Source: Escherichia coli
Lineage (GTDB): Bacteria; Pseudomonadota; Gammaproteobacteria; Enterobacterales; Enterobacteriaceae
DNA length: 64,000 nt
Strand: one strand, 5' to 3'
Assembly: GCF_003018255.1 (NCBI RefSeq)
Contig: NZ_CP027440.1
The position numbers were made by a program, and so were the translations under genes. The notes below the pieces were generated by a model. The model saw nothing but the letters and a program-made list of their open reading frames with translations. It ran no database searches and was not told where the DNA came from. Numbering within the stretch: the first letter of the stretch is position 1; the number at the start of each line of letters is the position of its first letter. Positions 1 to 64,000 of the stretch are shown piece after piece.

Positions 1-959
1 CGCTGACCGGTTTACCCGATAACTTTACCGTACAGGCATTTGTGATCCTGCTTTCCGGCGGCATTTTTTGCCTAAGCTCGTGGATTGGTATCAACAACGG
101 TTTGCAACGTCTAAGCAAAATGGTTGGCTGGGGCGCGTTCCTGCTGCCATTACTGGTGCTGATTGTCGGTCCAACCGAATTTATTACCAACAGCATCATC
201 AATGCCATCGGCCTGACCACGCAAAACTTCCTGCAAATGAGCTTATTCACCGATCCGCTTGGCGATGGTTCATTTACCCGCAACTGGACCGTTTTCTACT
301 GGCTGTGGTGGATCTCATACACGCCTGGCGTAGCAATGTTTGTCACCCGCGTTTCCCGCGGTCGTAAGATTAAAGAAGTTATCTGGGGACTGATCCTCGG
401 CAGCACCGTCGGTTGCTGGTTCTTCTTCGGCGTAATGGAAAGCTATGCCATTCACCAGTTTATCAATGGCGTAATCAACGTCCCACAGGTGCTGGAAACA
501 CTGGGCGGCGAGACAGCTGTGCAGCAAGTTCTGATGTCGTTGCCAGCCGGTAAATTGTTCCTCGCCGCATACCTGGGCGTGATGATTATTTTCCTTGCCT
601 CGCATATGGATGCGGTGGCCTACACCATGGCGGCAACCAGTACGCGTAATCTCCAGGAAGGTGACGATCCTGACCGTGGGCTGCGTCTTTTCTGGTGCGT
701 GGTAATTACCCTGATCCCGCTTTCAATTCTTTTCACTGGCGCGTCGCTGGAAACGATGAAAACCACCGTCGTACTCACAGCCCTTCCGTTCCTCGTCATT
801 TTACTGGTGAAAGTCGGCGGATTTATTCGCTGGCTGAAACAGGATTACGCCGACATTCCGGCTCATCATGTTGAACATTATCTCCCGCAGACACCGGTTG
901 AAGTCCTGGAAAAAACGCCAGTGCTCCCTGCGGGAACCGTATTCAAAGGCGACAACTGA
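1..959 (+). CDS. yeaV: BCCT-family transporter YeaV, C-terminal part (5' end lies outside window)
   Basis: Open frame runs from window edge (codon phase starting at nt 3) to stop at 959; hydrophobic TM-rich translation matching betT/caiT-like YeaV; followed by yeaW-yeaX as in E. coli. Confidence 0.85.
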
Positions 960-990
960 GCGCCATCATCCTAACGATAAAGGTATCCCT

Positions 991-2115
991 ATGAGCAATC
1001 TGAGCCCTGACTTTGTACTACCCGAAAATTTTTGCGCTAACCCGCAAGAGGCGTGGACCATTCCTGCCCGTTTTTATACCGATCAGAACGCCTTTGAACA
1101 CGAAAAAGAGAACGTCTTCGCCAAAAGCTGGATTTGCGTCGCTCACAGCAGCGAACTGGCGAATGCCAATGATTATGTGACGCGTGAGATCATTGGCGAA
1201 AGCATTGTGCTGGTACGCGGTCGTGATAAGGTTTTGCGCGCGTTCTATAACGTGTGTCCGCACCGTGGTCATCAGTTGTTGAGCGGCGAAGGGAAAGCGA
1301 AAAATGTGATTACCTGCCCGTATCACGCATGGGCATTCAAACTCGATGGCAACCTGGCCCATGCACGTAACTGCGAAAACGTCGCCAATTTCGATAGCGA
1401 CAAAGCGCAACTGGTTCCGGTGCGTCTGGAAGAATATGCCGGATTCGTCTTCATCAACATGGACCCTAACGCCACCAGCGTAGAAGATCAGTTACCCGGT
1501 CTGGGCGCGAAAGTGCTGGAAGCCTGCCCGGAAGTCCACGATCTGAAACTGGCGGCCCGCTTTACCACCCGCACGCCTGCCAACTGGAAGAACATTGTCG
1601 ATAACTATCTCGAGTGCTATCACTGTGGTCCGGCGCATCCAGGTTTCTCCGACTCCGTACAGGTTGATCGTTACTGGCACACCATGCACGGTAACTGGAC
1701 GCTGCAATACGGTTTCGCCAAACCGTCAGAACAGTCTTTCAAATTCGAAGAGGGCACGGATGCGGCATTCCACGGTTTCTGGCTGTGGCCGTGCACGATG
1801 CTTAACGTCACACCGATCAAAGGGATGATGACGGTCATTTATGAATTCCCGGTGGATTCTGAAACTACCCTGCAAAACTACGATATTTACTTCACCAATG
1901 AAGAGTTAACCGACGAGCAAAAATCGCTGATTGAGTGGTATCGCGATGTGTTCCGTCCGGAAGATTTACGTCTGGTTGAAAGCGTACAGAAAGGGCTGAA
2001 ATCGCGTGGCTATCGTGGTCAGGGGCGCATCATGGCCGACAGTAGCGGTAGCGGAATTTCCGAACATGGTATCGCCCATTTCCATAATCTGCTGGCGCAG
2101 GTGTTTAAGGACTAA
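991..2115 (+). CDS. yeaW: Rieske-type carnitine monooxygenase oxygenase subunit (CntA homolog), 374 aa
   Basis: ATG at 991 inside longer ORF 868..2115; Rieske motif CPHRGHQ...CPYHAW in translation; length matches YeaW. Confidence 0.92.
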   Translation: MSNLSPDFVLPENFCANPQEAWTIPARFYTDQNAFEHEKENVFAKSWICVAHSSELANANDYVTREIIGESIVLVRGRDKVLRAFYNVCPHRGHQLLSGEGKAKNVITCPYHAWAFKLDGNLAHARNCENVANFDSDKAQLVPVRLEEYAGFVFINMDPNATSVEDQLPGLGAKVLEACPEVHDLKLAARFTTRTPANWKNIVDNYLECYHCGPAHPGFSDSVQVDRYWHTMHGNWTLQYGFAKPSEQSFKFEEGTDAAFHGFWLWPCTMLNVTPIKGMMTVIYEFPVDSETTLQNYDIYFTNEELTDEQKSLIEWYRDVFRPEDLRLVESVQKGLKSRGYRGQGRIMADSSGSGISEHGIAHFHNLLAQVFKD

Positions 2116-2170
2116 TGACATCGGCGGCGGTATTTTCCGCCGCTGGGCTGATTTTTGATGGAGTACAGCA

Positions 2171-3136
2171 ATGTCAGACTATCAAATGTTTGAAGTACAG
2201 GTGAGTCAGGTGGAACCGCTTACCGAACAGGTGAAACGCTTCACGCTGGTGGCAACCGATGGCAAACCGCTGCCTGCGTTCACCGGAGGAAGTCACATCA
2301 TAGTGCAGATGAGCGATGGTGATAACCAGTACAGCAATGCGTATTCACTACTGAGTTCACCGCATAACACCTCTAGTTATCAGATTGCCGTTCGACTGGA
2401 GGAAAACTCGCGCGGCGGTTCCCGCTTTTTGCATCAGCAGGTAAAAGTGGGCGATCGGTTAACGATTTCAACGCCTAATAACCTGTTTGCGCTAATTCCC
2501 TCGGCCAGAAAGCATCTGTTTATCGCGGGCGGTATTGGTATCACCCCTTTCCTGTCGCACCTGGCAGAGTTGCAATACAGCGACGTCGACTGGCAGCTAC
2601 ATTACTGCACGCGAAATCCAGAAAGTTGCGCATTTCGTGATGAGCTAGTCCAGCATCCACAGGCTGAGAAAGTTCACTTACATCACTCATCAACCGGAAC
2701 ACGACTGGAATTAGCGCGATTATTGGCGGATATCGAACCTGGCACACATGTTTATACCTGTGGCCCCGAGGCGCTAAATGAAGCGGTAAGAAGTGAAGCT
2801 GCGCGTCTGAACATCGCCGCCGATACGCTGCACTTTGAGCAATTTGCTATCGAAGACAAAACCGGCGATGCATTTACCCTGGTGCTTGCCCGTTCCGGAA
2901 AAGAGTTTGTGGTGCCGGAAGAGATGACTATTTTGCAGGTTATTGAAAATAATAAAGCAGCGAAAGTGGAATGTTTATGTCGTGAAGGGGTATGCGGAAC
3001 CTGCGAAACGGCAATACTGGAAGGTGAAGCTGACCATCGGGATCAGTATTTTAGCGATGAAGAGCGTGCCAGCCAGCAAAGTATGTTGATCTGTTGTTCG
3101 CGCGCGAAGGGTAAACGCCTGGTGTTGGATTTGTAG
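2171..3136 (+). CDS. yeaX: Carnitine monooxygenase reductase subunit (ferredoxin-NAD reductase with C-terminal 2Fe-2S ferredoxin domain), 321 aa
   Basis: ORF 2171..3136; C-terminal CxxGxCxxC ferredoxin motif (CREGVCGTC); adjacent to yeaW. Confidence 0.92.
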   Translation: MSDYQMFEVQVSQVEPLTEQVKRFTLVATDGKPLPAFTGGSHIIVQMSDGDNQYSNAYSLLSSPHNTSSYQIAVRLEENSRGGSRFLHQQVKVGDRLTISTPNNLFALIPSARKHLFIAGGIGITPFLSHLAELQYSDVDWQLHYCTRNPESCAFRDELVQHPQAEKVHLHHSSTGTRLELARLLADIEPGTHVYTCGPEALNEAVRSEAARLNIAADTLHFEQFAIEDKTGDAFTLVLARSGKEFVVPEEMTILQVIENNKAAKVECLCREGVCGTCETAILEGEADHRDQYFSDEERASQQSMLICCSRAKGKRLVLDL

Positions 3137-3140
3137 TTTG

Positions 3141-3177
3141 CCGAAGCCGGACTGAGCGCGCCCAGTCCGGCTTCGGA
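3141..3177. terminator. GC-rich 14-bp inverted repeat between convergent yeaX and rnd (likely bidirectional terminator)
   Basis: ccgaagccggactg ... cagtccggcttcgg palindrome directly after the yeaX stop codon. Confidence 0.5.
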
Positions 3178-3182
3178 AGATT

Positions 3183-4310
3183 TTACTGCGGATATTCCTG
3201 CAATAAATTGTGTAATGCTTCCGCCATCAGCTCACCACGCCAGCCGGAAATCAGCTCCGGCAAATTGTTCTGCGGTTTCAGTTTCCAGTGCCAGTTCAGC
3301 AGTTGGTTGATTTGCCGACGCGATGCCAGCAATTCGGCGCTGATCTTGTGCGTTTCGCTCACGTCAGTAATCAGCGACTTAATCGCTTTAAACGCTTTAC
3401 GATAACCCGGCATGTCCATCAGGTTAAGCATCGGCTGCGGTAAGGCCTCTTCCGGCAATGCCTGCGCTTTTTCCACCAGCGCCAGCAGCGTTTTACCGTG
3501 AAAGCGGATTTCGCTACCGGATAAGCCCAGGCTGTCCAGTTCGCCTAAACTTCCCGGCATATAACGCGCTACGGACCACAAATGCTCTTCACGCACGACA
3601 AAGTTCACTGCCAGATCGCGCTCCCGCGCCTTGCGCAGTCGCCAGTCGGCTAACAGTTGCAGACAGGCCAGTTGGCGTGTGCGTAACTGCCAGGCATTGG
3701 TGATATCACGCCAGGCATCTTCCGGAGCAACGACTTCCTGACGACGCATTTGCATCAGGCGGCATTCATCCAGCGCCGCAGGTAGCCAGCCGGAGGCCTC
3801 CGTTTCTACCATAAGCTTTGCGGTGATCGGTAACAGATACCAGACATCCGCCGCTGCGTATTCACACTGACGTTCGGTCAGCGGTCTGGCCAGCCAGTCG
3901 GTGCGCGATTCACTCTTGTCCAGCGTAACGCCGGAATACTCTTCCACCATGGAAGCGAAACCCCATGACATCGGGCGTCCGCAGAAGGCAGCAAGGATTT
4001 GCGTGTCAATCAAGGGTTGTGGTAATTCGCCAAAGACATTGAGGAACACTTCCAGATCTTCACTGCCCGCATGGAGAAATTTTGTGATGGACGGATCGCG
4101 CAGGATCGCTTTCAGCGGTGACCAGTCAGAGATCCCGAGGGGATCAATTAGCGCCAGATGCTCACCATCAAAAAGTTGAATTAGACCCAGTTGCGGGTAA
4201 TAGGTGCGCGTACGAACAAATTCAGTATCCAGGGCTATCGCCGGAAAGGCACGGACGGCTTCACACAAAGAAGCCAGCGCATCGTCCGTGGTAATCATTT
4301 GGTAATTCAA
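3183..4310 (-). CDS. rnd: Ribonuclease D, 375 aa
   Basis: ORF 3183..4310 minus; translation matches RNase D (3'-5' exonuclease plus HRDC domains); length exact. Confidence 0.95.
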   Translation of the reverse strand: MNYQMITTDDALASLCEAVRAFPAIALDTEFVRTRTYYPQLGLIQLFDGEHLALIDPLGISDWSPLKAILRDPSITKFLHAGSEDLEVFLNVFGELPQPLIDTQILAAFCGRPMSWGFASMVEEYSGVTLDKSESRTDWLARPLTERQCEYAAADVWYLLPITAKLMVETEASGWLPAALDECRLMQMRRQEVVAPEDAWRDITNAWQLRTRQLACLQLLADWRLRKARERDLAVNFVVREEHLWSVARYMPGSLGELDSLGLSGSEIRFHGKTLLALVEKAQALPEEALPQPMLNLMDMPGYRKAFKAIKSLITDVSETHKISAELLASRRQINQLLNWHWKLKPQNNLPELISGWRGELMAEALHNLLQEYPQ

Positions 4311-4379
4311 ATTGTATTCTCTTTAGTGGGCGTCAAAAAAAACGCCGGATTAACCGGCGTCTGACGACTGACTTAACGC

Positions 4380-6065
4380 TCAGGCTTTATTGTCCACTTT
4401 GCCGCGCGCTTCGTCACGTAATTCTCGTCGCAAAATTTTTCCGACGTTAGATTTCGGTAACTCATCACGAAACTCCACCAGCTTCGGTACTTTGTAGCCC
4501 GTGAGCTGACGGCGGCAAAAAGTCACCAGTGACTCTTCGGTAAGTGATGGATCTTTTTTCACAACGAAGATTTTCACCGCTTCGCCACTGGAGCCAGAAG
4601 GTACGCCAACAGCCGCGACTTCCTGTACGCCAGGATGCTGCATGACGACATCTTCAATCTCGTTGGGATAGACGTTAAAACCGGAAACCAGAATCATGTC
4701 TTTTTTACGATCGACAATACGCAGGAATCCTTCTTCATCCATCACCGCGATGTCGCCAGTGTGTAACCAGCCATTTTTGATGATTTCATCGGTAGCATCC
4801 GGACGCTGCCAGTAACCCAGCATCACCTGCGGTCCTTTGACACAAAGCTCACCTGGTTGACCCGGTGGTACTTCGTTGTCGTCGTCATCCACCAGTTTGG
4901 CTTCCGTCGACGGCACCGGCAAACCGATGCTACCACTATGATAATCAATATCATACGGGTTAACGCTGACCAGCGGCGCACACTCGGTCAGGCCATAACC
5001 TTCCAGCAGATACTGCCCTGTCAGTTTCACCCAACGTTCTGCCACCACTTGCTGAACAGGCATCCCACCGCCTGCGGAAAGGTGCAGACTGGAGAAATCC
5101 AGCTGCTGGAACTCTTTATTGTTCAGCAACGCATTGAATAAGGTGTTAACGCCAGTGATAGCGGTAAACGGATATTTCGCTAACTCTTTTACCAACCCTG
5201 GAATATCGCGCGGGTTAGTGATAAGCAGGTTCTGCCCACCCAGTTCGATAAACAGCAGGCAGTTAATGGTCAGTGCAAAAATGTGATAAAGCGGCAGCGC
5301 CGTCACCACCAGCTCTTTGCCCGGATGCAACAGCGGACCATAGGTCGCGTTAACCTGTTCCAGGTTCGCCAGCATATTGCGGTGAGTCAGCATCGCGCCT
5401 TTCGCCACACCAGTGGTACCGCCGGTGTATTGCAGGAAAGCTAAATCTTCCGGCACCAGTTCGGGTTTGACGTACTGCATCCGGTAGCCGTTGTGCAGGG
5501 CGCTACGAAATGAAATGGCATCTGGCAGATGGTATTTCGGCACCAGACGCTTGATGTATTTAACAACAAAATTGACTACCGTGCCTTTTGCCGTAGATAG
5601 CTGATCGCCCATACGGGTCAGAATTACGTGCTGAACGGCGGTTTTATCAACCACTTTTTCCAGAGTGTGGGCAAAGTTAGACACGATAACAATCGCCGAT
5701 GCGCCGCTATCGTTAAGCTGATGCTCAAGTTCACGCGGGGTATACAACGGGTTAACGTTTACGACAATCATCCCGGCACGCAAAATGCCAAACAGCGCCA
5801 CCGGATATTGCAATAAATTAGGCATCATCAACGCAACGCGATCGCCTTTCTTCAGTCCCAACCCTTGTTGCAAATAAGCGGCAAACGCGCGACTGCGTTC
5901 TTCCAGTTTGCGGAAGGTCATCACCTCCCCCATATTCACAAACGCGGGTTGATCGGCGTAGCGCGCGACCGACTGCTCAAACATATCTACCAGAGATTGA
6001 TAACGGTCAGGGTTGATCTCCGTCGGAACGTCCGCGGGATAACGGTTAAGCCAAACCTTCTTCAA
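4380..6065 (-). CDS. fadD: Long-chain fatty-acid CoA ligase FadD, 561 aa, TTG start
   Basis: ORF 4380..6131 minus; known N-terminus [10 protein letters not shown] begins at the TTG codon at 6063-6065; AMP-binding motif [12 protein letters not shown] present. Confidence 0.93.
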
Positions 6066-6137
6066 TTCTTCACCTCTAAAATGCGTGTTCGTCGTCATCG
6101 CAACCCCAAATGATATACATGCCGTTAACATAATATT

Positions 6138-6154
6138 AACTCATCATACCAGCT
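6138..6154. promoter_or_regulatory. FadR operator O1 of fadD promoter
   Basis: Reverse complement reads AGCTGGTATGATGAGTT, matching the FadR box as I recall it, 73-89 bp upstream of fadD start. Confidence 0.55.
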
Positions 6155-6223
6155 TGATAATTACCCAACGAAAAGGTTGCGAAGCGCGTCACTATTTATT
6201 TTTATCTTTACCGTAAGAATGCA

Positions 6224-6258
6224 GAAACAGCGGACCAGCCGCTGTTTCTTTTTCTTTA
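6224..6258. promoter_or_regulatory. FadR operator O2 embedded in a perfect 10-bp stem hairpin with T-tract (also probable yeaY 3' terminator)
   Basis: gaaacagcgg-accag-ccgctgtttc followed by tttttcttt; reverse complement contains GGCTGGTCCGCTGTTTC. Confidence 0.5.
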
Positions 6259-6269
6259 AAAACAAGCAA

Positions 6270-6851
6270 TTATTCAGTTACAACTGTTTGTACTCTCGCG
6301 GGACCGGGATTATACCAGCCCCATCCACCGTAGCCATAGGGCCAGCCACGACCGCCATAAAACCATGGATCAATCGGCTGAGGCGGCATAATCACCTGCT
6401 GGGTTAAATGCCAACGTTTGTAACCCGTTACTTGCATCACCATAAATTTATAGGGCGTGTTGCCGATTTTGCCGTCAACCGCACCGGTGATTGGCCCAAC
6501 TACCGTAACCAGTTGTCCACGGAAATCTACCGGGTCCAGAAAACCGTTCACATCGGCATAAATGCGCCCGCGTGAAGGTTCTCCCAAAGTTGGTCTGGCT
6601 CCGCTGTCCAGCGGTACGGTAGCAATTTCCAGGCGGGTTTTCCCTTGCTGGTTTTGTACCGCAACCACTTTGCCACCAAAGCGTGCCTCCTGACCAACGT
6701 ACAGCTGCGGCGCACTCATCACCCGAACTAAATCTTGTTGCGGCGTGGGACTGCTGCCTTTAATGGCGTCCGGCACAGTAACACAACCGCTCAGCATTAG
6801 CGCAAACGTACCTGCCAGTATGCCTTTGATAACATTCTTTTGAACCGCCAT
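6270..6851 (-). CDS. yeaY: Slp-family outer-membrane lipoprotein YeaY, 193 aa
   Basis: ORF 6270..6851 minus; lipoprotein signal with LSGC lipobox; Slp-like sequence. Confidence 0.9.
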
Positions 6852-6888
6852 GATGCGACTCCTTTTTCTCAGGGCATACTCTTAAGAT

Positions 6889-7584
6889 TCATTCTTTGCC
6901 CGGAAGTTTCTTCCATGCGACGTTGTTACGTAAATAAACCGGTTCGGCATGTTCCACCGCCACCGTTTTACTCTCGGCAAACATCTGACAAGCAATCGGC
7001 AGCATATCTTCTGCAGCGGGCAGTAACACTTCGCCATCGCACAGGGCCAAACCGCTCTCTTTACCGAGATCCGGCCAGGCTTGCCAGCCCGTCCCTACCG
7101 TCACCCATTCGCCGGAAAGCTGTTGCATCCGTTCATGAACGAGTTCAGGTTTCAGTACGGCTTCGGTTTCTTCACCGTGCCAGATACCGTTTTCATCACG
7201 CTGATATTCGGCCCAGTAAACTTCGCCCATTCGCGCGTCAATGGCTGCCAGCACGCGTGTTGCGCCGTTTTTGCGCCACGCCCCTTGCGCCATCGTCATT
7301 AGCGTGGAGACGCCAATCATCGGTAATTCCGCGCCAAGCGCCAGCCCTTGCGCGATGCCAATACCAATGCGCACGCCAGTAAAGCTACCGGGGCCGCGCC
7401 CGTAAGCCAGAGCGTTAATATCAGTCAGGGAAGTTCCGCTGGTGGTCAGGATATCCTGCACCATCGGTAAGATTCGTTGAGTATGTTCACGAGGGCAAAG
7501 CTCAAAATGAGCGTTGACAGTACCGTCGTTCCACAGGGCGACAGAGCAGGCCTCTGTCGCGGTATCGATAGCCAGAATTCGCAT
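6889..7584 (-). CDS. tsaB: tRNA t6A37 threonylcarbamoyladenosine biosynthesis protein TsaB (YeaZ), 231 aa
   Basis: ORF 6889..7584 minus; N-terminus [17 protein letters not shown] typical of TsaB. Confidence 0.93.
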
Positions 7585-7641
7585 GGGTCTTCGTGCTTAG
7601 ATCAATAAAAAGGCGCGCATCATACCATACTCCGTAACAAA

Positions 7642-9552
7642 TTACCTGGAGGATGGTATCGCAAGGAAACGAACCGCACGGGCAATGTCACGGGTGCGCG
7701 GCGCTGGCGGCAGACTGGCGAGAAACGTCGCGCCGTAAGGGCGCATCACCAGCCGATTGTCGCAAATCACCAGCACGCCGCGATCGTCAGCGTCGCGAAT
7801 CAGTCGCCCTACCCCCTGTTTGAGAGTAATGACCGCATCCGGCAGCTGTACTTCATCGAACGGGTCGCCACCGCGCAAACGGCAATCTTCCATGCGCGCT
7901 TTTAACAGTGGATCATCCGGCGAGGTAAACGGCAATTTGTCGATAATCACCAATGACAGCGTATCGCCACGCACGTCCACCCCTTCCCAGAAGCTGCTGG
8001 TTGCCACAAGAAGCGCGTTACCGGCGCTGACAAATTGCTGCAACAGTTGCCCTTTGCTGGTTTCCCCCTGCAACAAAACGGGAAGCGTCATGGTAGCGCG
8101 GAACTGCTCGGCCAGATCGCGCATCATGGCGTGCGAGGTACAAAGCATAAAACAACGACCGTTGTTAGCTTCGATGATCGGTCGCAACATTGCCGCCAGT
8201 TGCCGTGCGGAGCCCGGTTGATTGGTTTGCGGCAGGTTGCGCGGCACACAGAGTAACGCCTGGCGGCTGTAATCAAACGGGCTGGGTAACAGCAACGACT
8301 CTGCCTGTTCAATGCCAAGCCGCGAGGTAAAATGATGCAGATCGTCATTCACCGACAGCGTTGCCGAGGTAAAAATCCAGCTACCTGGCTTTTGCGCCAT
8401 TAACTCTTTGAATTTATCCGCCACGCTAAGCGGCGTCAGCGCGAGAGTGAAATGGCGCGAGGTACATTCGTACCAGTAGCTGTAACCCGGCTGATTAATC
8501 TCTTTTAGCCGTTTGAGTCGCGTGCGATACAACGTGGCGCGTTCAAATGCCGCATCCAGCAAGGCGGAACGCCCCAGCGAAAGTTTCGCCACGTCATAAC
8601 AAAGTTCCAGGGTGTCATCGAGCAGTAAAAACGCCCGCTGAATTTGCGGATTAGCTAACAGTTCGCGCAGGTTGCCACGATAACCAGGCTCACCGAGTTG
8701 CAGACGAAAATCCTGCGCGCTCTGGGCAAGGCGGTCGGCGCACTTTTGTAACTGCTGGGTGTCTTTTAATTCGGTGCGGTAGGCGATGGTGATGTCTTTT
8801 GCCAGGTCGAGCAGTTGTCGACTGGAGAGTGACTGACCAAAATACTGGCTGGCAATGTCAGGCAGTTGGTGGGCTTCGTCGAAGATCATCACGTCAGCTT
8901 CCGGGATCAGTTCGCCAAATCCACTCTCTTTCACCACCATATCCGCCAGAAAGAGATGATGGTTTACCACCACCACATCGGCGTCCATCGCTTTTTTGCG
9001 TGCTTTGACCACAAAGCAATCTTTATACATCGGGCAGTCGCTGCCAAGACAGTTGTCGTTGGTGCTGGTGACCAGCGGCCACGCCTGTGAATCTTCCGCC
9101 ACGCTGACGCAGGTGCTGATATCACCATCGACTGTTTGATTAGACCAGGAGCGCAGCAGGATCACATCGCTTAAGATTTGTACCGGCAGATCGCCCCCCG
9201 CCAGCGCCTGCTGTTCGAGACGCTCGAGGCAGAGGTAGTTTGAGCGCCCTTTCAGCAACGCCACATTGCCCGTGTATTTCAATGCCTTTGAGACTGTTGG
9301 CAAATCGCGGCTGTAGAGCTGATCCTGCAACGCTTTTGAGCCGGTCGAGATAATGACTTTCTTTTTCGCCCGCAGCGCAGGAGCCAGGTAAGCGTAGGTT
9401 TTGCCCGTACCGGTTCCTGCTTCCACCACCAGCGGCTGGCCTTTTTCTATCGCCTGGGTGACGGCTACCGCCATCTGTCGCTGTGGTTCTCGCGGCTTAA
9501 AGCCTGGTATCGCTTTCGCCAGCTGACCGTCTGGTGCAAAATCGTCCGTCAC
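7642..9552 (-). CDS. yoaA: DinG-family ATP-dependent DNA helicase YoaA, 636 aa
   Basis: ORF 7642..9552 minus; Walker A GTGTGKT, DEAH box (FDEAHQL), Cys cluster consistent with Fe-S helicase. Confidence 0.93.
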   Translation of the reverse strand: MTDDFAPDGQLAKAIPGFKPREPQRQMAVAVTQAIEKGQPLVVEAGTGTGKTYAYLAPALRAKKKVIISTGSKALQDQLYSRDLPTVSKALKYTGNVALLKGRSNYLCLERLEQQALAGGDLPVQILSDVILLRSWSNQTVDGDISTCVSVAEDSQAWPLVTSTNDNCLGSDCPMYKDCFVVKARKKAMDADVVVVNHHLFLADMVVKESGFGELIPEADVMIFDEAHQLPDIASQYFGQSLSSRQLLDLAKDITIAYRTELKDTQQLQKCADRLAQSAQDFRLQLGEPGYRGNLRELLANPQIQRAFLLLDDTLELCYDVAKLSLGRSALLDAAFERATLYRTRLKRLKEINQPGYSYWYECTSRHFTLALTPLSVADKFKELMAQKPGSWIFTSATLSVNDDLHHFTSRLGIEQAESLLLPSPFDYSRQALLCVPRNLPQTNQPGSARQLAAMLRPIIEANNGRCFMLCTSHAMMRDLAEQFRATMTLPVLLQGETSKGQLLQQFVSAGNALLVATSSFWEGVDVRGDTLSLVIIDKLPFTSPDDPLLKARMEDCRLRGGDPFDEVQLPDAVITLKQGVGRLIRDADDRGVLVICDNRLVMRPYGATFLASLPPAPRTRDIARAVRFLAIPSSR

Positions 9553-9683
9553 ACTACCCCCTGTTGATTTGAACAGGGATTATGTCAGGATGAGGGCGCT
9601 TTCGCCAGTTGAAGTGATGACGGCGACCTCACATTGTGGCAGTCTTTGCAGCACGAAAATGGAAGTATAATGAGGACAAAATG

Positions 9684-10028
9684 ATGACTATCGTTCGTAT
9701 CGATGCTGAAGCCCGCTGGTCTGATGTGGTGATCCACAACAACACGCTCTACTACACTGGTGTACCGGAAAACCTCGACGCCGATGCTTTCGAGCAAACT
9801 GCCAACACGCTGGCGCAGATTGACGCCGTGCTGGAAAAACAGGGCAGCAATAAATCGAGCATTCTGGATGCCACCATTTTCCTGGCTGATAAAAACGACT
9901 TCGCGGCGATGAATAAAGCGTGGGATGCCTGGGTTGTCGCGGGTCATGCGCCGGTGCGCTGCACGGTACAAGCGGGTTTGATGAACCCGAAGTATAAAGT
10001 TGAAATTAAGATTGTGGCTGCGGTGTAA
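9684..10028 (+). CDS. yoaB: RidA/YjgF-family protein YoaB, 114 aa
   Basis: Internal ATG at 9684 of ORF 9636..10028 gives known length; RidA-like translation. Confidence 0.88.
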   Translation: MTIVRIDAEARWSDVVIHNNTLYYTGVPENLDADAFEQTANTLAQIDAVLEKQGSNKSSILDATIFLADKNDFAAMNKAWDAWVVAGHAPVRCTVQAGLMNPKYKVEIKIVAAV

Positions 10029-10449
10029 GCTTTATCGAAGCAAAATAAGTCAGACGATAATTTATCGATAATACTGGTCGGTTTTACATAAATCGACCAG
10101 AGATTAAGATATTACTGTTGATGCTCCTGCTAATTCATTATTTATTTTTATATTTTCAATTTTAGCTATAAAGCTAACTATATAAATAAACATAACCATG
10201 CCGTTGTGTTCGCCCTTCGATTAGCATCTCTGGTTTTCTTTCTTAGCTGAACAATTTGGTTATAGCGTGAGAACTGACCGTCAATTTTCTCTCTCTTACT
10301 GGATAACACACCATGAGCTGCTACCTTTAAAACACCTGAATGTCAACAGGTTAACTCGTGCCATATCGTTATAATCCCTTTGATATTAGATGCAAATTAA
10401 GGTCATATATAGCCTTATCGATAACATGGTTAATTTTAAGGATAAGAAT

Positions 10450-10749
10450 ATGCCTGCTGTAATAGATAAAGCCCTGGATTTCATTGGTGCCATGGATGTA
10501 TCAGCACCAACACCAAGTTCGATGAATGAAAGCACGGCGAAGGGAATCTTTAAATATTTAAAAGAACTGGGAGTACCCGCGAGCGCAGCCGATATTACGG
10601 CGCGAGCTGACCAGGAAGGCTGGAACCCGGGGTTCACGGAAAAAATGGTTGGATGGGCAAAAAAAATGGAGTCTGGTGAACGCATTGTGATTAAAAATCC
10701 TGAATACTTTTCAACATATATGCAGGAAGAACTAAAAGCACTGGTCTAA
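10450..10749 (+). CDS. yoaC: DUF1889 protein YoaC, 99 aa
   Basis: Internal ATG at 10450 of ORF 10390..10749; TATAAT -10 hexamer about 80 bp upstream. Confidence 0.85.
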   Translation: MPAVIDKALDFIGAMDVSAPTPSSMNESTAKGIFKYLKELGVPASAADITARADQEGWNPGFTEKMVGWAKKMESGERIVIKNPEYFSTYMQEELKALV

Positions 10750-10777
10750 GTTAAATTTATATCAGCATAAATGGGTC

Positions 10778-10815
10778 AGGACGCTTTTAATCACATATGA
10801 AAAGCGTCCTTTTTC
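10778..10815. terminator. Bidirectional intrinsic terminator between convergent yoaC and yoaH
   Basis: 11-bp perfect stem aggacgctttt / aaaagcgtcct with 11-nt loop followed by ttttct. Confidence 0.7.
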
Positions 10816-10868
10816 TCACAATCAAATAACTATCGGCTTCTATAACGAAAGCGATACGGATAAGTGTG

Positions 10869-11048
10869 TTACTCGTCTTCATCCTCAAAACGCGCCACGA
10901 TTCGCTCGCCGGAATGGTTGGCACGCAGCTCTTCTGCCACCAATGCGATTGCCTGGCCGCTGCTCATCCCTTGTGCCATCAGTTCCTGGATCCGCTCGAC
11001 GGCTTTTTGCTGCTGTTCATGGGTGAGTGAAGGTAAACCTGCAAACAT
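10869..11048 (-). CDS. yoaH: Small UPF0181 protein YoaH, 59 aa
   Basis: Minus-strand reading from ATG at 11046-11048 gives [27 protein letters not shown]...RFEDEDE and stop at 10869-10871; not in supplied ORF track because under length cut-off. Confidence 0.85.
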
Positions 11049-11121
11049 TGTTAACTCCTGCTAAATTGTTGGCGCTAATTATTTCATGCTACCCGGCACA
11101 TAGCCAGTAGAGTCAGGACTG

Positions 11122-12483
11122 ATGAAGACGTTATCTCCCGCTGTGATTACTTTACCCTGGCGTCAGGACGCCGCTGAATTTTATTTCTCACGCTTAAGCC
11201 ACCTGCCGTGGGCGATGCTTTTACACTCCGGCTATGCCGATCATCCATATAGCCGCTTTGATATTGTGGTCGCCGAGCCGATTTGCACTTTAACCACTTT
11301 CGGTAAAGAAACCGTTGTTAGTGAAAACGAAAAACGCACAACGACCACTGATGACCCGCTACAAGTGCTCCAGCAGGTGCTGGATCGCGCAGACATTCGC
11401 CCAGCGCATAACGAAGATTTGCCATTTCAGGGCGGCGCGCTGGGGTTGTTTGGCTACGATCTGGGCCGCCGTTTTGAGTCACTGCCAGAAATTGCGCAGC
11501 AAGATATCGTTCTGCCGGATATGGCAGTGGGTATCTACGACTGGGCGCTGGTTGTTGACCACCAGCGTCAAACAGTTTCTTTGCTGAGTCATAATGATGT
11601 CAATGCCCGTCGGGCCTGGCTGGAAAGCCAGCAATTCTCCCCGCAGGAAGATTTCGCGCTCACTTCCGACTGGCAATCCAATATAACCCGCGAGCAGTAC
11701 GGCGAAAAATTTCGCCAGGTACAGGAATATCTGCACAGTGGTGATTGCTATCAGGTGAATCTCGCCCAGCGTTTTCATGCGACCTATTCTGGCGATGAAT
11801 GGCAGGCATTCCTTCAGCTTAATCAGGCCAACCGCGCGCCATTTAGCGCTTTTTTACGTCTTGAACAGGGTGCAATTTTAAGCCTTTCGCCAGAGCGGTT
11901 TATTCTTTGTGATAATAGTGAAATCCAGACCCGCCCGATTAAAGGCACGCTACCACGCCTGCCCGATCCTCAGGAAGATAGCAAACAAGCAGAAAAACTG
12001 GCGAACTCAGCGAAAGATCGTGCCGAAAATCTGATGATTGTCGATTTAATGCGTAATGATATCGGTCGTGTTGCCGTAGCAGGTTCGGTAAAAGTACCAG
12101 AGCTGTTCGTGGTGGAACCCTTCCCTGCCGTGCATCATCTGGTCAGCACCATAACGGCGCAACTACCAGAACAGTTACACGCCAGCGATCTGCTGCGCGC
12201 AGCTTTTCCTGGTGGCTCAATAACCGGGGCTCCGAAAGTACGGGCTATGGAAATTATCGACGAACTGGAACCGCAGCGACGTAATGCCTGGTGCGGCAGC
12301 ATTGGCTATTTGAGCTTTTGCGGCAACATGGACACCAGCATTACTATCCGCACACTGACTGCCATTAACGGACAAATTTACTGCTCTGCGGGCGGTGGAA
12401 TTGTCGCCGATAGCCAGGAAGAAGCGGAATATCAGGAAACTTTTGATAAAGTTAATAAGATATTACGCCAACTGGAGAAGTAA
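11122..12483 (+). CDS. pabB: Aminodeoxychorismate synthase component I (PabB), 453 aa
   Basis: ORF 11122..12483; chorismate-binding enzyme translation; length exact. Confidence 0.95.
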   Translation: MKTLSPAVITLPWRQDAAEFYFSRLSHLPWAMLLHSGYADHPYSRFDIVVAEPICTLTTFGKETVVSENEKRTTTTDDPLQVLQQVLDRADIRPAHNEDLPFQGGALGLFGYDLGRRFESLPEIAQQDIVLPDMAVGIYDWALVVDHQRQTVSLLSHNDVNARRAWLESQQFSPQEDFALTSDWQSNITREQYGEKFRQVQEYLHSGDCYQVNLAQRFHATYSGDEWQAFLQLNQANRAPFSAFLRLEQGAILSLSPERFILCDNSEIQTRPIKGTLPRLPDPQEDSKQAEKLANSAKDRAENLMIVDLMRNDIGRVAVAGSVKVPELFVVEPFPAVHHLVSTITAQLPEQLHASDLLRAAFPGGSITGAPKVRAMEIIDELEPQRRNAWCGSIGYLSFCGNMDTSITIRTLTAINGQIYCSAGGGIVADSQEEAEYQETFDKVNKILRQLEK

Positions 12484-12486
12484 GAC

Positions 12487-13065
12487 GTGGAATACCGTAG
12501 CCTGACGCTTGATGATTTTTTATCGCGCTTTCAACTTTTGCGCCCGCAAATTAACCGGGAAACCCTAAATCATCGTCAGGCTGCCGTGTTAATCCCCATC
12601 GTCCGTCGACCGCAACCGGGGTTGTTGCTGACTCAGCGTTCGATTCATCTGCGTAAACACGCTGGACAAGTGGCATTCCCTGGAGGCGCAGTCGATGACA
12701 CGGACGCATCAGTTATCGCCGCTGCGCTGCGCGAAGCTGAAGAAGAGGTCGCTATACCGCCTTCCGCCGTTGAAGTTATCGGCGTGCTGCCGCCCGTCGA
12801 TAGCGTAACTGGCTATCAGGTAACCCCGGTGGTCGGCATTATCCCGCCCGATCTGCCGTATCGCGCCAGTGAAGATGAAGTCTCGGCGGTGTTTGAAATG
12901 CCGCTCGCCCAGGCATTACATCTGGGTCGTTATCACCCTTTAGATATCTACCGCCGTGGCGATTCACATCGGGTATGGCTGTCCTGGTACGAACAGTATT
13001 TTGTATGGGGAATGACCGCAGGCATTATTCGTGAACTGGCGCTGCAAATTGGTGTGAAACCCTGA
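12487..13065 (+). CDS. nudL: CoA pyrophosphatase, Nudix hydrolase NudL (YeaB), 192 aa, GTG start
   Basis: ORF 12487..13065 starting GTG 4 nt after pabB stop; Nudix box [22 protein letters not shown]. Confidence 0.9.
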
Positions 13066-13248
13066 CTATACTTATCTTTACATCTACAAAACACTACTTG
13101 AGACAATCATCGCAATATTAGTTAAATCGCGGTTTTTGATTAGTTTAATTCATGTGAATAGTTAAGCCAGTCGCCGCGTTCCCTCTTACACTATGCGCTG
13201 TTATTAGTTCGTTACTGGAAGTCCAGTCACCTTGTCAGGAGTATTATC

Positions 13249-14613
13249 GTGATTAGTCTATTCGACATGTTTAAGGTGGGGATTGGTCCCTCATCTTCCC
13301 ATACCGTAGGGCCTATGAAGGCGGGTAAACAGTTCGTCGATGATCTGGTCGAAAAAGGCTTACTGGATAGCGTTACTCGCGTTGCCGTGGACGTTTATGG
13401 TTCACTGTCGCTGACGGGTAAAGGCCACCACACCGATATCGCCATTATTATGGGTCTTGCAGGTAACGAACCTGCCACCGTGGATATCGACAGTATTCCC
13501 GGTTTTATTCGCGACGTAGAAGAGCGCGAACGTCTGCTGCTGGCACAGGGACGGCATGAAGTGGATTTCCCGCGCGACAACGGGATGCGTTTTCATAACG
13601 GCAACCTGCCGCTGCATGAAAACGGTATGCAAATCCACGCCTATAATGGCGATGAAGTCGTCTACAGCAAAACTTATTATTCCATCGGCGGCGGTTTTAT
13701 CGTCGATGAAGAACACTTTGGTCAGGATGCCGCCAACGAAGTGAGCGTGCCGTATCCGTTCAAATCTGCCACCGAACTGCTCGCGTACTGTAATGAAACC
13801 GGCTATTCGCTGTCTGGTCTCGCCATGCAGAACGAACTGGCGCTGCACAGCAAGAAAGAGATCGACGAGTATTTCGCTCATGTCTGGCAAACCATGCAGG
13901 CATGTATCGATCGCGGGATGAATACCGAAGGCGTACTGCCAGGCCCGCTGCGCGTGCCGCGTCGTGCGTCGGCCCTGCGCCGGATGTTAGTTTCCAGCGA
14001 TAAACTGTCTAACGATCCGATGAATGTCATTGACTGGGTAAACATGTTTGCGCTGGCAGTTAACGAAGAAAACGCCGCCGGTGGTCGTGTGGTAACTGCG
14101 CCAACCAACGGTGCCTGCGGTATCGTTCCGGCAGTGCTGGCTTACTATGACCACTTTATTGAATCGGTCAGCCCGGACATCTATACCCGTTACTTTATGG
14201 CAGCGGGCGCGATTGGTGCATTGTATAAAATGAACGCCTCTATTTCCGGTGCGGAAGTTGGTTGCCAGGGCGAAGTGGGTGTTGCCTGTTCAATGGCTGC
14301 TGCGGGTCTTGCAGAACTGCTGGGCGGTAGCCCGGAACAGGTTTGCGTGGCGGCGGAAATTGGCATGGAACACAACCTTGGTTTAACCTGCGACCCGGTT
14401 GCAGGGCAGGTTCAGGTGCCGTGCATTGAGCGTAATGCCATTGCCTCTGTGAAGGCGATTAACGCCGCACGGATGGCTCTGCGCCGCACCAGTGCACCGC
14501 GCGTCTCGCTGGATAAGGTCATCGAAACGATGTACGAAACCGGTAAGGACATGAACGCCAAATACCGCGAAACCTCACGCGGTGGTCTGGCAATCAAAGT
14601 CCAGTGTGACTAA
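13249..14613 (+). CDS. sdaA: L-serine dehydratase 1 (4Fe-4S), 454 aa, GTG start
   Basis: ORF 13249..14613; translation matches SdaA. Confidence 0.95.
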
Positions 14614-14623
14614 TACTTCCTAC

Positions 14624-14654
14624 TCGCCCATCTGCAACGGATGGGCGAATTTAT
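14624..14654 (+). terminator. Probable sdaA intrinsic terminator
   Basis: 9-bp stem tcgcccatc / gatgggcga with 7-nt loop followed by atttat. Confidence 0.55.
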
Positions 14655-14743
14655 CCCCGCTTTCTCGTCTGCTGTAATATTCCCCACTACACTTCCACTG
14701 TTGCGTCAGGCGTTTGTCGCCATACGCTTACAGGGTGGCCCGC

Positions 14744-16342
14744 ATGCAAAAAGCACAACGGATCATTAAAACCTATCGCCGTAATCGAATGATTGTTTGT
14801 ACGATTTGCGCACTCGTTACGCTCGCTTCGACCCTGAGCGTGCGATTTATTTCACAGCGTAACTTAAATCAACAACGGGTAGTACAATTCGCCAATCACG
14901 CTGTAGAGGAATTAGATAAAGTACTGCTTCCCCTACAGGCAGGTAGCGAAGTCTTGCTTCCGCTGATTGGTCTGCCCTGCTCTGTCGCCCATTTGCCATT
15001 ACGTAAACAGGCGGCAAAACTCCAAACTGTGCGATCCATTGGCCTGGTGCAAGACGGCACACTTTATTGCTCCAGCATTTTTGGTTATCGCAATGTGCCC
15101 GTCGTGGACATTCTGGCTGAACTTCCTGCACCGCAACCACTTTTACGCCTGACGATCGACCGTGCCCTGATTAAAGGCAGTCCGGTTTTGATTCAATGGA
15201 CACCTTCAGCGGGCAGTAGCAATGCTGGGGTCATGGAGATGATTAACATCGACTTACTGACGGCAATGCTCCTTGAGCCACAACTGCCGCAAATCAGTAG
15301 CGCCAGCCTGACGGTGGGCAAACGGCATTTGCTCTATGGTAATGGGCTGGTAGATTCCCTTCCGCAACCTGAAGACAATGAAAACTATCAGGTTTCTTCG
15401 CAACGCTTTCCTTTTACCATTAACGTTAATGGTCCGGGGGCTACGGCGCTGGCATGGCACTATCTTCCAACACAATTACCGCTGGCGGTGCTGCTAAGTT
15501 TACTGGTGGGCTATATCGCCTGGCTGGCGACCGCTTACCGAATGAGCTTTTCCCGCGAAATCAATCTGGGCCTGGCGCAACATGAGTTCGAATTGTTCTG
15601 TCAGCCTTTGCTTAATGCGCACAGCCAGCAATGTATTGGTGTAGAGATTTTGCTGCGCTGGAACAATCCGCGTCAGGGCTGGATTTCACCGGATGTGTTT
15701 ATTCCTATCGCGGAAGAACATCATTTAATTGTGCCACTGACCCGCTATGTGATGGCAGAAACCATTCGTCAGCGCCATGTTTTCCCAATGAGTAGTCAGT
15801 TTCATGTTGGCATTAACGTCGCACCCAGTCATTTTCGCCGTGGTGTGCTGATAAAAGATCTCAATCAGTACTGGTTTAGCGCTCACCCGATTCAGCAACT
15901 GATCCTCGAAATCACCGAACGCGATGCCTTACTGGATGTTGATTATCGGATTGCCCGCGAGCTGCATCGTAAAAACGTCAAACTGGCGATTGATGACTTC
16001 GGCACCGGCAACAGTTCGTTTTCCTGGCTTGAAACATTACGTCCTGACGTGCTGAAAATTGATAAGTCATTTACCGCAGCTATAGGTTCTGACGCGGTTA
16101 ACTCGACGGTGACCGATATCATCATCGCGCTGGGGCAAAGACTGAATATTGAACTGGTGGCGGAGGGCGTGGAAACGCAAGAACAGGCGAAGTATTTGCG
16201 CCGTCATGGCGTGCATATTTTGCAAGGGTATTTGTACGCACAGCCGATGCCGCTACGTGATTTTCCCAAATGGCTGGCGGGCAGCCAACCGCCGCCCGCC
16301 CGGCATAATGGACATATCACACCCATTATGCCGTTACGTTAA
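14744..16342 (+). CDS. pdeD: Cyclic-di-GMP phosphodiesterase PdeD (YoaD), CSS-domain plus EAL domain, 532 aa
   Basis: Internal ATG at 14744 of ORF 14714..16342; EAL-domain motifs (EITER, DDFGTG) in C-terminal half. Confidence 0.9.
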   Translation: MQKAQRIIKTYRRNRMIVCTICALVTLASTLSVRFISQRNLNQQRVVQFANHAVEELDKVLLPLQAGSEVLLPLIGLPCSVAHLPLRKQAAKLQTVRSIGLVQDGTLYCSSIFGYRNVPVVDILAELPAPQPLLRLTIDRALIKGSPVLIQWTPSAGSSNAGVMEMINIDLLTAMLLEPQLPQISSASLTVGKRHLLYGNGLVDSLPQPEDNENYQVSSQRFPFTINVNGPGATALAWHYLPTQLPLAVLLSLLVGYIAWLATAYRMSFSREINLGLAQHEFELFCQPLLNAHSQQCIGVEILLRWNNPRQGWISPDVFIPIAEEHHLIVPLTRYVMAETIRQRHVFPMSSQFHVGINVAPSHFRRGVLIKDLNQYWFSAHPIQQLILEITERDALLDVDYRIARELHRKNVKLAIDDFGTGNSSFSWLETLRPDVLKIDKSFTAAIGSDAVNSTVTDIIIALGQRLNIELVAEGVETQEQAKYLRRHGVHILQGYLYAQPMPLRDFPKWLAGSQPPPARHNGHITPIMPLR

Positions 16343-16345
16343 CGC

Positions 16346-17902
16346 TTACTCATCTTCATCGTGCACCGGTTGCTCTTTAACAATGCGAACCAGATCAACA
16401 CGATAATCATTGGCTTCAATGATGGTGATATGCAGTGGCCCTACATCAATCACATCGCCCACACGGGGAATGTGACCATTTGCCGAGATCACGAGGCCCG
16501 CGACCGTCGCGATATCATCGTCATCGGCAAGGTGCTCAACATCAAGCGCCTGCTGCAAGGCATGCAAATCTGTACCGCCTTTTACCAGCCAGCCGTCACC
16601 ATCGGTAATGATTTCCGGCGTTTCGTCTGCGTCCGGGAATTCACCCGCAATGGCTTCCAGCACATCCAGCGGCGTGACCAGACCTTGTACCACACCAAAC
16701 TCGTTGGTCACGATAACAAAGCTCCCGCGAGCACGACGCAGCACGCCCAGCAGGTTGATCGGGTCAAGGGTTTCCGGAACGATAATTGCCGGAGACGCCG
16801 AAGCTATCGCCGCCACATCAACGCCCTCTTCCAGCGCCACCAGCAGTTCTTTAGCACGTACGATACCGATGATTTCATCCAGTTCACCGCGACATACCGG
16901 GAACAGACTGTGCGGTGAGGAGAGCAGCTGCTCGCGGATTTCATCGACCCCGAGATTAGCGTCAACCCAGCTTATTTCACCGCGCGGCGTCATGATCCCG
17001 CGCAGAGAACGCGACGCCAGCGTCAATACGCCGTTAATCATGTAACGTTCTTCTTCGGCAAACGCACCTTCCGGGATCGGCATCGGCATCGGGTTATCGG
17101 CATCGTGCTGAACATTGGCCTGACGTTTCCCGCCCATCAAACGCAGGATGGCATCGGCAGTACGCGCACGCAGCGGCAAAGTCGACTGGTGACGAATAAA
17201 GTTGCGACGCGCAATCTGGTTAAACACTTCGATGATGATCGAGAAGCCAATCGCGGCATACAGGTAACCTTTCGGAATGTGGAAACCGAAACCTTCTGCC
17301 ACCAGACTCAGACCTATCATTAACAGGAAGCTCAGACAGAGCACCACCACCGTTGGATGCTGGTTAACAAATCGCGTCAGCGGTTTCGATGCCAGCAGCA
17401 TAACCGCCATCGCAATCACTACCGCCGCCATCATCACCGGCAGATGGTTAACCATCCCTACTGCCGTAATTACCGCATCCAATGAGAAGACGGCGTCAAG
17501 GATGACAATCTGTGTGACGACCACCCAGAAACTGGCGTAGCCTTTACCGTGGCCGGAATCATGATCGCGGTTTTCCAGCCGTTCATGCAGTTCGGTTGTT
17601 GCTTTGAACAGCAAGAATATCCCCCCGAACAACATAATCAGGTCGCGTCCGGAGAAGGAGAAATCCATGACGGTAAATAGCGGTTTGGTCAGCGTGACCA
17701 TCCATGAAATCAGCGACAGCAGCCCCAGACGCATAATCAGCGCCAGTGATAATCCCAGCAAACGCGCTTTATCGCGTTGTTTTGGCGGCAGTTTGTCAGC
17801 AAGAATGGCGATGAAGACCAGGTTATCGATACCCAGCACAATTTCGAGAACAACAAGCGTGAGTAGCCCCGCCCAAATTGAGGGGTCCATTAAGAATTCC
17901 AT
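16346..17902 (-). CDS. yoaE: TerC-family inner-membrane protein with CBS and CorC-type C-terminal domains (YoaE), 518 aa
   Basis: ORF 16346..17902 minus; N-terminal TM TerC domain then CBS pair. Confidence 0.92.
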
Positions 17903-18364
17903 GACAAGCTCCTGCTTAAGGAATAGCTATTCGACGCCAGAAATAATGCAGGCGTAACGACAAAATGCAAACGAAAGGTGCGGCATAGAGTGCCAGAAAG
18001 ACAGGCGTTAAAAGGCCTGATGCTGAAATGACGTCGGTGACGATCCATACTGCGGGCTACTGCCCTATACTCCATGGTTGTTAAACGGGAGTTAAACATA
18101 TCAGAGACGCCTCTGATTTGGCAAAGATTTACCTTCCTTTGCAAACGAATGTGACAAGGATATTTTACCTTTCGAAATTTCTGCTAATCGAAAGTTAAAT
18201 TACGGATCTTCATCACATAAAATAATTTTTTCGATATCTAAAATAAATCGCGAAACGCAGGGGTTTTTGGTTGTAGCCCTTATCTGAATCGATTCGATTG
18301 TGGACGACGATTCAAAAATACATCTGGCACGTTGAGGTGTTAACGATAATAAAGGAGGTAGCAA

Positions 18365-19336
18365 GTGACCATTGCTATTGTTATAGGCACACATGGTTGG
18401 GCTGCAGAGCAGTTGCTTAAAACCGCAGAAATGCTGTTAGGCGAGCAGGAAAACGTCGGCTGGATCGATTTCGTTCCAGGTGAAAATGCCGAAACGCTGA
18501 TTGAAAAGTACAACGCTCAGTTGGCAAAACTCGACACCACTAAAGGCGTGCTGTTTCTCGTTGATACATGGGGAGGCAGCCCGTTCAATGCTGCCAGCCG
18601 CATTGTCGTCGACAAAGAGCATTATGAAGTCATTGCAGGCGTTAACATTCCAATGCTCGTGGAAACGTTAATGGCCCGTGATGATGACCCAAGCTTTGAT
18701 GAACTGGTGGCGCTGGCAGTAGAAACAGGCCGTGAAGGCGTGAAAGCACTGAAAGCCAAACCGGTTGAAAAAGCCGCGCCAGCACCCGCTGCCGCAGCAC
18801 CAAAAGCGACTCCAACTCCGGCAAAACCAATGGGACCAAACGACTACATGGTTATTGGCCTTGCGCGTATCGACGACCGTCTGATTCACGGTCAGGTCGC
18901 CACCCGCTGGACCAAAGAAACCAATGTCTCCCGTATTATTGTTGTTAGTGATGAAGTGGCTGCGGATACCGTTCGTAAGACACTGCTCACCCAGGTTGCA
19001 CCTCCGGGCGTAACAGCACACGTAGTTGATGTTGCCAAAATGATTCGCGTCTACAACAACCCGAAATATGCTGGCGAACGCGTAATGCTGTTATTTACCA
19101 ACCCAACAGATGTAGAGCGTCTCGTTGAAGGCGGCGTGAAAATCACCTCTGTTAACGTCGGTGGTATGGCATTCCGTCAGGGTAAAACCCAGGTGAATAA
19201 CGCGGTTTCGGTTGATGAAAAAGATATCGAGGCGTTCAAGAAACTGAATGCGCGCGGTATTGAGCTGGAAGTCCGTAAGGTTTCCACCGATCCGAAACTG
19301 AAAATGATGGATCTGATCAGCAAAATCGATAAGTAA
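18365..19336 (+). CDS. manX: Mannose PTS enzyme IIAB (ManX), 323 aa, GTG start
   Basis: ORF 18365..19336; Ala/Pro-rich linker between IIA and IIB domains; SD aaggagg upstream. Confidence 0.95.
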   Translation: MTIAIVIGTHGWAAEQLLKTAEMLLGEQENVGWIDFVPGENAETLIEKYNAQLAKLDTTKGVLFLVDTWGGSPFNAASRIVVDKEHYEVIAGVNIPMLVETLMARDDDPSFDELVALAVETGREGVKALKAKPVEKAAPAPAAAAPKATPTPAKPMGPNDYMVIGLARIDDRLIHGQVATRWTKETNVSRIIVVSDEVAADTVRKTLLTQVAPPGVTAHVVDVAKMIRVYNNPKYAGERVMLLFTNPTDVERLVEGGVKITSVNVGGMAFRQGKTQVNNAVSVDEKDIEAFKKLNARGIELEVRKVSTDPKLKMMDLISKIDK

Positions 19337-19398
19337 CGTATTGTGTTGATTATCACTCAGTTTTCACACTTAAGTCTTACGTAAACAGGAGAAGTACA

Positions 19399-20199
19399 AT
19401 GGAGATTACCACTCTTCAAATTGTGCTGGTATTTATCGTAGCCTGTATCGCAGGTATGGGATCAATCCTCGATGAATTTCAGTTTCACCGTCCGCTAATC
19501 GCGTGTACCCTGGTGGGTATCGTTCTTGGCGATATGAAAACCGGTATTATTATCGGTGGTACGCTGGAAATGATCGCGCTGGGCTGGATGAACATCGGTG
19601 CTGCAGTTGCGCCTGACGCCGCTCTGGCTTCCATCATTTCTACTATTCTGGTTATCGCAGGTCATCAGAGCATTGGTGCAGGTATCGCACTGGCAATCCC
19701 TCTGGCCGCTGCGGGCCAGGTACTGACCATCATCGTTCGTACTATTACCGTTGCTTTCCAGCACGCTGCGGATAAGGCTGCTGATAACGGCAACCTGACA
19801 GCGATTTCCTGGATCCACGTTTCTTCTCTGTTCCTGCAAGCAATGCGTGTGGCTATTCCGGCCGTCATCGTTGCGCTGTCTGTTGGTACCAGCGAAGTAC
19901 AGAACATGCTGAACGCGATTCCGGAAGTGGTGACCAATGGTCTGAATATCGCCGGTGGCATGATCGTGGTGGTTGGTTATGCGATGGTTATCAACATGAT
20001 GCGTGCTGGCTACCTGATGCCGTTCTTCTACCTCGGCTTCGTAACCGCAGCATTCACCAACTTTAACCTGGTTGCTCTGGGTGTGATTGGTACTGTTATG
20101 GCAGTGCTCTACATCCAACTTAGCCCGAAATACAACCGCGTGGCCGGTGCGCCTGCTCAGGCAGCTGGTAACAACGATCTCGATAACGAACTGGACTAA
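19399..20199 (+). CDS. manY: Mannose PTS enzyme IIC (ManY), 266 aa
   Basis: ORF 19399..20199; polytopic membrane protein; SD aggaga upstream. Confidence 0.95.
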   Translation: MEITTLQIVLVFIVACIAGMGSILDEFQFHRPLIACTLVGIVLGDMKTGIIIGGTLEMIALGWMNIGAAVAPDAALASIISTILVIAGHQSIGAGIALAIPLAAAGQVLTIIVRTITVAFQHAADKAADNGNLTAISWIHVSSLFLQAMRVAIPAVIVALSVGTSEVQNMLNAIPEVVTNGLNIAGGMIVVVGYAMVINMMRAGYLMPFFYLGFVTAAFTNFNLVALGVIGTVMAVLYIQLSPKYNRVAGAPAQAAGNNDLDNELD

Positions 20200-20211
20200 C
20201 AGGTGAGCGAA

Positions 20212-21063
20212 ATGGTTGATACAACTCAAACTACCACCGAGAAAAAACTCACTCAAAGTGATATTCGTGGCGTCTTCCTGCGTTCTAACCTCTTCCAGGG
20301 TTCATGGAACTTCGAACGTATGCAGGCACTGGGTTTCTGCTTCTCTATGGTACCGGCAATTCGTCGACTCTACCCTGAGAACAACGAAGCTCGTAAACAA
20401 GCTATTCGCCGTCACCTGGAGTTCTTTAACACCCAGCCGTTCGTGGCTGCGCCGATTCTCGGCGTAACCCTGGCGCTGGAAGAACAGCGTGCTAATGGCG
20501 CAGAGATCGATGACGGTGCTATCAACGGTATCAAAGTCGGTTTGATGGGGCCGCTGGCTGGTGTAGGCGACCCGATCTTCTGGGGAACCGTACGTCCGGT
20601 ATTTGCAGCACTGGGGGCCGGTATCGCAATGAGCGGCAGCCTGTTAGGTCCGCTGCTGTTCTTCATCTTGTTTAACCTGGTGCGTCTGGCAACCCGTTAC
20701 TACGGCGTAGCGTATGGTTACTCCAAAGGTATCGATATCGTTAAAGATATGGGTGGTGGCTTCCTGCAAAAACTGACGGAAGGGGCGTCTATCCTCGGCC
20801 TGTTTGTCATGGGGGCATTGGTTAACAAGTGGACACATGTCAACATCCCGCTGGTGGTCTCTCGCATTACTGACCAGACGGGCAAAGAACACGTTACCAC
20901 TGTCCAGACTATTCTGGACCAGTTAATGCCAGGCCTGGTACCACTGCTGCTGACCTTTGCTTGTATGTGGCTACTGCGCAAAAAAGTTAACCCGCTGTGG
21001 ATCATCGTTGGCTTCTTCGTCATCGGTATCGCTGGTTACGCTTGCGGCCTGCTGGGACTGTAA
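20212..21063 (+). CDS. manZ: Mannose PTS enzyme IID (ManZ), 283 aa (alternative GTG start at 20203 would give 286 aa)
   Basis: ORF 20203..21063; ATG at 20212 is preceded by SD aggtga with good spacing. Confidence 0.9.
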   Translation: MVDTTQTTTEKKLTQSDIRGVFLRSNLFQGSWNFERMQALGFCFSMVPAIRRLYPENNEARKQAIRRHLEFFNTQPFVAAPILGVTLALEEQRANGAEIDDGAINGIKVGLMGPLAGVGDPIFWGTVRPVFAALGAGIAMSGSLLGPLLFFILFNLVRLATRYYGVAYGYSKGIDIVKDMGGGFLQKLTEGASILGLFVMGALVNKWTHVNIPLVVSRITDQTGKEHVTTVQTILDQLMPGLVPLLLTFACMWLLRKKVNPLWIIVGFFVIGIAGYACGLLGL

Positions 21064-21078
21064 GACTGTTGTACACTA

Positions 21079-21105
21079 CCGGGGCCTTTTGGCCCCGTTT
21101 TTTTA
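21079..21105 (+). terminator. manXYZ intrinsic terminator
   Basis: ccggggcc-tttt-ggccccg stem-loop followed by ttttttt. Confidence 0.75.
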
Positions 21106-21117
21106 TCTGGAGGATTA

Positions 21118-21576
21118 ATGACAATCACGGACCTGGTACTGATTCTTTTCATCGCCGCACTCCTGGCCTTCGCGATCTACGATCAGTTCATCATGCCCCG
21201 CCGTAACGGCCCCACTCTGCTGGCAATTCCTTTGCTCCGGCGTGGTCGCATCGATAGCGTTATCTTCGTCGGATTGATTGTCATTCTTATCTATAACAAC
21301 GTCACGAATCATGGCGCGCTAATAACAACATGGTTATTAAGTGCACTGGCTCTGATGGGTTTTTATATATTCTGGATCCGCGTTCCGAAGATCATCTTTA
21401 AACAAAAAGGTTTTTTCTTCGCCAATGTCTGGATTGAATATAGCCGAATCAAAGCGATGAACTTGTCGGAAGATGGCGTGTTGGTGATGCAATTAGAACA
21501 GCGTCGGCTGTTAATCCGCGTTCGAAATATCGACGATCTGGAAAAAATTTATAAGCTTCTCGTTTCAACTCAATAA
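21118..21576 (+). CDS. yobD: UPF0266 inner-membrane protein YobD, 152 aa
   Basis: ORF 21118..21576; hydrophobic translation; SD ggagga upstream. Confidence 0.9.
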
Positions 21577-21593
21577 GTTATCAATTTAGCCAA

Positions 21594-21642
21594 AGCTATG
21601 TTTAGTGTATTTTTAATAATCAGACATAGCTTAGGCTATATT
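21594..21642. promoter_or_regulatory. Candidate MntR operator(s) upstream of mntP
   Basis: Palindromic ACATAGC-ttag-GCTATATT at 21624-21642 and half-site GCTATGTTT at 21595-21603. Confidence 0.45.
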
Positions 21643-21774
21643 ACCCCTTCCCTTATTTGTTATTTATTTTAACGTTTCATTGATATATAAATCTAAATGA
21701 AAATCGTTATCAATAAAGCAATGAAATAATATATTCCAACAGTTGTTTTATATTCTCAAAATATGTTAAGGTTG

Positions 21775-21960
21775 CGCCCTCATTTGGGGAGTAGCCGATT
21801 TCCAGATTCCGGAAATGTACGTGTCAACATACTCGTTGCAAAACGTGGCACGTACGGACTGAACACTTTCAGTCAGGCGAGACCATATGCACATCAATCG
21901 CTATGCCTGCATGAACGCGAAAACCATCGCGGTTTGTCGTTCATGTATGCATGTTTGCTG
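21775..21960 (+). ncRNA. mntP 5' leader carrying yybP-ykoY-class Mn(2+) riboswitch (boundaries approximate)
   Basis: Long non-coding leader upstream of mntP containing the GGGGAGTAGCC motif and paired distal elements that I recognise as the yybP-ykoY fold; only short spurious ORFs here. Confidence 0.6.
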
Positions 21961-22004
21961 GGGGCGATGATGTGTTTTATGGATACCCCGGTCAGGACGT
22001 TGTC

Positions 22005-22571
22005 ATGAATATCACTGCTACTATTCTTCTTGCGTTTGGTATGTCGATGGATGCATTTGCTGCATCAATCGGTAAAGGTGCCACCCTCCATAAACCGAAA
22101 TTTTCTGAAGCGTTGCGAACCGGCCTTATTTTTGGTGCTGTCGAAACCCTGACGCCGCTGATCGGCTGGGGAATGGGCATGTTAGCCAGCCGGTTTGTCC
22201 TTGAATGGAACCACTGGATTGCGTTTGTGCTGCTGATATTCCTCGGCGGGCGAATGATTATTGAGGGTTTTCGTGGCGCAGATGATGAAGATGAAGAGCC
22301 GCGCCGTCGACACGGTTTCTGGCTACTGGTAACCACCGCGATTGCCACCAGCCTGGATGCCATGGCTGTGGGTGTTGGTCTTGCTTTCCTTCAGGTCAAC
22401 ATTATCGCGACCGCATTGGCCATTGGTTGTGCAACCTTGATTATGTCGACATTAGGGATGATGGTTGGTCGCTTTATCGGCTCAATTATTGGGAAAAAAG
22501 CGGAAATTCTCGGCGGGCTGGTGCTGATCGGCATCGGCGTCCAGATCCTCTGGACGCACTTCCACGGTTAA
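22005..22571 (+). CDS. mntP: Mn(2+) efflux pump MntP (YebN), 188 aa
   Basis: Internal ATG at 22005 of ORF 21951..22571; membrane protein. Confidence 0.92.
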
Positions 22572-23377
22572 TAAGAACGCTGCCAGAGGTGAATATTAAA
22601 GTCCGTCTGGCAGTCGAACACTTCTTTTGCTGCCAGTGTTTGCCAGACTTCTGGCTTCGCACGCCAGGCAAACGGCGTCATCTGCAATAATGCGACGGCT
22701 TCATCACCGCGAAGACGCATCGGATAACACAACTCATCACTCTGCTGTAATGTAAAACCTTCGAGTTGTTCTGCATGTGGTGCATGAAGATGTACTTCAT
22801 TGTAAATCAGCCCCTTCAGCTCCATCAAATGTCGCGGTCCCGGCGTGGCAGTAATGACCCAACCGCCAGGCTTCACTACTCGCGCTAATTCTTCTGCTTT
22901 ACACGGCGCGTAAATACGTATTATGGCGTCCATACTGGTATCGGAAAACGGCAAACGGTGGCTGGAAGCAACACAAAAAGTGACCTGCGGATAGCGTTTC
23001 GCCGCCGCTTTTATCGCAACCTTCGAAACATCCAGACCAAACGTGGTGATTTCGGGCAACGCATCGGCAAATGCGTGTGTGTAATACCCTTCACCACAGC
23101 CAATATCCAGCACCGCCGTGGCCTTTTCATCAAGCCGTTCCCGCAGTTGGGCGACAATTGCATCACGCAGCGGCTGATAATGTCCGGCATCTAAGAATGC
23201 GCGGCGTGCTTGCATCATTTCCGCGCTGTCGCCCGGATCACGAGACCGTTTATGCTGAACGGGCAGCAGATTGACATACCCTTCTTTCGCCATATCAAAC
23301 TGATGTCGCTGGGGACAGATATAGCTGTTTTTTTCACGCGAAAGAGGCTGATGGCAAAGTGGACAGGAAAACGACAT
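22568..23377 (-). CDS. rlmA: 23S rRNA m1G745 methyltransferase RlmA (RrmA), 269 aa
   Basis: ORF 22568..23377 minus; N-terminal Cys4 zinc motif (CPLCHQ...CPQRH) plus SAM-MTase motif LDIGCGEG. Confidence 0.93.
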
Positions 23378-23468
23378 GACAACTCCGGCAGGATACTAAA
23401 GGCCGCAAGTGTAACGCGAATCACGCGGCGGGCAAATATCCGAACGACTGGAGCGAAGATAAAGCAAA

Positions 23469-23497
23469 GTAAAAAGCCTCGCATTCGACGAGGCTTT
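23469..23497 (-). terminator. cspC intrinsic terminator
   Basis: Minus-strand RNA forms gcctcg / cgaggc stem followed by uuuuu. Confidence 0.7.
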
Positions 23498-23542
23498 ATA
23501 GCGAGATTGAAGCGTATTCACACTTCAGATCAGTGGATTCGA

Positions 23543-23752
23543 TCAGATAGCTGTTACGTTAACAGCTGCCGGACCTTTCTGACCGTCCTGAATTTCGAAC
23601 TCAACGTTCTGACCTTCAGCCAGAGTTTTGAAACCATTACCCTGGATAGCAGAGAAGTGTACGAACACGTCTTTGCTGCCATCAGCCGGAGTAATGAAGC
23701 CAAAACCTTTAGACTCGTTGAACCACTTAACCTGACCTTTAATCTTTGCCAT
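23543..23752 (-). CDS. cspC: Cold-shock-domain protein CspC, 69 aa
   Basis: ORF 23543..23752 minus; [20 protein letters not shown] with RNP motifs. Confidence 0.96.
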
Positions 23753-23764
23753 TTGAAAAATTCC

Positions 23765-23908
23765 TTAGATTGTTTTCTTCGCCCGCAGGCATAACATAGA
23801 TAAAACTGACACATTACTGCATGAGGCACCAATATAAGGCTCGGCAGAGAAGCGGTATTCAACGTCAACGTGTTTACTCAGGACTTCTTTACTGAAAATG
23901 CCACACAT
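23765..23908 (-). CDS. yobF: Small stress-induced protein YobF, 47 aa (co-transcribed with cspC)
   Basis: Manual minus-strand translation [47 protein letters not shown]; ends 12 nt before cspC start; below ORF-track cut-off. Confidence 0.85.
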
Positions 23909-24532
23909 AAACAGAACTGTACCTCGTTTAACCCGAAATCTGTTATCACATACAACGTTAATTATGGCAAGCCATTTTTAAACATGTCTCGATCAGACGC
24001 ACAAATCTCGATACGTCTTCCACTTTTTTTGCACACTTATGCAACGGAATACGCGCCGATATATCATTGTGCTTAACCTTGCCAGTTCAGGCAGATACTT
24101 AAACTGACGTATTTTCTAACATAGTTCAATAAGTTCAGTTGTTCCAGGCCAGTGGGAGAAGTTATTACATAGTGCGTGCAATATCACATTTTCTGCTATG
24201 CAATGAATAAAAAGTTATATCACTTTTTCTCATAAAACAGTCAGTTAACGGCTATCGATCACCCCAAAGAGAAGTCAATCGCCAAAGGTATTGTAAATTT
24301 AAAATAAGAAAAATTGATGAATGCGCAAAAAAATCAAGAGAGAAACGTTTCGCTAATAAATAATACCACGCTTAATCACAAATCCGATGTAAACATCCTA
24401 ATAAATTAATGGGCTAAATATCTTTTTCTGATATCCCGTTACGCAAATAAATAATATGATAATTATTTGAAGTCAGACCAGAGTTTTAATTTGAAGCAGT
24501 TGCACCATGACAGTGCGTATAATCAGGATGAA

Positions 24533-24564
24533 TTGAGTAACCCTTCAACGACGGGGTTACTCAA
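24533..24564 (-). terminator. Perfect 11-bp stem hairpin 14 nt downstream of yebO stop (probable yebO terminator; U-tract weak)
   Basis: ttgagtaaccc-(10 nt loop)-gggttactcaa. Confidence 0.4.
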
Positions 24565-24577
24565 GATTGAGGAAGGA

Positions 24578-24865
24578 TTATCGTTCGGCGACCAGACGAA
24601 TAATATCTTCGTCTTCAACCGATTTTTGACTCTCAACGGTCTTTTTATCTGCTTTCTCAGGTTCGTTTGCTTCGCACAAACGACGTAACAGAGCATTTTG
24701 ACGTTTTTGCTGATCCAGCAACGCCTCAAGCAGTTCAATCTGTTCGTTAGTCCGTGAACTGGCACGATTGATAAAAAACCACAAGATAAGCCCGATAAAA
24801 AGAACCACCACCGATACAACCAAAGACGCAATGTTCATCACGCCTGAATTTACAACTTCGTTCAT
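24578..24865 (-). CDS. yebO: Small membrane protein YebO, 95 aa
   Basis: ORF 24578..24865 minus; N-terminal TM helix then charged tail. Confidence 0.9.
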   Translation of the reverse strand: MNEVVNSGVMNIASLVVSVVVLFIGLILWFFINRASSRTNEQIELLEALLDQQKRQNALLRRLCEANEPEKADKKTVESQKSVEDEDIIRLVAER

Positions 24866-24939
24866 TTCACCACCTCTGAGTAGAGGCGCTATTCTACCAC
24901 TGCTGGAGAGGAAGAAAATCTAGTGCTGAAAAAATGATA

Positions 24940-25083
24940 TCACCACGGGATAAACTGGTTAATGGCACAAATTCCGCTGAAAAATTGTACATCCTGATCG
25001 CACATCATGTTGAATACCTGCGCCCAAAGCAGCAAGCAAGCCAACACCACGACAACCAGAACGACCCATCGAAACTTTTTCAC
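24940..25083 (-). CDS. mgrB: PhoQ-inhibiting small membrane protein MgrB, 47 aa, GTG start
   Basis: Manual minus-strand translation [47 protein letters not shown] from GTG at 25081-25083; below ORF-track cut-off. Confidence 0.85.
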
Positions 25084-25124
25084 TCCAATCTCCGTTTCAC
25101 CTACCTTATGTCATTAAACTAGCA

Positions 25125-25155
25125 TGCGTTAGTTAAACAGCGCCTAACTATGTCG
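25125..25155 (-). promoter_or_regulatory. Candidate PhoP box in mgrB promoter
   Basis: Minus strand reads TGTTTAactaacgcatgcTAGTTTAat upstream of mgrB; spacing not verified against consensus. Confidence 0.35.
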
Positions 25156-25241
25156 ATATTCGTGCTTTTTCAGAATGAGTCGCTTGCTTCAGCGCATATT
25201 GCCGCTACGATTAAGCGAACATAAAAAGAGAAGAGGTTGTA

Positions 25242-25481
25242 ATGCGATTCATCATTCGCACAGTTATGCTGATAGCACTGGTATGGATAGGATTATTACT
25301 CAGCGGATATGGCGTTTTGATTGGAAGCAAAGGGAATGCCGCGGGATTAGGTTTGCAATGTACCTATCTGACCGCCAGAGGCACCAGCACGGTACAATAC
25401 CTGCACACTAAAAGTGGTTTTCTGGGGATAACAGATTGCCCGTTGTTACGTAAAAGCAATATTGTGGTCGATAATGGTTAA
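25242..25481 (+). CDS. yobH: Small membrane protein YobH, 79 aa
   Basis: ORF 25242..25481; signal/TM-like N-terminus; divergent from mgrB. Confidence 0.85.
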   Translation: MRFIIRTVMLIALVWIGLLLSGYGVLIGSKGNAAGLGLQCTYLTARGTSTVQYLHTKSGFLGITDCPLLRKSNIVVDNG

Positions 25482-25624
25482 GGGTAATAAATAACCAGAT
25501 TCTCACTCATGAGTAAAATATTCTTATCGCAAGTACGTTTAATATAACGCCACCTTCAACTTTATTTTTCTCATGCTCAATAAAGAACCTGTCTGTTTGA
25601 TATTCAGACAGGTTCTTACTCTCA

Positions 25625-26416
25625 TCAGAACGGATAGTCGTGATAACCCATTTGGGCAGAAATTTTGCGCGCCGCGGTATGCAACATTGCGACATATTCC
25701 TGTAAACGCTCTTCAGAGAAACGCAACGTCGGGAAGGAGATGCTAAGACCGGCAATGACCACGCCAAAGCGATCAAATACCGGAACCGCAATGCATCGCA
25801 GCCCTTCTTCCTGCTCTTCGTTATCTTCGCCATACCCCTGCTCACGCACCTGGTCCAGAACGGGTAATAACGCTTCTGTACTGGTGATGGTCCGCTCGGT
25901 ACTGCGTTTATACTCCACGCCCTCAAGAATTTGCTTCACTTCATCGCGATCGCGCCATGCCAGCAGTACCTTACCAATCGCGGTGCTGTACAGCGGATTA
26001 CGACGCCCAATCCGTGAATACATGCGCAAATTGTACATAGAGTCAATTTTGTGAATGTAAACAATACTGTCTTCGTCCAGTGCGCCGAGGTGGATAGTTT
26101 CTTTGGTCAGGCGGGAGATCTCACGCATCTGGATATCTGCGCTACGAATTAAATCGACGTTTTGTAACGCGCGAGCGCCCAGTTCAAACAATTTCAGGGT
26201 CAGGGAATATTTCTCCGACTCCCCTTCCTGCGCCACATAACCTAAGGTTTTCATGGTCTGTAAAAAGCGATAAACGGTGCTTTTTGACATCATGACGCGC
26301 TGCGACAGCTCGGTTATCCCTATTTCGCGCTCTTCACCCAGCGCCTGCAAAATGCCAAAAACTTTTAGCACGGAAGATACAGAATCAGGCTGTTTATCCA
26401 GATCTGCGTTAGCCAT
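25625..26416 (-). CDS. kdgR: IclR-family transcriptional repressor KdgR, 263 aa
   Basis: ORF 25625..26416 minus; N-terminal HTH and IclR effector domain. Confidence 0.94.
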   Translation of the reverse strand: MANADLDKQPDSVSSVLKVFGILQALGEEREIGITELSQRVMMSKSTVYRFLQTMKTLGYVAQEGESEKYSLTLKLFELGARALQNVDLIRSADIQMREISRLTKETIHLGALDEDSIVYIHKIDSMYNLRMYSRIGRRNPLYSTAIGKVLLAWRDRDEVKQILEGVEYKRSTERTITSTEALLPVLDQVREQGYGEDNEEQEEGLRCIAVPVFDRFGVVIAGLSISFPTLRFSEERLQEYVAMLHTAARKISAQMGYHDYPF

Positions 26417-26592
26417 TTATCACCTCATTGCGAGTGTTTTATAAAAATCAGAACTGTTTTTTATTATAATTTCGCACCTGGGTGGTCGCAATCCATCTTT
26501 TGCCGGTTAGTTACAATTCTGCGACATCCACCGTGAATATCAGTGCTAGAATCATACCCCTGTTGATTATTCACCAAAGATATAAAATTCCT

Positions 26593-27966
26593 ATGCCAAA
26601 AGTTCAGGCCGACGGCCTGCCATTGCCCCAGCGATACGGTGCGATATTAACCATTGTGATTGGTATTTCGATGGCTGTCCTTGACGGCGCAATCGCCAAC
26701 GTCGCCCTGCCAACAATCGCCACGGACCTTCATGCCACGCCAGCCAGTTCCATCTGGGTAGTGAACGCCTATCAAATCGCCATTGTCATCTCCCTGCTCT
26801 CGTTTTCGTTTCTGGGCGATATGTTTGGCTATCGACGTATTTATAAATGCGGTCTGGTCGTTTTTCTGTTGTCTTCACTGTTCTGCGCCCTTTCTGATTC
26901 GCTGCAAATGCTCACCCTTGCGCGTGTCATACAAGGTTTCGGCGGTGCAGCGTTGATGAGCGTTAATACCGCACTTATCCGCCTGATCTATCCACAACGT
27001 TTTCTGGGTAGAGGGATGGGCATAAACTCGTTTATTGTTGCCGTCTCTTCTGCTGCCGGGCCGACAATTGCTGCAGCAATCCTCTCCATCGCATCCTGGA
27101 AATGGTTATTTTTAATCAACGTACCGTTAGGTATTATCGCCCTGCTTCTGGCGATGCGTTTTCTGCCACCCAATGGTTCTCGCGCCAGTAAACCCCGTTT
27201 CGACCTGCCCAGCGCCGTGATGAACGCGTTAACCTTCGGCCTGCTTATCACTGCGTTGAGTGGTTTCGCTCAGGGGCAATCGCTGACGTTAATTGCTGCG
27301 GAACTGGTGGTAATGGTTGTTGTTGGTATTTTCTTTATTCGCCGCCAGCTTTCTCTTCCCGTACCGCTGCTACCGGTGGATTTACTGCGTATCCCGCTGT
27401 TTTCACTTTCTATTTGCACATCTGTTTGCTCTTTCTGCGCACAAATGCTGGCAATGGTTTCCCTGCCCTTTTACCTGCAAACCGTGCTCGGGCGTAGTGA
27501 AGTCGAAACAGGCTTACTTCTGACACCGTGGCCGTTAGCAACGATGGTGATGGCTCCGCTGGCAGGCTATTTGATTGAACGCGTACATGCAGGACTGCTG
27601 GGTGCTTTAGGGTTGTTCATCATGGCTGCGGGGCTTTTTTCCCTGGTTCTGCTGCCCGCGTCACCTGCGGATATCAATATTATCTGGCCGATGATCTTAT
27701 GTGGCGCTGGATTTGGCTTATTCCAGTCACCCAATAACCACACCATTATAACCTCCGCTCCGCGCGAACGTAGCGGTGGGGCCAGTGGCATGTTAGGGAC
27801 GGCTCGTCTACTGGGTCAGAGTAGTGGCGCGGCGCTGGTGGCGCTGATGCTAAATCAGTTTGGTGATAATGGTACGCACGTCTCGCTGATGGCTGCGGCT
27901 ATTCTGGCAGTAATTGCTGCCTGTGTCAGTGGTTTACGTATCACTCAGCCACGAGCCTGGGCATAA
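26593..27966 (+). CDS. yebQ: MFS (DHA2-type) transporter YebQ, 457 aa
   Basis: Internal ATG at 26593 of ORF 26482..27966; 14-TM-like MFS translation. Confidence 0.9.
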   Translation: MPKVQADGLPLPQRYGAILTIVIGISMAVLDGAIANVALPTIATDLHATPASSIWVVNAYQIAIVISLLSFSFLGDMFGYRRIYKCGLVVFLLSSLFCALSDSLQMLTLARVIQGFGGAALMSVNTALIRLIYPQRFLGRGMGINSFIVAVSSAAGPTIAAAILSIASWKWLFLINVPLGIIALLLAMRFLPPNGSRASKPRFDLPSAVMNALTFGLLITALSGFAQGQSLTLIAAELVVMVVVGIFFIRRQLSLPVPLLPVDLLRIPLFSLSICTSVCSFCAQMLAMVSLPFYLQTVLGRSEVETGLLLTPWPLATMVMAPLAGYLIERVHAGLLGALGLFIMAAGLFSLVLLPASPADINIIWPMILCGAGFGLFQSPNNHTIITSAPRERSGGASGMLGTARLLGQSSGAALVALMLNQFGDNGTHVSLMAAAILAVIAACVSGLRITQPRAWA

Positions 27967-27997
27967 AAAAAGCGCGTCGATCAGGACGCGCTTTTTA
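27965..27997. terminator. Bidirectional intrinsic terminator between convergent yebQ and htpX
   Basis: aaaaaa-agcgcgtc-gatcag-gacgcgct-ttttt. Confidence 0.75.
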
Positions 27998-28011
27998 GTA
28001 TTTACTTCATA

Positions 28012-28893
28012 TTACTTCAGGTATTCACCCGTACGCAGAGCTTCAATACGTTTATCCAGCGGCGGGTGAGTCATGAACAACTCACTGAGCGATTTCGACT
28101 TACCGTTAATGCAGAAAGCCATCATGCTGGTTGCTTCTTGCGGTTCATAGCTGGTTTTCAGGCGCTGCAATGCAGCAATCATTTTCTCGCGACCAACCAG
28201 TTTTGCCGAACCGGCATCAGCGTGGAATTCACGATGACGCGAGAACCACATGGTGATAATGCTCGCCAGAATACCAAACACCAGTTCCAGAACCGTTGCA
28301 ACCGCAAAGTAGATCAGCGGGTTGCCGTTGCTCTCTTCACCTTCATCACGATTTCCGCCCATAAAACCCGCGGCAAGCTGCGCCAGAATTCGGGAAATAA
28401 AGATAACGAAGGTGTTCACCACGCCCTGAATCAGCGTCATGGTGACCATATCACCATTGGCGATGTGGCTGATTTCGTGAGCAATTACCGCCTCGGCTTC
28501 ATCCGGGCTCATGTTCTGCAGCAAACCGGTGCTGACAGCAACCAGAGAGGCATCACGGCGCGCACCGGTTGCAAAAGCGTTGATGTCCGGCGCATGGTAG
28601 ATAGCCACTTGCGGCATAGCGATCCCCGCCTGACGAGCCTGGGTTGCTACAGTATTGACCAGCCAACGTTCCCTTTCGTTACGCGGTTGCTCGATCACTT
28701 CCCCGCCAACAGATCGTAATGCCATCCATTTGGACATCAGAAGCGAAACGAAGGAACCACCAAAACCGAACAGCAAGGCCATGATCATCAGCCCCTGAAC
28801 GCTGCTCGACTGTATCCCTGTCAGGCTCAGTACCAGCCCGAAAACGACCATTACGGCCAGGTTCGTTAGCAGGAAGAGCGCGATTCGCATCAT
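28012..28893 (-). CDS. htpX: Membrane zinc metalloprotease HtpX, 293 aa
   Basis: ORF 28012..28893 minus; HEISH zinc motif present. Confidence 0.95.
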
Positions 28894-29048
28894 AATTTTC
28901 TTTTTACCTCAGTTTAACAAAACGCAATATGCGATACCCACATCGTATGGGTTACGCGACTATTTTCAAGTCTGGATAGTGCGTAAGTCACCAGAAAGAC
29001 ACAACTTTACATTTTGTAGCATCTGATTTACGGCATCTTGCCGCTGTT

Positions 29049-29079
29049 AAAAAATCAGGCACAATTTCTTGTGCCTGAT
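29049..29079 (-). terminator. prc intrinsic terminator
   Basis: Minus-strand stem tcaggcacaa / ttgtgcctga followed by uuuuuu. Confidence 0.7.
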
Positions 29080-29084
29080 TGATA

Positions 29085-31133
29085 TTACTTGACGGGAGCG
29101 GGTTGTTCCGCGGGTCTGGCTTTTTCAAGCTTCGCCAGATCGAGTGCGATATTCACCGTCTCATCCAGATAAGGATCCGGCTCCTGGTAATCTTTCGGTA
29201 GATCATCCAGTTTCTTCAACTCCGGTTTACCTTCGCGCTTAAAGCGTTCGTTCAAACGCGCCAGACGCGTCGCATCATCTTCATTATTCTCTTTCTCACG
29301 CACAGCGTAATTCAGAGAAACGATATTGCGCTTGTCCTTCATAGCGTTGAAGCGCGCGATATCCTTCATGATGTTCTGGAACTCTGGATCTTTCGCGATA
29401 CGCGCATTATGTTCCTTCAGCAGCTCCGGTCCAAAGGCCGTCAAATCTCCCGATTTCACATAGGTCGCGGCATCGATGCTATCCCACGGCAGCGCGTTAT
29501 CTTCGAATTTCTCACCGGTTTCCGTTTCTTCATTACCCGTCGGCATGATGATGTCTGGCGTTACGCCTTTACGTTGCGTACTGCCGCCGTTAACGCGATA
29601 GAATTTCTGGATCGTGTACTGCACAGAACCCAGCGCTGGCCATTCAGGACGTAACATCTGATCGTAGATACGGTTCAATGAACGGTATTGCTGAACGGTG
29701 CCTTTACCAAACGTCGGTTCACCCACAACCAGCGCACGACCGTAATCCTGCATTGCCGCGGCAAAGATTTCTGAAGCCGAAGCACTGAAGCGGTCAACCA
29801 GCACCACCAGCGGGCCTTTATAGAAAACCTGCCCATCGGTATCGCTGTCTTCACGAACTTTACCGTTGTTATCACGGACCTGAACAATCGGACCGGATGG
29901 AATGAACAGACCGGAGAGCGATACCGCTTCGGTCAACGCCCCACCGCCATTGCTACGCAGGTCGATGATGACACTGCTGACATTCTGTTTTTCCAGTTTC
30001 TGCAACTGCACTTTGACATCGTCTGTCAAACCCACATAGAAACCTGGAATATCCAGAACGCCGACTTTCTCTTTACCGACGGTCTTCACCGACATTTTAA
30101 CCGCACGGTCTTCGAGGCGAATACGTTCACGGGTCAACGTTACAGTACGGGTCTTGGTCCCTTTACCAGCAGGTAAAATTTCCAGACGAACTTTACTGCC
30201 CTTCGGCCCTTTAATTAAGGCAACCACATCATCAAGACGCCAGCCAATCACGTCAACCATCGGCTTGCCTGTTTGACCAACACCGACAATTTTGTCACCA
30301 ACGCTGATAGCTTTACTCTTCGCTGCCGGACCACCTGCCACCATCGAATTGATAACGGTGTAGTCATCATCCATTTGCAGAACTGCGCCAATACCTTCCA
30401 GCGACAAACTCATTTCAGTGTTGAACTGTTCGGTATTACGCGGGGAAAGATAGTTGGTATGCGGGTCGATTTCACGCGCAAACGCCGTCATTGCCAGCGA
30501 GAAAACATCTTCGCTGTTGGTTTGCGCCAGACGACGAATGGCAAATTTGTAGCGGCGAGTCAGGGTTTCACGAATTTCTTTATCCGTTTTTCCTGCCAGC
30601 TTCAGGCTTAACTCGTCGAATTTGACTTTACTGTCCCACAGCGCGTTCAACTCAGCCTCGTTTTTCGGCCAGGGCGCTTTGCTGCGGTCAAGGTTATAAG
30701 TGTCGTTGCCGGTGAAATCCATCGGCTTTTCCAGTACCGACAAAGCGTACTGGTAACGTTCAAAACGACGCTTTTGCGCCAGATTGTAGAGATCGTAGAA
30801 AACGTCGAGTTTGCCTGAACGCAGTTCATCGCCTAACTCGGTTTTCTTTTTCGCGAACTGTTCAACATCGCTTGCCAGCAGCACGTTGTGGCTGTAATCG
30901 AGCAGATTCAGATAGCGGTCAAAGATTTTGGCCGAAAATGCCTGATCGAGGTCGAACTGGCGATAATGAGAACGGGTGAAGCGCGACGTTACGCGCTCAC
31001 TCACCGTCGCATGCTGCGTCTCTTCCTTTAATACCGGAATTTGATCAGCACGCGTGATATCTTCTACAGCGAAGGTCTGGCCTGCTATTGCAAGCAGGCC
31101 AGCTAACGCGGTAAGCCTAAAAAACATGTTCAT
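29085..31133 (-). CDS. prc: Tail-specific periplasmic protease Prc (Tsp), 682 aa
   Basis: Internal ATG (MNMFFRLTALAGLLAIAG signal peptide) of ORF 29085..31181; PDZ and S41 peptidase motifs. Confidence 0.93.
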   Translation of the reverse strand: MNMFFRLTALAGLLAIAGQTFAVEDITRADQIPVLKEETQHATVSERVTSRFTRSHYRQFDLDQAFSAKIFDRYLNLLDYSHNVLLASDVEQFAKKKTELGDELRSGKLDVFYDLYNLAQKRRFERYQYALSVLEKPMDFTGNDTYNLDRSKAPWPKNEAELNALWDSKVKFDELSLKLAGKTDKEIRETLTRRYKFAIRRLAQTNSEDVFSLAMTAFAREIDPHTNYLSPRNTEQFNTEMSLSLEGIGAVLQMDDDYTVINSMVAGGPAAKSKAISVGDKIVGVGQTGKPMVDVIGWRLDDVVALIKGPKGSKVRLEILPAGKGTKTRTVTLTRERIRLEDRAVKMSVKTVGKEKVGVLDIPGFYVGLTDDVKVQLQKLEKQNVSSVIIDLRSNGGGALTEAVSLSGLFIPSGPIVQVRDNNGKVREDSDTDGQVFYKGPLVVLVDRFSASASEIFAAAMQDYGRALVVGEPTFGKGTVQQYRSLNRIYDQMLRPEWPALGSVQYTIQKFYRVNGGSTQRKGVTPDIIMPTGNEETETGEKFEDNALPWDSIDAATYVKSGDLTAFGPELLKEHNARIAKDPEFQNIMKDIARFNAMKDKRNIVSLNYAVREKENNEDDATRLARLNERFKREGKPELKKLDDLPKDYQEPDPYLDETVNIALDLAKLEKARPAEQPAPVK

Positions 31134-31152
31134 GCCTGGCCCGGCCTCCGTT

Positions 31153-31851
31153 TCAGAACACCAGGTGTTCTGCGCGCACAATCAAAGACATACCCGAATT
31201 CAGCTGGACGCGGACGCCGTCTTTGGTGATTTCTAATACGGTGGCATCCATCGCGTTTTGACCCGCTTTCACCTTCAGGGCTTGTCCGACAGTCAGAGCT
31301 GAAATGTCAGAAACCGGGGTGTGCTGTTCTTCGCGAGGTGCTTTTACTGTTTTTGGCGCTTTCTCTACCGGCTTTTGCGCACGAGGTTTACGTTCAGCGC
31401 CTTCTTTGCGGCGTGGCGTGGTCGGACGTGGCTTGCGTTCACGGCGCGGTGCGTCTTCTTTCTCACCAGCAGCTGCGGCAGCTTCGCGTTTTTTCGCTTG
31501 CTGCTCAGCACGCTGTGCCTGAACACGCGCTTTCGCTTCTTCAAGCTGCTTGCGAGCATGCTCTACATGTTGCTCGTCCAGCTCACCGCATGGGTTGCCG
31601 TCAAGATCGACACGCGTTGCGCCGGGTTTAACACCGTAAAGGTAACGCCAGCTCGAAGTGTAGAGACGTAAAGCGGATCGCAATTGCGTTTTGCTCAGGT
31701 TCATTTCCCCGGCAACACGATCGACCAAATCCTGAAAAATACCGATTTTCAGCGGACGCGCTTCACCTTCCGCACTGAAACAGTGGGGAAAACGTTCGGC
31801 CAGAAACGCGATTACTTCTTTACTGCTATTCAACTTAGGTTGATTTTCCAT
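31153..31851 (-). CDS. proQ: RNA chaperone ProQ, 232 aa
   Basis: ORF 31153..31851 minus; FinO-like N-terminal domain, basic Ala/Arg/Lys-rich linker, Tudor-like C-terminus. Confidence 0.95.
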
Positions 31852-31947
31852 GAAATTTCCTGATTACAACGGACGTAGCCAACAAGCGCAGGCATGAACA
31901 GGCGTCATTATAATGACGCTATCAGTAAATGCTACGTTATCCGTTGA

Positions 31948-32445
31948 TTATCCTGCGACGCTCGCAAAGAATTTTTTGTAATCCGTCGTTGCAAGCACCT
32001 TTTCAAGCTGTGCCACAAGCTGACGTAAGCCTTGCTCGTCCTCGTCTGTAAAGCGACCGAAGACGGTACTATCGATGTCGAGAACACCAATAATCTGATT
32101 TTTCACCACCAGCGGCAGAACAATTTCAGAATTACTCGTCGCATCACAGGCAATATGCCCGTCAAACGCATGAACATCCTCGATACGCTGCACTTGATTG
32201 CGGGCAACCGCAGTGCCGCACACGCCGCGCCCGACGGGTATCCGGACACAGGCAATTTTGCCCTGAAATGGTCCGAGCACCAGTGTATCGTCCTCAAGCA
32301 AATAAAAACCTGCCCAGTTTACGTCAGTGAGACGCTCATATAACAACGCACTGGTGTTCGCAAGCGTTGCCAGAAAACTGGTTTCTCCTGCCATCAGCGC
32401 GTTAAAGTCGCGATTTAAATCCGCGTAAAATTCTGTTTTGTTCAT
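31948..32445 (-). CDS. msrC: Free methionine-(R)-sulfoxide reductase MsrC (YebR), GAF domain, 165 aa
   Basis: Internal ATG (MNKTEFYADL) of ORF 31948..32499. Confidence 0.88.
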   Translation of the reverse strand: MNKTEFYADLNRDFNALMAGETSFLATLANTSALLYERLTDVNWAGFYLLEDDTLVLGPFQGKIACVRIPVGRGVCGTAVARNQVQRIEDVHAFDGHIACDATSNSEIVLPLVVKNQIIGVLDIDSTVFGRFTDEDEQGLRQLVAQLEKVLATTDYKKFFASVAG

Positions 32446-32574
32446 TATATAATCACTTGGTTGTCTTACCAGGAACTGCCAGCCTATTAAAATAAGCATT
32501 AAATGCGTTAATGCTCAAGATCATTCCCATCATGGGTTAAGATTAATGTTAATTCTTATTACATTTGGCACGTC

Positions 32575-33858
32575 ATGGCTCTTAACACACCACAAATTAC
32601 GCCGACAAAAAAGATAACAGTGAGGGCTATCGGTGAGGAACTGCCGCGTGGTGATTACCAACGTTGCCCGCAATGTGACATGCTGTTTAGCCTGCCCGAG
32701 ATAAATTCTCATCAAAGTGCCTATTGTCCGCGCTGTCAGGCAAAAATTCGTGACGGGCGCGACTGGTCGCTAACGCGCCTGGCGGCAATGGCCTTCACCA
32801 TGCTGTTGCTGATGCCGTTTGCCTGGGGCGAACCGCTGTTGCATATCTGGCTGTTAGGCATTCGTATTGACGCCAACGTCATGCAAGGCATCTGGCAAAT
32901 GACCAAACAGGGCGATGCGATAACGGGATCAATGGTCTTTTTTTGCGTTATTGGTGCCCCCCTCATTCTGGTGACCTCCATAGCTTATTTATGGTTTGGT
33001 AACCGACTGGGAATGAATCTACGTCCGGTACTGCTGATGCTTGAGCGACTGAAAGAGTGGGTAATGCTCGATATCTACCTGGTCGGCATTGGCGTTGCTT
33101 CTATAAAGGTACAGGATTATGCCCATATCCAGGCGGGTGTCGGCTTGTTCTCTTTTGTGGCGTTAGTGATTTTAACGACGGTGACGTTGTCACATCTCAA
33201 TGTCGAAGAACTGTGGGAGCGATTTTATCCACAGCGCCCCGCTACGTGTAGAGACGAGAAACTCCGTGTCTGTCTTGGGTGCCATTTTACCGGCTATCCT
33301 GATCAGCGTGGTCGCTGCCCGCGTTGCCATATCCCGCTACGCCTGCGTCGCCGTCATAGTCTGCAAAAATGCTGGGCGGCGCTGTTAGCGTCAATCGTTT
33401 TATTGTTACCTGCCAACCTGTTGCCTATTTCTATCATTTATCTGAATGGTGGCCGGCAGGAAGATACAATTCTTTCCGGGATTATGTCGCTGGCAAGTAG
33501 CAACATTGCGGTCGCCGGAATCGTGTTTATCGCCAGTATTCTGGTACCGTTTACTAAAGTGATCGTCATGTTCACTTTACTGTTGAGTATTCATTTTAAA
33601 TGCCAGCAAGGTTTACGCACACGCATTCTGTTACTGCGGATGGTGACCTGGATTGGTCGCTGGTCGATGCTCGACCTGTTTGTCATATCTTTAACCATGT
33701 CGCTGATTAATCGCGATCAGATCCTCGCTTTTACTATGGGACCGGCTGCGTTTTATTTCGGCGCAGCGGTAATTTTGACTATTCTTGCTGTGGAATGGCT
33801 GGACAGCCGCTTACTTTGGGATGCACATGAGTCAGGAAACGCCCGCTTCGACGACTGA
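32575..33858 (+). CDS. letA: Lipophilic envelope-spanning tunnel protein A (LetA/YebS, PqiA-like), 427 aa
   Basis: ORF 32575..33858; two zinc-ribbon-like CxxC pairs and paired TM modules. Confidence 0.92.
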
Positions 33859-36460
33859 AGCGCAGATTAAAAATAAACGCCGTATCTCACCTTTCTGGCT
33901 GCTGCCGTTCATCGCGCTAATGATTGCCGGTTGGCTGATTTGGGATAGTTATCAGGACCGGGGTAATACCGTCACCATCGACTTTATGTCGGCGGATGGT
34001 ATTGTCCCGGGCCGCACCCCTGTTCGTTATCAGGGCGTTGAAGTCGGAACTGTGCAGGATATCAGCCTGAGCGACGATCTTCGTAAGATTGAAGTCAAGG
34101 TCAGCATCAAGTCTGATATGAAAGATGCGCTGCGCGAAGAGACACAGTTCTGGCTGGTGACGCCAAAGGCCTCACTGGCAGGTGTCTCCGGGCTGGATGC
34201 CCTCGTCGGTGGTAACTATATCGGCATGATGCCAGGTAAAGGTAAAGAGCAGGATCACTTTGTCGCACTCGATACCCAACCGAAGTATCGGCTGGATAAT
34301 GGCGATCTGATGATCCACCTGCAAGCCCCCGATCTCGGTTCACTGAACAGCGGTTCATTGGTCTATTTCCGTAAGATCCCGGTGGGTAAAGTCTACGACT
34401 ATGCCATCAATCCCAATAAGCAAGGCGTGGTGATTGATGTCCTGATCGAGCGGCGTTTTACCGACCTGGTGAAAAAAGGTAGCCGTTTCTGGAACGTTTC
34501 CGGCGTTGATGCCAACGTCAGTATCAGTGGCGCGAAGGTGAAACTGGAAAGTCTGGCGGCACTGGTTAACGGTGCGATTGCCTTCGATTCACCTGAAGAG
34601 TCGAAACCTGCCGAGGCGGAAGATACCTTTGGTCTGTATGAAGATCTCGCCCACAGCCAGCGTGGCGTAATAATAAAACTGGAACTGCCGAGTGGGGCCG
34701 GATTAACCGCCGACTCGACGCCGTTAATGTATCAGGGGCTGGAAGTCGGACAGCTGACTAAACTGGATTTAAATCCTGGTGGTAAAGTCACCGGAGAAAT
34801 GACCGTTGATCCCAGCGTCGTTACGCTGTTACGGGAAAATACCCGCATCGAATTACGTAATCCGAAATTATCCCTTAGCGATGCCAATCTCAGCGCCCTG
34901 CTGACCGGAAAAACCTTTGAGTTGGTGCCCGGCGATGGTGAGCCACGCAAAGAGTTCGTTGTTGTGCCAGGCGAAAAAGCCCTGCTACAAGAGCCGGATG
35001 TTCTGACACTGACCCTGACAGCACCAGAAAGTTACGGTATTGATGCTGGTCAGCCGCTCATTCTCCACGGTGTGCAAGTAGGCCAGGTTATTGATCGTAA
35101 ACTCACCAGCAAAGGCGTTACCTTTACCGTCGCCATCGAGCCTCAGCATCGCGAACTGGTAAAAGGCGATAGCAAATTTGTCGTCAACAGCCGTGTCGAC
35201 GTGAAGGTGGGGCTGGATGGCGTTGAGTTTCTCGGTGCCAGCGCCTCAGAATGGATTAACGGCGGGATACGTATTCTGCCGGGCGATAAAGGCGAGATGA
35301 AAGCCAGCTATCCACTGTATGCCAATCTGGAAAAAGCGCTGGAGAACAGCCTTAGCGATTTACCCACCACAACCGTAAGTTTGAGTGCAGAGACGCTGCC
35401 GGATGTGCAGGCAGGATCGGTAGTGCTGTACCGTAAATTTGAAGTTGGTGAAGTTATTACTGTGCGTCCGCGAGCTAACGCGTTTGATATCGATCTGCAT
35501 ATTAAGCCGGAGTATCGCAACCTTCTGACCAGCAACAGCGTGTTCTGGGCAGAAGGTGGGGCGAAAGTTCAGCTAAATGGTAGTGGTCTGACCGTACAGG
35601 CATCCCCGCTCTCCAGAGCATTAAAGGGGGCTATTAGCTTCGATAACCTCAGCGGTGCCAGCGCCAGTCAGCGTAAAGGCGACAAGCGTATTCTGTATGC
35701 TTCCGAAACAGCGGCCCGTGCGGTTGGCGGGCAAATTACGCTTCACGCTTTCGATGCCGGAAAACTGGCGGTCGGGATGCCAATTCGCTATCTCGGTATT
35801 GATATCGGGCAAATCCAGACGCTGGATCTGATTACCGCGCGCAATGAAGTACAGGCAAAGGCGGTACTTTACCCGGAATATGTCCAGACCTTTGCACGCG
35901 GTGGTACACGCTTCTCAGTGGTCACACCGCAAATTTCGGCAGCTGGCGTTGAGCATCTTGATACTATCCTCCAGCCGTATATCAACGTCGAACCAGGCCG
36001 GGGCAATCCTCGGCGCGACTTTGAATTACAAGAGGCTACCATAACTGATTCGCGTTACCTGGATGGCTTAAGCATTATTGTTGAAGCGCCGGAAGCCGGT
36101 TCGTTAGGCATCGGTACGCCTGTGCTGTTCCGTGGTCTGGAAGTCGGTACGGTTACCGGAATGACGCTGGGGACATTGTCAGATCGCGTGATGATTGCGA
36201 TGCGCATCAGTAAACGCTATCAACACCTGGTGCGTAACAATTCCGTCTTCTGGTTGGCATCGGGTTACAGTCTGGACTTTGGTCTGACGGGCGGCGTAGT
36301 GAAAACCGGCACCTTTAACCAGTTTATCCGTGGCGGCATCGCCTTCGCCACGCCTCCGGGTACGCCACTGGCACCGAAAGCCCAGGAAGGCAAGCACTTC
36401 CTGTTGCAGGAAAGTGAACCGAAAGAGTGGCGTGAATGGGGAACTGCGCTTCCCAAATAA
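33827..36460 (+). CDS. letB: Lipophilic envelope-spanning tunnel protein B (LetB/YebT), seven tandem MCE domains, 877 aa
   Basis: Internal ATG (MSQETPAST) of ORF 33785..36460; start overlaps letA 3' end by 32 nt; repeated MCE-like segments. Confidence 0.92.
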
Positions 36461-36539
36461 TGCCCACTGCTCCGGCGTGCCTGCGCCGGAGCGTTTATGC
36501 TAAACTGCGCGCCTGTTTTTTTGCCAGTGGTATATGCTC

Positions 36540-37979
36540 GTGGCCCAACACACCGTTTATTTCCCGGACGCCTTTCTGACACAAATGCGCGAAGCGATGC
36601 CTTCGACGCTCTCTTTTGATGATTTTCTTGCCGCCTGTCAGCGCCCGTTGCGCCGCAGCATTCGCGTTAATACGCTGAAAACCTCCGTTGCTGATTTCCT
36701 GCAATTAACTGCTCCTTATGGCTGGACGCTTACGCCAATTCCGTGGTGTGAAGAAGGTTTCTGGATTGAACGCGACAGTGAAGATGCATTGCCGTTGGGT
36801 AGTACCGCCGAGCATTTAAGCGGCCTGTTTTATATTCAGGAAGCCAGTTCAATGTTGCCTGTTGCCGCCTTGTTTGCTGACGGTAATGCACCACAGCGGG
36901 TGATGGATGTCGCTGCCGCGCCCGGCTCCAAAACGACGCAAATTGCCGCGCGGATGAATAACGAAGGGGCAATCCTTGCCAATGAGTTTTCCGCCAGTCG
37001 GGTAAAAGTGTTACATGCCAATATCAGCCGCTGTGGCATCAGTAATGTTGCGCTCACGCATTTTGATGGCCGCGTATTTGGTGCGGCAGTGCCAGAAATG
37101 TTCGATGCCATTTTGCTGGACGCTCCCTGCTCCGGCGAAGGCGTGGTGCGTAAAGATCCCGATGCGCTAAAAAACTGGTCACCAGAAAGCAATCAGGAAA
37201 TCGCAGCGACCCAACGGGAACTGATCGACAGCGCCTTTCATGCATTACGTCCTGGCGGTACGCTGGTTTACTCGACCTGTACCTTAAACCGGGAAGAAAA
37301 CGAAGCCGTTTGCCTGTGGCTGAAAGAGACTTATCCCGACGCAGTAGAGTTTTTACCGCTTGGCGATCTCTTCCCTGGTGCAAACAAGGCGCTGACCGAG
37401 GAAGGCTTTTTGCATGTTTTCCCACAAATTTACGACTGCGAAGGCTTCTTCGTTGCTCGTCTGCGTAAAACTCAGGCGATTCCCGCCTTACCCACCCCAA
37501 AATACAAAGTGGGCAATTTCCCGTTCAGCCCGGTGAAAGATCGCGAAGCCGGACAAATTCGTCAGGCGGCTGCAAGTGTTGGCTTAAACTGGGATGAAAA
37601 CCTGCGACTCTGGCAGCGTGACAAAGAACTGTGGTTGTTCCCGGTGGGCATTGAAGCCCTGATCGGTAAAGTCCGATTTTCTCGCTTGGGGATTAAACTT
37701 GCCGAAACGCACAACAAAGGTTATCGCTGGCAGCATGAAGCCGTTATTGCCCTTGCCTCCCCCGACAATGTGAACGCTTTTGAACTGACACCGCAGGAAG
37801 CGGAAGAGTGGTATCGCGGGCGCGATGTTTACCCGCAAGCCGCGCCAGTAGCGGATGATGTATTGGTTACTTTCCAGCATCAGCCGATTGGTTTAGCCAA
37901 ACGGATTGGTTCGCGACTGAAAAACAGCTACCCGCGTGAACTGGTGCGCGATGGGAAACTTTTTACCGGTAACGCCTGA
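36540..37979 (+). CDS. rsmF: 16S rRNA m5C1407 methyltransferase RsmF (YebU), 479 aa, GTG start
   Basis: ORF 36534..37979; known N-terminus MAQHTVYF begins at GTG 36540; SAM-MTase motifs ([18 protein letters not shown]). Confidence 0.9.
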
Positions 37980-38096
37980 CAGCGCACAAAAAAAGCGCAC
38001 TTTTTGACTGGCACATTCGGCTGCCTCAACTAGGCTGAAAAATGGTGCGATCGGACTGGTCGTACCACAACCGGCAGCTAAATGGAGAGCACGAAG

Positions 38097-38333
38097 ATGA
38101 AAACCAGTGTGCGCATAGGCGCTTTTGAAATCGACGACGGCGAATTACACGGCGAATCGCCGGGTGATCGAACGTTAACCATTCCTTGTAAATCAGACCC
38201 CGATTTATGTATGCAACTGGATGCCTGGGATGCTGAAACCAGTATTCCTGCCCTGCTAAATGGCGAACACTCTGTCCTTTACCGTACCCGTTACGATCAA
38301 CAATCTGATGCCTGGATTATGCGTCTTGCCTGA
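38097..38333 (+). CDS. yebV: Uncharacterized protein YebV, 78 aa
   Basis: Internal ATG at 38097 of ORF 38082..38333. Confidence 0.85.
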   Translation: MKTSVRIGAFEIDDGELHGESPGDRTLTIPCKSDPDLCMQLDAWDAETSIPALLNGEHSVLYRTRYDQQSDAWIMRLA

Positions 38334-38437
38334 TCCAAAAAGAACCCGTCGGCATGGCGGGTTATTTGTCCTGGTTATTTCCCCGTTGTAAAATCTCTCC
38401 TAAACTTAACGGTACGGCACCACACTTCGGGGATGAA

Positions 38438-38629
38438 ATGTTCGCGCTGGTACTTTTTGTTTGCTACCTGGATGGCGGTTGTGAAGATATTGTTGTGGAT
38501 GTCTACAACACGGAACAGCAGTGTCTTTATTCTATGAGCGATCAACGGATCCGCCATGGCGGTTGTTTTCCAATCGAGGATTTTATTGATGGTTTCTGGC
38601 GACCAGCACAGGAGTACGGTGATTTTTAA
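38438..38629 (+). CDS. yebW: Uncharacterized protein YebW, 63 aa
   Basis: Internal ATG at 38438 of ORF 38354..38629. Confidence 0.8.
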   Translation: MFALVLFVCYLDGGCEDIVVDVYNTEQQCLYSMSDQRIRHGGCFPIEDFIDGFWRPAQEYGDF

Positions 38630-39286
38630 TTATTGCAATTGCACAAGAGTCAGTTCGCCCCCAAAGACAGCACCGGTATCAATATAATGCAGGTTGCCAA
38701 TATCCACGCGATGTCGCAACGGTGTATGACCAAACCAGAAATGATCAGCACCTTTAATTCCCTGCCCTTTTGGGCGTTCACCTAATCGCGAGCGGCTCCA
38801 CAAGACCTGATGCAAATCAACGTCCTTTTGCCATTCATAAACATCATCCGGATAATCGGCATGGGCAATAACATGTTTGCCGGTGCGACTGTGTACTTCA
38901 AGAATAAAGGGCAAATGCTGACATTTTTCCAGCGCCGTTTTCGCTTGTTTCTGTTGATTATCTGCCAGCGCAATAAACCAGTCGCCGCCATTCATGAACC
39001 ACAAAGACATCTGCTGGGATGCCAGCGCATCCATCGCCATCTGTTCATGATTGCCTCTTACCGCACGAACCCAATGTTGTTCCAGTAACTGCAGGCAACG
39101 TAAACTTTGCGGCCCACGATCGATAACGTCTCCCACTGAGATAAGTAAATCTCGCCACGGATCAAAACGACAATGCCATAATTTGCGGCGCAACTGCTCA
39201 AGACAACCGTGTATATCGCCTGAAAGCCAGATATGTCGCCATTGATGACCCGCAATTCTCTGATAAACGGGCGCAGGCTGTTTCAT
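38630..39286 (-). CDS. pphA: Ser/Thr protein phosphatase 1 (PphA/PrpA), 218 aa
   Basis: ORF 38630..39289 minus; calcineurin-like phosphoesterase motifs GDIHG, GDVIDRG, GNHE. Confidence 0.92.
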   Translation of the reverse strand: MKQPAPVYQRIAGHQWRHIWLSGDIHGCLEQLRRKLWHCRFDPWRDLLISVGDVIDRGPQSLRCLQLLEQHWVRAVRGNHEQMAMDALASQQMSLWFMNGGDWFIALADNQQKQAKTALEKCQHLPFILEVHSRTGKHVIAHADYPDDVYEWQKDVDLHQVLWSRSRLGERPKGQGIKGADHFWFGHTPLRHRVDIGNLHYIDTGAVFGGELTLVQLQ

Positions 39287-39322
39287 CAATATTTTCCTCC
39301 CGCGCTAAAGATCACATAATCT

Positions 39323-39571
39323 TAACAAGAATGTTAAAAAACGCTGGACGCAGACAGTAGAGTGTGTGTTATGGTTGACTATAAAGTCAGCGAAGGGAAT
39401 GCTTCTGGCTTTTAACAGATAAAAAGAGACCGAACACGATTCCTGTATTCGGTCCAGGGAAATGGCTCTTGGGAGAGAGCCGTGCGCTAAAAGTTGGCAT
39501 TAATGCAGGCTTAGTTGCCTTGCTCTTTAAGAATAGATGACGACGCCAGGTTTTCCAGTTTGCGTGCAAAA
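39323..39571 (+). ncRNA. ryeA: RyeA (SraC) sRNA, antisense partner of SdsR (boundaries approximate)
   Basis: Non-coding pphA-yebY spacer; plus-strand transcript position inferred from recall of the ryeA/ryeB overlapping arrangement. Confidence 0.5.
39421..39523 (-). ncRNA. sdsR: SdsR (RyeB) sigma-S-dependent sRNA
   Basis: Minus strand reads GCAAGGCAACTAAGCCTGCATTAATGCCAACTTTTAGCGCACGGCTCTCTCCCAAGAGCCATTTCCCTGGACCGAATACAGGAATCGTGTTCGGTCTCTTTTT, ending in a terminator hairpin plus U-tract. Confidence 0.8.
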
Positions 39572-39608
39572 TGGTCAATAAAAAGCGTGGTGGTCATCAG
39601 CTTAAATG

Positions 39609-39650
39609 TTAAAAACCGCCCGTTCTGGTGAAAGAACTGAGGCGGTTTTT
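39609..39650. terminator. Bidirectional terminator-like hairpin downstream of yebY (A-tract / stem / T-tract)
   Basis: aaaaaccgcccgttctggtgaaagaactgaggcggtttttt. Confidence 0.55.
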
Positions 39651-39680
39651 TATTGGAAATCAAAAGGCTATTTTAGGTAA

Positions 39681-40022
39681 TTAACAGAGTTTTTCAGCTC
39701 GCTCTATAAACGGTGCCAGACTCATTTTTTCGCCGGGATTGTTAGGATCATCAATCTGAATCACCGAAATGGGTTGGGCTTTAGTCTTCCCACTGGCAAC
39801 TTCCTTTTGTGCGATATCGTTTAACGGATACTGCACGAGGGTACTTGGGTTGATGACATACAAAGCATTACCCGGTCGGCAAGTCAGCATCACCTCTTCG
39901 CGATTAAACGCCCATTTGTCTTTACCCACTTCAAAACGGCTGACGGTAATCACCTGCGGTGCCGCCAGCGCCGCTGCAGAACTGGTGAGTAACAGAAACG
40001 CCAGAATACTTTTTTTCATCAT
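39681..40022 (-). CDS. yebY: DUF2511 periplasmic protein YebY, 113 aa
   Basis: ORF 39681..40022 minus; signal peptide [20 protein letters not shown]. Confidence 0.9.
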
Positions 40023-40034
40023 TTTCGTAATCCA

Positions 40035-40907
40035 TCAAAAAGGTTCGAGAGTCGCAAGCAGGCTGATGATCACCAGCACTACCGCACCTATCGCCCATTC
40101 GAGTTTAGTCATCCACACAAACCAGGGAGCCGCACGATCTTCATCCTGCCTCATGCGCGGTACAAGAACATAACGATTAGCCAGCGCGATGACCACCATA
40201 ATCATCACCAGGATGGCTTTGAGCATTAAGAGTTGGCCCCAGTAAGTCGTAAGCGTGGGGGGAAATCCGGTAATCAACAATGCATTAAGCACGCCGCTTG
40301 CCAGTACGCCGATCACCGCAAAATGCCCGCACCAGGAAAAACGCATCAGCGCCTGAATAGCCTGGTGTCGCCAACGGCCTTTGATGAGTTGCATACACCA
40401 GAGCACCGGCAGTAATCCCCCAAACCACGCCGCCGCACAGATCAGGTGAATTGCGTGATTAGTCTGATGGATTTTCGCCGTTACCCCTTCATTCAGCGTC
40501 GCATGCCCGACTCCCGCCAGCAGAATAAATTGCGCGGTAGTGAGCATAAATAGCAAACGTGGCATATTCTGCGGTTGCATAAGGGCAACGATCAACGTTA
40601 CGAGGGCGAGAACAATTTGCCATAACCAGATGCCACCAAACTGCGTTTGCAAAACAGCCAGCCAAATGTTTGGCGAAAATACATCTGACCATCCCGTTCC
40701 CATCAACCCGCCCTGAACGGCGAGCATTGCAGTGGCACTGATCAAACTCCAGACGGCAGCGTGCTGTTGTAAACGCAGAAAACGCTTCGTCAGCAAGCGA
40801 CGAATCGTTAAGGGGGCCAGCCAGGCACCGTACATTGCGAAGCCAAAAACCAGCATCAACGAGGTGAAATGGATAAATCGCAGCGCGATCCAGGTAAACG
40901 CCAGCAT
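40035..40907 (-). CDS. yebZ: CopD-family inner-membrane protein YebZ, 290 aa
   Basis: ORF 40035..40907 minus; 8-TM-like CopD homolog. Confidence 0.9.
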   Translation of the reverse strand: MLAFTWIALRFIHFTSLMLVFGFAMYGAWLAPLTIRRLLTKRFLRLQQHAAVWSLISATAMLAVQGGLMGTGWSDVFSPNIWLAVLQTQFGGIWLWQIVLALVTLIVALMQPQNMPRLLFMLTTAQFILLAGVGHATLNEGVTAKIHQTNHAIHLICAAAWFGGLLPVLWCMQLIKGRWRHQAIQALMRFSWCGHFAVIGVLASGVLNALLITGFPPTLTTYWGQLLMLKAILVMIMVVIALANRYVLVPRMRQDEDRAAPWFVWMTKLEWAIGAVVLVIISLLATLEPF

Positions 40908-40910
40908 GAT

Positions 40911-41285
40911 TTATTTCACGCTAAAGGTGTAGTGTCCTTTCGTTTTATGCCCGTCCACCGAAACAACATGCCAGTCAACGGTGTAGGTTCCGGGTTTCAG
41001 CGAATCGGCCAGTGGAACAATCAGTTGCTTTTGGTCCTGCTCATTCCGCTTCGCCGGTAATGTTTTAATATTTTCGTTTTTTGGCCCCGTGATTTTTGCA
41101 CCACTGAATCCTGTTTCAACGCCTTCCGAGAAGTTTAAAGTGATTGCCTGCGGGGCAGCTGTCACTTGCGCATTTGCCGCAGGATACTGATGCGTTAAAT
41201 GCGCATGTGCCCAGACGGAAGGTGTCACCAACGAAGTGGTCAGGATTGCCAGCGCGTAGCGAAGGGAGCGTGCAGTTGAAGCCAT
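40911..41285 (-). CDS. yobA: CopC-family periplasmic copper-binding protein YobA, 124 aa
   Basis: ORF 40911..41285 minus; signal peptide then mature N-terminal His (AHAHLT) typical of CopC Cu(II) site. Confidence 0.9.
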   Translation of the reverse strand: MASTARSLRYALAILTTSLVTPSVWAHAHLTHQYPAANAQVTAAPQAITLNFSEGVETGFSGAKITGPKNENIKTLPAKRNEQDQKQLIVPLADSLKPGTYTVDWHVVSVDGHKTKGHYTFSVK

Positions 41286-41423
41286 ATTATCTATTCCTTT
41301 TTGTAATAACTTTTTTACAGAGCATAACCTTGTCTAATGTCTGAGTCGAGGATCATCAATTCCGGCTTGCCATCCAGGCTCACTCTTAGTAACTTTTGCC
41401 CGCGAATGATGAGGAGATTAAGA

Positions 41424-41654
41424 ATGCTGAAGAATCTGGCTAAACTGGATCAAACAGAAATGGATAAAGTGAATGTCGATTTGGCGGCGGCCGGGGTGGC
41501 ATTTAAAGAACGCTACAATATGCCGGTGATCGCTGAAGCGGTTGAACGTGAACAGCCTGAACATTTGCGCAGCTGGTTTCGCGAGCGGCTTATCGCCCAC
41601 CGTTTGGCTTCGGTCAATCTGTCACGTTTACCTTACGAGCCCAAACTTAAATAA
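41424..41654 (+). CDS. holE: DNA polymerase III theta subunit HolE, 76 aa
   Basis: Internal ATG ([31 protein letters not shown]) of ORF 41337..41654. Confidence 0.92.
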
Positions 41655-41755
41655 AACTTATACAGAGTTACACTTTCTTACATAACGCCTGCTAAATTAT
41701 GAGTATTTTCTAAACCGCACCCATAATTTGCAGTCATTTTGAAAAGGAAGTCATT

Positions 41756-42412
41756 ATGTCGTTCTGGAAAGTTGCAGCAGCGCAATATGAGCCTCGTAAA
41801 ACCTCACTGACCGAACAGGTAGCTCATCATCTGGAGTTTGTGAGTGCCGCCGCCAGGCAACAATGTCAGCTATTAGTTTTTCCATCGCTTTCTTTACTGG
41901 GGTGTGATTATTCGCGACGTGCCCTTCCTGCCCCACCCGATCTCTCGCTGTTAGACCCGCTTTGTTATGCTGCAACGACCTGGCGAATGACCATCATTGC
42001 CGGCCTTCCCGTTGAATATAACGATCGCTTTATTCGTGGAATTGCGGTGTTCGCACCGTGGCGAAAAACACCAGGGATCTACCATCAGAGTCATGGTGCA
42101 TGTCTGGGCCGTCGTTCCAGAACCATCACGGTGGTCGATGAACAACCGGAAGGTATGGATATGGACCCGACCTGTTCACTGTTTACGACAGGGCAATGTC
42201 TGGGGGAACCCGACCTACTGGCATCTACCCGCCGCTTACAATTTTTTTCACATCAGTACTCAATTGCCGTGCTGATGGCAAATGCCCGTGGTAACAGTGC
42301 ACTATGGGATGAACATGGTCGTCTCATCGTTCGCGCCGATCGTGGTTCATTATTGTTAGTCGGTCAGCGTTCATCACAGGGTTGGCAAGGCGATATCATT
42401 CCATTACGCTAG
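41756..42412 (+). CDS. yobB: Carbon-nitrogen hydrolase (nitrilase) family protein YobB, 218 aa
   Basis: ORF 41756..42412. Confidence 0.88.
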   Translation: MSFWKVAAAQYEPRKTSLTEQVAHHLEFVSAAARQQCQLLVFPSLSLLGCDYSRRALPAPPDLSLLDPLCYAATTWRMTIIAGLPVEYNDRFIRGIAVFAPWRKTPGIYHQSHGACLGRRSRTITVVDEQPEGMDMDPTCSLFTTGQCLGEPDLLASTRRLQFFSHQYSIAVLMANARGNSALWDEHGRLIVRADRGSLLLVGQRSSQGWQGDIIPLR

Positions 42413-42435
42413 GCTTTTTCGGCCTGGAGCATGCC

Positions 42436-45182
<2,747 letters not shown>

Positions 45183-45363
45183 TTATAAGGGTGGCAAAAC
45201 TCACCGGGGATGCAAGCGAAACAGGGTAGTCATTGCTTAGATGATGACAGGTAATGGCGCGGATATCGAATGTTATGCAGACAGAGAAAATCAGCCTGCT
45301 CAAATGGCTGTGCGGTTCTGGATAACCCGAAATAATCAGCTTCAGGCTATCCAGAGAGCGGAA

Positions 45364-46023
45364 TTACTCCGCCAAAGTACGTTTTTGCTGTTCGAGATCG
45401 CGTTCAATGCCTTCACGAACATCCTGGGGGATTTTCAGCGCATCACCCAGTGCATTCAGGTAACTGCGTTCCATAAAATGGTCAATATCAATAGCCGCGC
45501 AGCTCAGGAAATAGATTTCCAGCGCCTCTTCTTCATTGCGGACCCCGGTAGCCAGGCGTTGTGGATCCAGCGGTTGTTCGATTGCCTGCTCAATGAGTAC
45601 ACGCCCCTTCTCTTCCACACCGGCTTCTCGCAATTGCTGGTCGATTGCCGCACGTTCTTTGGCATCAATATGGCCATCACTTTTAGCGGCAAAGACCAGC
45701 GCAAGGATCAAACGTTCCGTACGCTCATCCAGCGGCGTACTTTGCGCGCCAAACTGCGGTTCATCCTGATGCGCCGCGCGAATTTTATCTTTGTATTTAT
45801 TCCACAGCACCGTACCCGCTACCGCTCCGCCGCCAACCAGTAACGCGTTTGTGCCATATTTCGTAAGAAGTTTACGTGCTGATTTATTTGCGACCAGCAG
45901 CCCAGCCAGTCCGCCTAATGCGCCAGGCACTAAAAGTTTGCCCAATCCCTGATCCGCAGACGAGGAGGTAGAAGAACGGCTTTGCCCAAGCAGGGATTGC
46001 AGTTGATTTAACCAGTTAGCCAT
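45364..46023 (-). CDS. yebE: DUF533 inner-membrane protein YebE, 219 aa
   Basis: ORF 45364..46023 minus. Confidence 0.9.
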
Positions 46024-46287
46024 ATTTGCTCCTCAATAACCATTTTTAGTGCCTGTAGCATAGCGGATGAGGATGTCAGAAAATGTATATTGAGACAAAA
46101 GATGCGCAAATAAGCGGGGCGGTAGGCCGTTATTCAAAGAAATTCGCGCCAGGTAAGGTGTTCACTGTATATAAGGTGATAAGGGTATTTTAGGTGAAAG
46201 TAGTTTGACGTTTTGAGTGGAACTGTTTGATGCTGATTGCCCGGTTCGACGCTGCTGCGTCTTCTCAGGACTACGATTGTGTTGCGT

Positions 46288-46325
46288 TGTAGGGCGGACA
46301 AGGCACTCGCGCCGTATCCGCCAAC
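46288..46325. repeat. REP element in yebF-yebE spacer
   Basis: Minus strand reads cggatacggcgcgagtgccttgtccgccctac, matching the REP palindromic unit. Confidence 0.6.
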
Positions 46326-46349
46326 GGTCAATCGAATTATCAGAAGCCA

Positions 46350-46754
<405 letters not shown>

Positions 46755-46772
46755 TCAGGAGCGCAAGTTGCT

Positions 46773-47063
46773 TCAGGCCGCGTGTGAGGCATCTTCCTCT
46801 TCGGATTCAGCACCGACGACCTGTGGGGACGGTAATTTGCCGGTTTTCAGAATGGTGCTCAGCACATCTTTTTGTTCTGCCAGCCATAGCGAAAGGGCTT
46901 CACGTTGCTCGTCTTCCATTTGCACTGGAGAATTTGTCAGCCAGGTGTCAAGCAGATCCGCCGTATCAAGCATTTTGTCATAAGCATCGGCTTCCTTTTT
47001 GCTGGTAAACGACATTTTCTCTTCGCCCTCACGAATGACTACGTATTTAACTTCAACCGCCAT
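46773..47063 (-). CDS. yebG: SOS-inducible DNA-damage protein YebG, 96 aa
   Basis: ORF 46773..47063 minus; LexA box immediately upstream. Confidence 0.93.
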   Translation of the reverse strand: MAVEVKYVVIREGEEKMSFTSKKEADAYDKMLDTADLLDTWLTNSPVQMEDEQREALSLWLAEQKDVLSTILKTGKLPSPQVVGAESEEEDASHAA

Positions 47064-47080
47064 TTGCAGCCTCTCATAAT

Positions 47081-47100
47081 AACTGTGATTTTATACAGTA
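47081..47100. promoter_or_regulatory. LexA (SOS) box in yebG promoter
   Basis: aaCTGTgattttatACAGta, the CTGT-N8-ACAG palindrome, 18 bp upstream of yebG start. Confidence 0.8.
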
Positions 47101-47196
47101 TATTTCTTCTCGATTGGGAAATCAACATCAACAATAAAGACACGCGCAAACGTTTTCGTTTATACTGCGCGCGGAATAAATCAGGGGATATTCGTT

Positions 47197-48375
47197 ATGA
47201 CGTTATTAGGCACTGCGCTGCGTCCGGCAGCAACTCGCGTGATGTTATTAGGCTCCGGTGAACTGGGTAAAGAAGTGGCAATCGAGTGTCAGCGTCTCGG
47301 CGTAGAGGTGATTGCCGTCGATCGCTATGCCGACGCACCAGCCATGCATGTCGCGCATCGCTCCCATGTCATTAATATGCTTGATGGTGATGCATTACGC
47401 CGTGTGGTTGAACTGGAAAAACCACATTATATCGTGCCGGAGATCGAAGCTATTGCCACCGATATGCTGATCCAACTTGAAGAGGAAGGACTGAATGTTG
47501 TCCCCTGCGCTCGCGCAACGAAATTAACGATGAATCGCGAGGGTATCCGTCGCCTGGCAGCAGAAGAGCTGCAGCTGCCCACTTCCACTTATCGTTTTGC
47601 CGATAACGAAAACCTTTTCCGCGAGGCGGTTGCTGAAATCGGCTATCCCTGCATTGTTAAACCGGTGATGAGTTCCTCCGGCAAGGGGCAGACGTTTATT
47701 CGTTCTGCAGAGCAACTTGCTCATGCATGGGAGTACGCTCAGCAAGGCGGTCGCGCCGGAGCGGGCCGCGTAATTGTTGAAGGCGTCGTTAAGTTTGACT
47801 TCGAAATTACCCTGCTAACCGTCAGCGCGGTGGATGGCGTCCATTTCTGTGCACCGGTAGGTCATCGCCAGGAAGATGGCGACTATCGTGAATCCTGGCA
47901 ACCACAGCAAATGAGCCAGCTGGCTTTGGAACGTGCGCAAGAGATTGCCCGTAAAGTGGTGCTGGCACTGGGCGGTTATGGGCTGTTTGGTGTCGAGCTG
48001 TTTGTCTGTGGTGATGAGGTGATTTTCAGTGAGGTCTCCCCTCGCCCACATGATACCGGGATGGTGACGTTAATTTCTCAGGATCTCTCGGAGTTTGCCC
48101 TGCATGTGCGAGCCTTTCTCGGACTTCCGGTTGGCGGGATCCGTCAGTATGGTCCTGCAGCTTCTGCCGTTATCCTGCCACAACTGACCAGTCAGAATGT
48201 CACGTTTGATAATGTGCAGAATGCCGTAGGCGCAGGCATACAGATTCGTTTATTTGGTAAGCCGGAAATTGATGGCAGCCGTCGTCTGGGTGTTGCGCTG
48301 GCGACCGCTGAGAGTGTTGATGAAGCGATTGAGCGCGCAAAGCACGCCGCCGGACAGGTAAAAGTACAGGGTTAA
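47197..48375 (+). CDS. purT: Formate-dependent GAR transformylase PurT, 392 aa
   Basis: ORF 47197..48375; ATP-grasp translation. Confidence 0.95.
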
Positions 48376-48395
48376 ACCCGGCAAAAAAACGCTAC

Positions 48396-48426
48396 AAAAA
48401 TGCCCGATCCTCGATCGGGCATTTTG
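48396..48426. terminator. Bidirectional intrinsic terminator between convergent purT and eda
   Basis: aaaaatgcccgatc-ctc-gatcgggcatttt. Confidence 0.75.
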
Positions 48427-48430
48427 ACTT

Positions 48431-49072
48431 TTACAGCTTAGCGCCTTCTACAGCTTCACGCGCCAGCTTAGTAATGCGGTCGTAATCGCCCGCTTCCAGC
48501 GCATCTGCCGGAACCAGCCAGGAACCACCGATGCACAGCACGCTTTTCAGCGCCAGGTAGTCACGGTAGTTAGCCGGAGAAATACCACCTGTCGGGCAGA
48601 AACGGACCTGGGAGAACGGACCCGCGATCGCCTGCAGGGCTTTCACACCGCCGTTAGCTTCAGCCGGGAAGAATTTGAACTCTTTCAAACCGTAGTCCAT
48701 ACCCAGCATCAGTTCGGAAACAGTGCTGATCCCCGGAATCAGAGGAATAGTCCCTTCGGTAGCAGCTTTCAGCAGCGGCTCGGTCAGACCCGGGCTAATT
48801 GCAAACTGTGCACCCGCTTCAGTGACTTCTGCCAGCTGCTGTGGATTCAGCACCGTACCGGCACCCACAATCGCTTCAGGCACTTCTTTGGCGATAGCAC
48901 GGATAGCGTCAACTGCGCACTCGGTACGCAGAGTCACTTCCAGAACGCGCACCCCACCAGCAACCAACGCTTTTGCCATCGGCACCGCGTGTTCCAGTTT
49001 TTTTACCACGATAACCGGTACAACCGGGCCGGTGGTCAGGATTGATTCTGCACTTGTTTTCCAGTTTTTCAT
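48431..49072 (-). CDS. eda: KHG/KDPG aldolase Eda, 213 aa
   Basis: ORF 48431..49072 minus. Confidence 0.96.
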
Positions 49073-49108
49073 CAGAGTTTTCTCTCGCCTGATTACAAAT
49101 TTGTCGTC

Positions 49109-50920
49109 TTAAAAAGTGATACAGGTTGCGCCCTGTTCGGCACCGGACAGTTTTTCACGCAAGGCGCTGAATAATTCACGTCCTGTTCCCACGCGTGACG
49201 CGCTCAGGTCAGGAATGTGTGGTTCGCGAGCAGCCAGTTCCGCTTCGTCTACCAGCAGCGTCAGTTCGCCTGTCTGTCCATTCACACGAATGATGTCCCC
49301 GTCGCGCACTTTTGCCAGCAGCCCGCCATCGTAGGCTTCTGGTGTTACGTGGATAGCTGACGGCACTTTACCTGAAGCGCCGGAGAGTCGTCCATCAGTA
49401 ACTAACGCAATTTTGAAACACCGGTCCAATAATACACCAAGTGGCGGCATGAGTTTATGTAATTCTGGCATTCCGTTCGCTTTTGGCCCCTGATGACGGA
49501 CAACAACGACACAATCGCGGTCCAGCAAACCCGCTTCAAAGGCCGGCATAACGTCATGCTGGCTTTCAAAAACAACCGCAGGCGCTTCAATCACCTGGTT
49601 CTCTACCGGCACGGCAGAGGTTTTCATAACCGCACGGCCCAGGTTACCGCTTAACACTTTTGTCCCACCATGATGAGAGAAAGGTTGTTCGAAGGAAGCG
49701 ATCACATTGCTGTCGAGTGATTTTTCCGCCCCTTCCCGCCAGTCCAGTTCACCATTATTCAGCCATGGTTCAAGGGTATAACGAGACAGACCAAAGCCTG
49801 CCACCGTATTGACATCTTCATGCAGCAGGCCTGCTTTGAGCAGTTCACGCACCAGAACCGGTACGCCACCTGCCGCCTGGAAGTGGTTAATATCGGCCGG
49901 ACCGTTCGGGTAGAGACGTGCCATCAGCGGTACAACATCAGAAAGGTCAGAGAAGTCATCCCAGTTAATCTGAATACCGGCTGCGCGCGCCATCGCCACC
50001 AGGTGCATGGTGTGGTTAGTGGAACCACCGGTCGCCAGCAGTGCAACGATACCGTTCACCACCACTTTCTCATCGATCATCTTACCGATCGGCATCCATT
50101 CATTACCATTACCGGTCATGCGCGTAACCTGGCGCGCAGCTGCAGCGGTCAAAGCATCGCGCAGCGGAGAATCCGGATGAACAAAAGAAGAGCCTGGCAA
50201 CTGCATCCCCATAAACTCCACCACCATCTGGTTGGTGTTGGCAGTACCGTAGAAAGTACATGTTCCCGGCGCATGATAAGACGCGGCTTCTGACTCCAGT
50301 AGTGCCATGCGGTCCACTTTACCTTCGGCATAAAGCTGGCGAATACGCACTTTTTCTTTATTTGGCAAACCGCTTGCCATCGGTCCAGACGGCACAAACA
50401 CCGCAGGCAAATGCCCAAACGACAGGGCTGCCATCGTCAGACCCGGGACAATCTTGTCGCACACACCGAGGAACAGAGCACCATCAAACATGTTATGGGA
50501 CAGCCCCACCGCCGCAGACATCGCAATCACTTCGCGGCTTAACAGCGACAATTCCATTCCATCCTGCCCCTGGGTGACACCATCACACATCGCCGGAACA
50601 CCGCCTGCAACCTGACCAACCGCATTTGCTTCATGCAGGGCTTTACGAATGATTTCTGGATAGTGTTCATAAGGCTGGTGCGCGGAGAGCATGTCGTTAT
50701 AGGAGGTGATGATGGCGATATTGTTACGCAACATGCTTTTCAAAGAGGCTTTGTCTTCTGGCTGGCAGGCAGCGAAACCGTGTGCCAGGTTACCGCATGC
50801 CAACTGCGAACGATGAACGGTCGAAGTTTTCGCTTGTTCTATCCGGGCGAGGTAAGCAGAGCGAGTCTCGCGCGAACGTTCAATGATTCGATTTGTTACA
50901 CGTAACAATTGTGGATTCAT
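49109..50920 (-). CDS. edd: Phosphogluconate dehydratase Edd, 603 aa
   Basis: Internal ATG ([16 protein letters not shown]) of ORF 49109..50986; IlvD/Edd family. Confidence 0.94.
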
Positions 50921-51154
50921 AAAGGCTCCTGAAATTGAGTTGTCAGAGCAGGATGATTCACAACACGTTTCATTCAGAGGATTCATGACTGAAACGCCTG
51001 TAACCGGAGCTCATAGGGCAAAAACGTTTCAGTCAGTGTAATAAAAAAAGCCTCGTGGGTGAATCCGCACGAGGCCTGAAAGTGTAAAAATTGTTCTACA
51101 ATCTGTGCAAGATCATGTTACCGGTAAAATAACCATAAAGGATGAGCGCAGATA

Positions 51155-52630
51155 TTACTCAAACTCATTCCAGGAACGACCATCACGGGTAATCATCGCC
51201 ACTGAGGCAACGGGTCCCCAGGTTCCGGCCTGATACGGTTTCGGCGCATCATTGTCCATCGCCCACGCCTCAGTAATGGAGTCTACCCATTTCCAGGCTT
51301 CTTCCACTTCATCGCGACGTACGAACAGTGCCTGAATACCACGCATGGTTTCCAGCAGCAGACGTTCATAGGCATCTGCCAGATGCGTTTGATTAAAGGT
51401 TTCTGAATAGCTCAGATCCAGCTTGGTGATTTGCAGGTTATGTTTATGGTCAAGGCCAGGAACTTTATTTAGTACCTGGATATCCACGCCTTCATCAGGT
51501 TGCAGACGGATAGTCAGTTTATTCTGCGGCAGATCCTGCCACGACTCTTTAAACAGATTCAGTTCAGGTGTTTTGAAATAGACCACGACTTCAGAACATT
51601 TGGTCGGCAGACGTTTACCAGTACGCAGGTAGAATGGCACACCGGCCCAGCGCCAGTTATCAATGTCGACGCGGATCGCCACGAAGGTTTCTGTATTGCT
51701 GCTCTTGTTCGCGCCCTCTTCTTCCAGATATCCCGGCACTTTTTTGCCCTGGGCGAAGCCCGCAGTATATTGCCCGCGTACGGTTTTTTCGCGCACGTTG
51801 GAGCGGTCAATGCGGCGCAGAGACTTCAGTACTTTCACTTTTTCATCGCGGATGCTGTCTGCACTCAGGTCAGACGGCGGAGACATCGCAATCATGCAAA
51901 GAATTTGCAGCAGGTGGTTCTGGATCATGTCGCGCATCTGACCGGCTTTATCAAAATAGCCCCAGCGCCCTTCGATCCCCACTTCTTCTGCCACGGTAAT
52001 CTCAACATGATCAATGGTGCGATTGTCCCAGTTATTCACAAACAGGGAGTTAGCAAAACGCAGCGCCAACAGGTTCAGCACCGTTTCTTTACCAAGATAG
52101 TGGTCGATACGGTAAACCTGGCACTCCTCGAAGTATTCGCCAACCTGATCGTTGATTTCCTGCGAGGTCGCCAGCGACGTCCCCAGCGGTTTCTCCATGA
52201 CTACGCGTGCCGGTTTAGCATTCAGTTTTGCCTCACCAAGCCCTTTGCAAATTGCGCCAAAAGTGCTGGGCGGCATGGCAAAGTAGTTAATGGTGATACG
52301 ATTTTTTTGATCCAGCATCGCGCCGAGACGGCTGAATGCAGCAGTGTCATTGACATCGAGATTACAAAAATCCAGACGTGCACTCAGGGTGTCCCATAAA
52401 CCTTCATCAATGGTTTCTTTCATGAAAGTTTCGAGCGCCTCGCGGACAACTTTGGTATAAGCCGCTTTATCCCAGTCAGCACGCCCTACGCCGATAATCC
52501 GGGTGTCCGGGTTGAGCTGACCGGCTTTTTCCAGTTGATACAGGGAAGGCAGCAATTTACGACGCGCAAGGTCGCCTTTCGCGCCGAAAATGACCAGGTC
52601 ACAGGCCTGGGCTGTTTGCGTTACCGCCAT
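51155..52630 (-). CDS. zwf: Glucose-6-phosphate 1-dehydrogenase Zwf, 491 aa
   Basis: ORF 51155..52630 minus; NADP-binding and RIDHYLGKE active-site motif. Confidence 0.96.
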
Positions 52631-52967
52631 GTCATTCTCCTTAAGTTAACTATCCCGGTACTTAAGCCAGGGTATACTTGTAATTTTCTTACGGTGCACT
52701 GTACTGCTTTTACGAGCTTGCGAAAACTGTAAACGCTTATCCACCCGTGCGATTACGGTAAAAGCGCGCAAAGTGCGGCAAAACTGATAAAAAAATCATC
52801 GTTTTCCATTGGGTAAAAATCTGACACTGATCATGTTATGAAAAAAAATAACAACTTTTTTATCTGCTTTTGTCATTAACACAGCACACAGGCGTAATAT
52901 CTGACAAAACTGCATTTCGATTTCTTTCAGAGCGGAAATCGTCATTACCCGTGAGTCTCTTTACATC

Positions 52968-53837
52968 ATGAATATGCTGGAAAAAATCCAGTCTCAGCTG
53001 GAACATTTGAGCAAATCTGAGCGCAAAGTTGCCGAGGTCATTCTGGCTTCGCCCGATAACGCGATCCATTCGAGTATTGCTGCTCTGGCGCTGGAAGCCA
53101 ATGTTAGCGAACCGACGGTGAATCGTTTCTGTCGCAGCATGGACACTCGCGGTTTTCCTGATTTTAAACTTCATCTGGCACAAAGTCTGGCGAATGGCAC
53201 TCCCTATGTTAATCGCAACGTCAATGAAGATGACAGCGTTGAATCATACACGGGGAAAATATTTGAGTCCGCAATGGCAACGCTCGATCATGTCCGTCAT
53301 TCACTGGATAAATCTGCCATCAACCGCGCCGTCGATTTGCTCACTCAGGCAAAAAAAATCGCCTTTTTCGGATTAGGCTCTTCAGCCGCCGTTGCCCACG
53401 ATGCGATGAATAAGTTCTTTCGTTTTAATGTTCCGGTGGTGTACTCCGATGATATCGTGCTGCAACGCATGAGTTGTATGAATTGTAGCGACGGAGACGT
53501 GGTGGTGCTGATTTCTCACACGGGAAGAACAAAAAATCTGGTCGAGCTGGCGCAGCTGGCACGCGAAAACGACGCCATAGTGATTGCCCTCACCTCTGCG
53601 GGTACCCCGCTCGCCCGGGAAGCAACGCTGGCAATTACCCTCGACGTACCGGAAGATACTGACATTTATATGCCCATGGTTTCTCGACTTGCGCAGCTGA
53701 CCGTGATAGATGTGCTGGCGACAGGATTTACTTTGCGACGCGGTGCAAAATTCAGAGATAACTTGAAGCGGGTCAAGGAAGCGCTGAAGGAATCGCGTTT
53801 TGATAAGCAGCTACTTAATTTAAGTGACGATCGCTAA
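52968..53837 (+). CDS. hexR: RpiR/HexR-family transcriptional regulator HexR (YebK), 289 aa
   Basis: ORF 52968..53837; HTH plus SIS domain; divergent from zwf. Confidence 0.93.
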
Positions 53838-53964
53838 AAACGACTGTCACTGTCCTAATCTTATACGACATCCGAATGAGATTAATTTATCGCCATCGCG
53901 GCGTTATTTCATTCGGATTTCATGTTCAAGCAACACCTGGTTGTTTCAGTCAACGGAGTATTAC

Positions 53965-55407
53965 ATGTCCAGAAGGCTTCGCAGAACAAAAATCGTTACC
54001 ACGTTAGGCCCAGCAACAGATCGCGATAATAACCTTGAAAAAGTTATCGCAGCGGGTGCCAACGTTGTACGTATGAACTTTTCTCACGGCTCGCCTGAAG
54101 ATCACAAAATGCGCGCGGATAAAGTTCGTGAAATTGCCGCAAAACTGGGGCGTCATGTGGCTATTCTGGGTGACCTCCAGGGGCCCAAAATTCGTGTATC
54201 CACCTTTAAAGAAGGCAAAGTTTTCCTCAATATTGGGGATAAATTCCTGCTCGACGCCAACCTGGGTAAAGGTGAAGGCGACAAAGAAAAAGTCGGTATC
54301 GACTACAAAGGCCTGCCTGCTGACGTCGTGCCTGGTGACATCCTGCTGCTGGACGATGGTCGCGTTCAGTTAAAAGTACTGGAAGTTCAGGGCATGAAAG
54401 TGTTCACCGAAGTGACCGTCGGTGGTCCCCTCTCCAACAATAAAGGTATCAACAAACTTGGCGGCGGTTTGTCGGCTGAAGCGCTGACCGAAAAAGACAA
54501 AGCAGACATTAAGACTGCAGCGTTAATTGGCGTAGATTACCTGGCTGTCTCCTTCCCACGCTGCGGCGAAGATCTGAACTATGCCCGTCGGCTGGCACGC
54601 GATGCAGGATGTGATGCGAAAATTGTTGCCAAGGTTGAACGTGCGGAAGCCGTTTGCAGCCAGGATGCAATGGATGACATCATCCTCGCCTCTGACGTGG
54701 TAATGGTTGCTCGCGGCGACCTCGGTGTGGAAATTGGCGATCCGGAACTGGTCGGCATTCAGAAAGCGTTGATCCGTCGTGCGCGTCAGCTTAACCGCGC
54801 AGTAATCACGGCGACCCAGATGATGGAGTCAATGATTACTAACCCGATGCCGACGCGTGCAGAAGTCATGGACGTAGCAAACGCCGTTCTGGATGGTACT
54901 GACGCTGTGATGCTTTCTGCAGAAACTGCTGCTGGTCAGTATCCGTCAGAAACCGTTGCAGCCATGGCACGCGTTTGCCTGGGCGCGGAAAAAATCCCGA
55001 GCATCAACGTTTCTAAACACCGTCTGGACGTTCAGTTCGACAATGTGGAAGAAGCCATTGCCATGTCAGCAATGTACGCGGCTAACCACCTGAAAGGCGT
55101 TACGGCGATCATCACCATGACCGAATCGGGTCGTACCGCGCTGATGACCTCCCGTATCAGCTCTGGTCTGCCAATTTTCGCCATGTCACGCCATGAACGT
55201 ACGCTGAACCTGACTGCTCTCTATCGCGGCGTTACGCCGGTGCACTTTGATAGCGCTAATGACGGCGTAGCGGCTGCCAGCGAAGCGGTTAATCTGCTGC
55301 GCGATAAAGGTTACTTGATGTCTGGTGACCTGGTGATTGTCACCCAGGGCGACGTGATGAGTACCGTGGGTTCTACTAATACCACGCGTATTTTAACGGT
55401 AGAGTAA
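53965..55407 (+). CDS. pykA: Pyruvate kinase II (PykA), 480 aa
   Basis: Internal ATG at 53965 ([19 protein letters not shown]) of ORF 53824..55407; SD ggag upstream. Confidence 0.95.
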
Positions 55408-55414
55408 GTACGTT

Positions 55415-55448
55415 GCCGGATGCGGCGAAAACGCCTCATCCGGCCTAC
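55415..55448. repeat. REP element downstream of pykA
   Basis: gccggatgcggcgaaaacgcctcatccggcctac. Confidence 0.7.
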
Positions 55449-55514
55449 AGTTCAATGATAATTCAACAGATTTCGAATCTTCTGAAGCAAACTTGAACTT
55501 ATCACCAGTCGAAG

Positions 55515-55540
55515 GCCTCTCCTCGCGAGAGGCATTTTTT
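55515..55540 (+). terminator. Intrinsic terminator after pykA; U-tract overlaps lpxM stop codon
   Basis: gcctctc-ctcgc-gagaggc followed by atttttt. Confidence 0.7.
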
Positions 55541-56510
55541 ATTTGATGGGATAAAGATCTTTGCGCTTATACGGTTGGATTTCGCCCGGTTTGCGAGTTT
55601 TCAGCAATTTTAATATCCAGGTGTATTGTTCTGGTCGCGGACCAACAAAAATCTCGACTTCTTCATTCATCCGCCGCGCAATCGTATGATCATCCGCCTC
55701 TAACAGATCATCCATCGGTGGGCGCACCTGAATCGTCAAACGATGCGTTTTGCCATCATAAATCGGAAACAGCGGTACAACGCGCGCACGGCACACTTTC
55801 ATCAAACGACCAATCGCAGGCAACGTCGCTTTATAGGTGGCAAAGAAATCAACAAATTCGCTGTGCTCTGGGCCATGATCCTGATCGGGTAAATAATATC
55901 CCCAGTAGCCCTGACGTACCGACTGGATGAATGGTTTAATACCATCATTTCTCGCATGCAGACGACCGCCAAAGCGACGACGCACCGTGTTCCAGACATA
56001 ATCAAAAACCGGGTTGCCCTGATTATGGAACATCGCTGCCATTTTCTGCCCTTGCGAGGCCATCAGCATGGCAGGAATATCGACGGCCCAACCGTGCGGC
56101 ACCAGAAAAATCACTTTCTCGTTATTACGCCGCATCTCTTCGATAATCTCCAGCCCTTGCCAGTCAACGCGCGGCTGAATTTTCTCCGGCCCGCGTATTG
56201 CCAACTCAGCCATCATTGCCATCGCTTGCGGCGCGGTGGCAAACATCTCATCTACAATCGCTTCGCGTTCAGCTTCACTACGTTCTGGAAAGCAGAGCGA
56301 CAGATTGATTAACGCACGACGGCGTGAGCTTTTTCCCAGTCGTCCGGCAAAACGTCCCAGCCGTGCCAGAATGGGATCACGGAACTTTGGCGGCGTTAAA
56401 GCGATACCCGCCATCGCGGCTACGCCCAGCCATGCTCCCCAGTAGCGCGGGTGGCGAAAGGATTTATCAAACTCAGGAATGTATTCGCTATTATTTTTTT
56501 TCGTTTCCAT
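55539..56510 (-). CDS. lpxM: Lipid A myristoyl acyltransferase LpxM (MsbB), 323 aa
   Basis: ORF 55539..56510 minus. Confidence 0.95.
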
Positions 56511-56629
56511 GCTTTTCCAGTTTCGGATAAGGCAAAAATCAATCTGGTGATAGTGTAGCGGCGCAACTTGCCCCGCACCAAATAAAAAAAGCCGGTACTG
56601 ACTGCGTACCGGCTGCGAATGGATGTTAA

Positions 56630-57952
56630 TTAATCAAACCGTAGCTGCGGCACAATCTCTTTGGCCTGCGCCAGGAATTCGCGACGATCGGAGCCGGTCA
56701 GCCCTTCGGTACGCGGCAGTTTTGCCGTCAGCGGGTTTACGGCCTGCTGGTTTATCCATACTTCATAGTGCAGATGCGGCCCGGTTGAACGTCCGGTATT
56801 ACCGGAAAGCGCGATACGGTCGCCACGTTTCACCTTCTGTCCCGGTTTCACCAGGATCTTGCGCAAGTGCATATAACGCGTGGTGTAGCTGCGACCATGA
56901 CGAATAGCCACATAATAACCTGCTGCGCCACTGCGTTTGGCAACCACCACTTCACCGTCACCCACTGAAAGCACTGGCGTACCTTGTGGCATGGCAAAAT
57001 CAACACCTCTGTGTGGCGCAACGCGACCGGTCACCGGATTAGTACGACGCGGGTTAAAGTTAGATGAGATACGGAACTGTTTCGCCGTCGGGAATCGCAA
57101 GAATCCTTTCGCCAGACCAGTACCGTTACGATCGTAGAATTTGCCATCTTCAGCGCGGATTGCGTAATAATCTTTACCTTCTGAACGCAAACGTACGCCC
57201 AGCAGCTGGCTTTGCTCACGTTTACCATCAAGCATTTCTCGTGACATTAACACCGCAAATTCATCGCCTTTTTTCAGTTTGCGGAAATCCATTTGCCACT
57301 GCATGGCTTTAATCACTGCGCTCACTTCGGCGCTGGTTAAACCGGCGTTTCTGGCGCTGGCAACAAAGCTTCCCCCGACGGTACCTTTCAGCAGATTGTT
57401 GACCCACTCTCCTTGCTGCATTTCGCTGGTCATTTTAAAACCGTTAGCGGCAGTACGGTCATAGGTTCGGGTTTCACGACGAGACACTTCCCAGGTGAGG
57501 CGCTGCAGTTCGCCGTCCGCGGTTAATGTCCAGGAGAGTTGTTGACCGATTTTCAGGTTACGCAATTCTTTGTCGGCAGCAGCCAGTTGGGTGATATCAC
57601 CCATATCAATACCATACTGATTGAGAATGCTGCTTAGCGTATCGCCAGTGGAAACAACATATTCATGCACGCCCGCTTCACCGGCGATTTTGTCATCCAG
57701 TTCATCCTGGGGAATGGCTTCATCTTCTTGTGCAGCTTGATCAATCGGCTCACTGGCTTCAGGTAAGAGCGAACGAATTTCGTTCTGTTCCAGCTCAATG
57801 GTTTTGACAATTGGCGTGGCATCGCGGTGATAAACATAGGGCCGCCAGACAGCGACGGCCAGAGTAAGAACGGTGAGCGACCCTAACATAACGCGGTGTG
57901 GTCGCGGTAAATTATTAAACGCCAGGGCGACAGAGCGGGCTATCTGTTGCAC
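56630..57952 (-). CDS. mepM: Murein DD-endopeptidase MepM (YebA), LysM plus M23 peptidase, 440 aa
   Basis: ORF 56630..57952 minus; M23 motifs HRGVDF and HLHYE. Confidence 0.94.
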
Positions 57953-57967
57953 GTAATCACTTCCTCA

Positions 57968-58900
57968 TTAATCTCCTTTCAGGCAGCTCGCATACTGGTT
58001 GGCTAATTGATTCAGGAATTCTGAATAGCTTGTTTTACCCAGTTTGATATTCGTCCCCAGGGGATCCAACGTTCCCATACGAACGGATGTCCCTCGTGCG
58101 ACGCTCTCAACGACCGCTGGCCTGAACTGTGGCTCAGCAAAAACGCAGGTTGCTTTTTGCTCAACCAACTGTGTTCTTATTTCATGTAAACGCTGCGCGC
58201 CAGGTTGAATCTCAGGGTTAACGGTAAAATGACCAAGCGGTGTCAGTCCGAACTGTTTTTCGAAGTAGCCGTAAGCATCGTGAAAAACGAAATAACCTTT
58301 CCCCTTGAGCGGCGCGAGCTCGTTACCAACCTGCGTTTCGGTTGAGGCTAATTGTGCCTCAAAATCCTTCAGGTTGGCGTCAAGTTTGGCTCGACTTTGC
58401 GGCATAAGTTCCACTAATTTTCCATGGATTGCAACCGCTGTAGCCCGCGCTATCTCTGGGGAAAGCCAAAGATGCATGTTGAAATCGCCGTGATGGTGAT
58501 CTTCGTCACTTTTTTCCGCGTGGTCGTGATCATCATCATCGTCGTGAATACTTTTCATCAGCAGCGGTTTCACATCTTCTAGCTGCGCAATCGTTACCTG
58601 TTTCGCTTCTGGTAATTTACTTACCGGTTTTTGCATGAACGCTTCCATCTCCGGGCCAACCCAAACGACTAAGTCCGCGTTCTGTAAGCGTTTTACATCC
58701 GATGGACGCAGTGAATAATCATGTTCTGAAGCGCCGTCAGGCAGTAAAACCTGCGTTTCTGTTACCCCATCAGCAATGGCAGAAGCGATGAACCCAACGG
58801 GTTTAAGCGAAGCGACAACGGCGGCATCTGCGGCCTGTGTTGCACCGCCCCAGAGAGCGGCGGATAATGCTGCGAAAAGAAGCGTTTTTTTATGTAACAT
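57968..58900 (-). CDS. znuA: Periplasmic zinc-binding protein ZnuA, 310 aa
   Basis: Internal ATG ([23 protein letters not shown]) of ORF 57968..59026; His/Asp-rich loop [21 protein letters not shown]. Confidence 0.94.
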
Positions 58901-58933
58901 AATGCGACCAATCATCGTAATGAATATGAGAAC

Positions 58934-58954
58934 TGTGATATTATAACATTTCAT
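58934..58954. promoter_or_regulatory. Zur box in divergent znuA / znuCB promoter region
   Basis: tgtgatattataacatttcat, a near-palindrome matching the Zur operator consensus as I recall it. Confidence 0.75.
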
Positions 58955-58978
58955 GACTACTGCAAGACTAAAATTAAC

Positions 58979-59734
58979 ATGACAAGTCTGGTTTCCCTGG
59001 AAAATGTCTCGGTTTCTTTTGGCCAACGCCGCGTCCTCTCTGATGTGTCGCTGGAACTTAAACCTGGAAAAATTTTGACTTTACTTGGGCCAAACGGCGC
59101 AGGTAAGTCGACACTGGTACGGGTAGTGCTCGGGCTGGTAACACCCGATGAAGGGGTTATCAAGCGCAACGGAAAACTGCGCATCGGCTATGTACCGCAG
59201 AAGCTGTATCTCGACACCACGTTGCCACTGACCGTAAACCGTTTTTTACGCTTACGCCCTGGCACACATAAAGAAGATATTTTGCCTGCACTGAAACGTG
59301 TCCAGGCCGGGCATCTGATTAACGCACCGATGCAAAAGCTCTCGGGTGGCGAAACGCAGCGTGTACTGTTAGCGCGAGCATTGTTAAATCGACCGCAATT
59401 ATTAGTGCTGGATGAACCCACTCAGGGCGTGGATGTGAATGGTCAGGTGGCGTTATATGACCTTATTGACCAACTGCGTCACGAACTGGATTGTGGCGTT
59501 TTAATGGTATCTCACGATCTGCATCTGGTAATGGCAAAAACCGATGAAGTGCTTTGCCTGAATCACCACATTTGTTGTTCCGGTACACCGGAAGTTGTTT
59601 CCCTGCATCCGGAGTTTATTTCTATGTTTGGTCCTCGTGGTGCTGAACAACTGGGTATCTATCGCCATCATCATAATCATCGTCACGATTTACAGGGACG
59701 AATTGTTTTGCGTCGGGGAAATGATCGCTCATGA
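58979..59734 (+). CDS. znuC: Zinc ABC transporter ATPase ZnuC, 251 aa
   Basis: ORF 58979..59734; Walker [13 protein letters not shown] signature LSGGETQR; His-rich C-terminus. Confidence 0.95.
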
Positions 59735-60516
59735 TTGAATTATTATTTCCCGGTTGGTTAGCCGGGATCATGCTCGCCTGTGCCGCGGGTCCGCTGGGTT
59801 CGTTTGTGGTCTGGCGTCGTATGTCTTATTTCGGTGATACGCTGGCTCATGCCTCATTACTTGGCGTCGCGTTTGGTTTGTTGCTGGACGTGAATCCATT
59901 CTATGCGGTGATTGCAGTTACGCTGTTGTTGGCGGGCGGTCTGGTATGGCTGGAGAAGCGCCCACAGCTGGCGATCGACACATTATTAGGGATTATGGCG
60001 CACAGTGCCCTGTCGCTGGGCCTGGTGGTCGTTAGTCTGATGTCTAACATTCGTGTTGATTTGATGGCTTATCTGTTCGGTGATTTGCTGGCAGTGACGC
60101 CAGAAGATCTCATCTCTATTGCGATTGGCGTGGTCATCGTGTTGGCGATTCTGTTCTGGCAATGGCGCAATTTGCTGTCAATGACGATTAGCCCGGATCT
60201 GGCGTTTGTTGATGGTGTGAAATTACAGCGCGTGAAATTGTTGTTGATGCTGGTGACAGCATTGACAATTGGTGTAGCGATGAAATTTGTCGGCGCGTTG
60301 ATTATTACTTCGCTGCTGATTATTCCTGCAGCTACAGCGCGTCGCTTTGCCCGCACGCCGGAACAGATGGCCGGTGTCGCTGTTTTGGTGGGAATGGTGG
60401 CAGTAACTGGCGGTTTAACCTTTTCCGCATTTTACGATACGCCGGCGGGTCCGTCGGTAGTGCTATGTGCGGCACTGTTATTTATTATCAGTATGATGAA
60501 AAAGCAGGCCAGCTAA
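59731..60516 (+). CDS. znuB: Zinc ABC transporter permease ZnuB, 261 aa
   Basis: ORF 59731..60516; start overlaps znuC stop by 4 nt. Confidence 0.95.
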
Positions 60517-60534
60517 TCTGTCGCTGAACACATT

Positions 60535-61677
<1,143 letters not shown>

Positions 61678-61682
61678 TTACC

Positions 61683-62294
61683 TCATAACGCGGCGCGTAG
61701 GGCTTCGCGAATTAATGTTTCACTGCTGGCGTCAGGGCGAGCGATTTTGCTCACCATACGGCTTGCTTCTTGTGGTTTATAGCCCAGCGCCACCAGCGCA
61801 GCAACCGCTTCCTGTTCAGCATCGTCGGTCGCCGGGCTGGCAGGTGACGTGAGTACCAGGTCGGCGGCTGGCGTAAAGAGATCGCCATGCAAACCTTTAA
61901 ATCGGTCTTTCATTTCGACAATCAAGCGTTCGGCGGTTTTTTTGCCAATACCCGGCAGTTTCACCAGTGCCCCCACTTCTTCACGCTCAACGGCATTAAC
62001 GAACTGCTGCGCTGACATTCCGGAGAGGATCGCCAGCGCCAACTTCGGGCCGACGCCGTTGGTTTTGATCAACTCTTTGAACAACGTGCGCTCTTGTTTA
62101 TTGTTAAAACCGTACAGCAGTTGCGCGTCTTCACGCACCACAAAGTGGGTGAAAACGATCGCTTCCTGACCCGCTTCAGGGAGTTCATAAAAACAGGTCA
62201 TCGGCATATGCACTTCATAGCCTACGCCGCCCACTTCAATTAACACCAGCGGGGGTTGTTTTTCAATGATGATGCCTCTGAGTCTGCCTATCAC
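61683..62294 (-). CDS. ruvA: Holliday-junction DNA-binding protein RuvA, 203 aa, GTG start
   Basis: ORF 61683..62294 minus. Confidence 0.96.
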
Positions 62295-62343
62295 ATGACG
62301 CTCCTGCGTAATGAATCAAAGATAATGCTGTATGATAAAAAAA

Positions 62344-62363
62344 TGCTGGATAGATATCCAGCG
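62344..62363. promoter_or_regulatory. LexA (SOS) box of ruvAB promoter
   Basis: tgCTGGatagatatCCAGcg, a perfect palindrome about 50 bp upstream of ruvA start. Confidence 0.75.
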
Positions 62364-62568
62364 AAGGATGAAGAAAACTTGCGAGGTGTCCCGATGATCT
62401 GAAAAATGGCGCAGTATAATTTATTCTACAGATTATATTGGAAGCAAATATTTAAATATTACATATTCAGCGAAGAAATGTGTAATAAAAATACACATCG
62501 CGACCCCTGAAAAAATAAATTTTTTATGCTATTACGTATATTCATATCTATTTCAATGGAATGACAAC

Positions 62569-63171
62569 GTGAATATTAATTATCCTGCTGAATATGAAAT
62601 TGGTGATATCGTCTTTACATGTATAGGTGCTACCTTATTTGGTCAAATATCAGCTGCATCAAATTGCTGGAGTAATCACGTCGGGATCATTATCGGTCAT
62701 AACGGTGAAGACTTCCTGGTTGCAGAAAGCCGGGTTCCCCTTTCAACCATCACCACGCTATCTCGTTTTATTAAACGTTCGTCTAATCAACGCTATGCTA
62801 TAAAGCGATTAGACGCTGGGCTGACAGAACAACAAAAACAACGAATTGTTGAACAGGTTCCCTCCCGGCTACGCAAACTTTACCACACCGGTTTTAAATA
62901 CGAATCTTCGCGCCAGTTCTGTTCAAAATTTGTTTTTGATATTTATAAAGAAGCGCTATGTATTCCGGTGGGTGAAATAGAGACGTTTGGAGAATTGTTA
63001 AATAGCAATCCGAATGCAAAACTCACTTTCTGGAAATTCTGGTTCTTAGGTTCTATTCCGTGGGAGCGTAAAACCGTCACGCCAGCCAGTTTGTGGCATC
63101 ATCCGGGTTTGGTGTTGATTCATGCGGAGGGAGTGGAAACGCCTCAGCCGGAACTGACCGAGGCGGTATAA
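62569..63171 (+). CDS. yebB: Uncharacterized protein YebB (permuted papain-like / YiiX-type fold suspected), 200 aa
   Basis: ORF 62569..63171; preceded by very AT-rich spacer. Confidence 0.85.
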
Positions 63172-63172
63172 C

Positions 63173-63694
63173 TTAACGCAGTCGCCCTCTCGCCAGGTTC
63201 AGCCGCGATTCGCTCATCTGCATCGCATTCTGACTGACGTGACAATGGGTAATCGCGATAGCTAATGCATCGGCAGCATCCGCCTGTGGATTAGCGGGCA
63301 GTTTCAGCAAGGTGCGGACCATATGCTGCACCTGGCTTTTTTCGGCACTACCAATACCTACCACCGTTTGCTTTACCTGACGTGCCGCATATTCAAATAC
63401 CGGCAATTCCTGATTCACCGCTGCCACAATCGCCACGCCGCGCGCCTGACCCAGTTTCAGGGCTGAGTCAGCGTTCTTCGCCATAAAGACTTGTTCAATG
63501 GCGAAATAATCAGGCTGGAACTGGGTGATGATTTCCGTCACGCCCGCATAGATGAGCTTCAGACGAGACGGTAAATCATCCACTTTGGTGCGTATGCATC
63601 CGCTACCCAGGTAGGACAGTTGCCTGCCTACCTGGCGGATGACGCCATAGCCGGTCACGCGCGAACCCGGGTCAATGCCGAGAATAATAGCCAT
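63173..63694 (-). CDS. ruvC: Holliday-junction resolvase RuvC, 173 aa
   Basis: Second ATG of ORF 63173..63697 ([18 protein letters not shown]). Confidence 0.94.
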
Positions 63695-63728
63695 CACGCG
63701 TCTCCGTTTTGCTGTTTAGCAGGCCTCA

Positions 63729-64000
63729 TCAGAGAGTCGCTGCAACCTCATCAGAGATTTCACCGTTATGGTAAACTTCCTGCACGTCGTCGCAATCTTC
63801 CAGCATATCGATCAGACGCATCAGTTTCGGTGCGGTTTCTGCATCCATATCAGCTTTGGTGGACGGGATCATGGAAACTTCCGCGCTGTCTGCTTTCAGA
63901 CCTGCCGCTTCCAGAGCGTCGCGTACTTTGCCCATTTCTTCCCATGCAGTGTAGACATCAATCGCGCCGTCATCATAGGTCACAACGTCTTCAGCACCGG
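63729..64000 (-). CDS. yebC: YebC/PmpR-family transcriptional regulator, C-terminal part (5' end outside window)
   Basis: Minus-strand frame open to window edge; ORF track shows 63729..63983 as the last Met-initiated segment. Confidence 0.85.

Follow-up and report, generated by a model that had tools for sequence, protein, structure and literature searches.

This window, a 64-kb stretch of Escherichia coli DNA analysed at its full length, raised the question of whether an undescribed system lies within it. The first-pass annotation had read it as core E. coli chromosome with no novel system, and that negative call was correct because the window is an ordinary, fully syntenic segment of the core chromosome that extends from yeaV to yebC and contains neither an inserted element nor a hidden system.

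Comparison with the K-12 chromosome

The counterpart of the window in K-12 MG1655 (NC_000913.3) is approximately 1,883,675-1,947,682, from yeaV (b1801) to yebC (b1864). A single BLAST alignment of 63.7 kb joined MG1655 positions 1,884,000-1,947,680 to window positions 326-63998 at 98.08% identity, with 12 gap openings and 20 gapped columns; window bases 1-325 were covered by a 100% match in the E. coli genome search with the first third. Read for indels over 50 bp or a divergent block, the alignment contained neither, the largest indel being 7 bp at position 3151, between yeaX and rnd. The 65 complete MG1655 coding genes in the window all retained their order, length, start codon, and terminal stop, none had an internal stop, and, with the exception of the 21-amino-acid YobI, all encoded proteins at least 97.3% identical to those of K-12. 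The alignment and this intact gene set bear out the reading as core chromosome, and the accompanying claim that the credible open reading frames (ORFs) are K-12 genes of expected length and order agreed with all 65. Annotated genes and small RNAs cover 88.6% of the window.

Gene order and number, small RNAs, and leaders were alike in the two sequences, and spacer lengths agreed within 7 bp. The differences were point substitutions (1.9%, the majority synonymous) and 12 short indels (1-7 bp). Divergence reached 4-7%, mainly at synonymous sites, in blocks within yoaA, letB, rsmF, purT, and znuB-ruvB; yeaV and the C terminus of pabB contained allelic patches. The most diverged DNA was yoaA (4.2%), which contained the most divergent 500-bp bin (7.2%) and encodes a protein 99.8% identical to that of K-12. 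The gene map is as follows; genes were assigned by K-12 gene comparison, with Pfam where marked, unless another basis is given.

1..959, +, yeaV, BCCT-family transporter; 5' end cut by window start
991..2115, +, yeaW, carnitine monooxygenase oxygenase subunit; b1802 length, 100% amino acid identity
2171..3136, +, yeaX, carnitine monooxygenase reductase subunit; 97.5% amino acid identity
3183..4310, -, rnd, RNase D; 99.2% amino acid identity, TTG start as in K-12
4380..6065, -, fadD; 100% amino acid identity
6270..6851, -, yeaY, Slp-family lipoprotein
6889..7584, -, tsaB
7642..9552, -, yoaA, DinG-family DNA repair helicase; protein identity to K-12 as above
9684..10028, +, yoaB, RidA family
10869..11048, -, yoaH, UPF0181 (Pfam)
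11122..12483, +, pabB; C-terminal RILK changed to KILR
12487..13065, +, nudL
13249..14613, +, sdaA
14744..16342, +, pdeD
16346..17902, -, yoaE; 85-98% identical across 80 genome loci
17890..18048, -, yoaL, small protein gene upstream of yoaE; MG1655 annotation
18365..21063, +, manXYZ mannose PTS operon
21118..21576, +, yobD
22005..22571, +, mntP
22568..23377, -, rlmA
24578..25083, -, yebO and mgrB (Pfam)
25242..25481, +, yobH (Pfam)
25625..26416, -, kdgR
26593..27966, +, yebQ
28012..32445, -, htpX, prc, proQ, msrC
32575..36460, +, letA-letB (yebS-yebT)
36540..38629, +, rsmF, yebV, yebW (Pfam)
38630..39286, -, pphA
39681..41285, -, yebY, yebZ (copD), yobA (Pfam)
41424..43098, +, holE, yobB, exoX
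43095..47063, -, ptrB, yebE, yebF, yebG (Pfam)
47197..48375, +, purT
48431..52630, -, eda, edd, zwf; each 100% amino acid identity
52968..55407, +, yebK (hexR), pykA
55539..58900, -, lpxM, mepM, znuA
58979..60516, +, znuC, znuB
60664..62498, -, ruvB, ruvA, yobI
62569..63171, +, yebB, permuted papain-like amidase (Pfam)
63173..64000, -, ruvC and 3' part of yebC; yebC cut by window end

RNA elements and intergenic gaps

The Rfam search returned exactly the expected RNAs.

4336..4421, -, sroD small RNA at the rnd-fadD junction; RF00370, 115 bits, E = 1.4e-22
21778..21874, +, manganese (yybP-ykoY) riboswitch in the mntP leader; RF00080, 41.9 bits, E = 6.4e-8
23468..23928, -, yobF-cspC transcript (cspC 23543-23752, yobF 23765-23908), with the cspC leader; RF01766, cspA-type thermoregulator, 139.7 bits
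39383..39653, +, RyeA (SraC) small RNA; RF00101, 176 bits at 39417-39561, extent transferred from MG1655 annotation
39421..39524, -, SdsR (RyeB) small RNA; RF00111, 114.4 bits
60507..60664, no strand, REP-like palindromic elements in the znuB-ruvB spacer; RF02564 naRNA4, 44.4 and 37.9 bits

The riboswitch match was just below the curated cut-off for its family (45 bits), and this element in the mntP leader is supported by the literature; both naRNA4 matches were below their cut-off of 59.5 bits.

The five large gap sizes given by the first-pass annotation were correct, with measured values of 669 bp for yobF-yebO, 462 bp for yoaE-manX (316 bp with the annotated small gene yoaL counted), 428 bp for yobD-mntP, 421 bp for yoaB-yoaC, and 394 bp for pphA-yebY. 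Its statement that known leaders, promoters, and small RNAs account for these gaps stood for the mntP leader, with its riboswitch, for pphA-yebY, where SdsR and RyeA were found, for yoaE-manX, where yoaL is annotated, and for the yobF-proximal part of yobF-yebO, where promoters, a 5' untranslated region (5'UTR), and an RpoN/NtrC site have been published. It did not stand for the yobF-distal part, about 550 bp long, or for the yoaB-yoaC gap, which have no catalogued element. The statement was thus slightly overstated, but the negative call that it supported stands. The yobF-yebO spacer and the yoaB-yoaC gap both have the appearance of ordinary DNA of a regulatory or spacer kind.

Mobile DNA and defence-gene matches

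No tRNA genes were found within the window. Repeat families were limited to chance-level matches of 20-37 nt, and tandem arrays to three weak in-gene rows. Neither integrase nor transposase occurred among the K-12 genes and non-annotated ORFs of the window, in agreement with the earlier reading, which had also excluded repeat arrays. The claim that there is no GC-skewed block was valid at the scale of an island, but four 1-kb bins were low in GC: 10001-11000 (0.404), 21001-22000 (0.429), 24001-25000 (0.385), and 62001-63000 (0.414).

A homology search for defence or secretion domains in the 79 non-annotated ORFs of at least 80 amino acids yielded no PADLOC family and a single marginal Pfam match (DUF4129, E = 2.2e-4). 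Each of ten y-genes of unassigned function fell within its own named Pfam family, and none gave a defence match.

Several annotated proteins did match PADLOC models, and a cryptic defence locus composed of yoaA (type IV DinG), exoX (Cas-associated DEDDh), znuC (mad3/AriA-like), and rsmF/rlmA (mad2) was considered. The matches had E-values of 3.1e-178 over the full length of YoaA (typeIV_DinG), 1.5e-29 for ExoX, 6.4e-28 for ZnuC, and 6.2e-25 for RsmF. However, these genes lie 13-50 kb apart with housekeeping genes around them, belong to the core set carried by virtually all E. coli genomes, and have no csf or cas neighbours and no CRISPR or other repeat array in the window. Each also has a stronger and more specific housekeeping assignment, given by NCBIfam for YoaA (repair_DEAH_YoaA, 1.5e-277) and RsmF (1.7e-264) and, for ExoX, ZnuC, and RlmA, by K-12/RefSeq annotation and 99.3-100% amino acid identity to K-12. 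The PADLOC matches reflect generic domains in housekeeping genes that are scattered over the window, and a cryptic defence system was rejected outright on gene spacing and absent partner genes.

The two gaps in other Enterobacteriaceae

Both incompletely catalogued gaps fall within the part of the window, approximately 6,300-27,900, reached by 80 loci fetched around yoaE from Citrobacter, Salmonella, Enterobacter, Klebsiella, and other genera. In these loci, yoaA-yoaB, yoaH-pabB, yoaE, yobD-mntP-rlmA, and cspC-yobF-yebO-mgrB were conserved and syntenic. In contrast, yoaC and its upstream gap were confined to Escherichia, and the rlmA-cspC distance was about 2 kb in most other genera versus 165 bp in E. 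coli. The features of the two gaps are as follows.

10029..10868, no strand, low-GC islet (421-bp gap, yoaC, and 3' spacer) flanked by yoaB and yoaH, two convergent core genes
10074..10100, +, putative terminator-like hairpin CTGGTCG...CGACCAG downstream of yoaB
10314..10449, +, conserved region upstream of yoaC, with a perfect TATAAT at 10370-10375
10450..10749, +, yoaC (DUF1889); PF08986, 1.1e-49; PDB 2es9/2jn8, 3.5e-41
23909..24010, -, yobF promoter and 5'UTR; sigma-70-like site at 23990-23961, 85-99% conserved in 21 sequences
24011..24577, -, yobF-distal yebO-yobF spacer; AT-rich, with a terminator-like yebO hairpin and short conserved boxes

The 840-bp yoaC islet could be viewed as a small horizontally acquired cassette with its own function, such as a lone gene of toxin/antitoxin or defence type preceded by a regulatory RNA. 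Its GC content of 0.40 is below that of the window (about 0.51), and DUF1889 has no assigned function. Among 68 loci holding both yoaB and yoaH, yoaC occupied the site in only two, both from Escherichia species, and was missing from all 66 others; the yoaB and yoaH stops were at most 30 bp apart in 51 of the 68. Unrelated inserts occupied this junction in Phytobacter, an unclassified Enterobacteriaceae metagenome bin, Atlantibacter sp. RC6, and E. whittamii. Nevertheless, yoaC has long been annotated in K-12 (b1810) and comes from a family with solved structures (2es9, 2jn8), it had no PADLOC match or phage homologue, its "plasmid" matches were megabase-size replicons or mislabelled chromosomes, and the islet has no second gene, repeats, or recombinase. 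Furthermore, the yoaB-proximal 285 bp of the gap was its least conserved part among Escherichia species. Column identity in four Escherichia sequences was 90-96% at 10314-10449 versus 67-88% elsewhere in the gap, and this region is the probable promoter and 5'UTR of yoaC. The hairpin downstream of yoaB was kept in E. whittamii with both arms changed (CTGGCC/GGCCAG). A functional cassette is, on this evidence, extremely improbable.

Slightly less remote, though still very unlikely, is an undescribed small RNA, small protein, or dedicated regulatory module in the yebO-yobF spacer (23909-24577), which would account for the retention of an approximately 650-bp spacer across many genera of enterobacteria. 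Of 63 loci, drawn from many genera, 37 had a spacer of 441-763 bp, neither an Rfam family nor an annotation covers 23929-24577, and the yobF-distal part contains cross-genus boxes: a CGAAACGTTT palindrome near 24345-24336, TTCATTATT near 24308, two GCATAA-N3-TGCA motifs near 24200 and 24040, and TTGAGCTATGGTAAAAA near 24127-24110. However, conservation was limited to boxes of 10-20 nt, typical of transcription-factor sites and promoters, and identity between them fell to 13-40%. There was no conserved ORF in 24011-24577, where the small ORFs were kept in no other species compared; the sole "conserved" ORF of the spacer (23898-23981, +) is antisense and lies within the yobF 5'UTR, which, with its promoter, is nearly invariant across Enterobacteriaceae. 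According to published work, the spacer is already occupied by the yobFp1 and yobFp2 promoters, the OxyS-targeted 5'UTR, and the RpoN/NtrC binding site. Its content is also not fixed, because an unrelated gene for an MBL-fold hydrolase lies between yebO and yobF in 26 of the 63 loci.

The window is almost certainly a natural E. coli allele of yeaV-yebC with only K-12-annotated content and ordinary regulatory DNA in its gaps. It derives from a non-K-12 strain and carries only housekeeping and small-protein genes, leaders, and small RNAs that are annotated in K-12, in K-12 order; nothing has been inserted or deleted relative to K-12, and there is no mobile element, repeat array, or additional gene. 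The non-coding gaps would be ordinary promoter, 5'UTR, and terminator regions for adjoining genes, and the blocks of higher divergence probably reflect homologous recombination among lineages of E. coli, of which such blocks are typical.

Distribution among E. coli genomes

When the window was queried as three thirds against 5,426 complete RefSeq E. coli genomes, each third was present in 5,425. A single place covered at least 80% of the query in 5,418, 5,187, and 4,972 genomes for the first, second, and last third, respectively. The best identities per third were 99.0%, 99.4%, and 99.8%, and none of the 5,426 genomes was identical. CFSAN018748 was closest for the first 22 kb (99.0%), and JNE23-011 and JNE112863 were closest for the remaining 42 kb (99.4-99.8%); all three were collinear across the query, with matching RefSeq gene calls. 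JNE23-011 differs from the window by an IS200C copy between htpX and prc, and in other close relatives the match spans a similar extra 710 bp, with IS200C at this position. No single genome was best across the whole window, the best match changing from CFSAN018748 in the first third to JNE23-011 in the other two, which suggests that the window is a mosaic. Local variants that look odd in yeaV and pabB were also present in the natural isolate CFSAN018748, and the RILK-to-KILR patch in pabB is a natural allele shared with that isolate.

Collinearity with the K-12 chromosome

The window is ordinary Escherichia coli core chromosome, the yeaV-yebC segment of K-12, in its collinearity, its gene content and its distribution across the species, and its content is already known. 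The first-pass annotation, which had found only K-12 synteny and no candidate novel system, was therefore right in both what it observed and how it interpreted it. The window was aligned to MG1655 positions 1,884,000-1,952,000 with their annotation; window bases 1-325 lie upstream of that stretch and were covered by a megablast match. A single alignment joined window positions 326-63998 to MG1655 1,884,000-1,947,680 at 98.08% identity, with 1,200 mismatches, 12 gap openings and 20 gapped columns. Its largest indel was a 7-bp deletion at window position 3151, in the yeaX-rnd spacer, and no insertion of more than 1 bp relative to K-12 was found at base level within 326-63998. The alignment to MG1655 that had been proposed as a check thus showed no indel of more than 7 bp and no divergent block. 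A large indel or strain-specific gene was also rejected, since the window, aligned with MG1655 and with its three nearest genomes, showed at most 8 gapped bases in each comparison.

MG1655 coordinates carried over by the alignment gave 65 complete coding genes, every one with the length and start codon of its K-12 counterpart, ending in a stop and free of internal stops. The first-pass annotation had assigned each credible ORF to a known K-12 gene. Amino-acid identity to K-12 was 97.3-100%, with three changes in the 21-aa YobI, and annotated genes and small RNAs together covered 88.6% of the window. Pseudogenes and frameshifts were excluded: the indels of 1-2 bp that cluster in yeaV (728-731) and in the C-terminus of pabB (12457-12468) keep the frame, and both clusters are natural alleles common to strain CFSAN018748. 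Among 500-bp bins, divergence from MG1655 peaked at 7.2% at 8001-8500, inside yoaA; this divergence is almost entirely synonymous, because the YoaA protein is 99.8% identical to that of K-12.

Distribution among E. coli genomes

When the window was compared in three thirds by megablast, 5,425 of 5,426 complete E. coli genomes were matched, and at least 80% of the query was found in one place in 5,418, 5,187 and 4,972 genomes for the three thirds, respectively. The features annotated under the best matches ran from yeaV through yebC. None of the 5,426 genomes was identical to the window: the best match for 1-22000 was CFSAN018748 (99.0%), and the best match for the remainder was JNE23-011 (99.4% and 99.8%). 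The DNA thus comes from a natural E. coli strain that this collection does not include. Divergence from K-12 per 2 kb ranged from 0.5% to 3.8%. The switch of best match along the window, this uneven divergence and the near absence of amino-acid change in the yoaA peak bin suggest a recombination mosaic.

JNE23-011 carries a copy of IS200C between htpX and prc (comparison locus L086, 7158-7616, against window 28894-29084), whereas neither the window nor K-12 has an insertion in this spacer. The match to JNE112863 and to GPEC chicken isolates spans a similar extra 710 bp.

Mobile, repeated and compositionally atypical DNA

The earlier reading of the window as free of integrases, transposases and repeat arrays held up against annotation, Pfam searches and repeat and tandem-repeat searches. 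The annotated content consisted of K-12 housekeeping genes only, with no integrase, recombinase or transposase gene, and no such Pfam domain was found in the 79 shadow ORFs, defined as all ORFs of at least 80 aa sharing no stop codon with an annotated gene. ARAGORN found no tRNA or tmRNA in the window. The repeat finder returned only imperfect pairs of 20-37 nt scattered within genes, the direct repeats of 20-32 nt being at chance level, and Tandem Repeats Finder returned three weak rows, all within genes. A genomic island, prophage or other mobile element is thus not indicated, there being no insertion larger than 1 bp relative to K-12, no tRNA target and no flanking direct repeats above chance. 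The window contained no kilobase-scale GC island; four 1-kb bins had a GC content of 0.385-0.43, and one of these is the yoaC islet, by comparison a genus-level insertion that K-12 also has and that is not like a mobile element.

Matches to defence-system models

No defence system is present in the window. The homology search for defence or secretion domains in the shadow ORFs, named in the first-pass annotation as a possible refutation, returned no PADLOC family and one marginal Pfam family, DUF4129 (E = 2.2e-4), among the 79 ORFs. The lone DUF4129 match was treated as chance, and the shadow ORFs were rejected as hidden genes. Ten annotated genes of unknown function, yoaC, yoaH, yebV, yebW, yebO, yobH, yebB, yobB, yebE and yebY, each fell in their own named Pfam family and had no meaningful PADLOC match. 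The PADLOC scan of 64 annotated proteins gave the following matches.

PADLOC models matched by annotated proteins of the window
YoaA (yoaA, 7642-9552): typeIV_DinG (PDLC01439, "CAS-IV-A; associated"), full length, E = 3.1e-178
ExoX: DEDDh
RNase D: C-terminus of BrxHI
CspC: cold-shock-domain model
ZnuC: ABC-ATPase-type models
RuvB: IetA
RsmF and RlmA: mad2

A defence locus made up of these proteins was rejected, given their housekeeping identity, the 13-50 kb separating their genes and the lack of partner genes. The models matched were generic ones for helicases, exonucleases, ABC ATPases, cold-shock domains and methyltransferases, and no co-located set of proteins specific to any PADLOC system was found. 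For CRISPR-Cas type IV-A in particular, there was no repeat array in the window and no csf1, csf2, csf3 or csf5 beside yoaA, whose neighbours are tsaB and yoaB. Furthermore, the families matched by window proteins included the NCBIfam model repair_DEAH_YoaA, a specific DNA-repair model (E = 1.5e-277). The typeIV_DinG model alone cannot separate a Cas-associated DinG from YoaA, which calls for caution in automated defence scans. The window gives a clean negative and can be dropped from the search for undescribed systems; base-level alignment and domain searches both bore out the synteny that had been read by eye.

RNA elements and the largest intergenic gaps

The following RNA elements were found at curated Rfam thresholds.

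RNA elements in the window
4336-4421: sroD
23468-23928: cspA-type thermoregulator model over the yobF-cspC transcript
39417-39561, opposite strands: overlapping SdsR/RyeA pair, between pphA and yebY

The SdsR/RyeA pair scored above the curated cut-offs, at 176 bits for RF00101 (cut-off 37) and 114.4 bits for RF00111 (cut-off 38). At a relaxed threshold, a match to the manganese riboswitch (yybP-ykoY, RF00080) was found at 21778-21874, 131 nt upstream of mntP; it spans the full model and scores 41.9 bits, below the curated 45 (E = 6.4e-8). A review regards the leader of E. coli mntP as a manganese riboswitch that acts together with Rho-dependent termination. Sub-threshold REP-like matches were found at the relaxed Rfam threshold in the znuB-ruvB and pykA-lpxM spacers. 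In close relatives, a 40-aa "hypothetical protein" (WP_000547919.1) is listed by RefSeq/PGAP, with a stop that overlaps the start codon of mntP (ATGA). Its frame is open in the window at 21763-22008, which amounts to 81 codons when counted from a TTG, and overlaps the riboswitch match; the start codon chosen by PGAP was not located in the window, and the MG1655 annotation has no corresponding gene.

The five largest gaps measured 669, 462 (316 after yoaL), 428, 421 and 394 bp, the sizes already reported from reading by eye. The accompanying claim that known elements account for all five was an overstatement. It stood for three gaps, which are accounted for by the sub-threshold manganese riboswitch match, SdsR/RyeA and yoaL, but no catalogued element was found in the yoaB-yoaC gap or in the yobF-distal portion of the yobF-yebO spacer. 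Both stretches were examined in 80 enterobacterial loci fetched around yoaE with 10-kb flanks, in each of which the neighbouring genes were located, and the comparison points to conventional regulatory and spacer sequence in the two.

The yoaC islet and the yoaB/yoaH junction

Among the 68 loci with both yoaB and yoaH, yoaC was found only in two loci from Escherichia species, and the convergent yoaB and yoaH stop codons lay no more than 30 bp apart in 51. Positions 10029-10868 therefore form an islet of the Escherichia lineage, K-12 included: 840 bp with a GC content of about 0.40, comprising the yoaB-yoaC gap, yoaC and its 3' spacer and flanked by yoaB and yoaH, two core genes that converge on it. 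Among Escherichia sequences, conservation is 90-96% in the 136 nt that precede yoaC, where a perfect TATAAT lies at 10370-10375. The hairpin that follows yoaB has changed on both arms in a way that preserves it, and variation is greatest in the remainder of the gap. The YoaC protein belongs to DUF1889, which has solved homologues (2es9 and 2jn8), and had no PADLOC match. Carriage of yoaC as phage or plasmid cargo was considered and rejected: there was no phage match, and the "plasmid" matches were chromosome-size or mislabelled records. As judged from this comparison, the yoaB-yoaC gap amounts to ordinary DNA serving a known gene as promoter, terminator and spacer.

Unrelated inserts occupy the same junction elsewhere. 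Two Phytobacter species and an unclassified Enterobacteriaceae metagenome bin have a gene of about 350 aa there, Atlantibacter sp. RC6 has a different low-GC segment of 900 bp, and E. whittamii has an additional pentapeptide-repeat-like ORF. The convergent yoaB/yoaH junction looks like a small hotspot of lineage-specific insertions, a minor by-product for E. coli specialists.

The yebO-yobF spacer

In the 63 loci holding both genes, the yebO-yobF spacer fell into two size classes, of 441-763 bp (37 loci) and about 1.46-1.58 kb (26 loci). The extra DNA of the long class is an ORF of 331-337 aa resembling an MBL-fold hydrolase (for example, at 681-1676 in comparison locus L023 and 2562-3575 in L029), which is absent from E. 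coli, Citrobacter, Salmonella and Klebsiella. A reading of the spacer in the window as a decayed copy of this gene was rejected, since tblastn of the protein against the window gave no match in the spacer; the best matches (E = 0.025 and weaker) lay inside ptrB and other genes.

In an alignment of 21 spacers, the 100 nt adjoining yobF (24010-23909) showed 85-99% identity and contained a sigma-70-like site at 23990-23961. Promoters yobFp1 and yobFp2 have been placed in this yobF-adjacent stretch (PMC13162491), as has an OxyS-targeted 5'UTR (PMC10965054), and a recent report describes the yobF-cspC stress operon as a hotspot of adaptive mutation (PMC13162491). The remaining ~550 bp (24011-24577) are AT-rich and showed 13-65% identity per 20-nt bin in the same alignment. 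Conservation in 24011-24577 is limited to short boxes; those conserved across genera within the short spacer class are a CGAAACGTTT palindrome, two GCATAA-N3-TGCA motifs, TTCATTATT and TTGAGCTATGGTAAAAA.

These short boxes may, from their form, be operator or promoter elements; no assigned regulator was found for them, and, lying upstream of yobF-cspC, they point to regulators yet to be assigned, a second by-product of this kind. The four or five conserved boxes and the spacer length, kept at roughly 450-760 bp in many enterobacterial genera, are grounds for reading 24011-24577 as more than passive upstream DNA: it could be a control region, not described before, through which several inputs reach yobF-cspC, or it could give rise to a long leader or a small RNA for that operon. 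We consider this improbable. Small ORFs in the spacer were rejected as conserved genes, none being retained in other species outside the near-invariant 5'UTR. A conserved CTGGA...TTGAGC box was rejected by eye as a sigma-54 site, its -12 GC being off the required spacing in the window and in most species; this rejection covers that candidate position only, and a gSELEX study has reported a site bound by RpoN/NtrC holoenzyme somewhere between yobF and yebO (PMC8743547).

On the other side of cspC, the rlmA-cspC distance is 165 bp in E. coli (window 22568-23752), compared with about 2.1 kb in most Citrobacter, Salmonella, Enterobacter and Klebsiella loci (among comparison loci L010-L085), and extra DNA is therefore present there in other genera. 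One further comparison locus (L030, CACSKA010000003.1), from a contig titled "Chryseobacterium sp. 18061," has a typical enterobacterial yoaE neighbourhood, with YoaE 88% and CspC 100% identical to those of the window, and its title looks like a mislabel or the result of contamination.

Follow-up and report, generated by a model that had tools for sequence, protein, structure and literature searches.

The first 3,136 nucleotides of the stretch of E. coli DNA analysed here, a window of 64,000 nucleotides, contain the 3' part of yeaV followed by complete yeaW and yeaX genes, and we are highly confident that they represent the carnitine monooxygenase module yeaV-yeaW-yeaX of this species. Open reading frames, Pfam domains and the RefSeq annotation of an identical chromosome all agree in placing the module here, as the original prediction had done from the sequence alone. 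The chromosome in question, NZ_AP045067.1 of E. coli JNE23-011, matches window positions 1-3136 at 100% identity; its RefSeq gene calls are yeaV, yeaW and yeaX, with yeaW starting at window position 991 and yeaV intact at 536 aa. No + strand open reading frame of at least 60 aa lies outside the three genes in positions 1-3136. The module is a betaine/carnitine-type transporter combined with a two-part enzyme that splits carnitine to give trimethylamine (TMA), and as such it is an ordinary finding: publications already cover the genes, how the enzyme works, an orthologue's structure and the comparison of the clusters, and the region adds no new biology.

The portion of yeaV within the window (1..959, + strand) comprises codons 219-536 and a TGA stop at 957-959. 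The assignment of this frame to the BCCT-family transporter gene stood, but only the 3' 59% of the gene lies inside the window; its start and first 218 codons lie upstream, leaving the last 318 of 536 codons. Accordingly, the fragment matches the Pfam BCCT model from position 223 to 485 of 485 (E 8.6e-63; protein cut by the window start), and scores 593.8 bits against NCBIfam NF007412 (cut-off 647) with only 305-318 residues present, whereas full-length YeaV from the identical genome covers positions 1-536 of 536 with a score of 1030 bits. The conserved Trp-rich segment of transmembrane helix 8 is present at nt 282-320. Within it, the translation places the aromatic-box segment, from W313 to residue 324, at 285..320 (+), where it aligns with the equivalent WTVFYWAWWIVY segment of DddT, a solved BCCT transporter. 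In BCCT proteins this segment binds quaternary ammonium groups. The CaiT carnitine/gamma-butyrobetaine antiporters are the second-closest solved relatives of YeaV. YeaV probably imports L-carnitine or related quaternary amines, the indirect evidence being its 54% identity to the Acinetobacter carnitine transporter and the effect of its overexpression. It is listed as uncharacterised in a metabolomics study that returned many candidate substrates, and in which yeaV overexpression depleted carnitine along with numerous other metabolites (PMC10971958).

The oxygenase subunit of carnitine monooxygenase, of 374 aa, is encoded by yeaW (also cntA) at 991..2115 (+), as assigned by its RefSeq coding sequence and product name and by its PDB match. 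The protein contains Rieske (E 9.7e-24) and Ring_hydroxyl_A (E 5.6e-23) Pfam domains and is identical to YeaW of E. coli K-12, with which it shares RefSeq accession WP_000067822.1. Purified K-12 YeaW and YeaX together constitute a carnitine monooxygenase that consumes carnitine and O2 to yield TMA, combining FMN and a plant-type 2Fe-2S cluster with a Rieske cluster and a mononuclear Fe, and its activity as a recombinant enzyme is high (Piskol et al. 2022, PMC9508527). The enzymology is known for the exact YeaW sequence found here and for a YeaX that differs from the one encoded here at 8 non-critical positions. YeaW of the source strain would be expected, from its identity to the K-12 protein, to form TMA from carnitine as well.

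Comparison of YeaW with the crystal structure of Acinetobacter CntA (PDB 6y8j; E 9e-197, 72.7% identity) bears out the proposal that it is a Rieske CxH...CxxH protein of the CntA type, and all 19 CntA residues with an assigned role are conserved (roles from PMC7948474 and PMC10952381). The Rieske [2Fe-2S] ligand motif C89-P-H91 ... C109-P-Y-H112 lies at 1255..1326 (+; roles from PMC9508527 and PMC7948474), its four ligands aligning with CntA C86, H88, C106 and H109. Further along, the catalytic-site motif at 1606..1638 (+) supplies Tyr206, Glu208, Cys209, Cys212, His211 and His216, which map residue by residue onto CntA Y203, E205, C206, C209, H208 and H213, and the third Fe ligand, Asp325 (1963-1965, +), corresponds to CntA D323; the roles of the catalytic-site residues are taken from PMC7948474 and PMC10952381. 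The 2-His-1-carboxylate mononuclear Fe site is hence present as H211, H216 and D325. E208 sits in the motif NYLECYHC, and the bridging role of its CntA counterpart in intersubunit electron transfer was established with E205 mutants (PMC7948474). The original prediction had named an alignment to CntA as its check, and in that alignment the bridging Glu208 and the Rieske residues Cys89, His91, Cys109 and His112 are all kept. The pi-cation aromatic residue of clade Va (CntA Y203) is present as Y206, a position taken by Asn in clade Vb enzymes (PMC7948474). The carnitine pocket is likewise retained (YeaW F260, Y317, F321, Y228, N272 and Y297 for CntA F258, Y315, F319, Y225, N270 and Y295), and the Cys pair C209/C212 is identical to CntA Cys206/Cys209. 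The yeaW-yeaX spacer, at only 55 nt, leaves no room for a gene encoding a beta small subunit, and the oxygenase has been described as an alpha3 assembly (PMC7948474, PMC9508527).

A longer in-frame open reading frame (868-2115, 415 aa) also opens with ATG in the window, adding 41 codons (868..990, +) upstream of yeaW, of which 868-959 overlap the end of yeaV, read in a different frame. The frame is open and has a start codon, but we give almost no credence to the reading in which it is the true yeaW and its 415-aa product starts within yeaV. At 868 the ATG reflects a lineage-specific SNP, the codon being AAG in all five other E. coli strains compared, and one strain has an in-frame TAG inside the extension; the cntA start is preceded by stops at a distance of 12 codons in Klebsiella and 4 codons in Acinetobacter. 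Full-length YeaW homologues range from 370 to 417 aa (107 among the matches listed), but where they are longer at the N-terminus the additional residues do not match the extension, and CntA Met1 aligns with YeaW residue 4. Moreover, a Shine-Dalgarno sequence, AAAGG (979..983, +), stands 7 nt before the ATG at 991, which is the RefSeq start, and does not vary among the six E. coli strains compared, whereas the sequence before 868 contains none. The longer frame was rejected on these grounds. Because the extension is not conserved among strains or genera, its earlier description as "probably not translated" was right; we judge it to be an untranslated accident of the source lineage, and with this the annotation is confirmed and the start codon of yeaW settled.

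The reductase subunit, of 321 aa, is encoded by yeaX (also cntB) at 2171..3136 (+), according to its RefSeq coding sequence, Pfam domains and PDB match. The order of its Pfam domains is FAD_binding_6 (9-103), NAD_binding_1 (117-207) and Fer2 (240-313; E 2e-14), so that YeaX combines FMN- and NAD-binding domains with a plant-type [2Fe-2S] ferredoxin domain at its C-terminus. The four cluster ligands, C270-x4-C275-x2-C278-x29-C308, lie at 2978..3094 (+; ligands per PMC9508527). Together with a full-length match to phthalate dioxygenase reductase (PDB 2pia, E 1.5e-56), these features uphold the view of YeaX as a flavin reductase with a C-terminal 2Fe-2S domain. That class IA reductase has the same order of flavin, NAD and C-terminal 2Fe-2S domains and the same 321-aa length, but differs in substrate and in oxygenase partner, YeaX docking on an alpha3 oxygenase without a beta subunit. 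YeaX shares 313 of its 321 residues with the K-12 protein (97.5%), and none of the 8 substitutions (V43I, D66N, C69S, M131L, H136Y, S147T, I203N and D214N) falls at a functional residue. The K-12 cofactor and interface residues E77, S84, H221, C270, R271, C275, T277, C278, E279, C308, K313 and D320 are all kept, including those assigned to activity or docking by mutagenesis (H221, R271, T277, E279, K313 and D320). A Shine-Dalgarno sequence, GGAG (2160..2163, +), precedes the yeaX start codon by 7 nt, and the motif GATGGAG is common to the sequences upstream of yeaX and of Klebsiella cntB.

Two hairpins flank yeaX. In the spacer between yeaW and yeaX, a terminator scan located a GC-rich hairpin of 10 pairs followed by GCUGAUUUUU (2121..2146, +; fold energy -27.5 kcal/mol, z -4.6). 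Its stem varies by a single G-U to G-C pair change among six E. coli strains, and an analogous hairpin lies 5' of cntB in Klebsiella. Resembling an intrinsic terminator, the element may terminate transcription in part or stabilise the mRNA. Between the convergent yeaX and rnd genes, a 14-bp perfect inverted repeat (3141..3176) folds with -32.7 kcal/mol on the + strand and -31.9 kcal/mol on the - strand (z -5.3 and -6.3), and is likely to form a bidirectional transcript-end hairpin; its loop carries 7 extra bases in K-12, O157, 21AH006 and PK8261. We suspect that yeaV, yeaW and yeaX are co-transcribed as one operon, with a promoter that would lie 5' of the window. A scan of the window detected no promoter-like sites above chance, and this result and the terminator-like hairpin between yeaW and yeaX are both to be set against the explanation that we consider best.

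The functional unit is larger than yeaVWX. In the identical genome, dmlR and dmlA, the latter encoding D-malate dehydrogenase, lie directly upstream of yeaV, outside the window, and belong to it. The resulting dmlR-dmlA-yeaVWX arrangement matches the carnitine-to-pyruvate cluster of Acinetobacter and Klebsiella except that it lacks the aldehyde dehydrogenase, as the literature has already reported. The order LysR regulator, D-malate dehydrogenase, BCCT transporter, cntA, (msadh), cntB is common to Acinetobacter, Klebsiella and Psychrobacter. For the A. baumannii cluster, which has the same order of regulator, mdh, bcct, cntA and cntB (PDB 6y8j; PMC7948474, PMC11353897), identities to the E. 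coli proteins are 73% for CntA, 51% for CntB, 54% for the "BCCT family carnitine transporter", 72% for D-malate dehydrogenase and 46% for the LysR regulator. In all three genera the malic semialdehyde dehydrogenase gene (msadh) is found between cntA and cntB, whereas the 55-nt spacer between yeaW and yeaX contains neither this gene nor any other open reading frame, and the lack of msadh in E. coli has been noted before (PMC11353897). Acinetobacter has an acylcarnitine hydrolase gene as well, and E. coli is without both. The Acinetobacter route through D-malate to pyruvate has been reconstituted (PMC11353897), and the E. coli strains tried fail to grow on carnitine. K-12 has the gene order and spacers seen here, except that the loop of the yeaX-rnd hairpin is 7 bp longer in K-12, and that K-12 yeaV lacks 225 bp (RBS, start codon and first ~43 codons) present in the intact 536-aa yeaV of JNE23-011.

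More distant relatives are found in group Vb, which includes the glycine betaine monooxygenases GbcA/BmoA and the stachydrine demethylase Stc2. These enzymes have in common with YeaW a Rieske cluster and mononuclear Fe, quaternary ammonium substrates, a Cys-x-x-Cys pair beside the Fe site and reliance on an FMN/2Fe-2S reductase as the partner in a two-component system, but they carry Asn in place of Tyr206 and catalyse demethylation rather than cleavage to TMA (PMC7948474). YeaW reaches only 154 bits against the NCBIfam GbcA model (cut-off 670), and its match to Stc2 in the PDB (3vca) has E 7e-31, compared with 9e-197 for CntA.

The module is best explained as follows. YeaV would bring L-carnitine or related quaternary amines into the cell, and YeaX passes two electrons from NAD(P)H to FMN and then singly, via its plant-type [2Fe-2S] cluster, to YeaW. 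In the head-to-tail alpha3 trimer of YeaW, electrons travel from the Rieske cluster through the bridging Glu208 to the mononuclear Fe of the neighbouring subunit (His211, His216 and Asp325). There, O2 is activated and C4 of carnitine, held by a pi-cation contact with Tyr206, is hydroxylated, and the hemiaminal-like product collapses to TMA and malic semialdehyde. An unlinked aldehyde dehydrogenase such as GabD might then produce D-malate, which the adjacent DmlA could convert to pyruvate and CO2.

E. coli K-12, BL21, DH10B and SE11 are listed as positive for carnitine-to-TMA conversion (PMC6200775). The in vivo role of the module in E. coli is nevertheless uncertain, because carnitine failed to support growth of BL21, B and K-12, activity was undetectable in BL21 extracts, and little transcription of cntA is seen in public expression data (PMC11353897). 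Also to be held against the explanation we favour are the missing msadh and hydrolase genes, the listing of YeaV as uncharacterised, and the reported promiscuity of YeaW/X, which also accepts gamma-butyrobetaine and, less well, choline and betaine (summarised in PMC5433236). The same enzyme might in E. coli act physiologically on gamma-butyrobetaine rather than carnitine. This end product of the anaerobic cai pathway of E. coli would be cleaved to TMA and succinic semialdehyde, which GabD/Sad could oxidise to succinate, and such a substrate would explain why a dedicated malic semialdehyde dehydrogenase, kept in Klebsiella, Acinetobacter and Psychrobacter, is absent between yeaW and yeaX. CntA and YeaW turn over carnitine and gamma-butyrobetaine at similar rates (PMC5433236), CntA has been crystallised with both (PMC7948474), and the kinship of YeaV with the CaiT antiporters points in the same direction. 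We consider this substrate unlikely to be the physiological one, however, given that dmlA and its regulator adjoin yeaV and are lost along with yeaVWX, which fits a carnitine-to-D-malate route, and that GabD, at 62% identity to the Acinetobacter malic semialdehyde dehydrogenase, could supply the missing step (PMC11353897).

It is also conceivable, if somewhat unlikely, that the module is not catabolic in E. coli and serves instead to trim the intracellular pool of carnitine-type compatible solutes, a role proposed for cntA clusters lacking msadh or mdh (PMC11353897). The failure of BL21, B and K-12 to grow on carnitine agrees with this suggestion, as does the commonly osmoprotective function of BCCT transporters (PMC10971958), but growth was tried only in laboratory lineages that carry the 225-bp yeaV 5' deletion, and an mdh gene, dmlA, is present in E. 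coli. Purifying selection, strong as it is on these genes, does not discriminate between the catabolic and solute-trimming roles. It does speak to a further reading, in which yeaVWX are remnants in decay that no longer have any function in E. coli. The whole block is missing from ~1,055 of 5,426 complete E. coli genomes (about 19%), dmlA and its regulator having been lost together with yeaVWX; in addition, yeaX is frameshifted in one strain, a dmlA-yeaW deletion fusion exists (P0014), and the N-terminally deleted yeaV of the K-12 type is flagged as a pseudogene by PGAP. Yet across six E. coli strains all three genes are under purifying selection (dN/dS 0-0.18 overall; 0-0.05 for yeaW, 0.02-0.13 for yeaV and 0.05-0.18 for yeaX), four strains that are 2-3% apart in their DNA share one YeaW protein sequence, and every catalytic residue is intact in an enzyme that is highly active in recombinant form. 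Decay is therefore very improbable, the signal of selection having largely refuted it already.

Bacteria form TMA by two main routes, one of which is carnitine monooxygenase, and TMA is in turn the precursor of TMAO, a compound linked to cardiovascular disease. The 225-bp deletion in K-12, B and BL21 removes the RBS, the start codon and the first transmembrane helix, and roughly a third of the genomes that carry the cluster have this deleted form, the rest being intact. A speculative idea, and one we think quite unlikely to hold, is that natural isolates with the full 536-aa YeaV and its native upstream region are far better than K-12, B or BL21 at taking up carnitine and turning it into TMA, and possibly at passing D-malate on to DmlA. 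Were this so, the negative growth and activity results from laboratory strains would underestimate the E. coli share of gut TMA, and that share would differ by lineage, with ~19% of genomes lacking the cluster, about a third of carriers deleted and the remainder intact. In human gut samples, cntA is carried mainly by E. coli (PMC5433236), and the strong variation among lineages of this species in the presence and integrity of the module matters wherever TMA-forming capacity is estimated from counts of cntA.

Three successive reading frames run along the + strand of positions 1-3136: the 3' part of yeaV, open from the window edge to a TGA at 957-959; yeaW, from the ATG at 991 to 2115; and yeaX, from the ATG at 2171 to 3136, with spacers of 31 nt between yeaV and yeaW and 55 nt between yeaW and yeaX. 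When positions 1-3400 were compared by megablast with 5,426 complete E. coli genomes, 5,425 gave a match and one, NZ_AP045067.1 (strain JNE23-011), was 100% identical; at least 99% identity to this allele was found in only 73 of the genomes, most lying at 97.5-98.5%. RefSeq annotates the identical genome with a BCCT family transporter of 536 aa for yeaV, in which window position 1 is codon 219, a carnitine monooxygenase oxygenase subunit starting at 991 for yeaW, and a reductase subunit CDS for yeaX. The Pfam domains concur (BCCT in yeaV; Rieske and Ring_hydroxyl_A in yeaW; FAD_binding_6, NAD_binding_1 and Fer2 in yeaX), and the yeaV-yeaW-yeaX set of the original prediction is thus genuine, lies where stated and goes far beyond what chance would give. 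Its yeaV holds as a BCCT gene but is incomplete, being cut by the window start.

The assignment of YeaW and YeaX to a CntAB-type carnitine monooxygenase is borne out by a match to CntA, by the residues kept and by identity to a purified protein. An NCBIfam scan of YeaW and YeaX returned no CntA- or CntB-specific model at cut-off (the top one was GbcA, 154 bits versus 670) and could not confirm membership, so for YeaW we turned to its PDB match and compared the proteins residue by residue. Crystal structures of Acinetobacter baumannii CntA, 6y8j among them, are matched by YeaW at E 9e-197, with about 73% identity (72.7% in a global alignment). Every residue with a role mapped from PMC7948474, PMC10952381 and PMC9508527 is conserved: the Rieske ligands C89, H91, C109 and H112, the bridging Glu208, the Fe ligands H211, H216 and D325, the pi-cation residue Tyr206 that marks clade Va, the cysteine pair C209 and C212, and the pocket residues F219, Y228, F250, F260, N272, Y297, Y317 and F321. 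The loss of the bridging Glu or the Rieske residues that would speak against a CntA-type enzyme is therefore not seen. Because the YeaW accession, WP_000067822.1, is common to K-12, O157:H7, 21AH006 and the window-type strain, the window protein is identical to the K-12 YeaW that was purified and, with YeaX, characterized as a carnitine monooxygenase with FMN/[2Fe-2S] and Rieske/[Fe] centres (PMC9508527). The carnitine monooxygenase finding for yeaVWX is correct and already known. YeaX, for its part, aligns end to end with phthalate dioxygenase reductase 2pia (E 1.5e-56), has the ligands C270, C275, C278 and C308, and retains all residues that mutagenesis has shown to matter; none of these positions is among the eight at which it differs from K-12. 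Together with its Pfam domains, this agrees with the predicted reductase bearing a C-terminal 2Fe-2S domain.

A longer frame of 415 aa, in frame with yeaW, opens at an ATG at 868 and had been judged probably not translated, a judgement now supported by five lines of evidence. Each of the five other E. coli strains compared has AAG in place of the ATG, the SNP being specific to the window allele (it also gives YeaV Gln507His; YeaV further carries Ala519Val relative to K-12). Stops interrupt the extension elsewhere: an in-frame TAG lies within it in strain NRZ88308, and in-frame stops lie 12 codons upstream of the cntA start in Klebsiella and 4 codons upstream in Acinetobacter. Among the best 120 database relatives of YeaW, 107 are full-length, at 370-417 aa, and their surplus N-terminal length fails to align with the 868-990 extension; Met1 of CntA aligns with YeaW residue 4. 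An AAAGG sits 7 nt 5' of the ATG at 991, and inspection of the sequence 5' of the ATG at 868 found nothing resembling a Shine-Dalgarno element. With the RefSeq start also at 991, the 415-aa frame is rejected as the true yeaW.

In the identical genome, dmlA, encoding a D-malate/tartrate dehydrogenase, and the divergent dmlR, encoding a LysR-type regulator, lie directly 5' of yeaV, outside the window. The order LysR regulator, tartrate-type dehydrogenase, BCCT transporter, cntA, NAD-dependent semialdehyde dehydrogenase and cntB is found in A. baumannii, in Klebsiella pneumoniae and on a Psychrobacter plasmid. Identities to the Acinetobacter and Klebsiella proteins are 46% and 88% for DmlR, 72% and 90% for DmlA, 54% and 87% for YeaV, about 73-74% and 91% for YeaW, and 51% and 71% for YeaX. 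Unlike these three genera, E. coli has no semialdehyde dehydrogenase gene between cntA and cntB, and the hydrolase of the Acinetobacter cluster is also missing; the comparison, including these absences, is already published, as is the pathway from carnitine through malic semialdehyde and D-malate to pyruvate and CO2 (PMC11353897). Given the adjacency of dmlR and dmlA and the published pathway comparison, the three-gene module is part of a five-gene cluster encoding a known catabolic pathway in incomplete form. In the genomes that have them, yeaV, yeaW and yeaX evolve under purifying selection: pairwise Nei-Gojobori dN/dS among six E. coli strains (dS 0.03-0.17) is 0.02-0.13 for yeaV, 0-0.05 for yeaW and 0.05-0.18 for yeaX, which rules out a pseudogene or decaying remnant. 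The YeaW protein is invariant in four divergent strains, and YeaX shows 4-11 amino-acid differences per pair.

How the module works has been shown for the window YeaW sequence or its orthologue. YeaX takes electrons from NAD(P)H onto FMN and then onto its [2Fe-2S] cluster, which passes them to the Rieske cluster of a YeaW subunit; YeaW is an alpha3 trimer, and the electrons reach the Fe of the adjacent subunit by way of Glu208. Carnitine is then hydroxylated at C4 in an O2-dependent step that releases trimethylamine (TMA) and malic semialdehyde (PMC9508527, PMC7948474). YeaV probably imports the carnitine, as suggested by the carnitine transporter of Acinetobacter, to which it is 54% identical, and by the depletion of carnitine upon YeaV overexpression, its TCDB entry still reading "uncharacterised" (PMC10971958). 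The aldehyde would be handled by an unlinked dehydrogenase together with DmlA; GabD, 62% identical to malic semialdehyde dehydrogenase (MSA-DH), might substitute (PMC11353897). Alternatively, gamma-butyrobetaine may be the physiological substrate: the promiscuity of the YeaW/YeaX enzyme fits this view, and the succinic semialdehyde formed by that route would require no dedicated dehydrogenase. The role may also be adjustment of the compatible-solute pool instead of catabolism (PMC11353897). The gene products of yeaVWX are the same under either alternative to carnitine catabolism.

Short spacers, a Shine-Dalgarno element for each gene and promoter-free spacers suggest that yeaV, yeaW and yeaX are co-transcribed. 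A promoter scan of 1-3400 gave four sites versus 3.3 expected by chance and none in the two spacers, so an internal promoter cannot be claimed; the same scan 5' of yeaV in the identical genome gave none. The yeaW-yeaX spacer holds a terminator-like, GC-rich hairpin of 10 pairs at 2121-2146 (z -4.6), followed by GCUGAUUUUU, whose stem varies across the six E. coli strains by a single G-U to G-C pair change. Speculatively, this hairpin may lower reductase relative to oxygenase expression. Klebsiella has an analogous hairpin after the aldehyde dehydrogenase gene, directly 5' of cntB (10600-10630 of the Klebsiella locus L006), and a GAUGGAG Shine-Dalgarno after the hairpin is common to both. A reading of the E. 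coli hairpin as a scar of MSA-DH gene loss was set aside: homology is not established, the Klebsiella stem differs in sequence, and the Acinetobacter and Psychrobacter loci compared have no hairpin before cntB. Between the convergent yeaX and rnd lies a 14-bp perfect inverted repeat (3141-3176). Its loop is 7 bases longer in four of the five other strains (K-12, O157:H7, 21AH006 and PK8261), NRZ88308 sharing the short one, and the 7-bp shorter loop thus accounts for the longer perfect stem. Downstream of yeaX, rnd (3183 onward) and fadD lie on the opposite strand; the mechanical rnd frame is 3183-4310 (375 aa, TTG start at 4310), 12 nt longer than the RefSeq 3183-4298 in the identical genome. 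An Rfam scan of 1-4400 (E up to 1) found no RNA family within 1-3136, its sole match being the sroD sRNA in the rnd-fadD intergenic region (4336-4400, - strand, 77.8 bits, E 1.3e-14), a match truncated where the scanned region ends.

The module varies among E. coli genomes. About 1,055 of the 5,426, including O25b:H4-ST131 MB1159, U12A and EcN_Sk, keep only window positions from ~3113 onward. Their loss begins within dmlR and ends 24 nt short of the yeaX stop, and the scar (L003 7652-8068 and L004 7655-8071 in two such loci) retains the dmlR 3' end, the final 24 nt of yeaX and, at 92% identity, a 167-bp piece from the interior of dmlA. About one third of the genomes that carry yeaV, among them K-12, BL21 and AB1157, have a 225-bp deletion 5' of the window (3253-3477 of L001, the locus that includes the yeaV 5' end), which takes 96 bp 5' of yeaV, the RBS, the start codon and roughly the first 43 codons, including the first transmembrane helix. 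In the PGAP annotation of K-12, yeaV is marked as a pseudogene; the 536-aa YeaV matches an NCBIfam equivalog end to end. Laboratory E. coli strains reportedly lack carnitine monooxygenase activity and growth, carnitine supporting none in BL21, B or K-12 (PMC11353897), and the deletion is seen in BL21- and K-12-derived genomes. It is nevertheless weakened as the cause by the listing of K-12, BL21 and DH10B as TMA producers from carnitine (PMC6200775), from which it follows that yeaWX still function despite the deletion; that it reduces carnitine use quantitatively in laboratory strains we consider improbable. The lineage states (block absent, yeaV deleted, yeaV intact) may translate into different TMA output in vivo. 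As to individual alleles, NRZ88308 has the most divergent yeaV among the compared strains and a yeaX that is frameshifted and carries a pseudogene annotation (L008 3371-4335). Finally, a 472-aa E. coli protein (P0014) joins an isocitrate/isopropylmalate dehydrogenase domain to Rieske and catalytic domains, is 99% identical to YeaW across 80% of its length, and appears to be a dmlA-yeaW fusion arising from a deletion that spans yeaV.

Follow-up and report, generated by a model that had tools for sequence, protein, structure and literature searches.

Organization of the fadD–rnd locus

The window, that is, the whole 64-kb stretch of Escherichia coli DNA analyzed here, carries fadD and rnd as co-oriented neighbors on the minus strand. 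The locus is defined by three features:

3183–4310, minus strand: coding sequence of rnd (RNase D; b1804), 375 aa, start codon TTG at 4310–4308, from the open reading frame (ORF) list and the K-12 annotation.
4311–4379, minus strand: fadD–rnd spacer, 69 bp.
4380–6065, minus strand: coding sequence of fadD (b1805), 561 aa according to the K-12 annotation, start codon TTG at 6065–6063, stop codon TGA at 4382–4380.

The spacer is bounded by the fadD TGA and the rnd TTG, exactly where a sequence-only reading of this DNA had placed it. The rare start codon UUG is used by both neighbors, fadD (TTG at window 6063–6065, minus strand) as well as rnd. In the mechanical ORF list, fadD was extended to an upstream ATG at 6131, giving 583 aa compared with the 561 aa annotated.

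In the fadD–rnd region, the K-12 MG1655 coordinate equals the window coordinate plus 1883681. The window and K-12 are identical from 4317 to 4496, and a single SNP separates them at 4316. This SNP, the sole K-12 difference within 4204–4496, is located between the rnd ribosome-binding site (RBS) and the TTG, and reads AGAGAATACAAT here and AGAGAAAACAAT in K-12; one of the compared loci (L003) shows a third variant, at the base adjoining 4316. Of 5426 complete E. coli genomes, 5425 contain the 301-bp region around the spacer, 5282 of them with at least 99% identity.

A Rho-independent terminator in the spacer

The spacer contains a hairpin that runs into a stretch of U:

4342–4360, minus strand: terminator hairpin core of 7 bp, with ACGCCGG at 4360–4354, loop TTAAT, and CCGGCGT at 4348–4342.
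4335–4342, minus strand: U-tract of eight U, the first T of which is also the last base of the stem.

The acgccgg/ccggcgt stem and the eight U after it had already been described from sequence, and we find them as stated. The hairpin had also been said to follow the fadD stop codon directly, but a linker of approximately 19–21 nt (4379–4361) intervenes. The stem can be extended to 8–9 pairs (AGACGCCGG/CCGGCGTTT, 4362–4340) via A-U and G-U pairs. The 7-bp core alone folds with −12.4 kcal/mol; the 28-nt segment 4362–4335, which forms an 8-bp stem, reaches −14.4 kcal/mol.

A loose terminator scan was non-discriminating, with one site found and 1.2 expected in shuffled sequences. With a strict pattern (a perfectly paired stem of 7 bp or more containing at least four G/C, a loop of 3–8 nt, and then at least seven T), four sites were detected on the two strands of the 64-kb window, compared with an average of 0.01 across 100 simulations of a first-order Markov model (~400-fold excess). 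The other three strict-pattern sites are located at 21080–21097 (plus strand), 27972–27991 (minus strand), and 56591–56613 (minus strand).

Published Term-seq data place minus-strand 3′ ends at K-12 1888017, 1888018, and 1888020, corresponding to window positions 4336, 4337, and 4339 (Adams et al. 2021, PMC7815308). These are three separate table entries, and they fall on the 7th, 6th, and 4th U of the run. The tables assign them to fadD/sroD as its primary 3′ end and also describe them as lying 27–29 nt upstream of the rnd ORF (PMC7815308). The 3′-end mapping that had been suggested as a check on the hairpin is provided by these data, with every end inside the U-run. The hairpin and U-run are a Rho-independent terminator at the fadD 3′ end that is also contained within the rnd leader. 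Separately, one of the Term-seq tables lists a minus-strand 3′ end internal to rnd at K-12 1887883 (window 4202), ~108 nt into the coding sequence (Adams 2021, PMC7815308).

SroD at the fadD 3′ end

The terminator also forms the 3′ portion of a small RNA:

4336–4421, minus strand: SroD, 86 nt, comprising the last 13 fadD codons, the stop codon, the 3′UTR linker, and the terminator; Rfam RF00370.

In a whole-window Rfam scan, RF00370 (sroD) was matched over model positions 1–86 of 86 at 4421–4336 on the minus strand, scoring 115.2 bits where the gathering score is 50. At E ≤ 1 over 4200–4500, only noise was returned besides sroD (snoR9, 16 bits; gathering score, 90). The RNA is SroD itself and not an analogue, as locus, strand, and sequence are the same as those of the RNA from the RNomics screen of Vogel et al. 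(2003; Rfam RF00370; EcoCyc G0-9384). The context of the family, at the fadD 3′ end, upstream of rnd and on the same strand, is found here from the ORFs and the K-12 annotation. The sequence-only reading had named SroD as an sRNA at the fadD 3′ end, and the full-length match together with the Term-seq ends in the U-run bears this out. The interval that it gave, 4311–4379, covers only part of the RNA; the 3′ end at 4336 does lie in that interval, but the 5′ part extends to 4421, with 39 nt (4421–4383; 42 nt with the stop codon) inside the fadD coding sequence.

The current RefSeq K-12 record (NC_000913.3 1888017–1888102) lacks an sroD feature but does list ryeA and sdsR; sroD is kept in Rfam and in EcoCyc, whose identifier G0-9384 is used in the Term-seq tables. 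Elsewhere in the window, the antisense pair SraC/RyeA (39417–39561, plus strand, 176 bits) and SdsR/RyeB (39421–39520, minus strand, 114 bits) gave full-length Rfam matches. The cspA thermoregulator model matched at 23468–23928 on the minus strand (139.7 bits; gathering score, 78; with a patchy 5′ alignment), on a cold-shock-protein paralogue that is probably cspC by its K-12 position (~1.907 Mb).

The SroD 5′ end at 4421 is the boundary of the Rfam model rather than a mapped end. A promoter upstream of 4421 was considered and found to be unsupported, as no convincing hexamers were seen and codons 277–285 of fadD showed no synonymous freeze of the kind described below. No start site with the prefix 188810 occurs in the parts of the Cappable-seq table examined, which slightly favors processing, and the Ettwiller 2016 and Kim 2012 supplements contain no entry at the coordinates of the fadD–rnd spacer or SroD. 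Because neither promoter-like conservation nor, in the tables examined, a start site was found upstream of 4421, SroD is most likely cut from a longer fadD mRNA rather than transcribed from a promoter of its own. One article likewise places SroD among the sRNAs processed from longer transcripts, describing it as generated from a 3′ UTR, FadR-repressed, and of unknown function (PMC8313858).

Transcription start site and promoter of rnd

SMRT-Cappable-seq supplementary file 4 lists a b1804-only unit with its start at 1888063 reverse (Yan et al. 2018, PMC6131387). In the same file, fadD units begin at 1889807 or at positions upstream of it and do not extend past b1805, a fadD–rnd unit is not listed, and the b1804 entry is marked 'same' with respect to RegulonDB (PMC6131387). 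In file 6, b1804 has a single operon context in both columns, which most likely represent two growth conditions (PMC6131387). The start site and the hexamers that we propose for it are as follows:

4382, minus strand: transcription start of rnd, coinciding with the T of the fadD TGA (K-12 1888063 reverse).
4389–4394, minus strand: putative rnd −10 hexamer GACAAT, in fadD codons 297–298 of the last 300, ending 6 nt before the start site.
4412–4417, minus strand: putative rnd −35 hexamer GTGACG, in fadD codons 289–291 of the last 300.

The two hexamers are separated by 17 bp and match the consensus at 8 of 12 positions. A consensus promoter scan called no promoter in the fadD–rnd spacer region, because a match at only 8 of 12 positions escapes it. 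Zhang and Deutscher are said to have mapped the rnd start ~70 nt upstream of the UUG, and the hexamers agree both with this distance and with the mapped start site.

Synonymous variation was analyzed in the last 300 fadD codons, using 73 distinct sequences from 80 Enterobacteriaceae rnd loci. Only 3.8% of the 261 informative codons were fixed, defined as a single codon in at least 97% of the 73 sequences. Eight of the ten fixed codons (CGA, GAA, CGT, GAC, GAA, AAA, GAC, and AAT) are found within the last 15 fadD codons, and both lowest-entropy six-codon windows also fall there, over and beside the hexamers. Aligned at the DNA level, the −10 region is invariant at exactly the bases that it shares with TATAAT. 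This pattern points to a weak sigma-70-type promoter for rnd within the last 14 fadD codons, although a constraint acting on SroD RNA, and not on a promoter, could also account for the frozen synonymous sites.

The sequence-only reading held that the 69-bp spacer must carry both the RBS and the promoter of rnd. This was half right: the RBS-like AAGAGA (4323–4318) is in the spacer, but the start site (4382) and both putative hexamers (4417–4412 and 4394–4389) are within fadD. The same reading had also asked whether rnd has its own promoter inside fadD, which the start site at 4382 and the candidate hexamers in the last 14 codons support. As for a promoter within the spacer, TTGACG at 4336–4331 resembles a −35 hexamer; no usable −10 lies 16–18 bp from it, it is not conserved (TTGGCG or ATGGGC elsewhere), and Cappable-seq lists only the start at 4382. 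We rejected this candidate.

The rnd leader

With transcription starting at 4382, the terminator becomes part of the rnd mRNA, together with three further features:

4311–4382, minus strand: rnd 5′ UTR, 72 nt, containing the hairpin and the U-tract; 47 nt if ended at 4336.
4329–4334, minus strand: conserved G+C box that follows the U-run without a gap and reads GACGCC in this sequence, and GGCGC or ATGGGCGC in other loci.
4318–4323, minus strand: Shine-Dalgarno-like AAGAGA, 7 nt before the TTG.

The U-run is located inside the rnd mRNA, upstream of the RBS and 24 nt before the UUG. According to papers that cite Zhang and Deutscher, 30S subunits bind to this U-rich region in vitro, and the region stimulates the translation of rnd in vivo (Zhang & Deutscher 1992); the U-run is reported to be required for 30S binding and for translation of the UUG-initiated rnd mRNA (Zhang & Deutscher, PNAS 1992). 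Their leader element (PNAS 1992; JBC 1989) comprises the same eight U upstream of the RBS and UUG. The leader that they studied begins upstream of the hairpin, as confirmed by the start-site data at 4382. They considered the element in the rnd mRNA only, whereas its role in SroD and as the fadD terminator belongs to a separate literature. This published translational enhancer was missed in the sequence-only reading. The element as such is already known, from two literatures (SroD, 2003; the rnd leader, 1989–1992) that deal with the same 30 nucleotides.

Conservation across Enterobacteriaceae

The comparison was made among Enterobacteriaceae loci only. The hairpin was retained in all 79 loci, and RNAalifold analysis of the 67 distinct sequences identified the terminator hairpin as the sole conserved structure. 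A standard pair was never lost at any of the seven core pairs in these 67 sequences, and compensatory changes were present, CG to UA in three (Cedecea-like) and GC to AU in six (Kluyvera).

The arrangement downstream of the hairpin was similarly stable. Across the 79 loci, the U-run has 5–9 T and its end lies 23–29 nt from the start codon; in 77 of them, 7 nt separate the end of AGAGA from the start. The start codon of rnd is TTG in 75 loci and GTG in four; ATG was found in none. The spacer is 67–74 bp long in 72 of the 74 loci in which it could be measured. The G+C box creates an AUG immediately after the U-run in 43 of the 79 loci, in a frame relative to rnd that varies. We considered an upstream ORF starting at the AUG in UUUUUUAUGGGCGC and rejected it; this ORF is in frame with rnd in Enterobacter, has four codons in Klebsiella, and overlaps the GTG start in Kosakonia.

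By contrast with the hairpin, the 5′ domain of SroD in the Rfam model showed no conserved structure in RNAalifold (67 sequences). The linker (4379–4361), which is the only non-coding single-stranded part of SroD, was the least conserved stretch of the alignment. RF00370 passed in 19 of 20 diverse Enterobacteriaceae loci with 54–109 bits, in the same fadD–rnd context in each of those, and scores in this range are largely due to coding conservation and the terminator.

Loci in which fadD and rnd are set apart

Two groups provided natural experiments. In Dryocola boscaweniae (locus L080, 2170–2500), the C-terminus of fadD differs and the gene has its own terminator, AGCCGG-TACTA-CCGGCT followed by T5. 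After this fadD terminator come ~130 nt of unrelated sequence, and the hairpin, U6, ATGGGCGC, AAGAGA, and TTG still adjoin rnd. RF00370 had no match at this Dryocola locus.

Two Citrobacter loci (L011 and L017, 2270–2500) carry a ~140-bp insertion between fadD and rnd, flanked by a 20-bp direct duplication of the hairpin (ACGCCGGGTGAATCCGGCGT). The U-run is kept only in the hairpin copy adjoining rnd. The insertion has inverted repeats of its own (GAGGTGATC...GATCACCTC) and looks like a small mobile element that targeted the hairpin; a shorter, related insertion remnant was seen at another locus (L009).

The Dryocola and Citrobacter arrangements indicate that selection keeps the hairpin and U-run for rnd. 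They likewise indicate that the fadD terminator role, and hence SroD, is a consequence of the usual adjacency of fadD and rnd.

Alternative explanations

One alternative is that SroD is a trans-acting 3′UTR-derived sRNA, dependent on Hfq or ProQ, which is released upon induction of fatty-acid catabolism and pairs with target mRNAs. A stable hairpin with a tail of up to seven U would suit such an RNA, as would the (ARN)x motif noted at SroD nt 31–54 in an Hfq study. Growth-phase-specific expression has been reported for SroD, as has control by FadR, and the frozen synonymous sites in the 5′ half could in principle represent a seed. Nevertheless, a conserved, accessible seed was not found: the non-coding linker is the least conserved part, the 5′ domain has no conserved structure, and in both spacing and identity the frozen sites correspond to −35 and −10 hexamers correctly placed for the mapped rnd start. 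Overexpression of SroD gave no phenotype in a biofilm, motility, and fimbriae screen (87 ± 14%, no calls; PMC4606813). In the work of May and Silhavy, sroD was dispensable for the fadD-linked phenotype tested, and no target was reported in the literature found by free-text search. We consider a trans-acting role unlikely; a conserved regulator of this kind is less probable here than a stable by-product.

A second alternative is that the hairpin and U-run constitute a regulated attenuator of rnd, in which a factor or an alternative structure, for example one involving the G+C box, sets the level of RNase D. A strong-looking terminator does stand between the rnd start site (4382) and the start codon (4310), 3′ ends are detected there, and conservation extends beyond the U-run to the stem, which shows compensatory changes and stays with rnd where fadD has its own terminator. 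The G+C box after the U-run is likewise conserved. An outer helix, in which the box pairs with sequence 5′ of the hairpin, appeared in the single-sequence minimum free energy (MFE) structure of 50 of 67 leaders, yet it was absent from the RNAalifold consensus of the 67 sequences. When the box–upstream duplex was compared with shuffled upstream segments, pairing was not clearly better than composition predicts (mean z −0.77; p ≤ 0.05 in 8% of sequences). No conserved antiterminator pairing was found, and the box is transcribed only past the termination point. In addition, the frame of the AUG after the U-run is inconsistent among species, no Rfam riboswitch or leader family matched, and Term-seq is blind to the promoter from which terminated RNAs originate. 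Regulated attenuation is accordingly an improbable reading of the leader.

The synonymous freeze in the last 15 fadD codons might alternatively arise from a constraint at the RNA level, either an RNase E site or SroD structure, instead of an rnd promoter. The motif of RNase E is RN|WUU. The frozen CGA-GAA (4427–4422) lies just upstream of the SroD 5′ end, and GA|AUU near 4421 resembles this motif. However, the 'UU' comes from a Leu codon that is variable (TTA, CTG, or TTG), leaving the motif unconserved, and the other frozen sites correspond to hexamers 17 bp apart with the mapped start 7 nt downstream. The invariant −10 bases are, moreover, precisely the ones shared with TATAAT. An RNA-level origin of the freeze is very unlikely in our view.

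That rnd has no promoter and is expressed solely by read-through of the fadD terminator, an outcome that would have undercut the sequence-only reading, might be suggested by the co-oriented genes, the short spacer, and the negative consensus scan, but is extremely improbable given the capped (triphosphate) 5′ end at 4382 and the monocistronic b1804-only transcript in a single operon context, with which RegulonDB agrees (PMC6131387).

Discussion

We favor the explanation that one Rho-independent terminator serves both fadD and rnd on the same strand, as the end of fadD and SroD and as an element of the rnd leader, and we assign it a probability of roughly 0.85. According to this explanation, fadD transcripts end in the U-run at 4336–4339, as the Term-seq ends mark it, and SroD (4421–4336) would be the terminator-protected 3′ end of fadD mRNA, its 3′ end fixed by those data and its 5′ end probably generated by cleavage. 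Transcription of rnd begins at the mapped start, 4382, from its own weak promoter, presumably through the hexamers proposed above, and the 72-nt leader of every rnd mRNA includes both hairpin and U-run. Some of the rnd transcripts would stop after ~47 nt and the rest would read through. In the read-through mRNA, the U-run would act as the translational enhancer described in the literature, offsetting the weak UUG and the modest AAGAGA. The module of hairpin, U-run, G+C box, RBS, and UUG would, in evolutionary terms, belong to rnd, with fadD termination as a second use.

The terminator looks strong by its sequence, and the explanation leaves sufficient read-through into rnd unaccounted for. Read-through is presumably adequate, and the short distance of ~40 nt between start site and terminator may be the reason. 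The early transcribed sequence influences termination efficiency.

SroD is similar in origin to the processed 3′UTR-derived sRNAs CpxQ, SroC, DapZ, and MicL-S. These sRNAs have conserved seeds, Hfq dependence, and known targets, none of which was found for SroD; unlike them, SroD is approximately half coding sequence and its linker is poorly conserved. The rnd leader can likewise be compared with the trp, pyrBI, and pyrE attenuators, with which it shares an intrinsic terminator between start site and start codon and 3′ ends in the 5′ UTR. It differs from those attenuators in that no leader peptide in a conserved frame, antiterminator alternative, or ligand-sensing fold was detected, and in that its U-tract is reported to promote translation besides stopping transcription. 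Besides functioning as an ordinary intrinsic terminator, the element would serve rnd in the manner of a U-rich enhancer that binds S1 or the 30S subunit.

A further possibility, which we judge quite unlikely, is that the hairpin, U-run, box, RBS, and UUG form a dedicated control element of rnd, as opposed to a terminator that merely happens to fall within the leader, and that SroD and the 47-nt leader, which have this hairpin and U-tail in common, could compete for the same factor. If the control element were real, the stem and the GGCGC box would set RNase D output; they might adjust read-through close to the promoter, or else make the U-run accessible to S1 or the 30S subunit. If the competition were real, induction of fadD would be linked to RNase D synthesis.

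Returning to the single shared terminator, its value as a discovery is small, with SroD (2003) and the rnd U-tract (1989–1992) both published and modern 5′- and 3′-end maps in agreement. What is new here is the conservation of the whole module over 79 Enterobacteriaceae loci. Modest new support comes from the frozen synonymous sites, from an rnd start codon that is never AUG, and from the retention of the module beside rnd in Dryocola. The locus is an example of dense signal overlap, in which one hairpin and U-run serve as a terminator, as the 3′ end of an sRNA, and as the translational enhancer of the next gene, and in which the promoter of rnd appears to be written into the synonymous sites of the last codons of fadD. 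Annotation pipelines and analyses of synonymous rates should expect embedded signals of this kind.

Follow-up and report, generated by a model that had tools for sequence, protein, structure and literature searches.

The distal FadR operator of the fadD promoter is superimposed on a probable leaky terminator hairpin of tsaB-yeaY in Escherichia coli

The upstream of the two FadR operators in the fadD promoter of E. coli, called O2 here, shares its DNA with a perfect hairpin that follows the stop codon of the neighboring gene yeaY. In the reading that we consider most probable (roughly 0.78), this hairpin is the intrinsic but leaky terminator of tsaB-yeaY transcription and acts as RNA, a weak FadR half-site coincides with its loop and 3' arm, the two elements are functionally separate, and the conservation of O2 is a by-product of the conservation of the stem. 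The overlap of the FadR site and the probable terminator would thus be physical only.

Results

Layout of the yeaY-fadD spacer

The window referred to throughout is the whole 64,000-nt stretch of E. coli DNA that was analyzed (contig NZ_CP027440.1), and genome coordinates of K-12 MG1655 (NC_000913.3) are obtained by adding 1,883,681 to window positions. Window positions 6040-6290 are 100% identical to K-12 MG1655 (251 bp), and a 601-bp segment spanning the yeaY-fadD spacer has matches in 5425 of 5426 complete genomes, where the flanking genes are annotated as yeaY and fadD. The spacer is 204 bp long (6066-6269) and both of its flanking genes are on the minus strand. The features of the region are as follows.

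4380-6065, minus strand: fadD coding sequence, 561 aa, TTG start at 6065 (open reading frame and RefSeq K-12 annotation 1888061-1889746)
6125-6126, minus strand: fadD transcription start, 60 bp 5' of the start codon (Feng & Cronan 2012); SMRT-Cappable-seq TSS 1889807 corresponds to 6126
6138-6154, minus strand: FadR operator O1, AGCTGGTATGATGAGTT, at -13 to -29, where it overlaps the -35 region and the promoter spacer; matches the published probe exactly
6178-6193, no strand assigned: CRP-cAMP class I site, AGTGAcgcgctTCGCA on the minus strand, centre about -60; core coordinates read from the sequence
6210-6224, no strand assigned: ArcA-P site (approximate extent) and degenerate U-rich terminator tail, UGCAUUCUUACGG; coordinates inferred
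6220, minus strand: mapped 3' end of tsaB-yeaY transcripts, RNA ending in ...CCGCUGUUUCUGCA (Yan et al. 2018; ±1 nt)
6223-6249, minus strand: probable terminator hairpin, arms AGAAACAGCGG and CCGCUGUUUCU, loop CUGGU; 11-bp perfect stem with covariation
6224-6240, minus strand: FadR operator O2, GGCTGGTCCGCTGTTTC, at -99 to -115; exact match to the published site-2 probe
6250-6262, minus strand: A-rich tract 5' of the hairpin on the yeaY strand, UUUUUAAAGAAAAA; seen on the plus strand, this is the T-tract of the first-pass annotation
6270-6851, minus strand: yeaY coding sequence, Slp-family lipoprotein, 193 aa; stop codon at 6270-6272
6879, minus strand: yeaY's own transcription start (SMRT-Cappable-seq operon b1806, TSS 1890560)
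6889-7584, minus strand: tsaB (yeaZ) coding sequence, co-transcribed with yeaY (operon b1807-b1806)
7613, minus strand: tsaB-yeaY transcription start (TSS 1891294; Yan et al. 2018, PMC6131387)

The program-made fadD reading frame runs 22 codons further 5' (6066-6131, minus strand), to an ATG at 6131. Because this ATG lies 5' of the mapped transcription start at 6126, the annotated TTG at 6065 is taken as the usable fadD start. A minus-strand promoter prediction at 6139-6110 was inconsistent with the same mapped start and was set aside. At the other end of the spacer, yeaY is included in a published listing of the sigmaE regulon (Bury-Moné et al. 2009), and the sequence 5' of its start at 6879 (GAAACTT ... 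TCTTA) suggests a sigmaE-like promoter. A scan of positions 4000-7800 against Rfam returned no RNA family within the spacer; its sole hit was the sRNA sroD (RF00370, 115 bits) at 4336-4421 on the minus strand, overlapping the 3' end of fadD. The sroD terminator is consistent with Term-seq 3' ends at 1888017-20 (Adams et al. 2021).

A perfect hairpin follows yeaY

The inverted repeat downstream of yeaY has arms at 6223-6233 and 6239-6249 that pair perfectly over 11 bp, including six G-C pairs, around a 5-nt loop, for a palindrome of 27 bp in all. The first-pass annotation had recognized the repeat and its 5-nt loop, although it counted a stem of only 10 bp, and had correctly placed the hairpin 20 nt from the yeaY stop codon: exactly 20 nt (6250-6269) separate the two. 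On either strand the predicted folding energy is near -19 kcal/mol, with a z score of about -5. Markov simulations predict 0.2 perfect hairpins with stems of 10 bp or more in the window, against six observed, and the one in the yeaY-fadD spacer is not a chance occurrence.

Read on the strand of yeaY, the U-tail of the hairpin is poor in E. coli. The T-tract TTTTTCTTT (6250-6258), which had been offered as evidence for a yeaY terminator, is 3' of the hairpin on the plus strand only; on the yeaY strand it is an A-rich tract that precedes the hairpin, so this part of the argument was made on the wrong strand. After the full stem, the yeaY-strand tail reads GCAUUCUUAC and contains 4 U in 8 nt; counted from the GC core of the stem it is UUUCUGCAUUCUUA, with 8 U in 14 nt. 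A consensus terminator scan called the hairpin on the plus strand and not on the yeaY strand, because the yeaY-strand tail has just 4 U in 8.

Transcripts of tsaB-yeaY end at the hairpin and also pass it

Published SMRT-Cappable-seq data contain a reverse-strand 'novelTTS' at NC_000913.3:1889901 for tsaB-yeaY (b1807-b1806) transcripts starting at 1891294 (Yan et al. 2018, PMC6131387, Supplementary Data 1), and the site was recorded in two growth media. Conversion of coordinates places this end at window position 6220, which is 3 nt beyond the complete stem and 8 nt beyond its GC core. In M9 medium, 109 reads were assigned to the transcription start, 19 of which end at the site, 3 within 50 bp beyond it and 16 at least 50 bp beyond; the corresponding figures in rich medium are 24, 110 and 5, for a total of 204 reads from the start (PMC6131387). 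Read-through can thus be estimated from small counts at about 42% in M9 (16/38 informative reads) versus about 4% in rich medium (5/139). The same study lists tsaB-yeaY-fadD (b1807-b1806-b1805) as a novel extended operon, and in a separate one overexpression of sigmaE raised yeaY 2.8-fold, fadD 2.2-fold and rnd 1.5-fold, the three being grouped as one unit (Bury-Moné et al. 2009). Because transcripts have a mapped end at 6220, some of them read through, and fadD is co-induced by sigmaE, we regard the tsaB-yeaY terminator as real but leaky.

The identification of the hairpin as the end of the yeaY transcript in the first-pass annotation is therefore borne out by the published end, as well as by the pairing data given below. 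The annotation had also set read-through of yeaY transcripts against termination at this site, and here both are found: transcripts end at 6220, but the terminator leaks. Exonuclease trimming of longer transcripts can likewise leave a 3' end at the base of a stable hairpin; we infer that the end at 6220 comes from termination rather than trimming. The Term-seq tables of Adams et al. (2021) contain no 3' end within the yeaY-fadD spacer, perhaps because yeaY is too weakly expressed or the tables are incomplete, and the TERMITe supplements have no entry for a 3' end at this hairpin. Mapping of any plus-strand transcript with an end near 6258 had been suggested as well, and the SMRT-Cappable-seq tables list no plus-strand start or end here, all of their '18899..' entries being on the reverse strand.

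The stem covaries and its wobble pairs point to the yeaY strand

A search with FadD returned 80 Enterobacterales loci; Salmonella and Klebsiella proper are absent from this set, their place being taken by Raoultella and several Citrobacter species. yeaY precedes fadD in all but one of the loci (79/80), and in nearly all of the Enterobacteriaceae among them a hairpin is found equally far from fadD. When 37 distinct Enterobacteriaceae sequences are aligned, a helix of 15 pairs is 86% paired, versus 44-68% when the partner strand is slid by 1-3 columns, and the core 11 pairs are nearly always paired. Double (compensatory) changes affect six pairs and 34 cells of the alignment, values that none of 500 shuffles reached, with arms that covary as GAAAC/GTTTC, GAGAC/GTCTC, GAAGC/GCTTC, GAGGC/GCCTC, CAGAC/GTCTG and TAAAC/GTTTA. 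The core 11 pairs include 13 cells with G·U on the yeaY-sense strand and none with A·C, the form that a G·U pair of the opposite strand would take. This asymmetry indicates that the selected structure is an RNA transcribed from the minus strand.

The relatives also have better tails than E. coli, with 9-11 U in 14 nt, including U7 runs, and Enterobacter has a clean U-tract directly after the stem (...CUGUCUCUGUUUUUUUA). Outside this group, the same position is occupied in Serratia, Yersinia rohdei, Pectobacterium, Pantoea and Erwinia by unrelated GC hairpins with T-runs after them. At 6211-6222, E. coli and Citrobacter have a degraded U-tail (TGCATTCTTACGG) in comparison with Enterobacter (TGTTTTTTTACGG). 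The published ArcA site adjoins O2 in this stretch, and there may be a connection between that site and terminator leakiness.

A plus-strand or bidirectional terminator, serving a transcript antisense to the fadD promoter region and using the T-tract at 6250-6258, would fit the plus-strand scan call (tail TTTTTCTTTAA) and the equally stable plus-strand fold, but there is no plus-strand gene, no convergent gene and no listed plus-strand start or end here, the T-run of the relatives is on the yeaY-sense side, and the wobble asymmetry of 13 to 0 together with the absent plus-strand ends led us to reject this very improbable reading.

O2 is a bona fide but weak FadR site

The two FadR boxes proposed in the first-pass annotation proved to be correct when read on the minus strand: both are published operators of fadD by exact probe match. 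They were footprinted earlier as OD1 and OD2 (Black et al. 1992, as cited in PMC3460868), and gel shifts later confirmed that the promoter has two FadR sites, of which site 2 binds FadR more than 10-fold more weakly than site 1 (Feng & Cronan 2012, PMC3460868). Oleoyl-CoA releases FadR from both sites, and fadD is derepressed only 2-3 fold by deletion of fadR (PMC3460868). The same work describes the CRP site of this promoter as a class I site and reports that the ArcA site and FadR site 2 share one bp. Reverse-complemented, its site-2 probe (GAAACAGCGGCTGGTCCGCTGTTTCTGCATTCT) equals window positions 6216-6248, and its site-1 and CRP probes match the window too, the latter corresponding to 6164-6211 and containing the CRP site at 6178-6193. 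Within each strand of the site-2 33-mer, 11 bp of self-complementarity could let the strand fold on itself instead of forming a duplex, which might exaggerate the weak binding reported for this site.

The motif scan suggested by the first-pass annotation separates the two operators clearly. With a small weight matrix built from six other published FadR sites, O1 scored 18.0 bits and ranked first among the 127,968 17-mers of the window, whereas O2 scored 8.1 bits and ranked 39th. The published FadR consensus is a 17-bp palindrome, aaCTGGTCnGACCWGtt, i.e. aaCTGGTCnGACC(T/A)Gtt. The left half of O2, CTGGTC, matches it perfectly, while the right half, GCTGT, agrees with GACCW at 2 of 5 positions. 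By its sequence alone O2 is thus a weak match, and its status as an operator comes from the published footprints and gel shifts. These establish O2 as a real FadR binding site and not a mere look-alike: it is protected, shifted and released by acyl-CoA.

O2 extends over the final 2 nt of the 5' arm of the hairpin, the entire loop and the initial 10 nt of the 3' arm. We considered an extended symmetric FadR operator and rejected it; the center of hairpin symmetry (6236) is 4 bp away from the center of the box (6232), and the mirrored box reads ACCAG, not CTGGT. At -99 to -115, O2 is out of position for blocking RNA polymerase at the fadD promoter; O1 is at -13 to -29. A 2022 review draws attention to the location of O2 (-100), which 'is surprising if it is to act as a repressor', and states that in vivo tests of the site are lacking. 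Our literature search found no FadR ChIP-exo data relevant to this site.

The FadR-specific bases of O2 drift while the stem is kept

In the 37 aligned sequences, the core CTGGT of O2, which forms the hairpin loop, is kept in 7, and the FadR box retains T4 in 59% and G5 in 30%. Positions C11, T12 and G13 of O2 run contrary to the FadR consensus and are conserved in 100% of the sequences, because they are base-paired in the stem. By comparison, the CTGGT core of O1 is kept in 77 of the 80 loci, across the whole order. An earlier published statement held that FadR site 2 is conserved in Citrobacter, Klebsiella and Enterobacter; that conservation is explained by the base-paired stem, with the bases that FadR needs being free to drift. 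The claim of a dual-use element, both uses of which are maintained, does not hold up against these data, as selection is seen on the hairpin only, and the CTGGT core is also polymorphic within E. coli.

Most variant loops differ from CTGGT by a single base, a pattern that may mean that CTGGT is the ancestral loop in slow decay and not one gained recently. O2 may have been important in the past, and perhaps still is in K-12-type strains. In Enterobacter sp. 10-1 (L012), and also in a second locus (L014), the loop is CCAGT and a better FadR-like box, TTCTGGTCTGATAAGAA (10.2 bits), is found just 3' of the hairpin, in L012 at about -154 from fadD. In this lineage the distal FadR site may thus have shifted to a place outside the hairpin.

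Of 5425 complete E. coli genomes, 4006 show no difference from the window between 6190 and 6275 and have the K-12-type loop CTGGT. Another 1017 of 5422 genomes (about 19%) have a variant that differs solely by a CCGGT loop (6234-6238) and leaves the stem intact; the base altered is invariant in all seven published FadR sites. The loop alleles CTGGT and CCGGT constitute a natural separation-of-function pair. A different arrangement is seen in APEC E12049, where the alignment covers 6250-6295: unrelated DNA adjoins the 5' side of the hairpin, yeaY is not annotated under the match, and a second terminator-like hairpin, AACCCCCAGCCTAGCTGGGGGTTTTCT, is present just 5' of the shared one. The junction is probably an insertion or rearrangement.

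Discussion

A probable leaky terminator under a FadR half-site

According to the favored explanation, the minus-strand transcript would fold into the 11-bp stem once the polymerase has passed the yeaY stop codon, and transcription would end about 3 nt beyond the full stem. As the U-tail has decayed in E. coli (UGCAUUCUU), a fraction of polymerases would continue into fadD. Such a leak would explain why transcripts spanning tsaB-yeaY-fadD have been published and why fadD is induced in a sigmaE-dependent way, and would account for the appearance of fadD in lists of the sigmaE regulon. O2, for its part, would be essentially a half-site: its good half, CTGGTC, corresponds to the hairpin loop and the first base of the stem, and its other half, a poor fit to the consensus, to the 3' arm. 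FadR would bind it as double-stranded DNA, as it does in vitro. Selection would act on the terminator, and the apparent conservation of O2 would be borrowed from the stem. Probably, O2 adds little to the control of fadD, which would be carried by O1, CRP and ArcA.

Alternative roles for O2

One alternative is that the overlap is functional after all, with FadR at O2, together with O1, forming an acyl-CoA-sensitive roadblock that sets how many polymerases from the tsaB or yeaY promoters reach or pass the terminator and go on into fadD. O2 does lie in the path of documented read-through transcription, and the idea would give it a purpose that is impossible at -100 for fadD initiation, where its position is acknowledged to be odd for a repressor. 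Moreover, if a polymerase stalled at the O2 edge, its hybrid (GUUUUUAAA) would be very weak, and read-through differs between M9 and rich medium, with 110 reads in the latter ending within 50 bp downstream of the mapped end. However, the medium effect consists of small counts with many other possible causes. O2 is also weak, and O1, which is 10-fold stronger and likewise in the path, could act as a roadblock alone. Finally, most genera, as well as about 19% of E. coli genomes, have lost the FadR core of O2 but retain the stem. On balance, we think such a coupled role unlikely. It is similarly doubtful that O2 exists for policing read-through instead of repressing the fadD promoter, with FadR on the terminator DNA stalling or releasing polymerases from the tsaB promoter and the sigmaE-driven promoter of yeaY. 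If it did, envelope-stress-driven expression of fadD would be gated by acyl-CoA, and the CCGGT allele would mark E. coli lineages that lack the gate through loss.

Another alternative treats the overlap with the hairpin as irrelevant and O2 as a conventional auxiliary operator that cooperates with O1, for instance by DNA looping or through interplay with ArcA, to repress the fadD promoter. The published footprint and the gel shift with acyl-CoA release fit this idea, as do the center-to-center distance between O1 and O2 of 86 bp, or about 8 helical turns, the ArcA site that adjoins O2, and a CTGGT loop that looks like the ancestral state. On the other side, FadR represses fadD just 2-3 fold despite having two sites, and the 2022 review reports no in vivo test of O2. 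The FadR-specific bases of O2 are not conserved, unlike those of O1 (77/80 loci), and the common natural CCGGT allele suggests that a change in the loop is tolerated. Furthermore, tetramers are not known for FadR. An auxiliary operator of this kind therefore strikes us as an improbable account of the site.

Relation to known systems

Each of the two superimposed elements, O2 and the end of the yeaY transcript, is already documented. OD1 and OD2 of fadD, insofar as the work of Black et al. (1992) is represented in PMC3460868, are the same locus, with the same sequences and positions, and the sites themselves show no difference. Neither Feng & Cronan (2012) nor the 2022 review notes the palindromy of site 2, its location 20 nt beyond the yeaY stop codon or the transcript ends there; the words 'palindrom', 'yeaY' and 'terminator' occur in neither. 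Likewise, TTS 1889901 and the extended operon of Yan et al. (2018, PMC6131387) represent the same 3' end and read-through described here, but they appear in supplementary tables only and are not linked to the hairpin sequence or to FadR. In the literature searched, we did not find a statement that O2 overlaps the yeaY terminator.

The hairpin resembles enterobacterial intrinsic terminators in having a GC-cored stem-loop after a stop codon, A-rich sequence before it and partly U-rich sequence after it, an RNA end a few nt past the stem, and covariation. It differs from them in that the E. coli copy has a degraded U-tract and measurable read-through, with an ArcA site on part of the tail and a FadR site on the loop and 3' arm. 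Roadblocks by transcription factors are known for CodY or CcpA in Bacillus and for LacI and PurR in E. coli. The arrangement at fadD is like these insofar as a repressor site is located within a transcribed path 3' of another promoter, a likeness that makes a roadblock possible only; unlike in those systems, no FadR-dependent 3' ends are known in the fadD spacer.

What is new here is the covariation of the stem with its wobble asymmetry, the variability of the CTGGT loop, and the correction of the strand of the T-tract. The location of O2 on the probable yeaY terminator offers a simple answer to a minor, acknowledged oddity, namely a FadR site at -100, and alters the way in which the conservation of this site is to be read; no new kind of element is involved.

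Other hairpins and FadR-like sequences in the window

The other five perfect hairpins of the window have stems of 10-14 bp and are located at 3141-3176, 27967-27996, 29053-29080, 31077-31102 and 48397-48425. Several of them are flanked by A/T runs typical of terminators, and the one at 3141-3176 sits between rnd and a convergent reading frame that ends at 3136. In the scan with the FadR matrix, two further 17-mers of the window scored 14.7 bits: CGCTGGTCTGATGTGGT at 9714-9730 on the plus strand, inside the reading frame 9636-10028, and CTCTGGTCTGACTTCAA at 24467-24483 on the minus strand, just beyond the end of a small minus-strand reading frame. Both may be chance matches.

Follow-up and report, generated by a model that had tools for sequence, protein, structure and literature searches.

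Several described kinds of DNA resemble the region upstream of yoaC in Escherichia coli. Acquired AT-rich DNA that is silenced by H-NS, of the proU and bgl type, can be recognized at the sequence level by a high AT content, by a nucleation motif with weaker sites at its flanks, and by its restriction to a lineage (the high-affinity motif TCGATAAATT used here was taken from Lang et al., 2007). So-called promoter islands are AT-rich stretches with spurious promoters. Targets of LysR-type regulators combine binding in vivo with a T-N11-A box, and the box of promoters regulated by YhaJ (yqjF, ybiJ, yhaK and yhhW) is described as TCAA-N5-TTGA. Promoters of the sigma-70 type show a mapped start preceded by suitably spaced -10 and -35 elements, and intrinsic (Rho-independent) terminators join a GC-rich hairpin to a U-tract in which the RNA 3' end lies. 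Elements of these systems were found side by side in the spacer between yoaB and yoaC.

The analyzed window is a stretch of 64,000 nucleotides (64 kb) of an E. coli chromosome. The extent given for the spacer in the original prediction is exact, as yoaB ends at 10028 and the yoaC ATG is at 10450. The 421-bp sequence is 100% identical to that of strain 118UI and 96.2% identical to that of K-12; it was found in 5,411 of 5,426 complete E. coli genomes, with no RefSeq feature annotated on it. Very probably, the spacer is composite regulatory DNA and not a gene, placed as the left arm of an 840-bp low-GC block with yoaC at the yoaB/yoaH junction. This reading draws on the arrangement in Escherichia versus four other genera, the conservation map, hairpin covariation, a published RNA 3' end, published transcription starts and ChIP peaks. 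The coordinates of all features are collected in Table 1.

Table 1. Features of the yoaB-yoaC spacer and its surroundings (window positions; variable sites were counted in 8 diverse E. coli genomes; a dot stands for no strand)
Feature	Position	Strand	Variable sites per nt	Remarks
yoaA	7642-9552	-		neighboring gene
yoaB	9684-10028	+	0.046	neighboring gene, left border of spacer
Low-GC block	10029-10868	.		spacer, yoaC and terminator region; exactly between the yoaB and yoaH stop codons; MG1655 U00096.3 1,893,712-1,894,551
Spacer	10029-10449	.		421 bp, end of yoaB to ATG of yoaC; MG1655 U00096.3 1,893,712-1,894,132
Spacer, left block	10029-10103	.	0.053
H-NS motif, 8/10 match	10029-10038	-
H-NS motif, 8/10 match	10054-10063	+
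H-NS high-affinity motif, exact	10059-10068	-		tCGATAAATT; only exact copy in the 64-kb window
Weak start site	10061	-		Kim et al., 2012, supplementary file 2: TSS 1891768(-), 12 reads
-10 element TATTAT	10068-10073	-		read from sequence; precedes the 10061 start
Conserved RNA hairpin	10072-10102	+		core stem CTGGTCG 10074-10080 / CGACCAG 10094-10100
Term-seq RNA 3' end	10104	+		MG1655 U00096.3 1893787; 4 nt after hairpin stem
Spacer, middle block (AT-rich, fast-evolving core)	10104-10295	.	0.135
Predicted YhaJ box	10156-10171	-		TTATAGCTAAAATTGA in this strain; TTATAGATAAAATTGA in K-12, EHEC and UPEC
Spacer, right block	10296-10449	.	0.026
Putative yoaC -35, TGGATA	10300-10305	+		read from sequence; weak match
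Putative yoaC -10, TACCTT	10322-10327	+		read from sequence; weak match
yoaC start site (A)	10334	+		Kim et al., 2012: TSS NC_000913.2 1892041(+), 21 reads, one dataset
yoaC 5' UTR	10334-10449	+		116 nt, TSS to ATG 10450
Block accompanying yoaC in other genera	10365-10449	+		last ~85 nt; blastn and alignment, 69 species with unrelated flanks
Sub-block ATCyCTTTGATAT		+		in cross-genus block; TTGATA at 10380-10385
Sub-block GGTC(C)ATAgTATA	10401-10412	+		in cross-genus block
H-NS motif, 8/10 match	10418-10427	+
Near-invariant leader ACATGGTTAATTTTAAGGATAAGA	10424-10447	+		Shine-Dalgarno AAGGA at 10438-10442
yoaC (DUF1889, 99 aa)	10450-10749	+	0.070	gene served by the spacer
yoaH	10869-11048	-		neighboring gene
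pabB	11122-12483	+		neighboring gene

The gene served by the spacer encodes a member of a family found in Enterobacteriaceae only (317 clusters among 5.8 billion proteins); the product matches Pfam PF08986 with an E-value of 1e-49. Solved structures (2ES9, 2JN8) have no function assigned, and YoaC is described as a protein of unknown function whose deletion makes E. coli more sensitive to boric acid. In O157, yoaC is about 2-fold up at the transition to stationary phase. An in-frame ATG at 10390 was considered as the start of yoaC and rejected, because every homologue begins at the position of ATG 10450, with MPA or MPT as the N-terminus.

The spacer is the non-coding left arm of the block that carries yoaC. 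The block has a GC content of 0.376, versus 0.52-0.54 in its flanks, and in Escherichia it occupies the yoaB/yoaH junction, where the two genes converge and their stop codons abut at a distance of 0-7 bp in Salmonella, Klebsiella, Citrobacter and Enterobacter. Scanning one genome per species for yoaC yielded 71 loci. The gene lies between yoaB and yoaH, in synteny with yoaA, yoaB, yoaH and pabB, in the Escherichia loci only; in Kluyvera, Buttiauxella, Citrobacter, Klebsiella, Raoultella, Cedecea and others it was found in unrelated contexts, so that homologues outside Escherichia, where present, sit away from the junction. The same arrangement can be read from the E. coli/K. pneumoniae ortholog table of Kim et al. 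(2012), in which KPN_02326 (yoaB) adjoins KPN_02327 (yoaH) and yoaC is KPN_03300. From this distribution of yoaC placement among genera, we infer that the block arrived by insertion rather than by loss elsewhere. Terminal direct or inverted repeats above chance were not found at the ends of the 840-bp block, nor was a donor or mobile-element signature. Plasmid or phage relatives were also sought and none was found, as the four "plasmid" matches obtained were chromosome-sized or chromosome-derived E. coli records.

The AT-richness noted in the original prediction was confirmed by a GC profile (GC content 0.333; whole window, 0.504). A composition this rich in AT is reached by only 0.2% of all 421-bp stretches, and GC content drops to 0.216 in the core at 10104-10200. 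The further proposal that the composition resembles H-NS-bound DNA found support on the sequence side, in the low-GC Escherichia block, in the exact copy of the high-affinity motif and in an enrichment of sites matching at 8 or more of 10 positions. The exact motif has a chance of 0.003 of occurring in 421 bp of matched composition, and 4 sites with at least 8/10 matches were observed versus 1.08 expected (p = 0.025). High AT content, a nucleation motif with flanking weaker sites and lineage-specific DNA were thus all found. No paper linking yoaC and H-NS was found in the literature searched. Judged from these features, binding of H-NS to the spacer is plausible. The AT-rich stretch, with the exact nucleation motif beside the hairpin, would let H-NS coat and damp the region, and H-NS recruited by this upstream arm would keep both the yoaC promoter and stray promoters low.

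Conservation divides the spacer into three blocks. Compared with K-12, positions 10029-10103 and 10296-10449 are identical, and 16 SNPs fall between them, in 10104-10295. In the 8 E. coli genomes, the middle block varied at approximately the rate of yoaB third codon positions, and its evolution is nearly neutral; the right block (154 bp) was the most constrained DNA in the locus, and strong constraint is limited to these proximal ~150 bp of the spacer. The same three-block pattern holds between Escherichia species, with an identity of about 70% for 10104-10295. One Escherichia lineage (L004) has a deletion of ~190 nt relative to E. coli that removes most of the middle block, including the predicted YhaJ box.

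A conserved RNA hairpin follows yoaB in the left block. Across 6 Escherichia species, 93% of its cells were paired (14-42% in slid controls), and 3 pairs showed compensatory changes on both sides. Its fold had a z-score of -5.3 to -5.6 relative to shuffles on the plus strand and of -3.3 on the minus strand, G-U pairs in two species fit the plus strand only, and variation within E. coli is confined to the loop. An RNA 3' end is recorded immediately behind the stem in supplementary file 1 of Adams et al. (2021), where it is entered twice and classed as "orphan" because it lies more than 50 nt past the ORF. Its position and strand suggest that it belongs to the yoaB mRNA, and we read the hairpin as the 3'-end or terminator hairpin of this mRNA, either a non-canonical terminator or an end-protecting structure. 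No U-tract follows the stem (AGAGAUUAAG), and a terminator scan did not call the hairpin, so it would be non-canonical or a processing product; a GC-rich hairpin with the 3' end inside a U-tract, as in intrinsic terminators, is not what was found here. The yoaB transcript would accordingly carry a 3' UTR of ~75 nt that ends in the conserved hairpin, where it would stop or be protected. The transcript from the weak minus-strand start at 10061 is antisense to the yoaB 3' end.

That the spacer resembles promoter DNA, as originally proposed, is borne out by published TSS-seq data placing a yoaC start at 10334 and by ChIP data for YhaJ and YeiE upstream of yoaC. Coordinates of NC_000913.2 were obtained by adding 1881707 to window positions, a conversion checked on the yoaB TSS and on both gene starts. 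The hexamer TACCTT has its last base 7 nt before the start, and TGGATA lies another 16 nt upstream; these would be the -10 and -35 elements of the yoaC promoter, at the proper distance from the mapped start although both are weak. The promoter stretch 10300-10334 belongs to the right block, in which this strain and K-12 do not differ. The promoter would be compatible with use by sigma-S, to judge from a C before the -10 element, TAA after it and the ~2-fold stationary-phase rise. The conserved 154 bp would hold this weak promoter with its start at 10334 and the 116-nt unstructured leader.

Binding of LysR-type regulators has been reported for this region. In the YhaJ ChIP-seq tables (S3 and S4) that Connolly et al. 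(2019) give for EHEC and UPEC, a peak is listed 283-305 bp before the annotated start of yoaC; the predicted box is 65-66 bp away from the centre of this peak. These distances fit only with the older 119-codon annotation of yoaC (ATG 10390), which puts the peak centre near 10085-10107. The gene has been named among those regulated by YhaJ. For YeiE, ChIP-exo showed binding upstream of RNA polymerase at yoaC, and yoaC was given as an example of activation. In vivo binding is thus published for both regulators, and a T-N11-A box can be located at 10156-10171. In this strain the box differs from that of K-12, EHEC and UPEC because of a G/T polymorphism at 10165, and by our reading it has 3 mismatches among the 8 core positions of TCAA-N5-TTGA; an exact TCA-N7-TGA core is absent from the spacer. 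The box lies ~170 bp upstream of the mapped yoaC start, too far for classical LysR activation. Its regulatory weight is uncertain, since it is far upstream, matches the core poorly in this strain and has been lost from one Escherichia lineage. YhaJ would bind the AT-rich stretch and YeiE somewhere upstream of yoaC, and both would modulate yoaC expression. Because the box is ~170 bp from the start, they may oppose H-NS repression rather than make the classical contact at -65.

The last ~85 nt before yoaC accompany the gene in other genera. Identity over 69 species reaches at least 90% in the 15-20 nt that precede the ATG (-20 to -6), a level as high as that of the first two codon positions and well beyond that of position 3 (0.67). 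A TTGAtA-18-CATAGT pair occurs at a fixed position in 31 of the 69 loci, its -10 hexamer ending 41-42 nt before the ATG, and in many genera with this pair the whole gap upstream of yoaC measures only 130-180 bp. The pair is probably the ancestral yoaC promoter. The Escherichia copy of the ancestral -10 lacks the final T (CATATA, 10404-10409). The ~85 nt would represent a promoter and a translation-initiation region of ancestral origin that go with yoaC in every genus, and the mapped promoter would lie upstream of them in Escherichia-specific sequence. Translation of yoaC would depend on a leader that is rich in A/U, unstructured and strongly conserved, and that contains a perfect AAGGA.

Other explanations of the spacer differ widely in how well they fare. 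The original prediction had pointed to phased A/T tracts and curved DNA, and the spacer might accordingly be intrinsically curved, with helically phased A-tracts in an architectural role. The quoted string ttatttatttttatattttcaattttagc is indeed present at 10138-10166, the spacer is rich in A/T runs, and a wedge model (indicative only) predicts local bends at 10060-10100 and at ~10286, the only two curvature peaks. However, phasing did not hold up, and curvature found no clear support. Fourier power of AA/TT at periods of 10-11.5 bp was at or below that of dinucleotide-preserving shuffles, being equalled by 68% of shuffles for the whole spacer and by 96-99% for the AT-rich core; over the whole spacer and each AT-rich sub-region, 51-99% of shuffles did as well. 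By the same indicative model, mean predicted curvature was at the 54th percentile of the window, and the quoted tracts were nearly straight, among the straightest parts. Moreover, TA steps interrupt the A/T tracts, and the peak at 10286 falls in sequence that varies between strains. On this model-based evidence, an architectural role by curvature appears very unlikely. A small protein or small RNA gene hidden in the spacer is more improbable still, and we give it hardly any credence. Both strands have reading frames of 22-43 codons (one is 10104-10199 on the minus strand, MVMFIYIVSFIAKIENIKINNELAGASTVIS), and a promoter scan marked a promoter-like site on the minus strand at 10186-10159. Against this, the spacer ORFs of at least 20 codons either differ between two E. 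coli strains, and then only by amino-acid, stop-gain or stop-loss changes, or have lost the start codon in sister species; none has a convincing Shine-Dalgarno sequence, and the features of a small-protein gene were not found. The region is not conserved between Escherichia species, and the single RNA 3' end published for the spacer is the one behind the hairpin next to yoaB. YoaL and YoaM, two small proteins considered as occupants of the spacer, lie elsewhere, at yoaE and antisense to nrdAB. An Rfam search of the spacer gave no match with an E-value below 0.7; "SpR14", obtained at a permissive threshold, is simply the yoaC/yoaH terminator, and other such matches were at chance level. In a test for conserved structure, only the hairpin after yoaB covaried within Escherichia, and the yoaC leader had no consensus pairs. 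The claim that the spacer holds no credible ORF or RNA gene is thus upheld, the single conserved hairpin and the 116-nt leader being all that was found. A structured cis-regulatory RNA in that leader (riboswitch, thermometer or attenuator) is likewise highly unlikely, if slightly less so than a hidden gene. Conservation of the last ~85 nt across genera, nearly complete in the ~25 nt before the ATG, would agree with such an RNA, and a fold can be drawn for E. coli, pairing CCUUA with UAAGG and AGGUCAUAU with AUAUGCCU. A fold that sequesters the Shine-Dalgarno sequence and start codon looked attractive in E. coli, yet over 67 loci accessibility of the Shine-Dalgarno/AUG was the same as in shuffled-upstream controls, and this candidate was dropped. 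RNAalifold on the cross-genus leader of 50 species returned 0 consensus pairs, the minimum free energy of the yoaC 5' UTR (-21.7 kcal/mol) corresponds to z = +0.26 versus shuffles, and the Escherichia helices never vary, so that no information can be drawn from them. Rfam has no match for the leader, and the Term-seq data of Adams et al. (2021) contain no premature RNA 3' end inside the yoaC 5' UTR and no yoaC entry in supplementary file 3.

Two further explanations concern which part of the spacer matters for yoaC, and both leave more room. The original prediction had singled out a consensus TATAAT. The hexamer exists, at 10370-10375, 2 nt off the predicted position of about 10368-10373, but it is not the -10 of the mapped start. 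Counted from 10334, it occupies +37 to +42, so that it falls within the 5' UTR, beginning 36 nt after the start. It might still be the main yoaC promoter, with 10334 a minor start or an artefact, as the hexamer is perfect, is kept in 6 of 7 Escherichia sequences, and the 10334 start has only 21 reads in the Kim et al. (2012) data. We consider this rather unlikely, as TATAAT has neither a usable -35 nor a TG extension, was not called by the promoter scan, and occurs by chance on the plus strand in 42% of composition-matched 421-bp shuffles. Other genera have AACGAT or AATGAT at the aligned position, and the Kim et al. (2012) table lists no yoaC start near 10382. TATAAT may contribute as a putative second promoter, and further yoaC starts may arise from it or from the ancestral TTGATA-18-CATATA pair. 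A serious alternative, although less probable than composite regulatory DNA, is that the central 190-340 bp are functionless filler left by the insertion, that YhaJ, YeiE and H-NS bind there incidentally, as any AT-rich DNA attracts them, and that only the proximal ~150 bp matter for yoaC. It has to be taken seriously because the middle ~190 bp evolve neutrally and are dispensable in one lineage. The polymorphism of 10104-10295 equals the near-neutral rate, most of this segment is deleted in that lineage together with the YhaJ box, the box is degenerate in this strain, and yoaC in other genera manages with 130-290 bp upstream. Incidental binding agrees less well with reproducible YhaJ ChIP-seq peaks in two pathotypes, with the listing of yoaC among YhaJ-regulated genes, with an enrichment of H-NS-motif-like sites beyond composition, and with retention of the full-length region in ~99% of E. 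coli genomes. We continue to favor composite regulatory DNA. A bolder version of it, in our view unlikely, would make the ~85-nt block, above all the ~25 nt of the near-invariant leader, a dedicated cis-regulatory site for a transcription factor, a small RNA or an RNA-binding protein, and would have the Escherichia AT-rich arm recruited as an H-NS / LysR (YhaJ, YeiE) anti-silencing switch replacing the decayed ancestral promoter.

Together, the above observations are consistent with a textbook type of AT-rich control region, of little importance beyond a tidy annotation. The spacer was largely known already, as the start site, the RNA 3' end and the regulator peaks are contained in published genome-wide tables. 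The additions made here are modest: spacer, yoaC and terminator form one 840-bp low-GC block at the yoaB/yoaH stop junction in Escherichia only, and the mapped yoaC promoter lies upstream of the ancestral promoter/leader block common to other genera. The locus is a small, clean example of a newly placed gene gaining local regulation, and the coordinates of its parts should be useful for anyone studying YoaC. One loose end deserves a note, namely the ~25 nearly invariant nt of leader found with yoaC in other genera as well.

Overall, the spacer behaves like a small xenogeneic AT-rich regulatory region of the H-NS type that also has a LysR-target promoter and a hairpin at the end of a gene. Its A/T tracts are not phased, its mean curvature is ordinary in the indicative wedge model, and neither a canonical intrinsic terminator nor a structured RNA nor a small-protein gene was found in it. 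The likeness to H-NS-silenced AT-rich DNA of the proU and bgl type (Lang et al., 2007) lies in the low GC content (0.38 for the block, 0.22 for the core) at a place where other genera have nothing, in the exact motif flanked by weaker AT-rich sites, and in weak bidirectional promoter activity. Unlike such DNA, the yoaC block is tiny (840 bp, one gene), its occupancy by H-NS is so far predicted only, and yoaC is not fully silent, being expressed at a detectable level. Promoter islands share with the spacer promoter-like hexamers on both strands, a weak antisense start (10061) and a chance-level TATAAT; in contrast to them, the 421 bp of the spacer have no more than two mapped starts, and one of these belongs to a real gene downstream and is located where the spacer is most conserved.

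Compared with YhaJ-regulated promoters (yqjF, ybiJ, yhaK, yhhW), yoaC likewise has a YhaJ peak in EHEC and UPEC, a T-N11-A box resembling TCAA-N5-TTGA and a place in the list of YhaJ-regulated genes. It differs from them in that the box is only half a palindrome, lies ~170 bp upstream of the start and not near -65, is degenerate in this strain, and is absent in one Escherichia lineage. Finally, with intrinsic terminators and 3'-end stabilising hairpins the yoaB hairpin shares a stable GC-containing stem-loop after the stop codon, compensatory substitutions and a 3' end 4 nt past the stem, whereas it differs from intrinsic terminators in having no U-tract and in not being called by the terminator scan.

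The yoaC start codon lies at 10450. An in-frame ATG further upstream, which would add 10390-10449, gave a 119-codon yoaC in older annotations; that version was used by Kim 2012 and apparently also underlies the YhaJ ChIP tables. The ATG at 10390 was ruled out as the start of yoaC, as the homologues all begin at the position of 10450 and show no conservation of the added stretch. Immediately 5' of the start codon is a leader of about 25 nt, ACATGGTTAATTTTAAGGATAAGA (10424-10447), with at least 90% identity in 67-69 species. The comparison used window positions 10424-10447 and positions -26 to -3 upstream of yoaC in the loci L004-L074 from other genomes. The leader is conserved at the level of codon positions 1 and 2, and its identity is kept despite unrelated gene neighbourhoods of yoaC among the species compared. 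Neither a conserved fold nor masking of the Shine-Dalgarno sequence accounts for the identity.

Transcription features flanking yoaC and in the spacer upstream of it
Feature	Position	Strand	Remarks
Bidirectional intrinsic terminator	10753-10829; stem 10778-10788 / 10800-10810	both	Common to convergent yoaC (+) and yoaH (-)
Weak transcription start site	10061; -10 element TATTAT 10068-10073	-	Published, 12 reads (Kim 2012)

Term-seq 3' ends were reported within the yoaC/yoaH terminator at 10814/10815 (+) and 10774 (-) (Adams et al., 2021). A weak Rfam match to "SpR14" (E = 0.74) was rejected, being merely the hairpin of this terminator. The start site within the spacer directs transcription leftward, out of the spacer and across the yoaB 3' end in antisense orientation, and was assigned to yoaA with a 509-nt leader (Kim 2012). 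It overlaps both the exact match to the high-affinity H-NS motif and the palindrome TTATCGATAA, of which a second copy is found at 10415-10424. AT-richness equal to that of the spacer occurs at three more sites in the window (around 21353-21773, 24075-24495 and 62256-62676), with a GC content of 0.32-0.33 per 421 bp.

Structures of YoaC (10450-10749), described as a "putative cytoplasmic protein", have been solved (2ES9, 2JN8), and among the mutants of one screen the K-12 yoaC deletion was the most sensitive to boric acid. In nature, yoaC is dispensable, the cases being strain D72 (locus L003, 3081-3845), in which IS1A takes the place of most of the spacer and of the first 20 yoaC codons, and strain 2014C-3338 (locus L084, 812-1170), in which yoaC carries a frameshift. 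A match to the spacer was absent in 15 of 5,426 genomes. In Escherichia sp. MOD1-EC7003 (locus L004, 3229-3500; compared with window 10105-10295), the spacer measures just 271 bp, having neither the AT-richest core nor the predicted YhaJ box and retaining the hairpin downstream of yoaB and the proximal ~110 bp. This strain is a deletion mutant made by nature, suited to asking whether the AT-rich core matters.

Follow-up and report, generated by a model that had tools for sequence, protein, structure and literature searches.

The mRNA of Escherichia coli yoaE runs past its own stop codon and ends inside the convergent gene pdeD, just beyond two hairpins encoded by the last codons of pdeD. We analyzed the two genes within a window, a continuous stretch of 64 kb whose numbering is used here. 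From the open reading frame calls and the annotation, pdeD (yoaD; 14744-16342, + strand) encodes a protein of 532 residues with a CSS-motif and an EAL domain, the latter ending at residue 501 and followed by a 31-residue tail. On the opposite strand, yoaE (16346-17902, - strand) encodes 518 residues with TerC, CBS and CorC_HlyC domains; the protein is named MgpA in Salmonella. The letters at 16340-16348 read TAA CGC TTA, and consist of the pdeD stop (16340-16342, +), a 3-nt CGC spacer separating both stops (16343-16345) and the yoaE stop (16346-16348, TAA on the - strand). The original prediction of convergent stops only 3 nt apart is thus borne out by the sequence and by the RefSeq annotation, which places the same boundaries in K-12 and in E. 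coli genomes matching this region at 100% identity. It had also been proposed that the arrangement leaves no room for separate terminators. None fits between the stops, but terminator-type structures do exist, embedded in the last codons of the partner gene.

The primary 3' terminus of yoaE has been mapped in K-12 to 1899949-1899958 on the minus strand (PMC10687069, Supplementary Data 2-4), which corresponds to 16266-16275 (-) when the K-12 coordinates are mapped onto the window. This terminus lies about 80 nt past the yoaE stop, inside pdeD, and defines a 3' UTR of 81 nt that is antisense and fully complementary to the 3' end of pdeD. These data show that transcription of yoaE continues through its own stop and the 3-nt spacer and proceeds antisense to the pdeD tail. 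The mapped 3' end at this junction is on the yoaE side only. No end at the junction appears in the Term-seq tables of Adams et al. (PMC7815308) or in the TERMITe tables, probably due to low expression.

The two strong hairpins are encoded at the very end of pdeD, by about 20 of its last 22 codons (~511-530). Hairpin A (16301-16333, -; pdeD codons ~519-530) is built on the perfect 11-bp inverted repeat CGGCATAATGG/CCATTATGCCG, and its stem reaches 15 bp in the yoaE-sense RNA. Hairpin B (16276-16300, -; pdeD codons ~511-519) has the form GGCGGGCGGC-GGUUG-GCUGCCCGCC, whose GC-rich stem spans 10 bp in the yoaE-sense RNA. Its 45-nt window folds with -26 kcal/mol, placing it in the top 0.03% of the 64-kb window and in the same class of strength as the intergenic terminators found there; a published value for the hairpin at the yoaE terminus is -29.5 kcal/mol (PMC10687069). 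The 3' end of the stable yoaE mRNA falls 1-10 nt beyond hairpin B. A repeated REP-like element was considered for these hairpins and ruled out, as each of 5,424 E. coli genomes contains the 1.1-kb region just once. Rfam returned no credible match at 16100-16600, and none at the gathering score.

Downstream of the mapped end, the yoaE-sense RNA carries a C-rich, G-poor stretch (16112-16241, -; +105 to +234 from the yoaE stop). Its C/G ratios are 1.5-2.0, and three of its four sub-windows approach or exceed the 95th percentile for the 64-kb window. We regard this as a candidate rut (Rho loading) region. A bicyclomycin-sensitive Rho termination region antisense to pdeD has been reported with its peak at 16094 (-) (K-12 1899777 (-), Rho score 5.5, p = 1.2e-6; PMC7815308, Supplementary file 2), at +252 nt from the yoaE stop, a distance that is imprecise as the regions were called with 800-nt windows. 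Untreated cells gave 51 reads upstream and 9 downstream of it, and bicyclomycin-treated cells 103 and 100 (PMC7815308). Thus, two hallmarks of a Rho-dependent terminator, some 80 nt of C-rich and G-poor untranslated RNA ahead of the termination zone and readthrough on Rho inhibition, are found at yoaE. The U-rich tract of an intrinsic terminator, about five or more U within 8 nt after the stem, is lacking at hairpin B, which is followed by AGCCAUUUGGG with just three U. Since readthrough increases on Rho inhibition and there is no U tract, Rho-dependent termination with trimming is the likeliest explanation. RNA polymerase on yoaE would mostly be stopped by Rho farther downstream, in the C-rich stretch and the region around +252, and 3'-to-5' exonucleases would then shorten the RNA as far as the hairpin. 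We lean towards this full account, in which a hairpin defines the yoaE end in pdeD, Rho releases the transcript downstream and exonucleases trim it, and hold it to be somewhat probable.

It is possible, if rather doubtful, that hairpin B is instead a weak Rho-independent terminator of yoaE, such that 16266-16275 is the true release site and Rho mops up the readthrough. The GC-rich stem-loop of an intrinsic terminator is present, with the 10-bp stem directly upstream of the 3' end, and canonical hairpins with a U tract occupy the equivalent position in three related genera. In Klebsiella and Raoultella, a GC hairpin with a yoaE-sense U tract lies at the same place in a gap of 33-57 nt between the genes, and in Franconibacter such a terminator is embedded in the pdeD tail itself. 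The E. coli sequence after the stem fits this poorly, however: a consensus promoter and terminator scan made no call at hairpin B and found nothing meaningful elsewhere at the junction, and the 10 nt after the stem contain a mean of 1.7 T over 62 species. Moreover, coverage under bicyclomycin is as high downstream as upstream, so the hairpin by itself probably stops little.

For pdeD, a Rho termination region has been reported at the very start of the gene (14760, +; K-12 1898443, Rho score 9.6; PMC7815308), and little transcription enters pdeD in LB. Transcripts of pdeD are presumably scarce in LB because readthrough from sdaA is stopped by Rho at the pdeD 5' end. Those that reach the other end are predicted to enter the antisense of yoaE and to be ended there by Rho; directly past the pdeD stop, antisense to the acidic C-terminus of YoaE, lies a second C-rich, G-poor stretch (16343-16420, +; C/G 1.83) that may serve as the Rho entry site. 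Each gene would then have its 3'-end signals within the coding sequence of its partner. The hairpins fold on both strands, with -38.6 kcal/mol in the pdeD sense and -44.3 kcal/mol in the yoaE sense, both stabler than recoded controls. This would suit an overlapping bidirectional terminator, at which pausing at the hairpin and head-on plus trailing polymerase collisions release the polymerase in both directions, a class described as U-tract-free and Rho-independent (bioRxiv 10.1101/2022.10.23.513370). We consider it very unlikely here, given that a 3' end is mapped in one direction only, that readthrough at yoaE is Rho-sensitive, and that collision efficiency depends on polymerase traffic, which is scant on the pdeD side in LB.

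The convergent arrangement of pdeD and yoaE is found in 77 of 80 Enterobacteriaceae species, with gaps mostly of 0-13 nt; a wide gap occurs only in the group of Klebsiella, Raoultella and Kluyvera. In 62 of the 75 species where the PMP motif of PdeD, just beyond the end of the EAL domain, could be located, it lies 85-100 nt from the yoaE stop. Of 62 distinct Enterobacteriaceae sequences, 59 retain the two hairpins, although with differing stem sequences; for example, E. coli has GGCGGGCGGC/GCUGCCCGCC, Atlantibacter the GGCAGGUGGCG/UGCCACCUGCC type and Buttiauxella GAGGGGGAG/UUCCCCCUC. Conservation of structure was judged from per-sequence folds and from a synonymous-recoding test, in which the pdeD tail was stabler than its recodings in 76% of 46 species, these being non-independent (mean z -2.45), and the neighboring 30 codons gave z +0.69. 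The stems are out of register from one genus to the next, so RNAalifold on a MAFFT alignment yielded hardly any column-wise consensus for them. The peptide of the tail, WLAGSxPPPARHNGHIxPxMPLR, is itself conserved from Escherichia to Enterobacter. Comparative sequence data thus suggest that the tight spacing is ancient and Enterobacteriaceae-wide, and that the pdeD tail is under a double constraint, from the peptide and from the hairpins. A recent origin of the tail, as an E. coli read-through of an old intergenic terminator, is ruled out because tail and tight junction span Escherichia to Cedecea and Buttiauxella. The remaining explanation, that the hairpins are chance or a by-product of a functional PdeD C-terminal peptide, with no RNA role and a spacing due to compaction, could draw on the conserved peptide and on the recoded tails, which, being rich in Pro, Gly and Ala codons, still fold with about -34 kcal/mol; it is already disfavored and the least probable of all, as natural tails exceed their synonymous recodings in folding stability by about 2.5 SD and neighboring codons do not, the stems stay paired in spite of differing sequence between genera, the mapped end of yoaE lies directly at hairpin B, and Klebsiella PdeD wholly lacks the tail peptide and has an intergenic terminator instead.

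The excludon concept reportedly goes back to Sesto et al. in 2013. As in convergent excludons, pdeD and yoaE are opposite-strand neighbors with facing 3' ends, overlapping since one terminator lies in the other gene; here, literature data mapped onto the window place the extension of the yoaE transcription unit in pdeD. The ExcludonFinder study (NAR 2025; PMC12288877) gives 165 convergent excludons in E. coli MG1655, with terminators predicted inside the neighbor in 146 of them, and names pdeD-yoaE, yebW-pphA and exoX-ptrB among those with overlapping transcription; mntP-rlmA and yebB-ruvC are not among the entries of its table covered here. Part of the concept is also that the two genes are expressed in a mutually exclusive way and that RNase III cuts the duplex, both of which would be putative for pdeD-yoaE. 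Rho-dependent, hairpin-processed 3' ends (Dar and Sorek 2018, PMC6061677; Adams et al. 2021, PMC7815308) share with yoaE a stem-loop without a U tract, a bicyclomycin-sensitive region downstream of the stable end and a C-rich, G-poor stretch between the two; the yoaE hairpins differ in lying in opposite-strand coding sequence, and trimming here is putative. Overlapping bidirectional terminators (Ju et al. 2019; bioRxiv 10.1101/2022.10.23.513370) likewise have a hairpin in the shared convergent region and no canonical U tract, but are described as Rho-independent with paired ends on both strands, in contrast to the yoaE-side end and Rho-sensitive readthrough seen here.

As a compact convergent junction in the core genome of E. 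coli, this one is ordinary, and its overlapping transcripts have already been published. Tight convergent stops make up about a third of E. coli convergent pairs and have been mapped and catalogued, with pdeD-yoaE named, so the junction counts for little as a discovery. The present analysis makes a modest addition: the tail hairpins, their family-wide conservation, the recoding signal and the Klebsiella/Raoultella alternative. The pdeD tail would offer a clean family-wide case of a coding sequence shaped by the ending of a neighbor's mRNA. The yoaE mRNA is likely to change when the 3' end of pdeD is deleted or synonymously recoded, and knock-outs at such junctions can act in a polar-like manner on the convergent neighbor. 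A bolder reading, which we think unlikely, is that the last ~22 codons of pdeD are dual-function across Enterobacteriaceae, serving as peptide and as yoaE 3' structure, and that the obligatory 80-nt sense/antisense overlap could couple both genes. If true, inducing the cation-stress exporter YoaE/MgpA would lower the c-di-GMP phosphodiesterase PdeD, or the reverse, and an excludon-type switch would join magnesium/envelope stress to biofilm control.

Among the 12 convergent CDS pairs of the 64-kb window, five are tight, with stops at most 10 nt apart, and seven have gaps of 45-149 nt. In four other 50-kb regions of K-12, 10 of 30 pairs are tight (Fisher p = 0.73), giving 15 of 42 convergent pairs in 264 kb of annotated E. 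coli sequence (36%, 95% CI 22-52%). The tight arrangement is therefore not above the E. coli norm in the window. The four further tight junctions named earlier are all exact. The stops of mntP and rlmA share a 4-nt TTAA at 22568-22571 (sequence and annotation), and rlmA has a 3' hairpin (22537-22557, -) and a published 3' end (22528-22531, -) within the mntP CDS, 37-40 nt inside that gene (PMC7815308; PMC10687069). The exoX and ptrB stops share a TTAA at 43095-43098, again from sequence and annotation; a hairpin lies on the exoX-sense strand within ptrB (43105-43131), and a Rho-sensitive readthrough region antisense to ptrB has been reported at +471 nt from the exoX stop (PMC7815308). yebW ends at 38629 and pphA starts at 38630, their stops abutting as TAA and TTA (38627-38632). 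Between yebB, ending at 63171, and ruvC, beginning at 63173, there is a 1-nt gap; the ruvC 3' hairpin (63140-63165, -) and published 3' end (63132-63135, -) lie within yebB, the latter 38-41 nt inside it (PMC7815308; PMC10687069). The published ends of yoaE, rlmA and ruvC, together with the excludon listing, support the expectation that transcripts at these junctions overlap or end inside the partner, and no gene with published mapping has its 3' end before the partner's stop. In the recoding test on the tails of the tight pairs, the signal was significant for pdeD, mntP, rlmA and exoX, not significant for ptrB, yebB and ruvC, and absent for yebW/pphA. The TTAA junctions mntP/rlmA and exoX/ptrB belong to the class of 4-nt stop-stop overlaps, of the TTAA or CTAG type, whereas the pdeD and yoaE reading frames do not overlap and have a 3-nt gap instead. 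Overlaps of 4 nt are also found in K-12 at fepE/fepC, tatD/rfaH, zapC/ycbX and yccX/tusE.

The window corresponds to the E. coli chromosome segment from yeaV to ruvC and shows 98-99% identity to K-12, with 100% identity to several other strains at the pdeD/yoaE junction. RefSeq annotates the convergent genes as pdeD (b1815) and yoaE (b1816) in identical strains as well as in K-12 MG1655, and places them 3 nt apart in each. Inspection of the sequence confirmed the original prediction that their stop codons lie 3 nt apart: positions 16340-16348 read TAA CGC TTA, with the plus-strand ORF ending at 16342 and the minus-strand stop codon at 16346-16348. The four further tight convergent junctions were, in sequence and annotation, exactly as described: mntP/rlmA and exoX/ptrB each share a TTAA (22568-22571 and 43095-43098, respectively), yebW ends at 38629 and pphA starts at 38630, and yebB ends at 63171 with ruvC starting at 63173. 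The window is free of the IS elements found in its closest relatives (~28900, ~45240 and ~55540); strain JNE23-011 has IS200C between htpX and prc, and in strain ST2747 ISEc46/TnpB follows ptrB and IS200C follows pykA.

This spacing is not unusual. The window contains 12 convergent CDS pairs, five with gaps of ≤3 nt and seven with gaps of 45-149 nt. Defining a tight pair by a gap of ≤10 nt, we found 10 among 30 pairs in four additional 50-kb regions of the K-12 annotation, a share that did not differ from that of the window (Fisher p=0.73). Pooled, 15 of 42 pairs (36%), about one third, were tight. The gaps appear bimodal, with 15 pairs at ≤9 nt (overlaps included), 27 at ≥31 nt and none of the 42 between 10 and 30 nt. 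Unlike the tight junctions, the convergent pair yoaC/yoaH (119-nt gap) has a textbook bidirectional terminator at 10774-10815, with published 3' ends on both strands (K-12 1894457, minus, and 1894498, plus) either side of one hairpin.

The EAL domain of PdeD ends at residue 501 of 532, and codons ~511-530 encode two adjacent hairpins in yoaE-sense (minus-strand) RNA. Hairpin A (16301-16333) consists of a perfect 11-bp inverted repeat, which lengthens to 15 bp when read as yoaE-sense RNA, and hairpin B (16276-16300) has a 10-bp GC-rich stem. With a folding energy of -26 kcal/mol, the 45 nt spanning hairpin B rank among the strongest 0.03% of 45-nt windows across the 64 kb; equally strong folds include the terminator-bearing yeaX/rnd, letB/rsmF and pykA/lpxM intergenic regions. 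E. coli genomes carry a single copy of the junction region, and Rfam returned no family there. In pdeD-sense RNA, only 6 nt separate the end of hairpin A from the stop codon (16333-16342, plus); speculatively, trimming of pdeD mRNA to this hairpin could remove the stop codon and leave a non-stop mRNA.

A TRS study (PMC10687069) places the primary yoaE 3' terminus at K-12 1899949-1899958 (minus), giving an 81-nt 3' UTR, and the structure that it folds ahead of this terminus is precisely hairpin B. In the window this terminus maps to 16266-16275, 1-10 nt past the stem and ~77 nt upstream of the pdeD stop. In the tables of the same study, the rlmA and ruvC ends fall at 22528-22531 and 63132-63135, respectively, and independent mapping by Adams et al. 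(PMC7815308) gives 22531 and 63135, both classed as 'primary, antisense', a class with 99 members genome-wide. Each lies behind a hairpin within the partner's last codons. ExcludonFinder (PMC12288877) lists pdeD-yoaE, yebW-pphA and exoX-ptrB among 165 convergent excludons (opposite-strand neighbours with overlapping transcription units), each detected in half or more of 58 MG1655 RNA-seq sets, and gives terminators predicted inside the neighbour for 146 of the 165. Since published transcript ends and the excludon catalogue agree, as do Rho regions antisense to the partner, the proposal that these transcripts overlap or end inside the partner gene is supported. At pdeD/yoaE this overlap is already published, the pair being named in the catalogue.

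How the yoaE end arises is best read as Rho-dependent termination inside antisense pdeD, after which exonucleases would trim the RNA back to the hairpin, a pattern that Dar and Sorek described and that Adams et al. (PMC7815308) also noted. In the bicyclomycin experiment of the latter study, a Rho-dependent termination region antisense to pdeD lies +252 nt from the yoaE stop (score 5.5), with upstream/downstream reads of 51/9 untreated and 103/100 with bicyclomycin; thus, downstream coverage equals upstream coverage when Rho is inhibited. Just upstream of this region, at +105 to +234, the yoaE-sense RNA is C-rich and G-poor (C/G 1.5-2.0), with three of four sub-windows near or above the 95th percentile of the window. 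Another Rho region, antisense to ptrB, lies +471 nt from the exoX stop (PMC7815308). Direct, weak intrinsic termination at hairpin B is a less likely alternative: the mapped terminus directly follows this strong stem, but the stem is followed by AGCCAUUUGGG, containing 3 U, the consensus terminator scan made no call there, and the 10 nt after the stem contain on average 1.7 T across 62 species.

For pdeD itself, the RNA directly 3' of the stop is C-rich (C/G 1.83), from which Rho-dependent termination of pdeD transcripts inside antisense yoaE is predicted. Little transcription enters pdeD in LB. The published intrinsic-terminator 3' end of sdaA lies at K-12 1898335 (window 14652, plus), and a Rho region of score 9.6 (PMC7815308) sits at the very start of pdeD, 16 nt into the gene (14760, plus); pdeD therefore appears to be mostly insulated, in LB, from transcription arriving from upstream.

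Scanning with YoaE yielded 80 Enterobacteriaceae species, 77 with pdeD convergent to yoaE. As a rule, 0-13 nt separate the two genes (2-3 nt in Escherichia, 6 nt in most Citrobacter and Enterobacter), with overlaps of -4 or -22 nt in some species and gaps of 29-91 nt in S. enterica arizonae, Klebsiella, most Raoultella and Kluyvera; two Raoultella species have 13 nt. PdeD has a conserved 'PMP' motif just beyond its EAL domain; the motif could be located in 75 species, and in 62 of them it lies 85-100 nt from the yoaE stop. Wide-gap Klebsiella and Raoultella carry a canonical GC hairpin and U tract in the gap on the yoaE-sense strand, and their PdeD tails are unrelated (ES repeats in K. pneumoniae, AEKRREMLL in K. 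spallanzanii). In Klebsiella-type genomes, a canonical intergenic terminator is the alternative solution. The K. pneumoniae tail, unrelated to that of E. coli, consists of a simple (GAGAGT)n repeat that encodes ESESES (L044, ~2524-2584) and adjoins a canonical yoaE terminator. Franconibacter has a canonical terminator within the pdeD tail. The two-hairpin architecture occurs in 59 of 62 distinct sequences of the remaining genera, with stem sequences varying by genus.

We compared the fold stability of real tails with that of synonymously recoded versions. Of 46 species, 76% had a real pdeD tail that was the more stable (mean z -2.45), although phylogenetic relatedness means that such cross-species counts are not independent; the 30 codons immediately preceding the tail showed no excess stability (z +0.69). 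The outcome supports selection acting on the fold. RNAalifold did not capture the hairpins across genera because the register shifts between them. Within the window, the test was significant for the pdeD, mntP, rlmA and exoX tails and not for those of yebW, pphA, ptrB, yebB and ruvC. What is new here is limited to showing that the C-terminal codons of pdeD also serve as a conserved yoaE 3'-end structure, a tidy example of a known principle rather than a new kind of system.

A small ORF, yoaL (52 aa, 17890-18048, minus), lies just upstream of yoaE, overlaps its start by 13 nt and may act as its leader or upstream ORF. In Salmonella, yoaE is called mgpA and is linked to Mg2+ stress. A yybP-ykoY manganese riboswitch is reported for E. 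coli mntP, although upstream of mntP in the window (~21600-22005, plus) Rfam found none at gathering score. A published 3' terminus lies within the mntP 5' UTR (K-12 1905667-1905688), and the annotation of strain ST2747 marks mntP as frameshifted. The overlapping sRNA pair SdsR(RyeB)/RyeA(SraC) (39417-39561) adjoins pphA, and sroD matches at 4336-4421. A cspA-type thermoregulator match (23468-23928) spans cspC, the K-12 name of a gene labelled cspE by PGAP in related strains.
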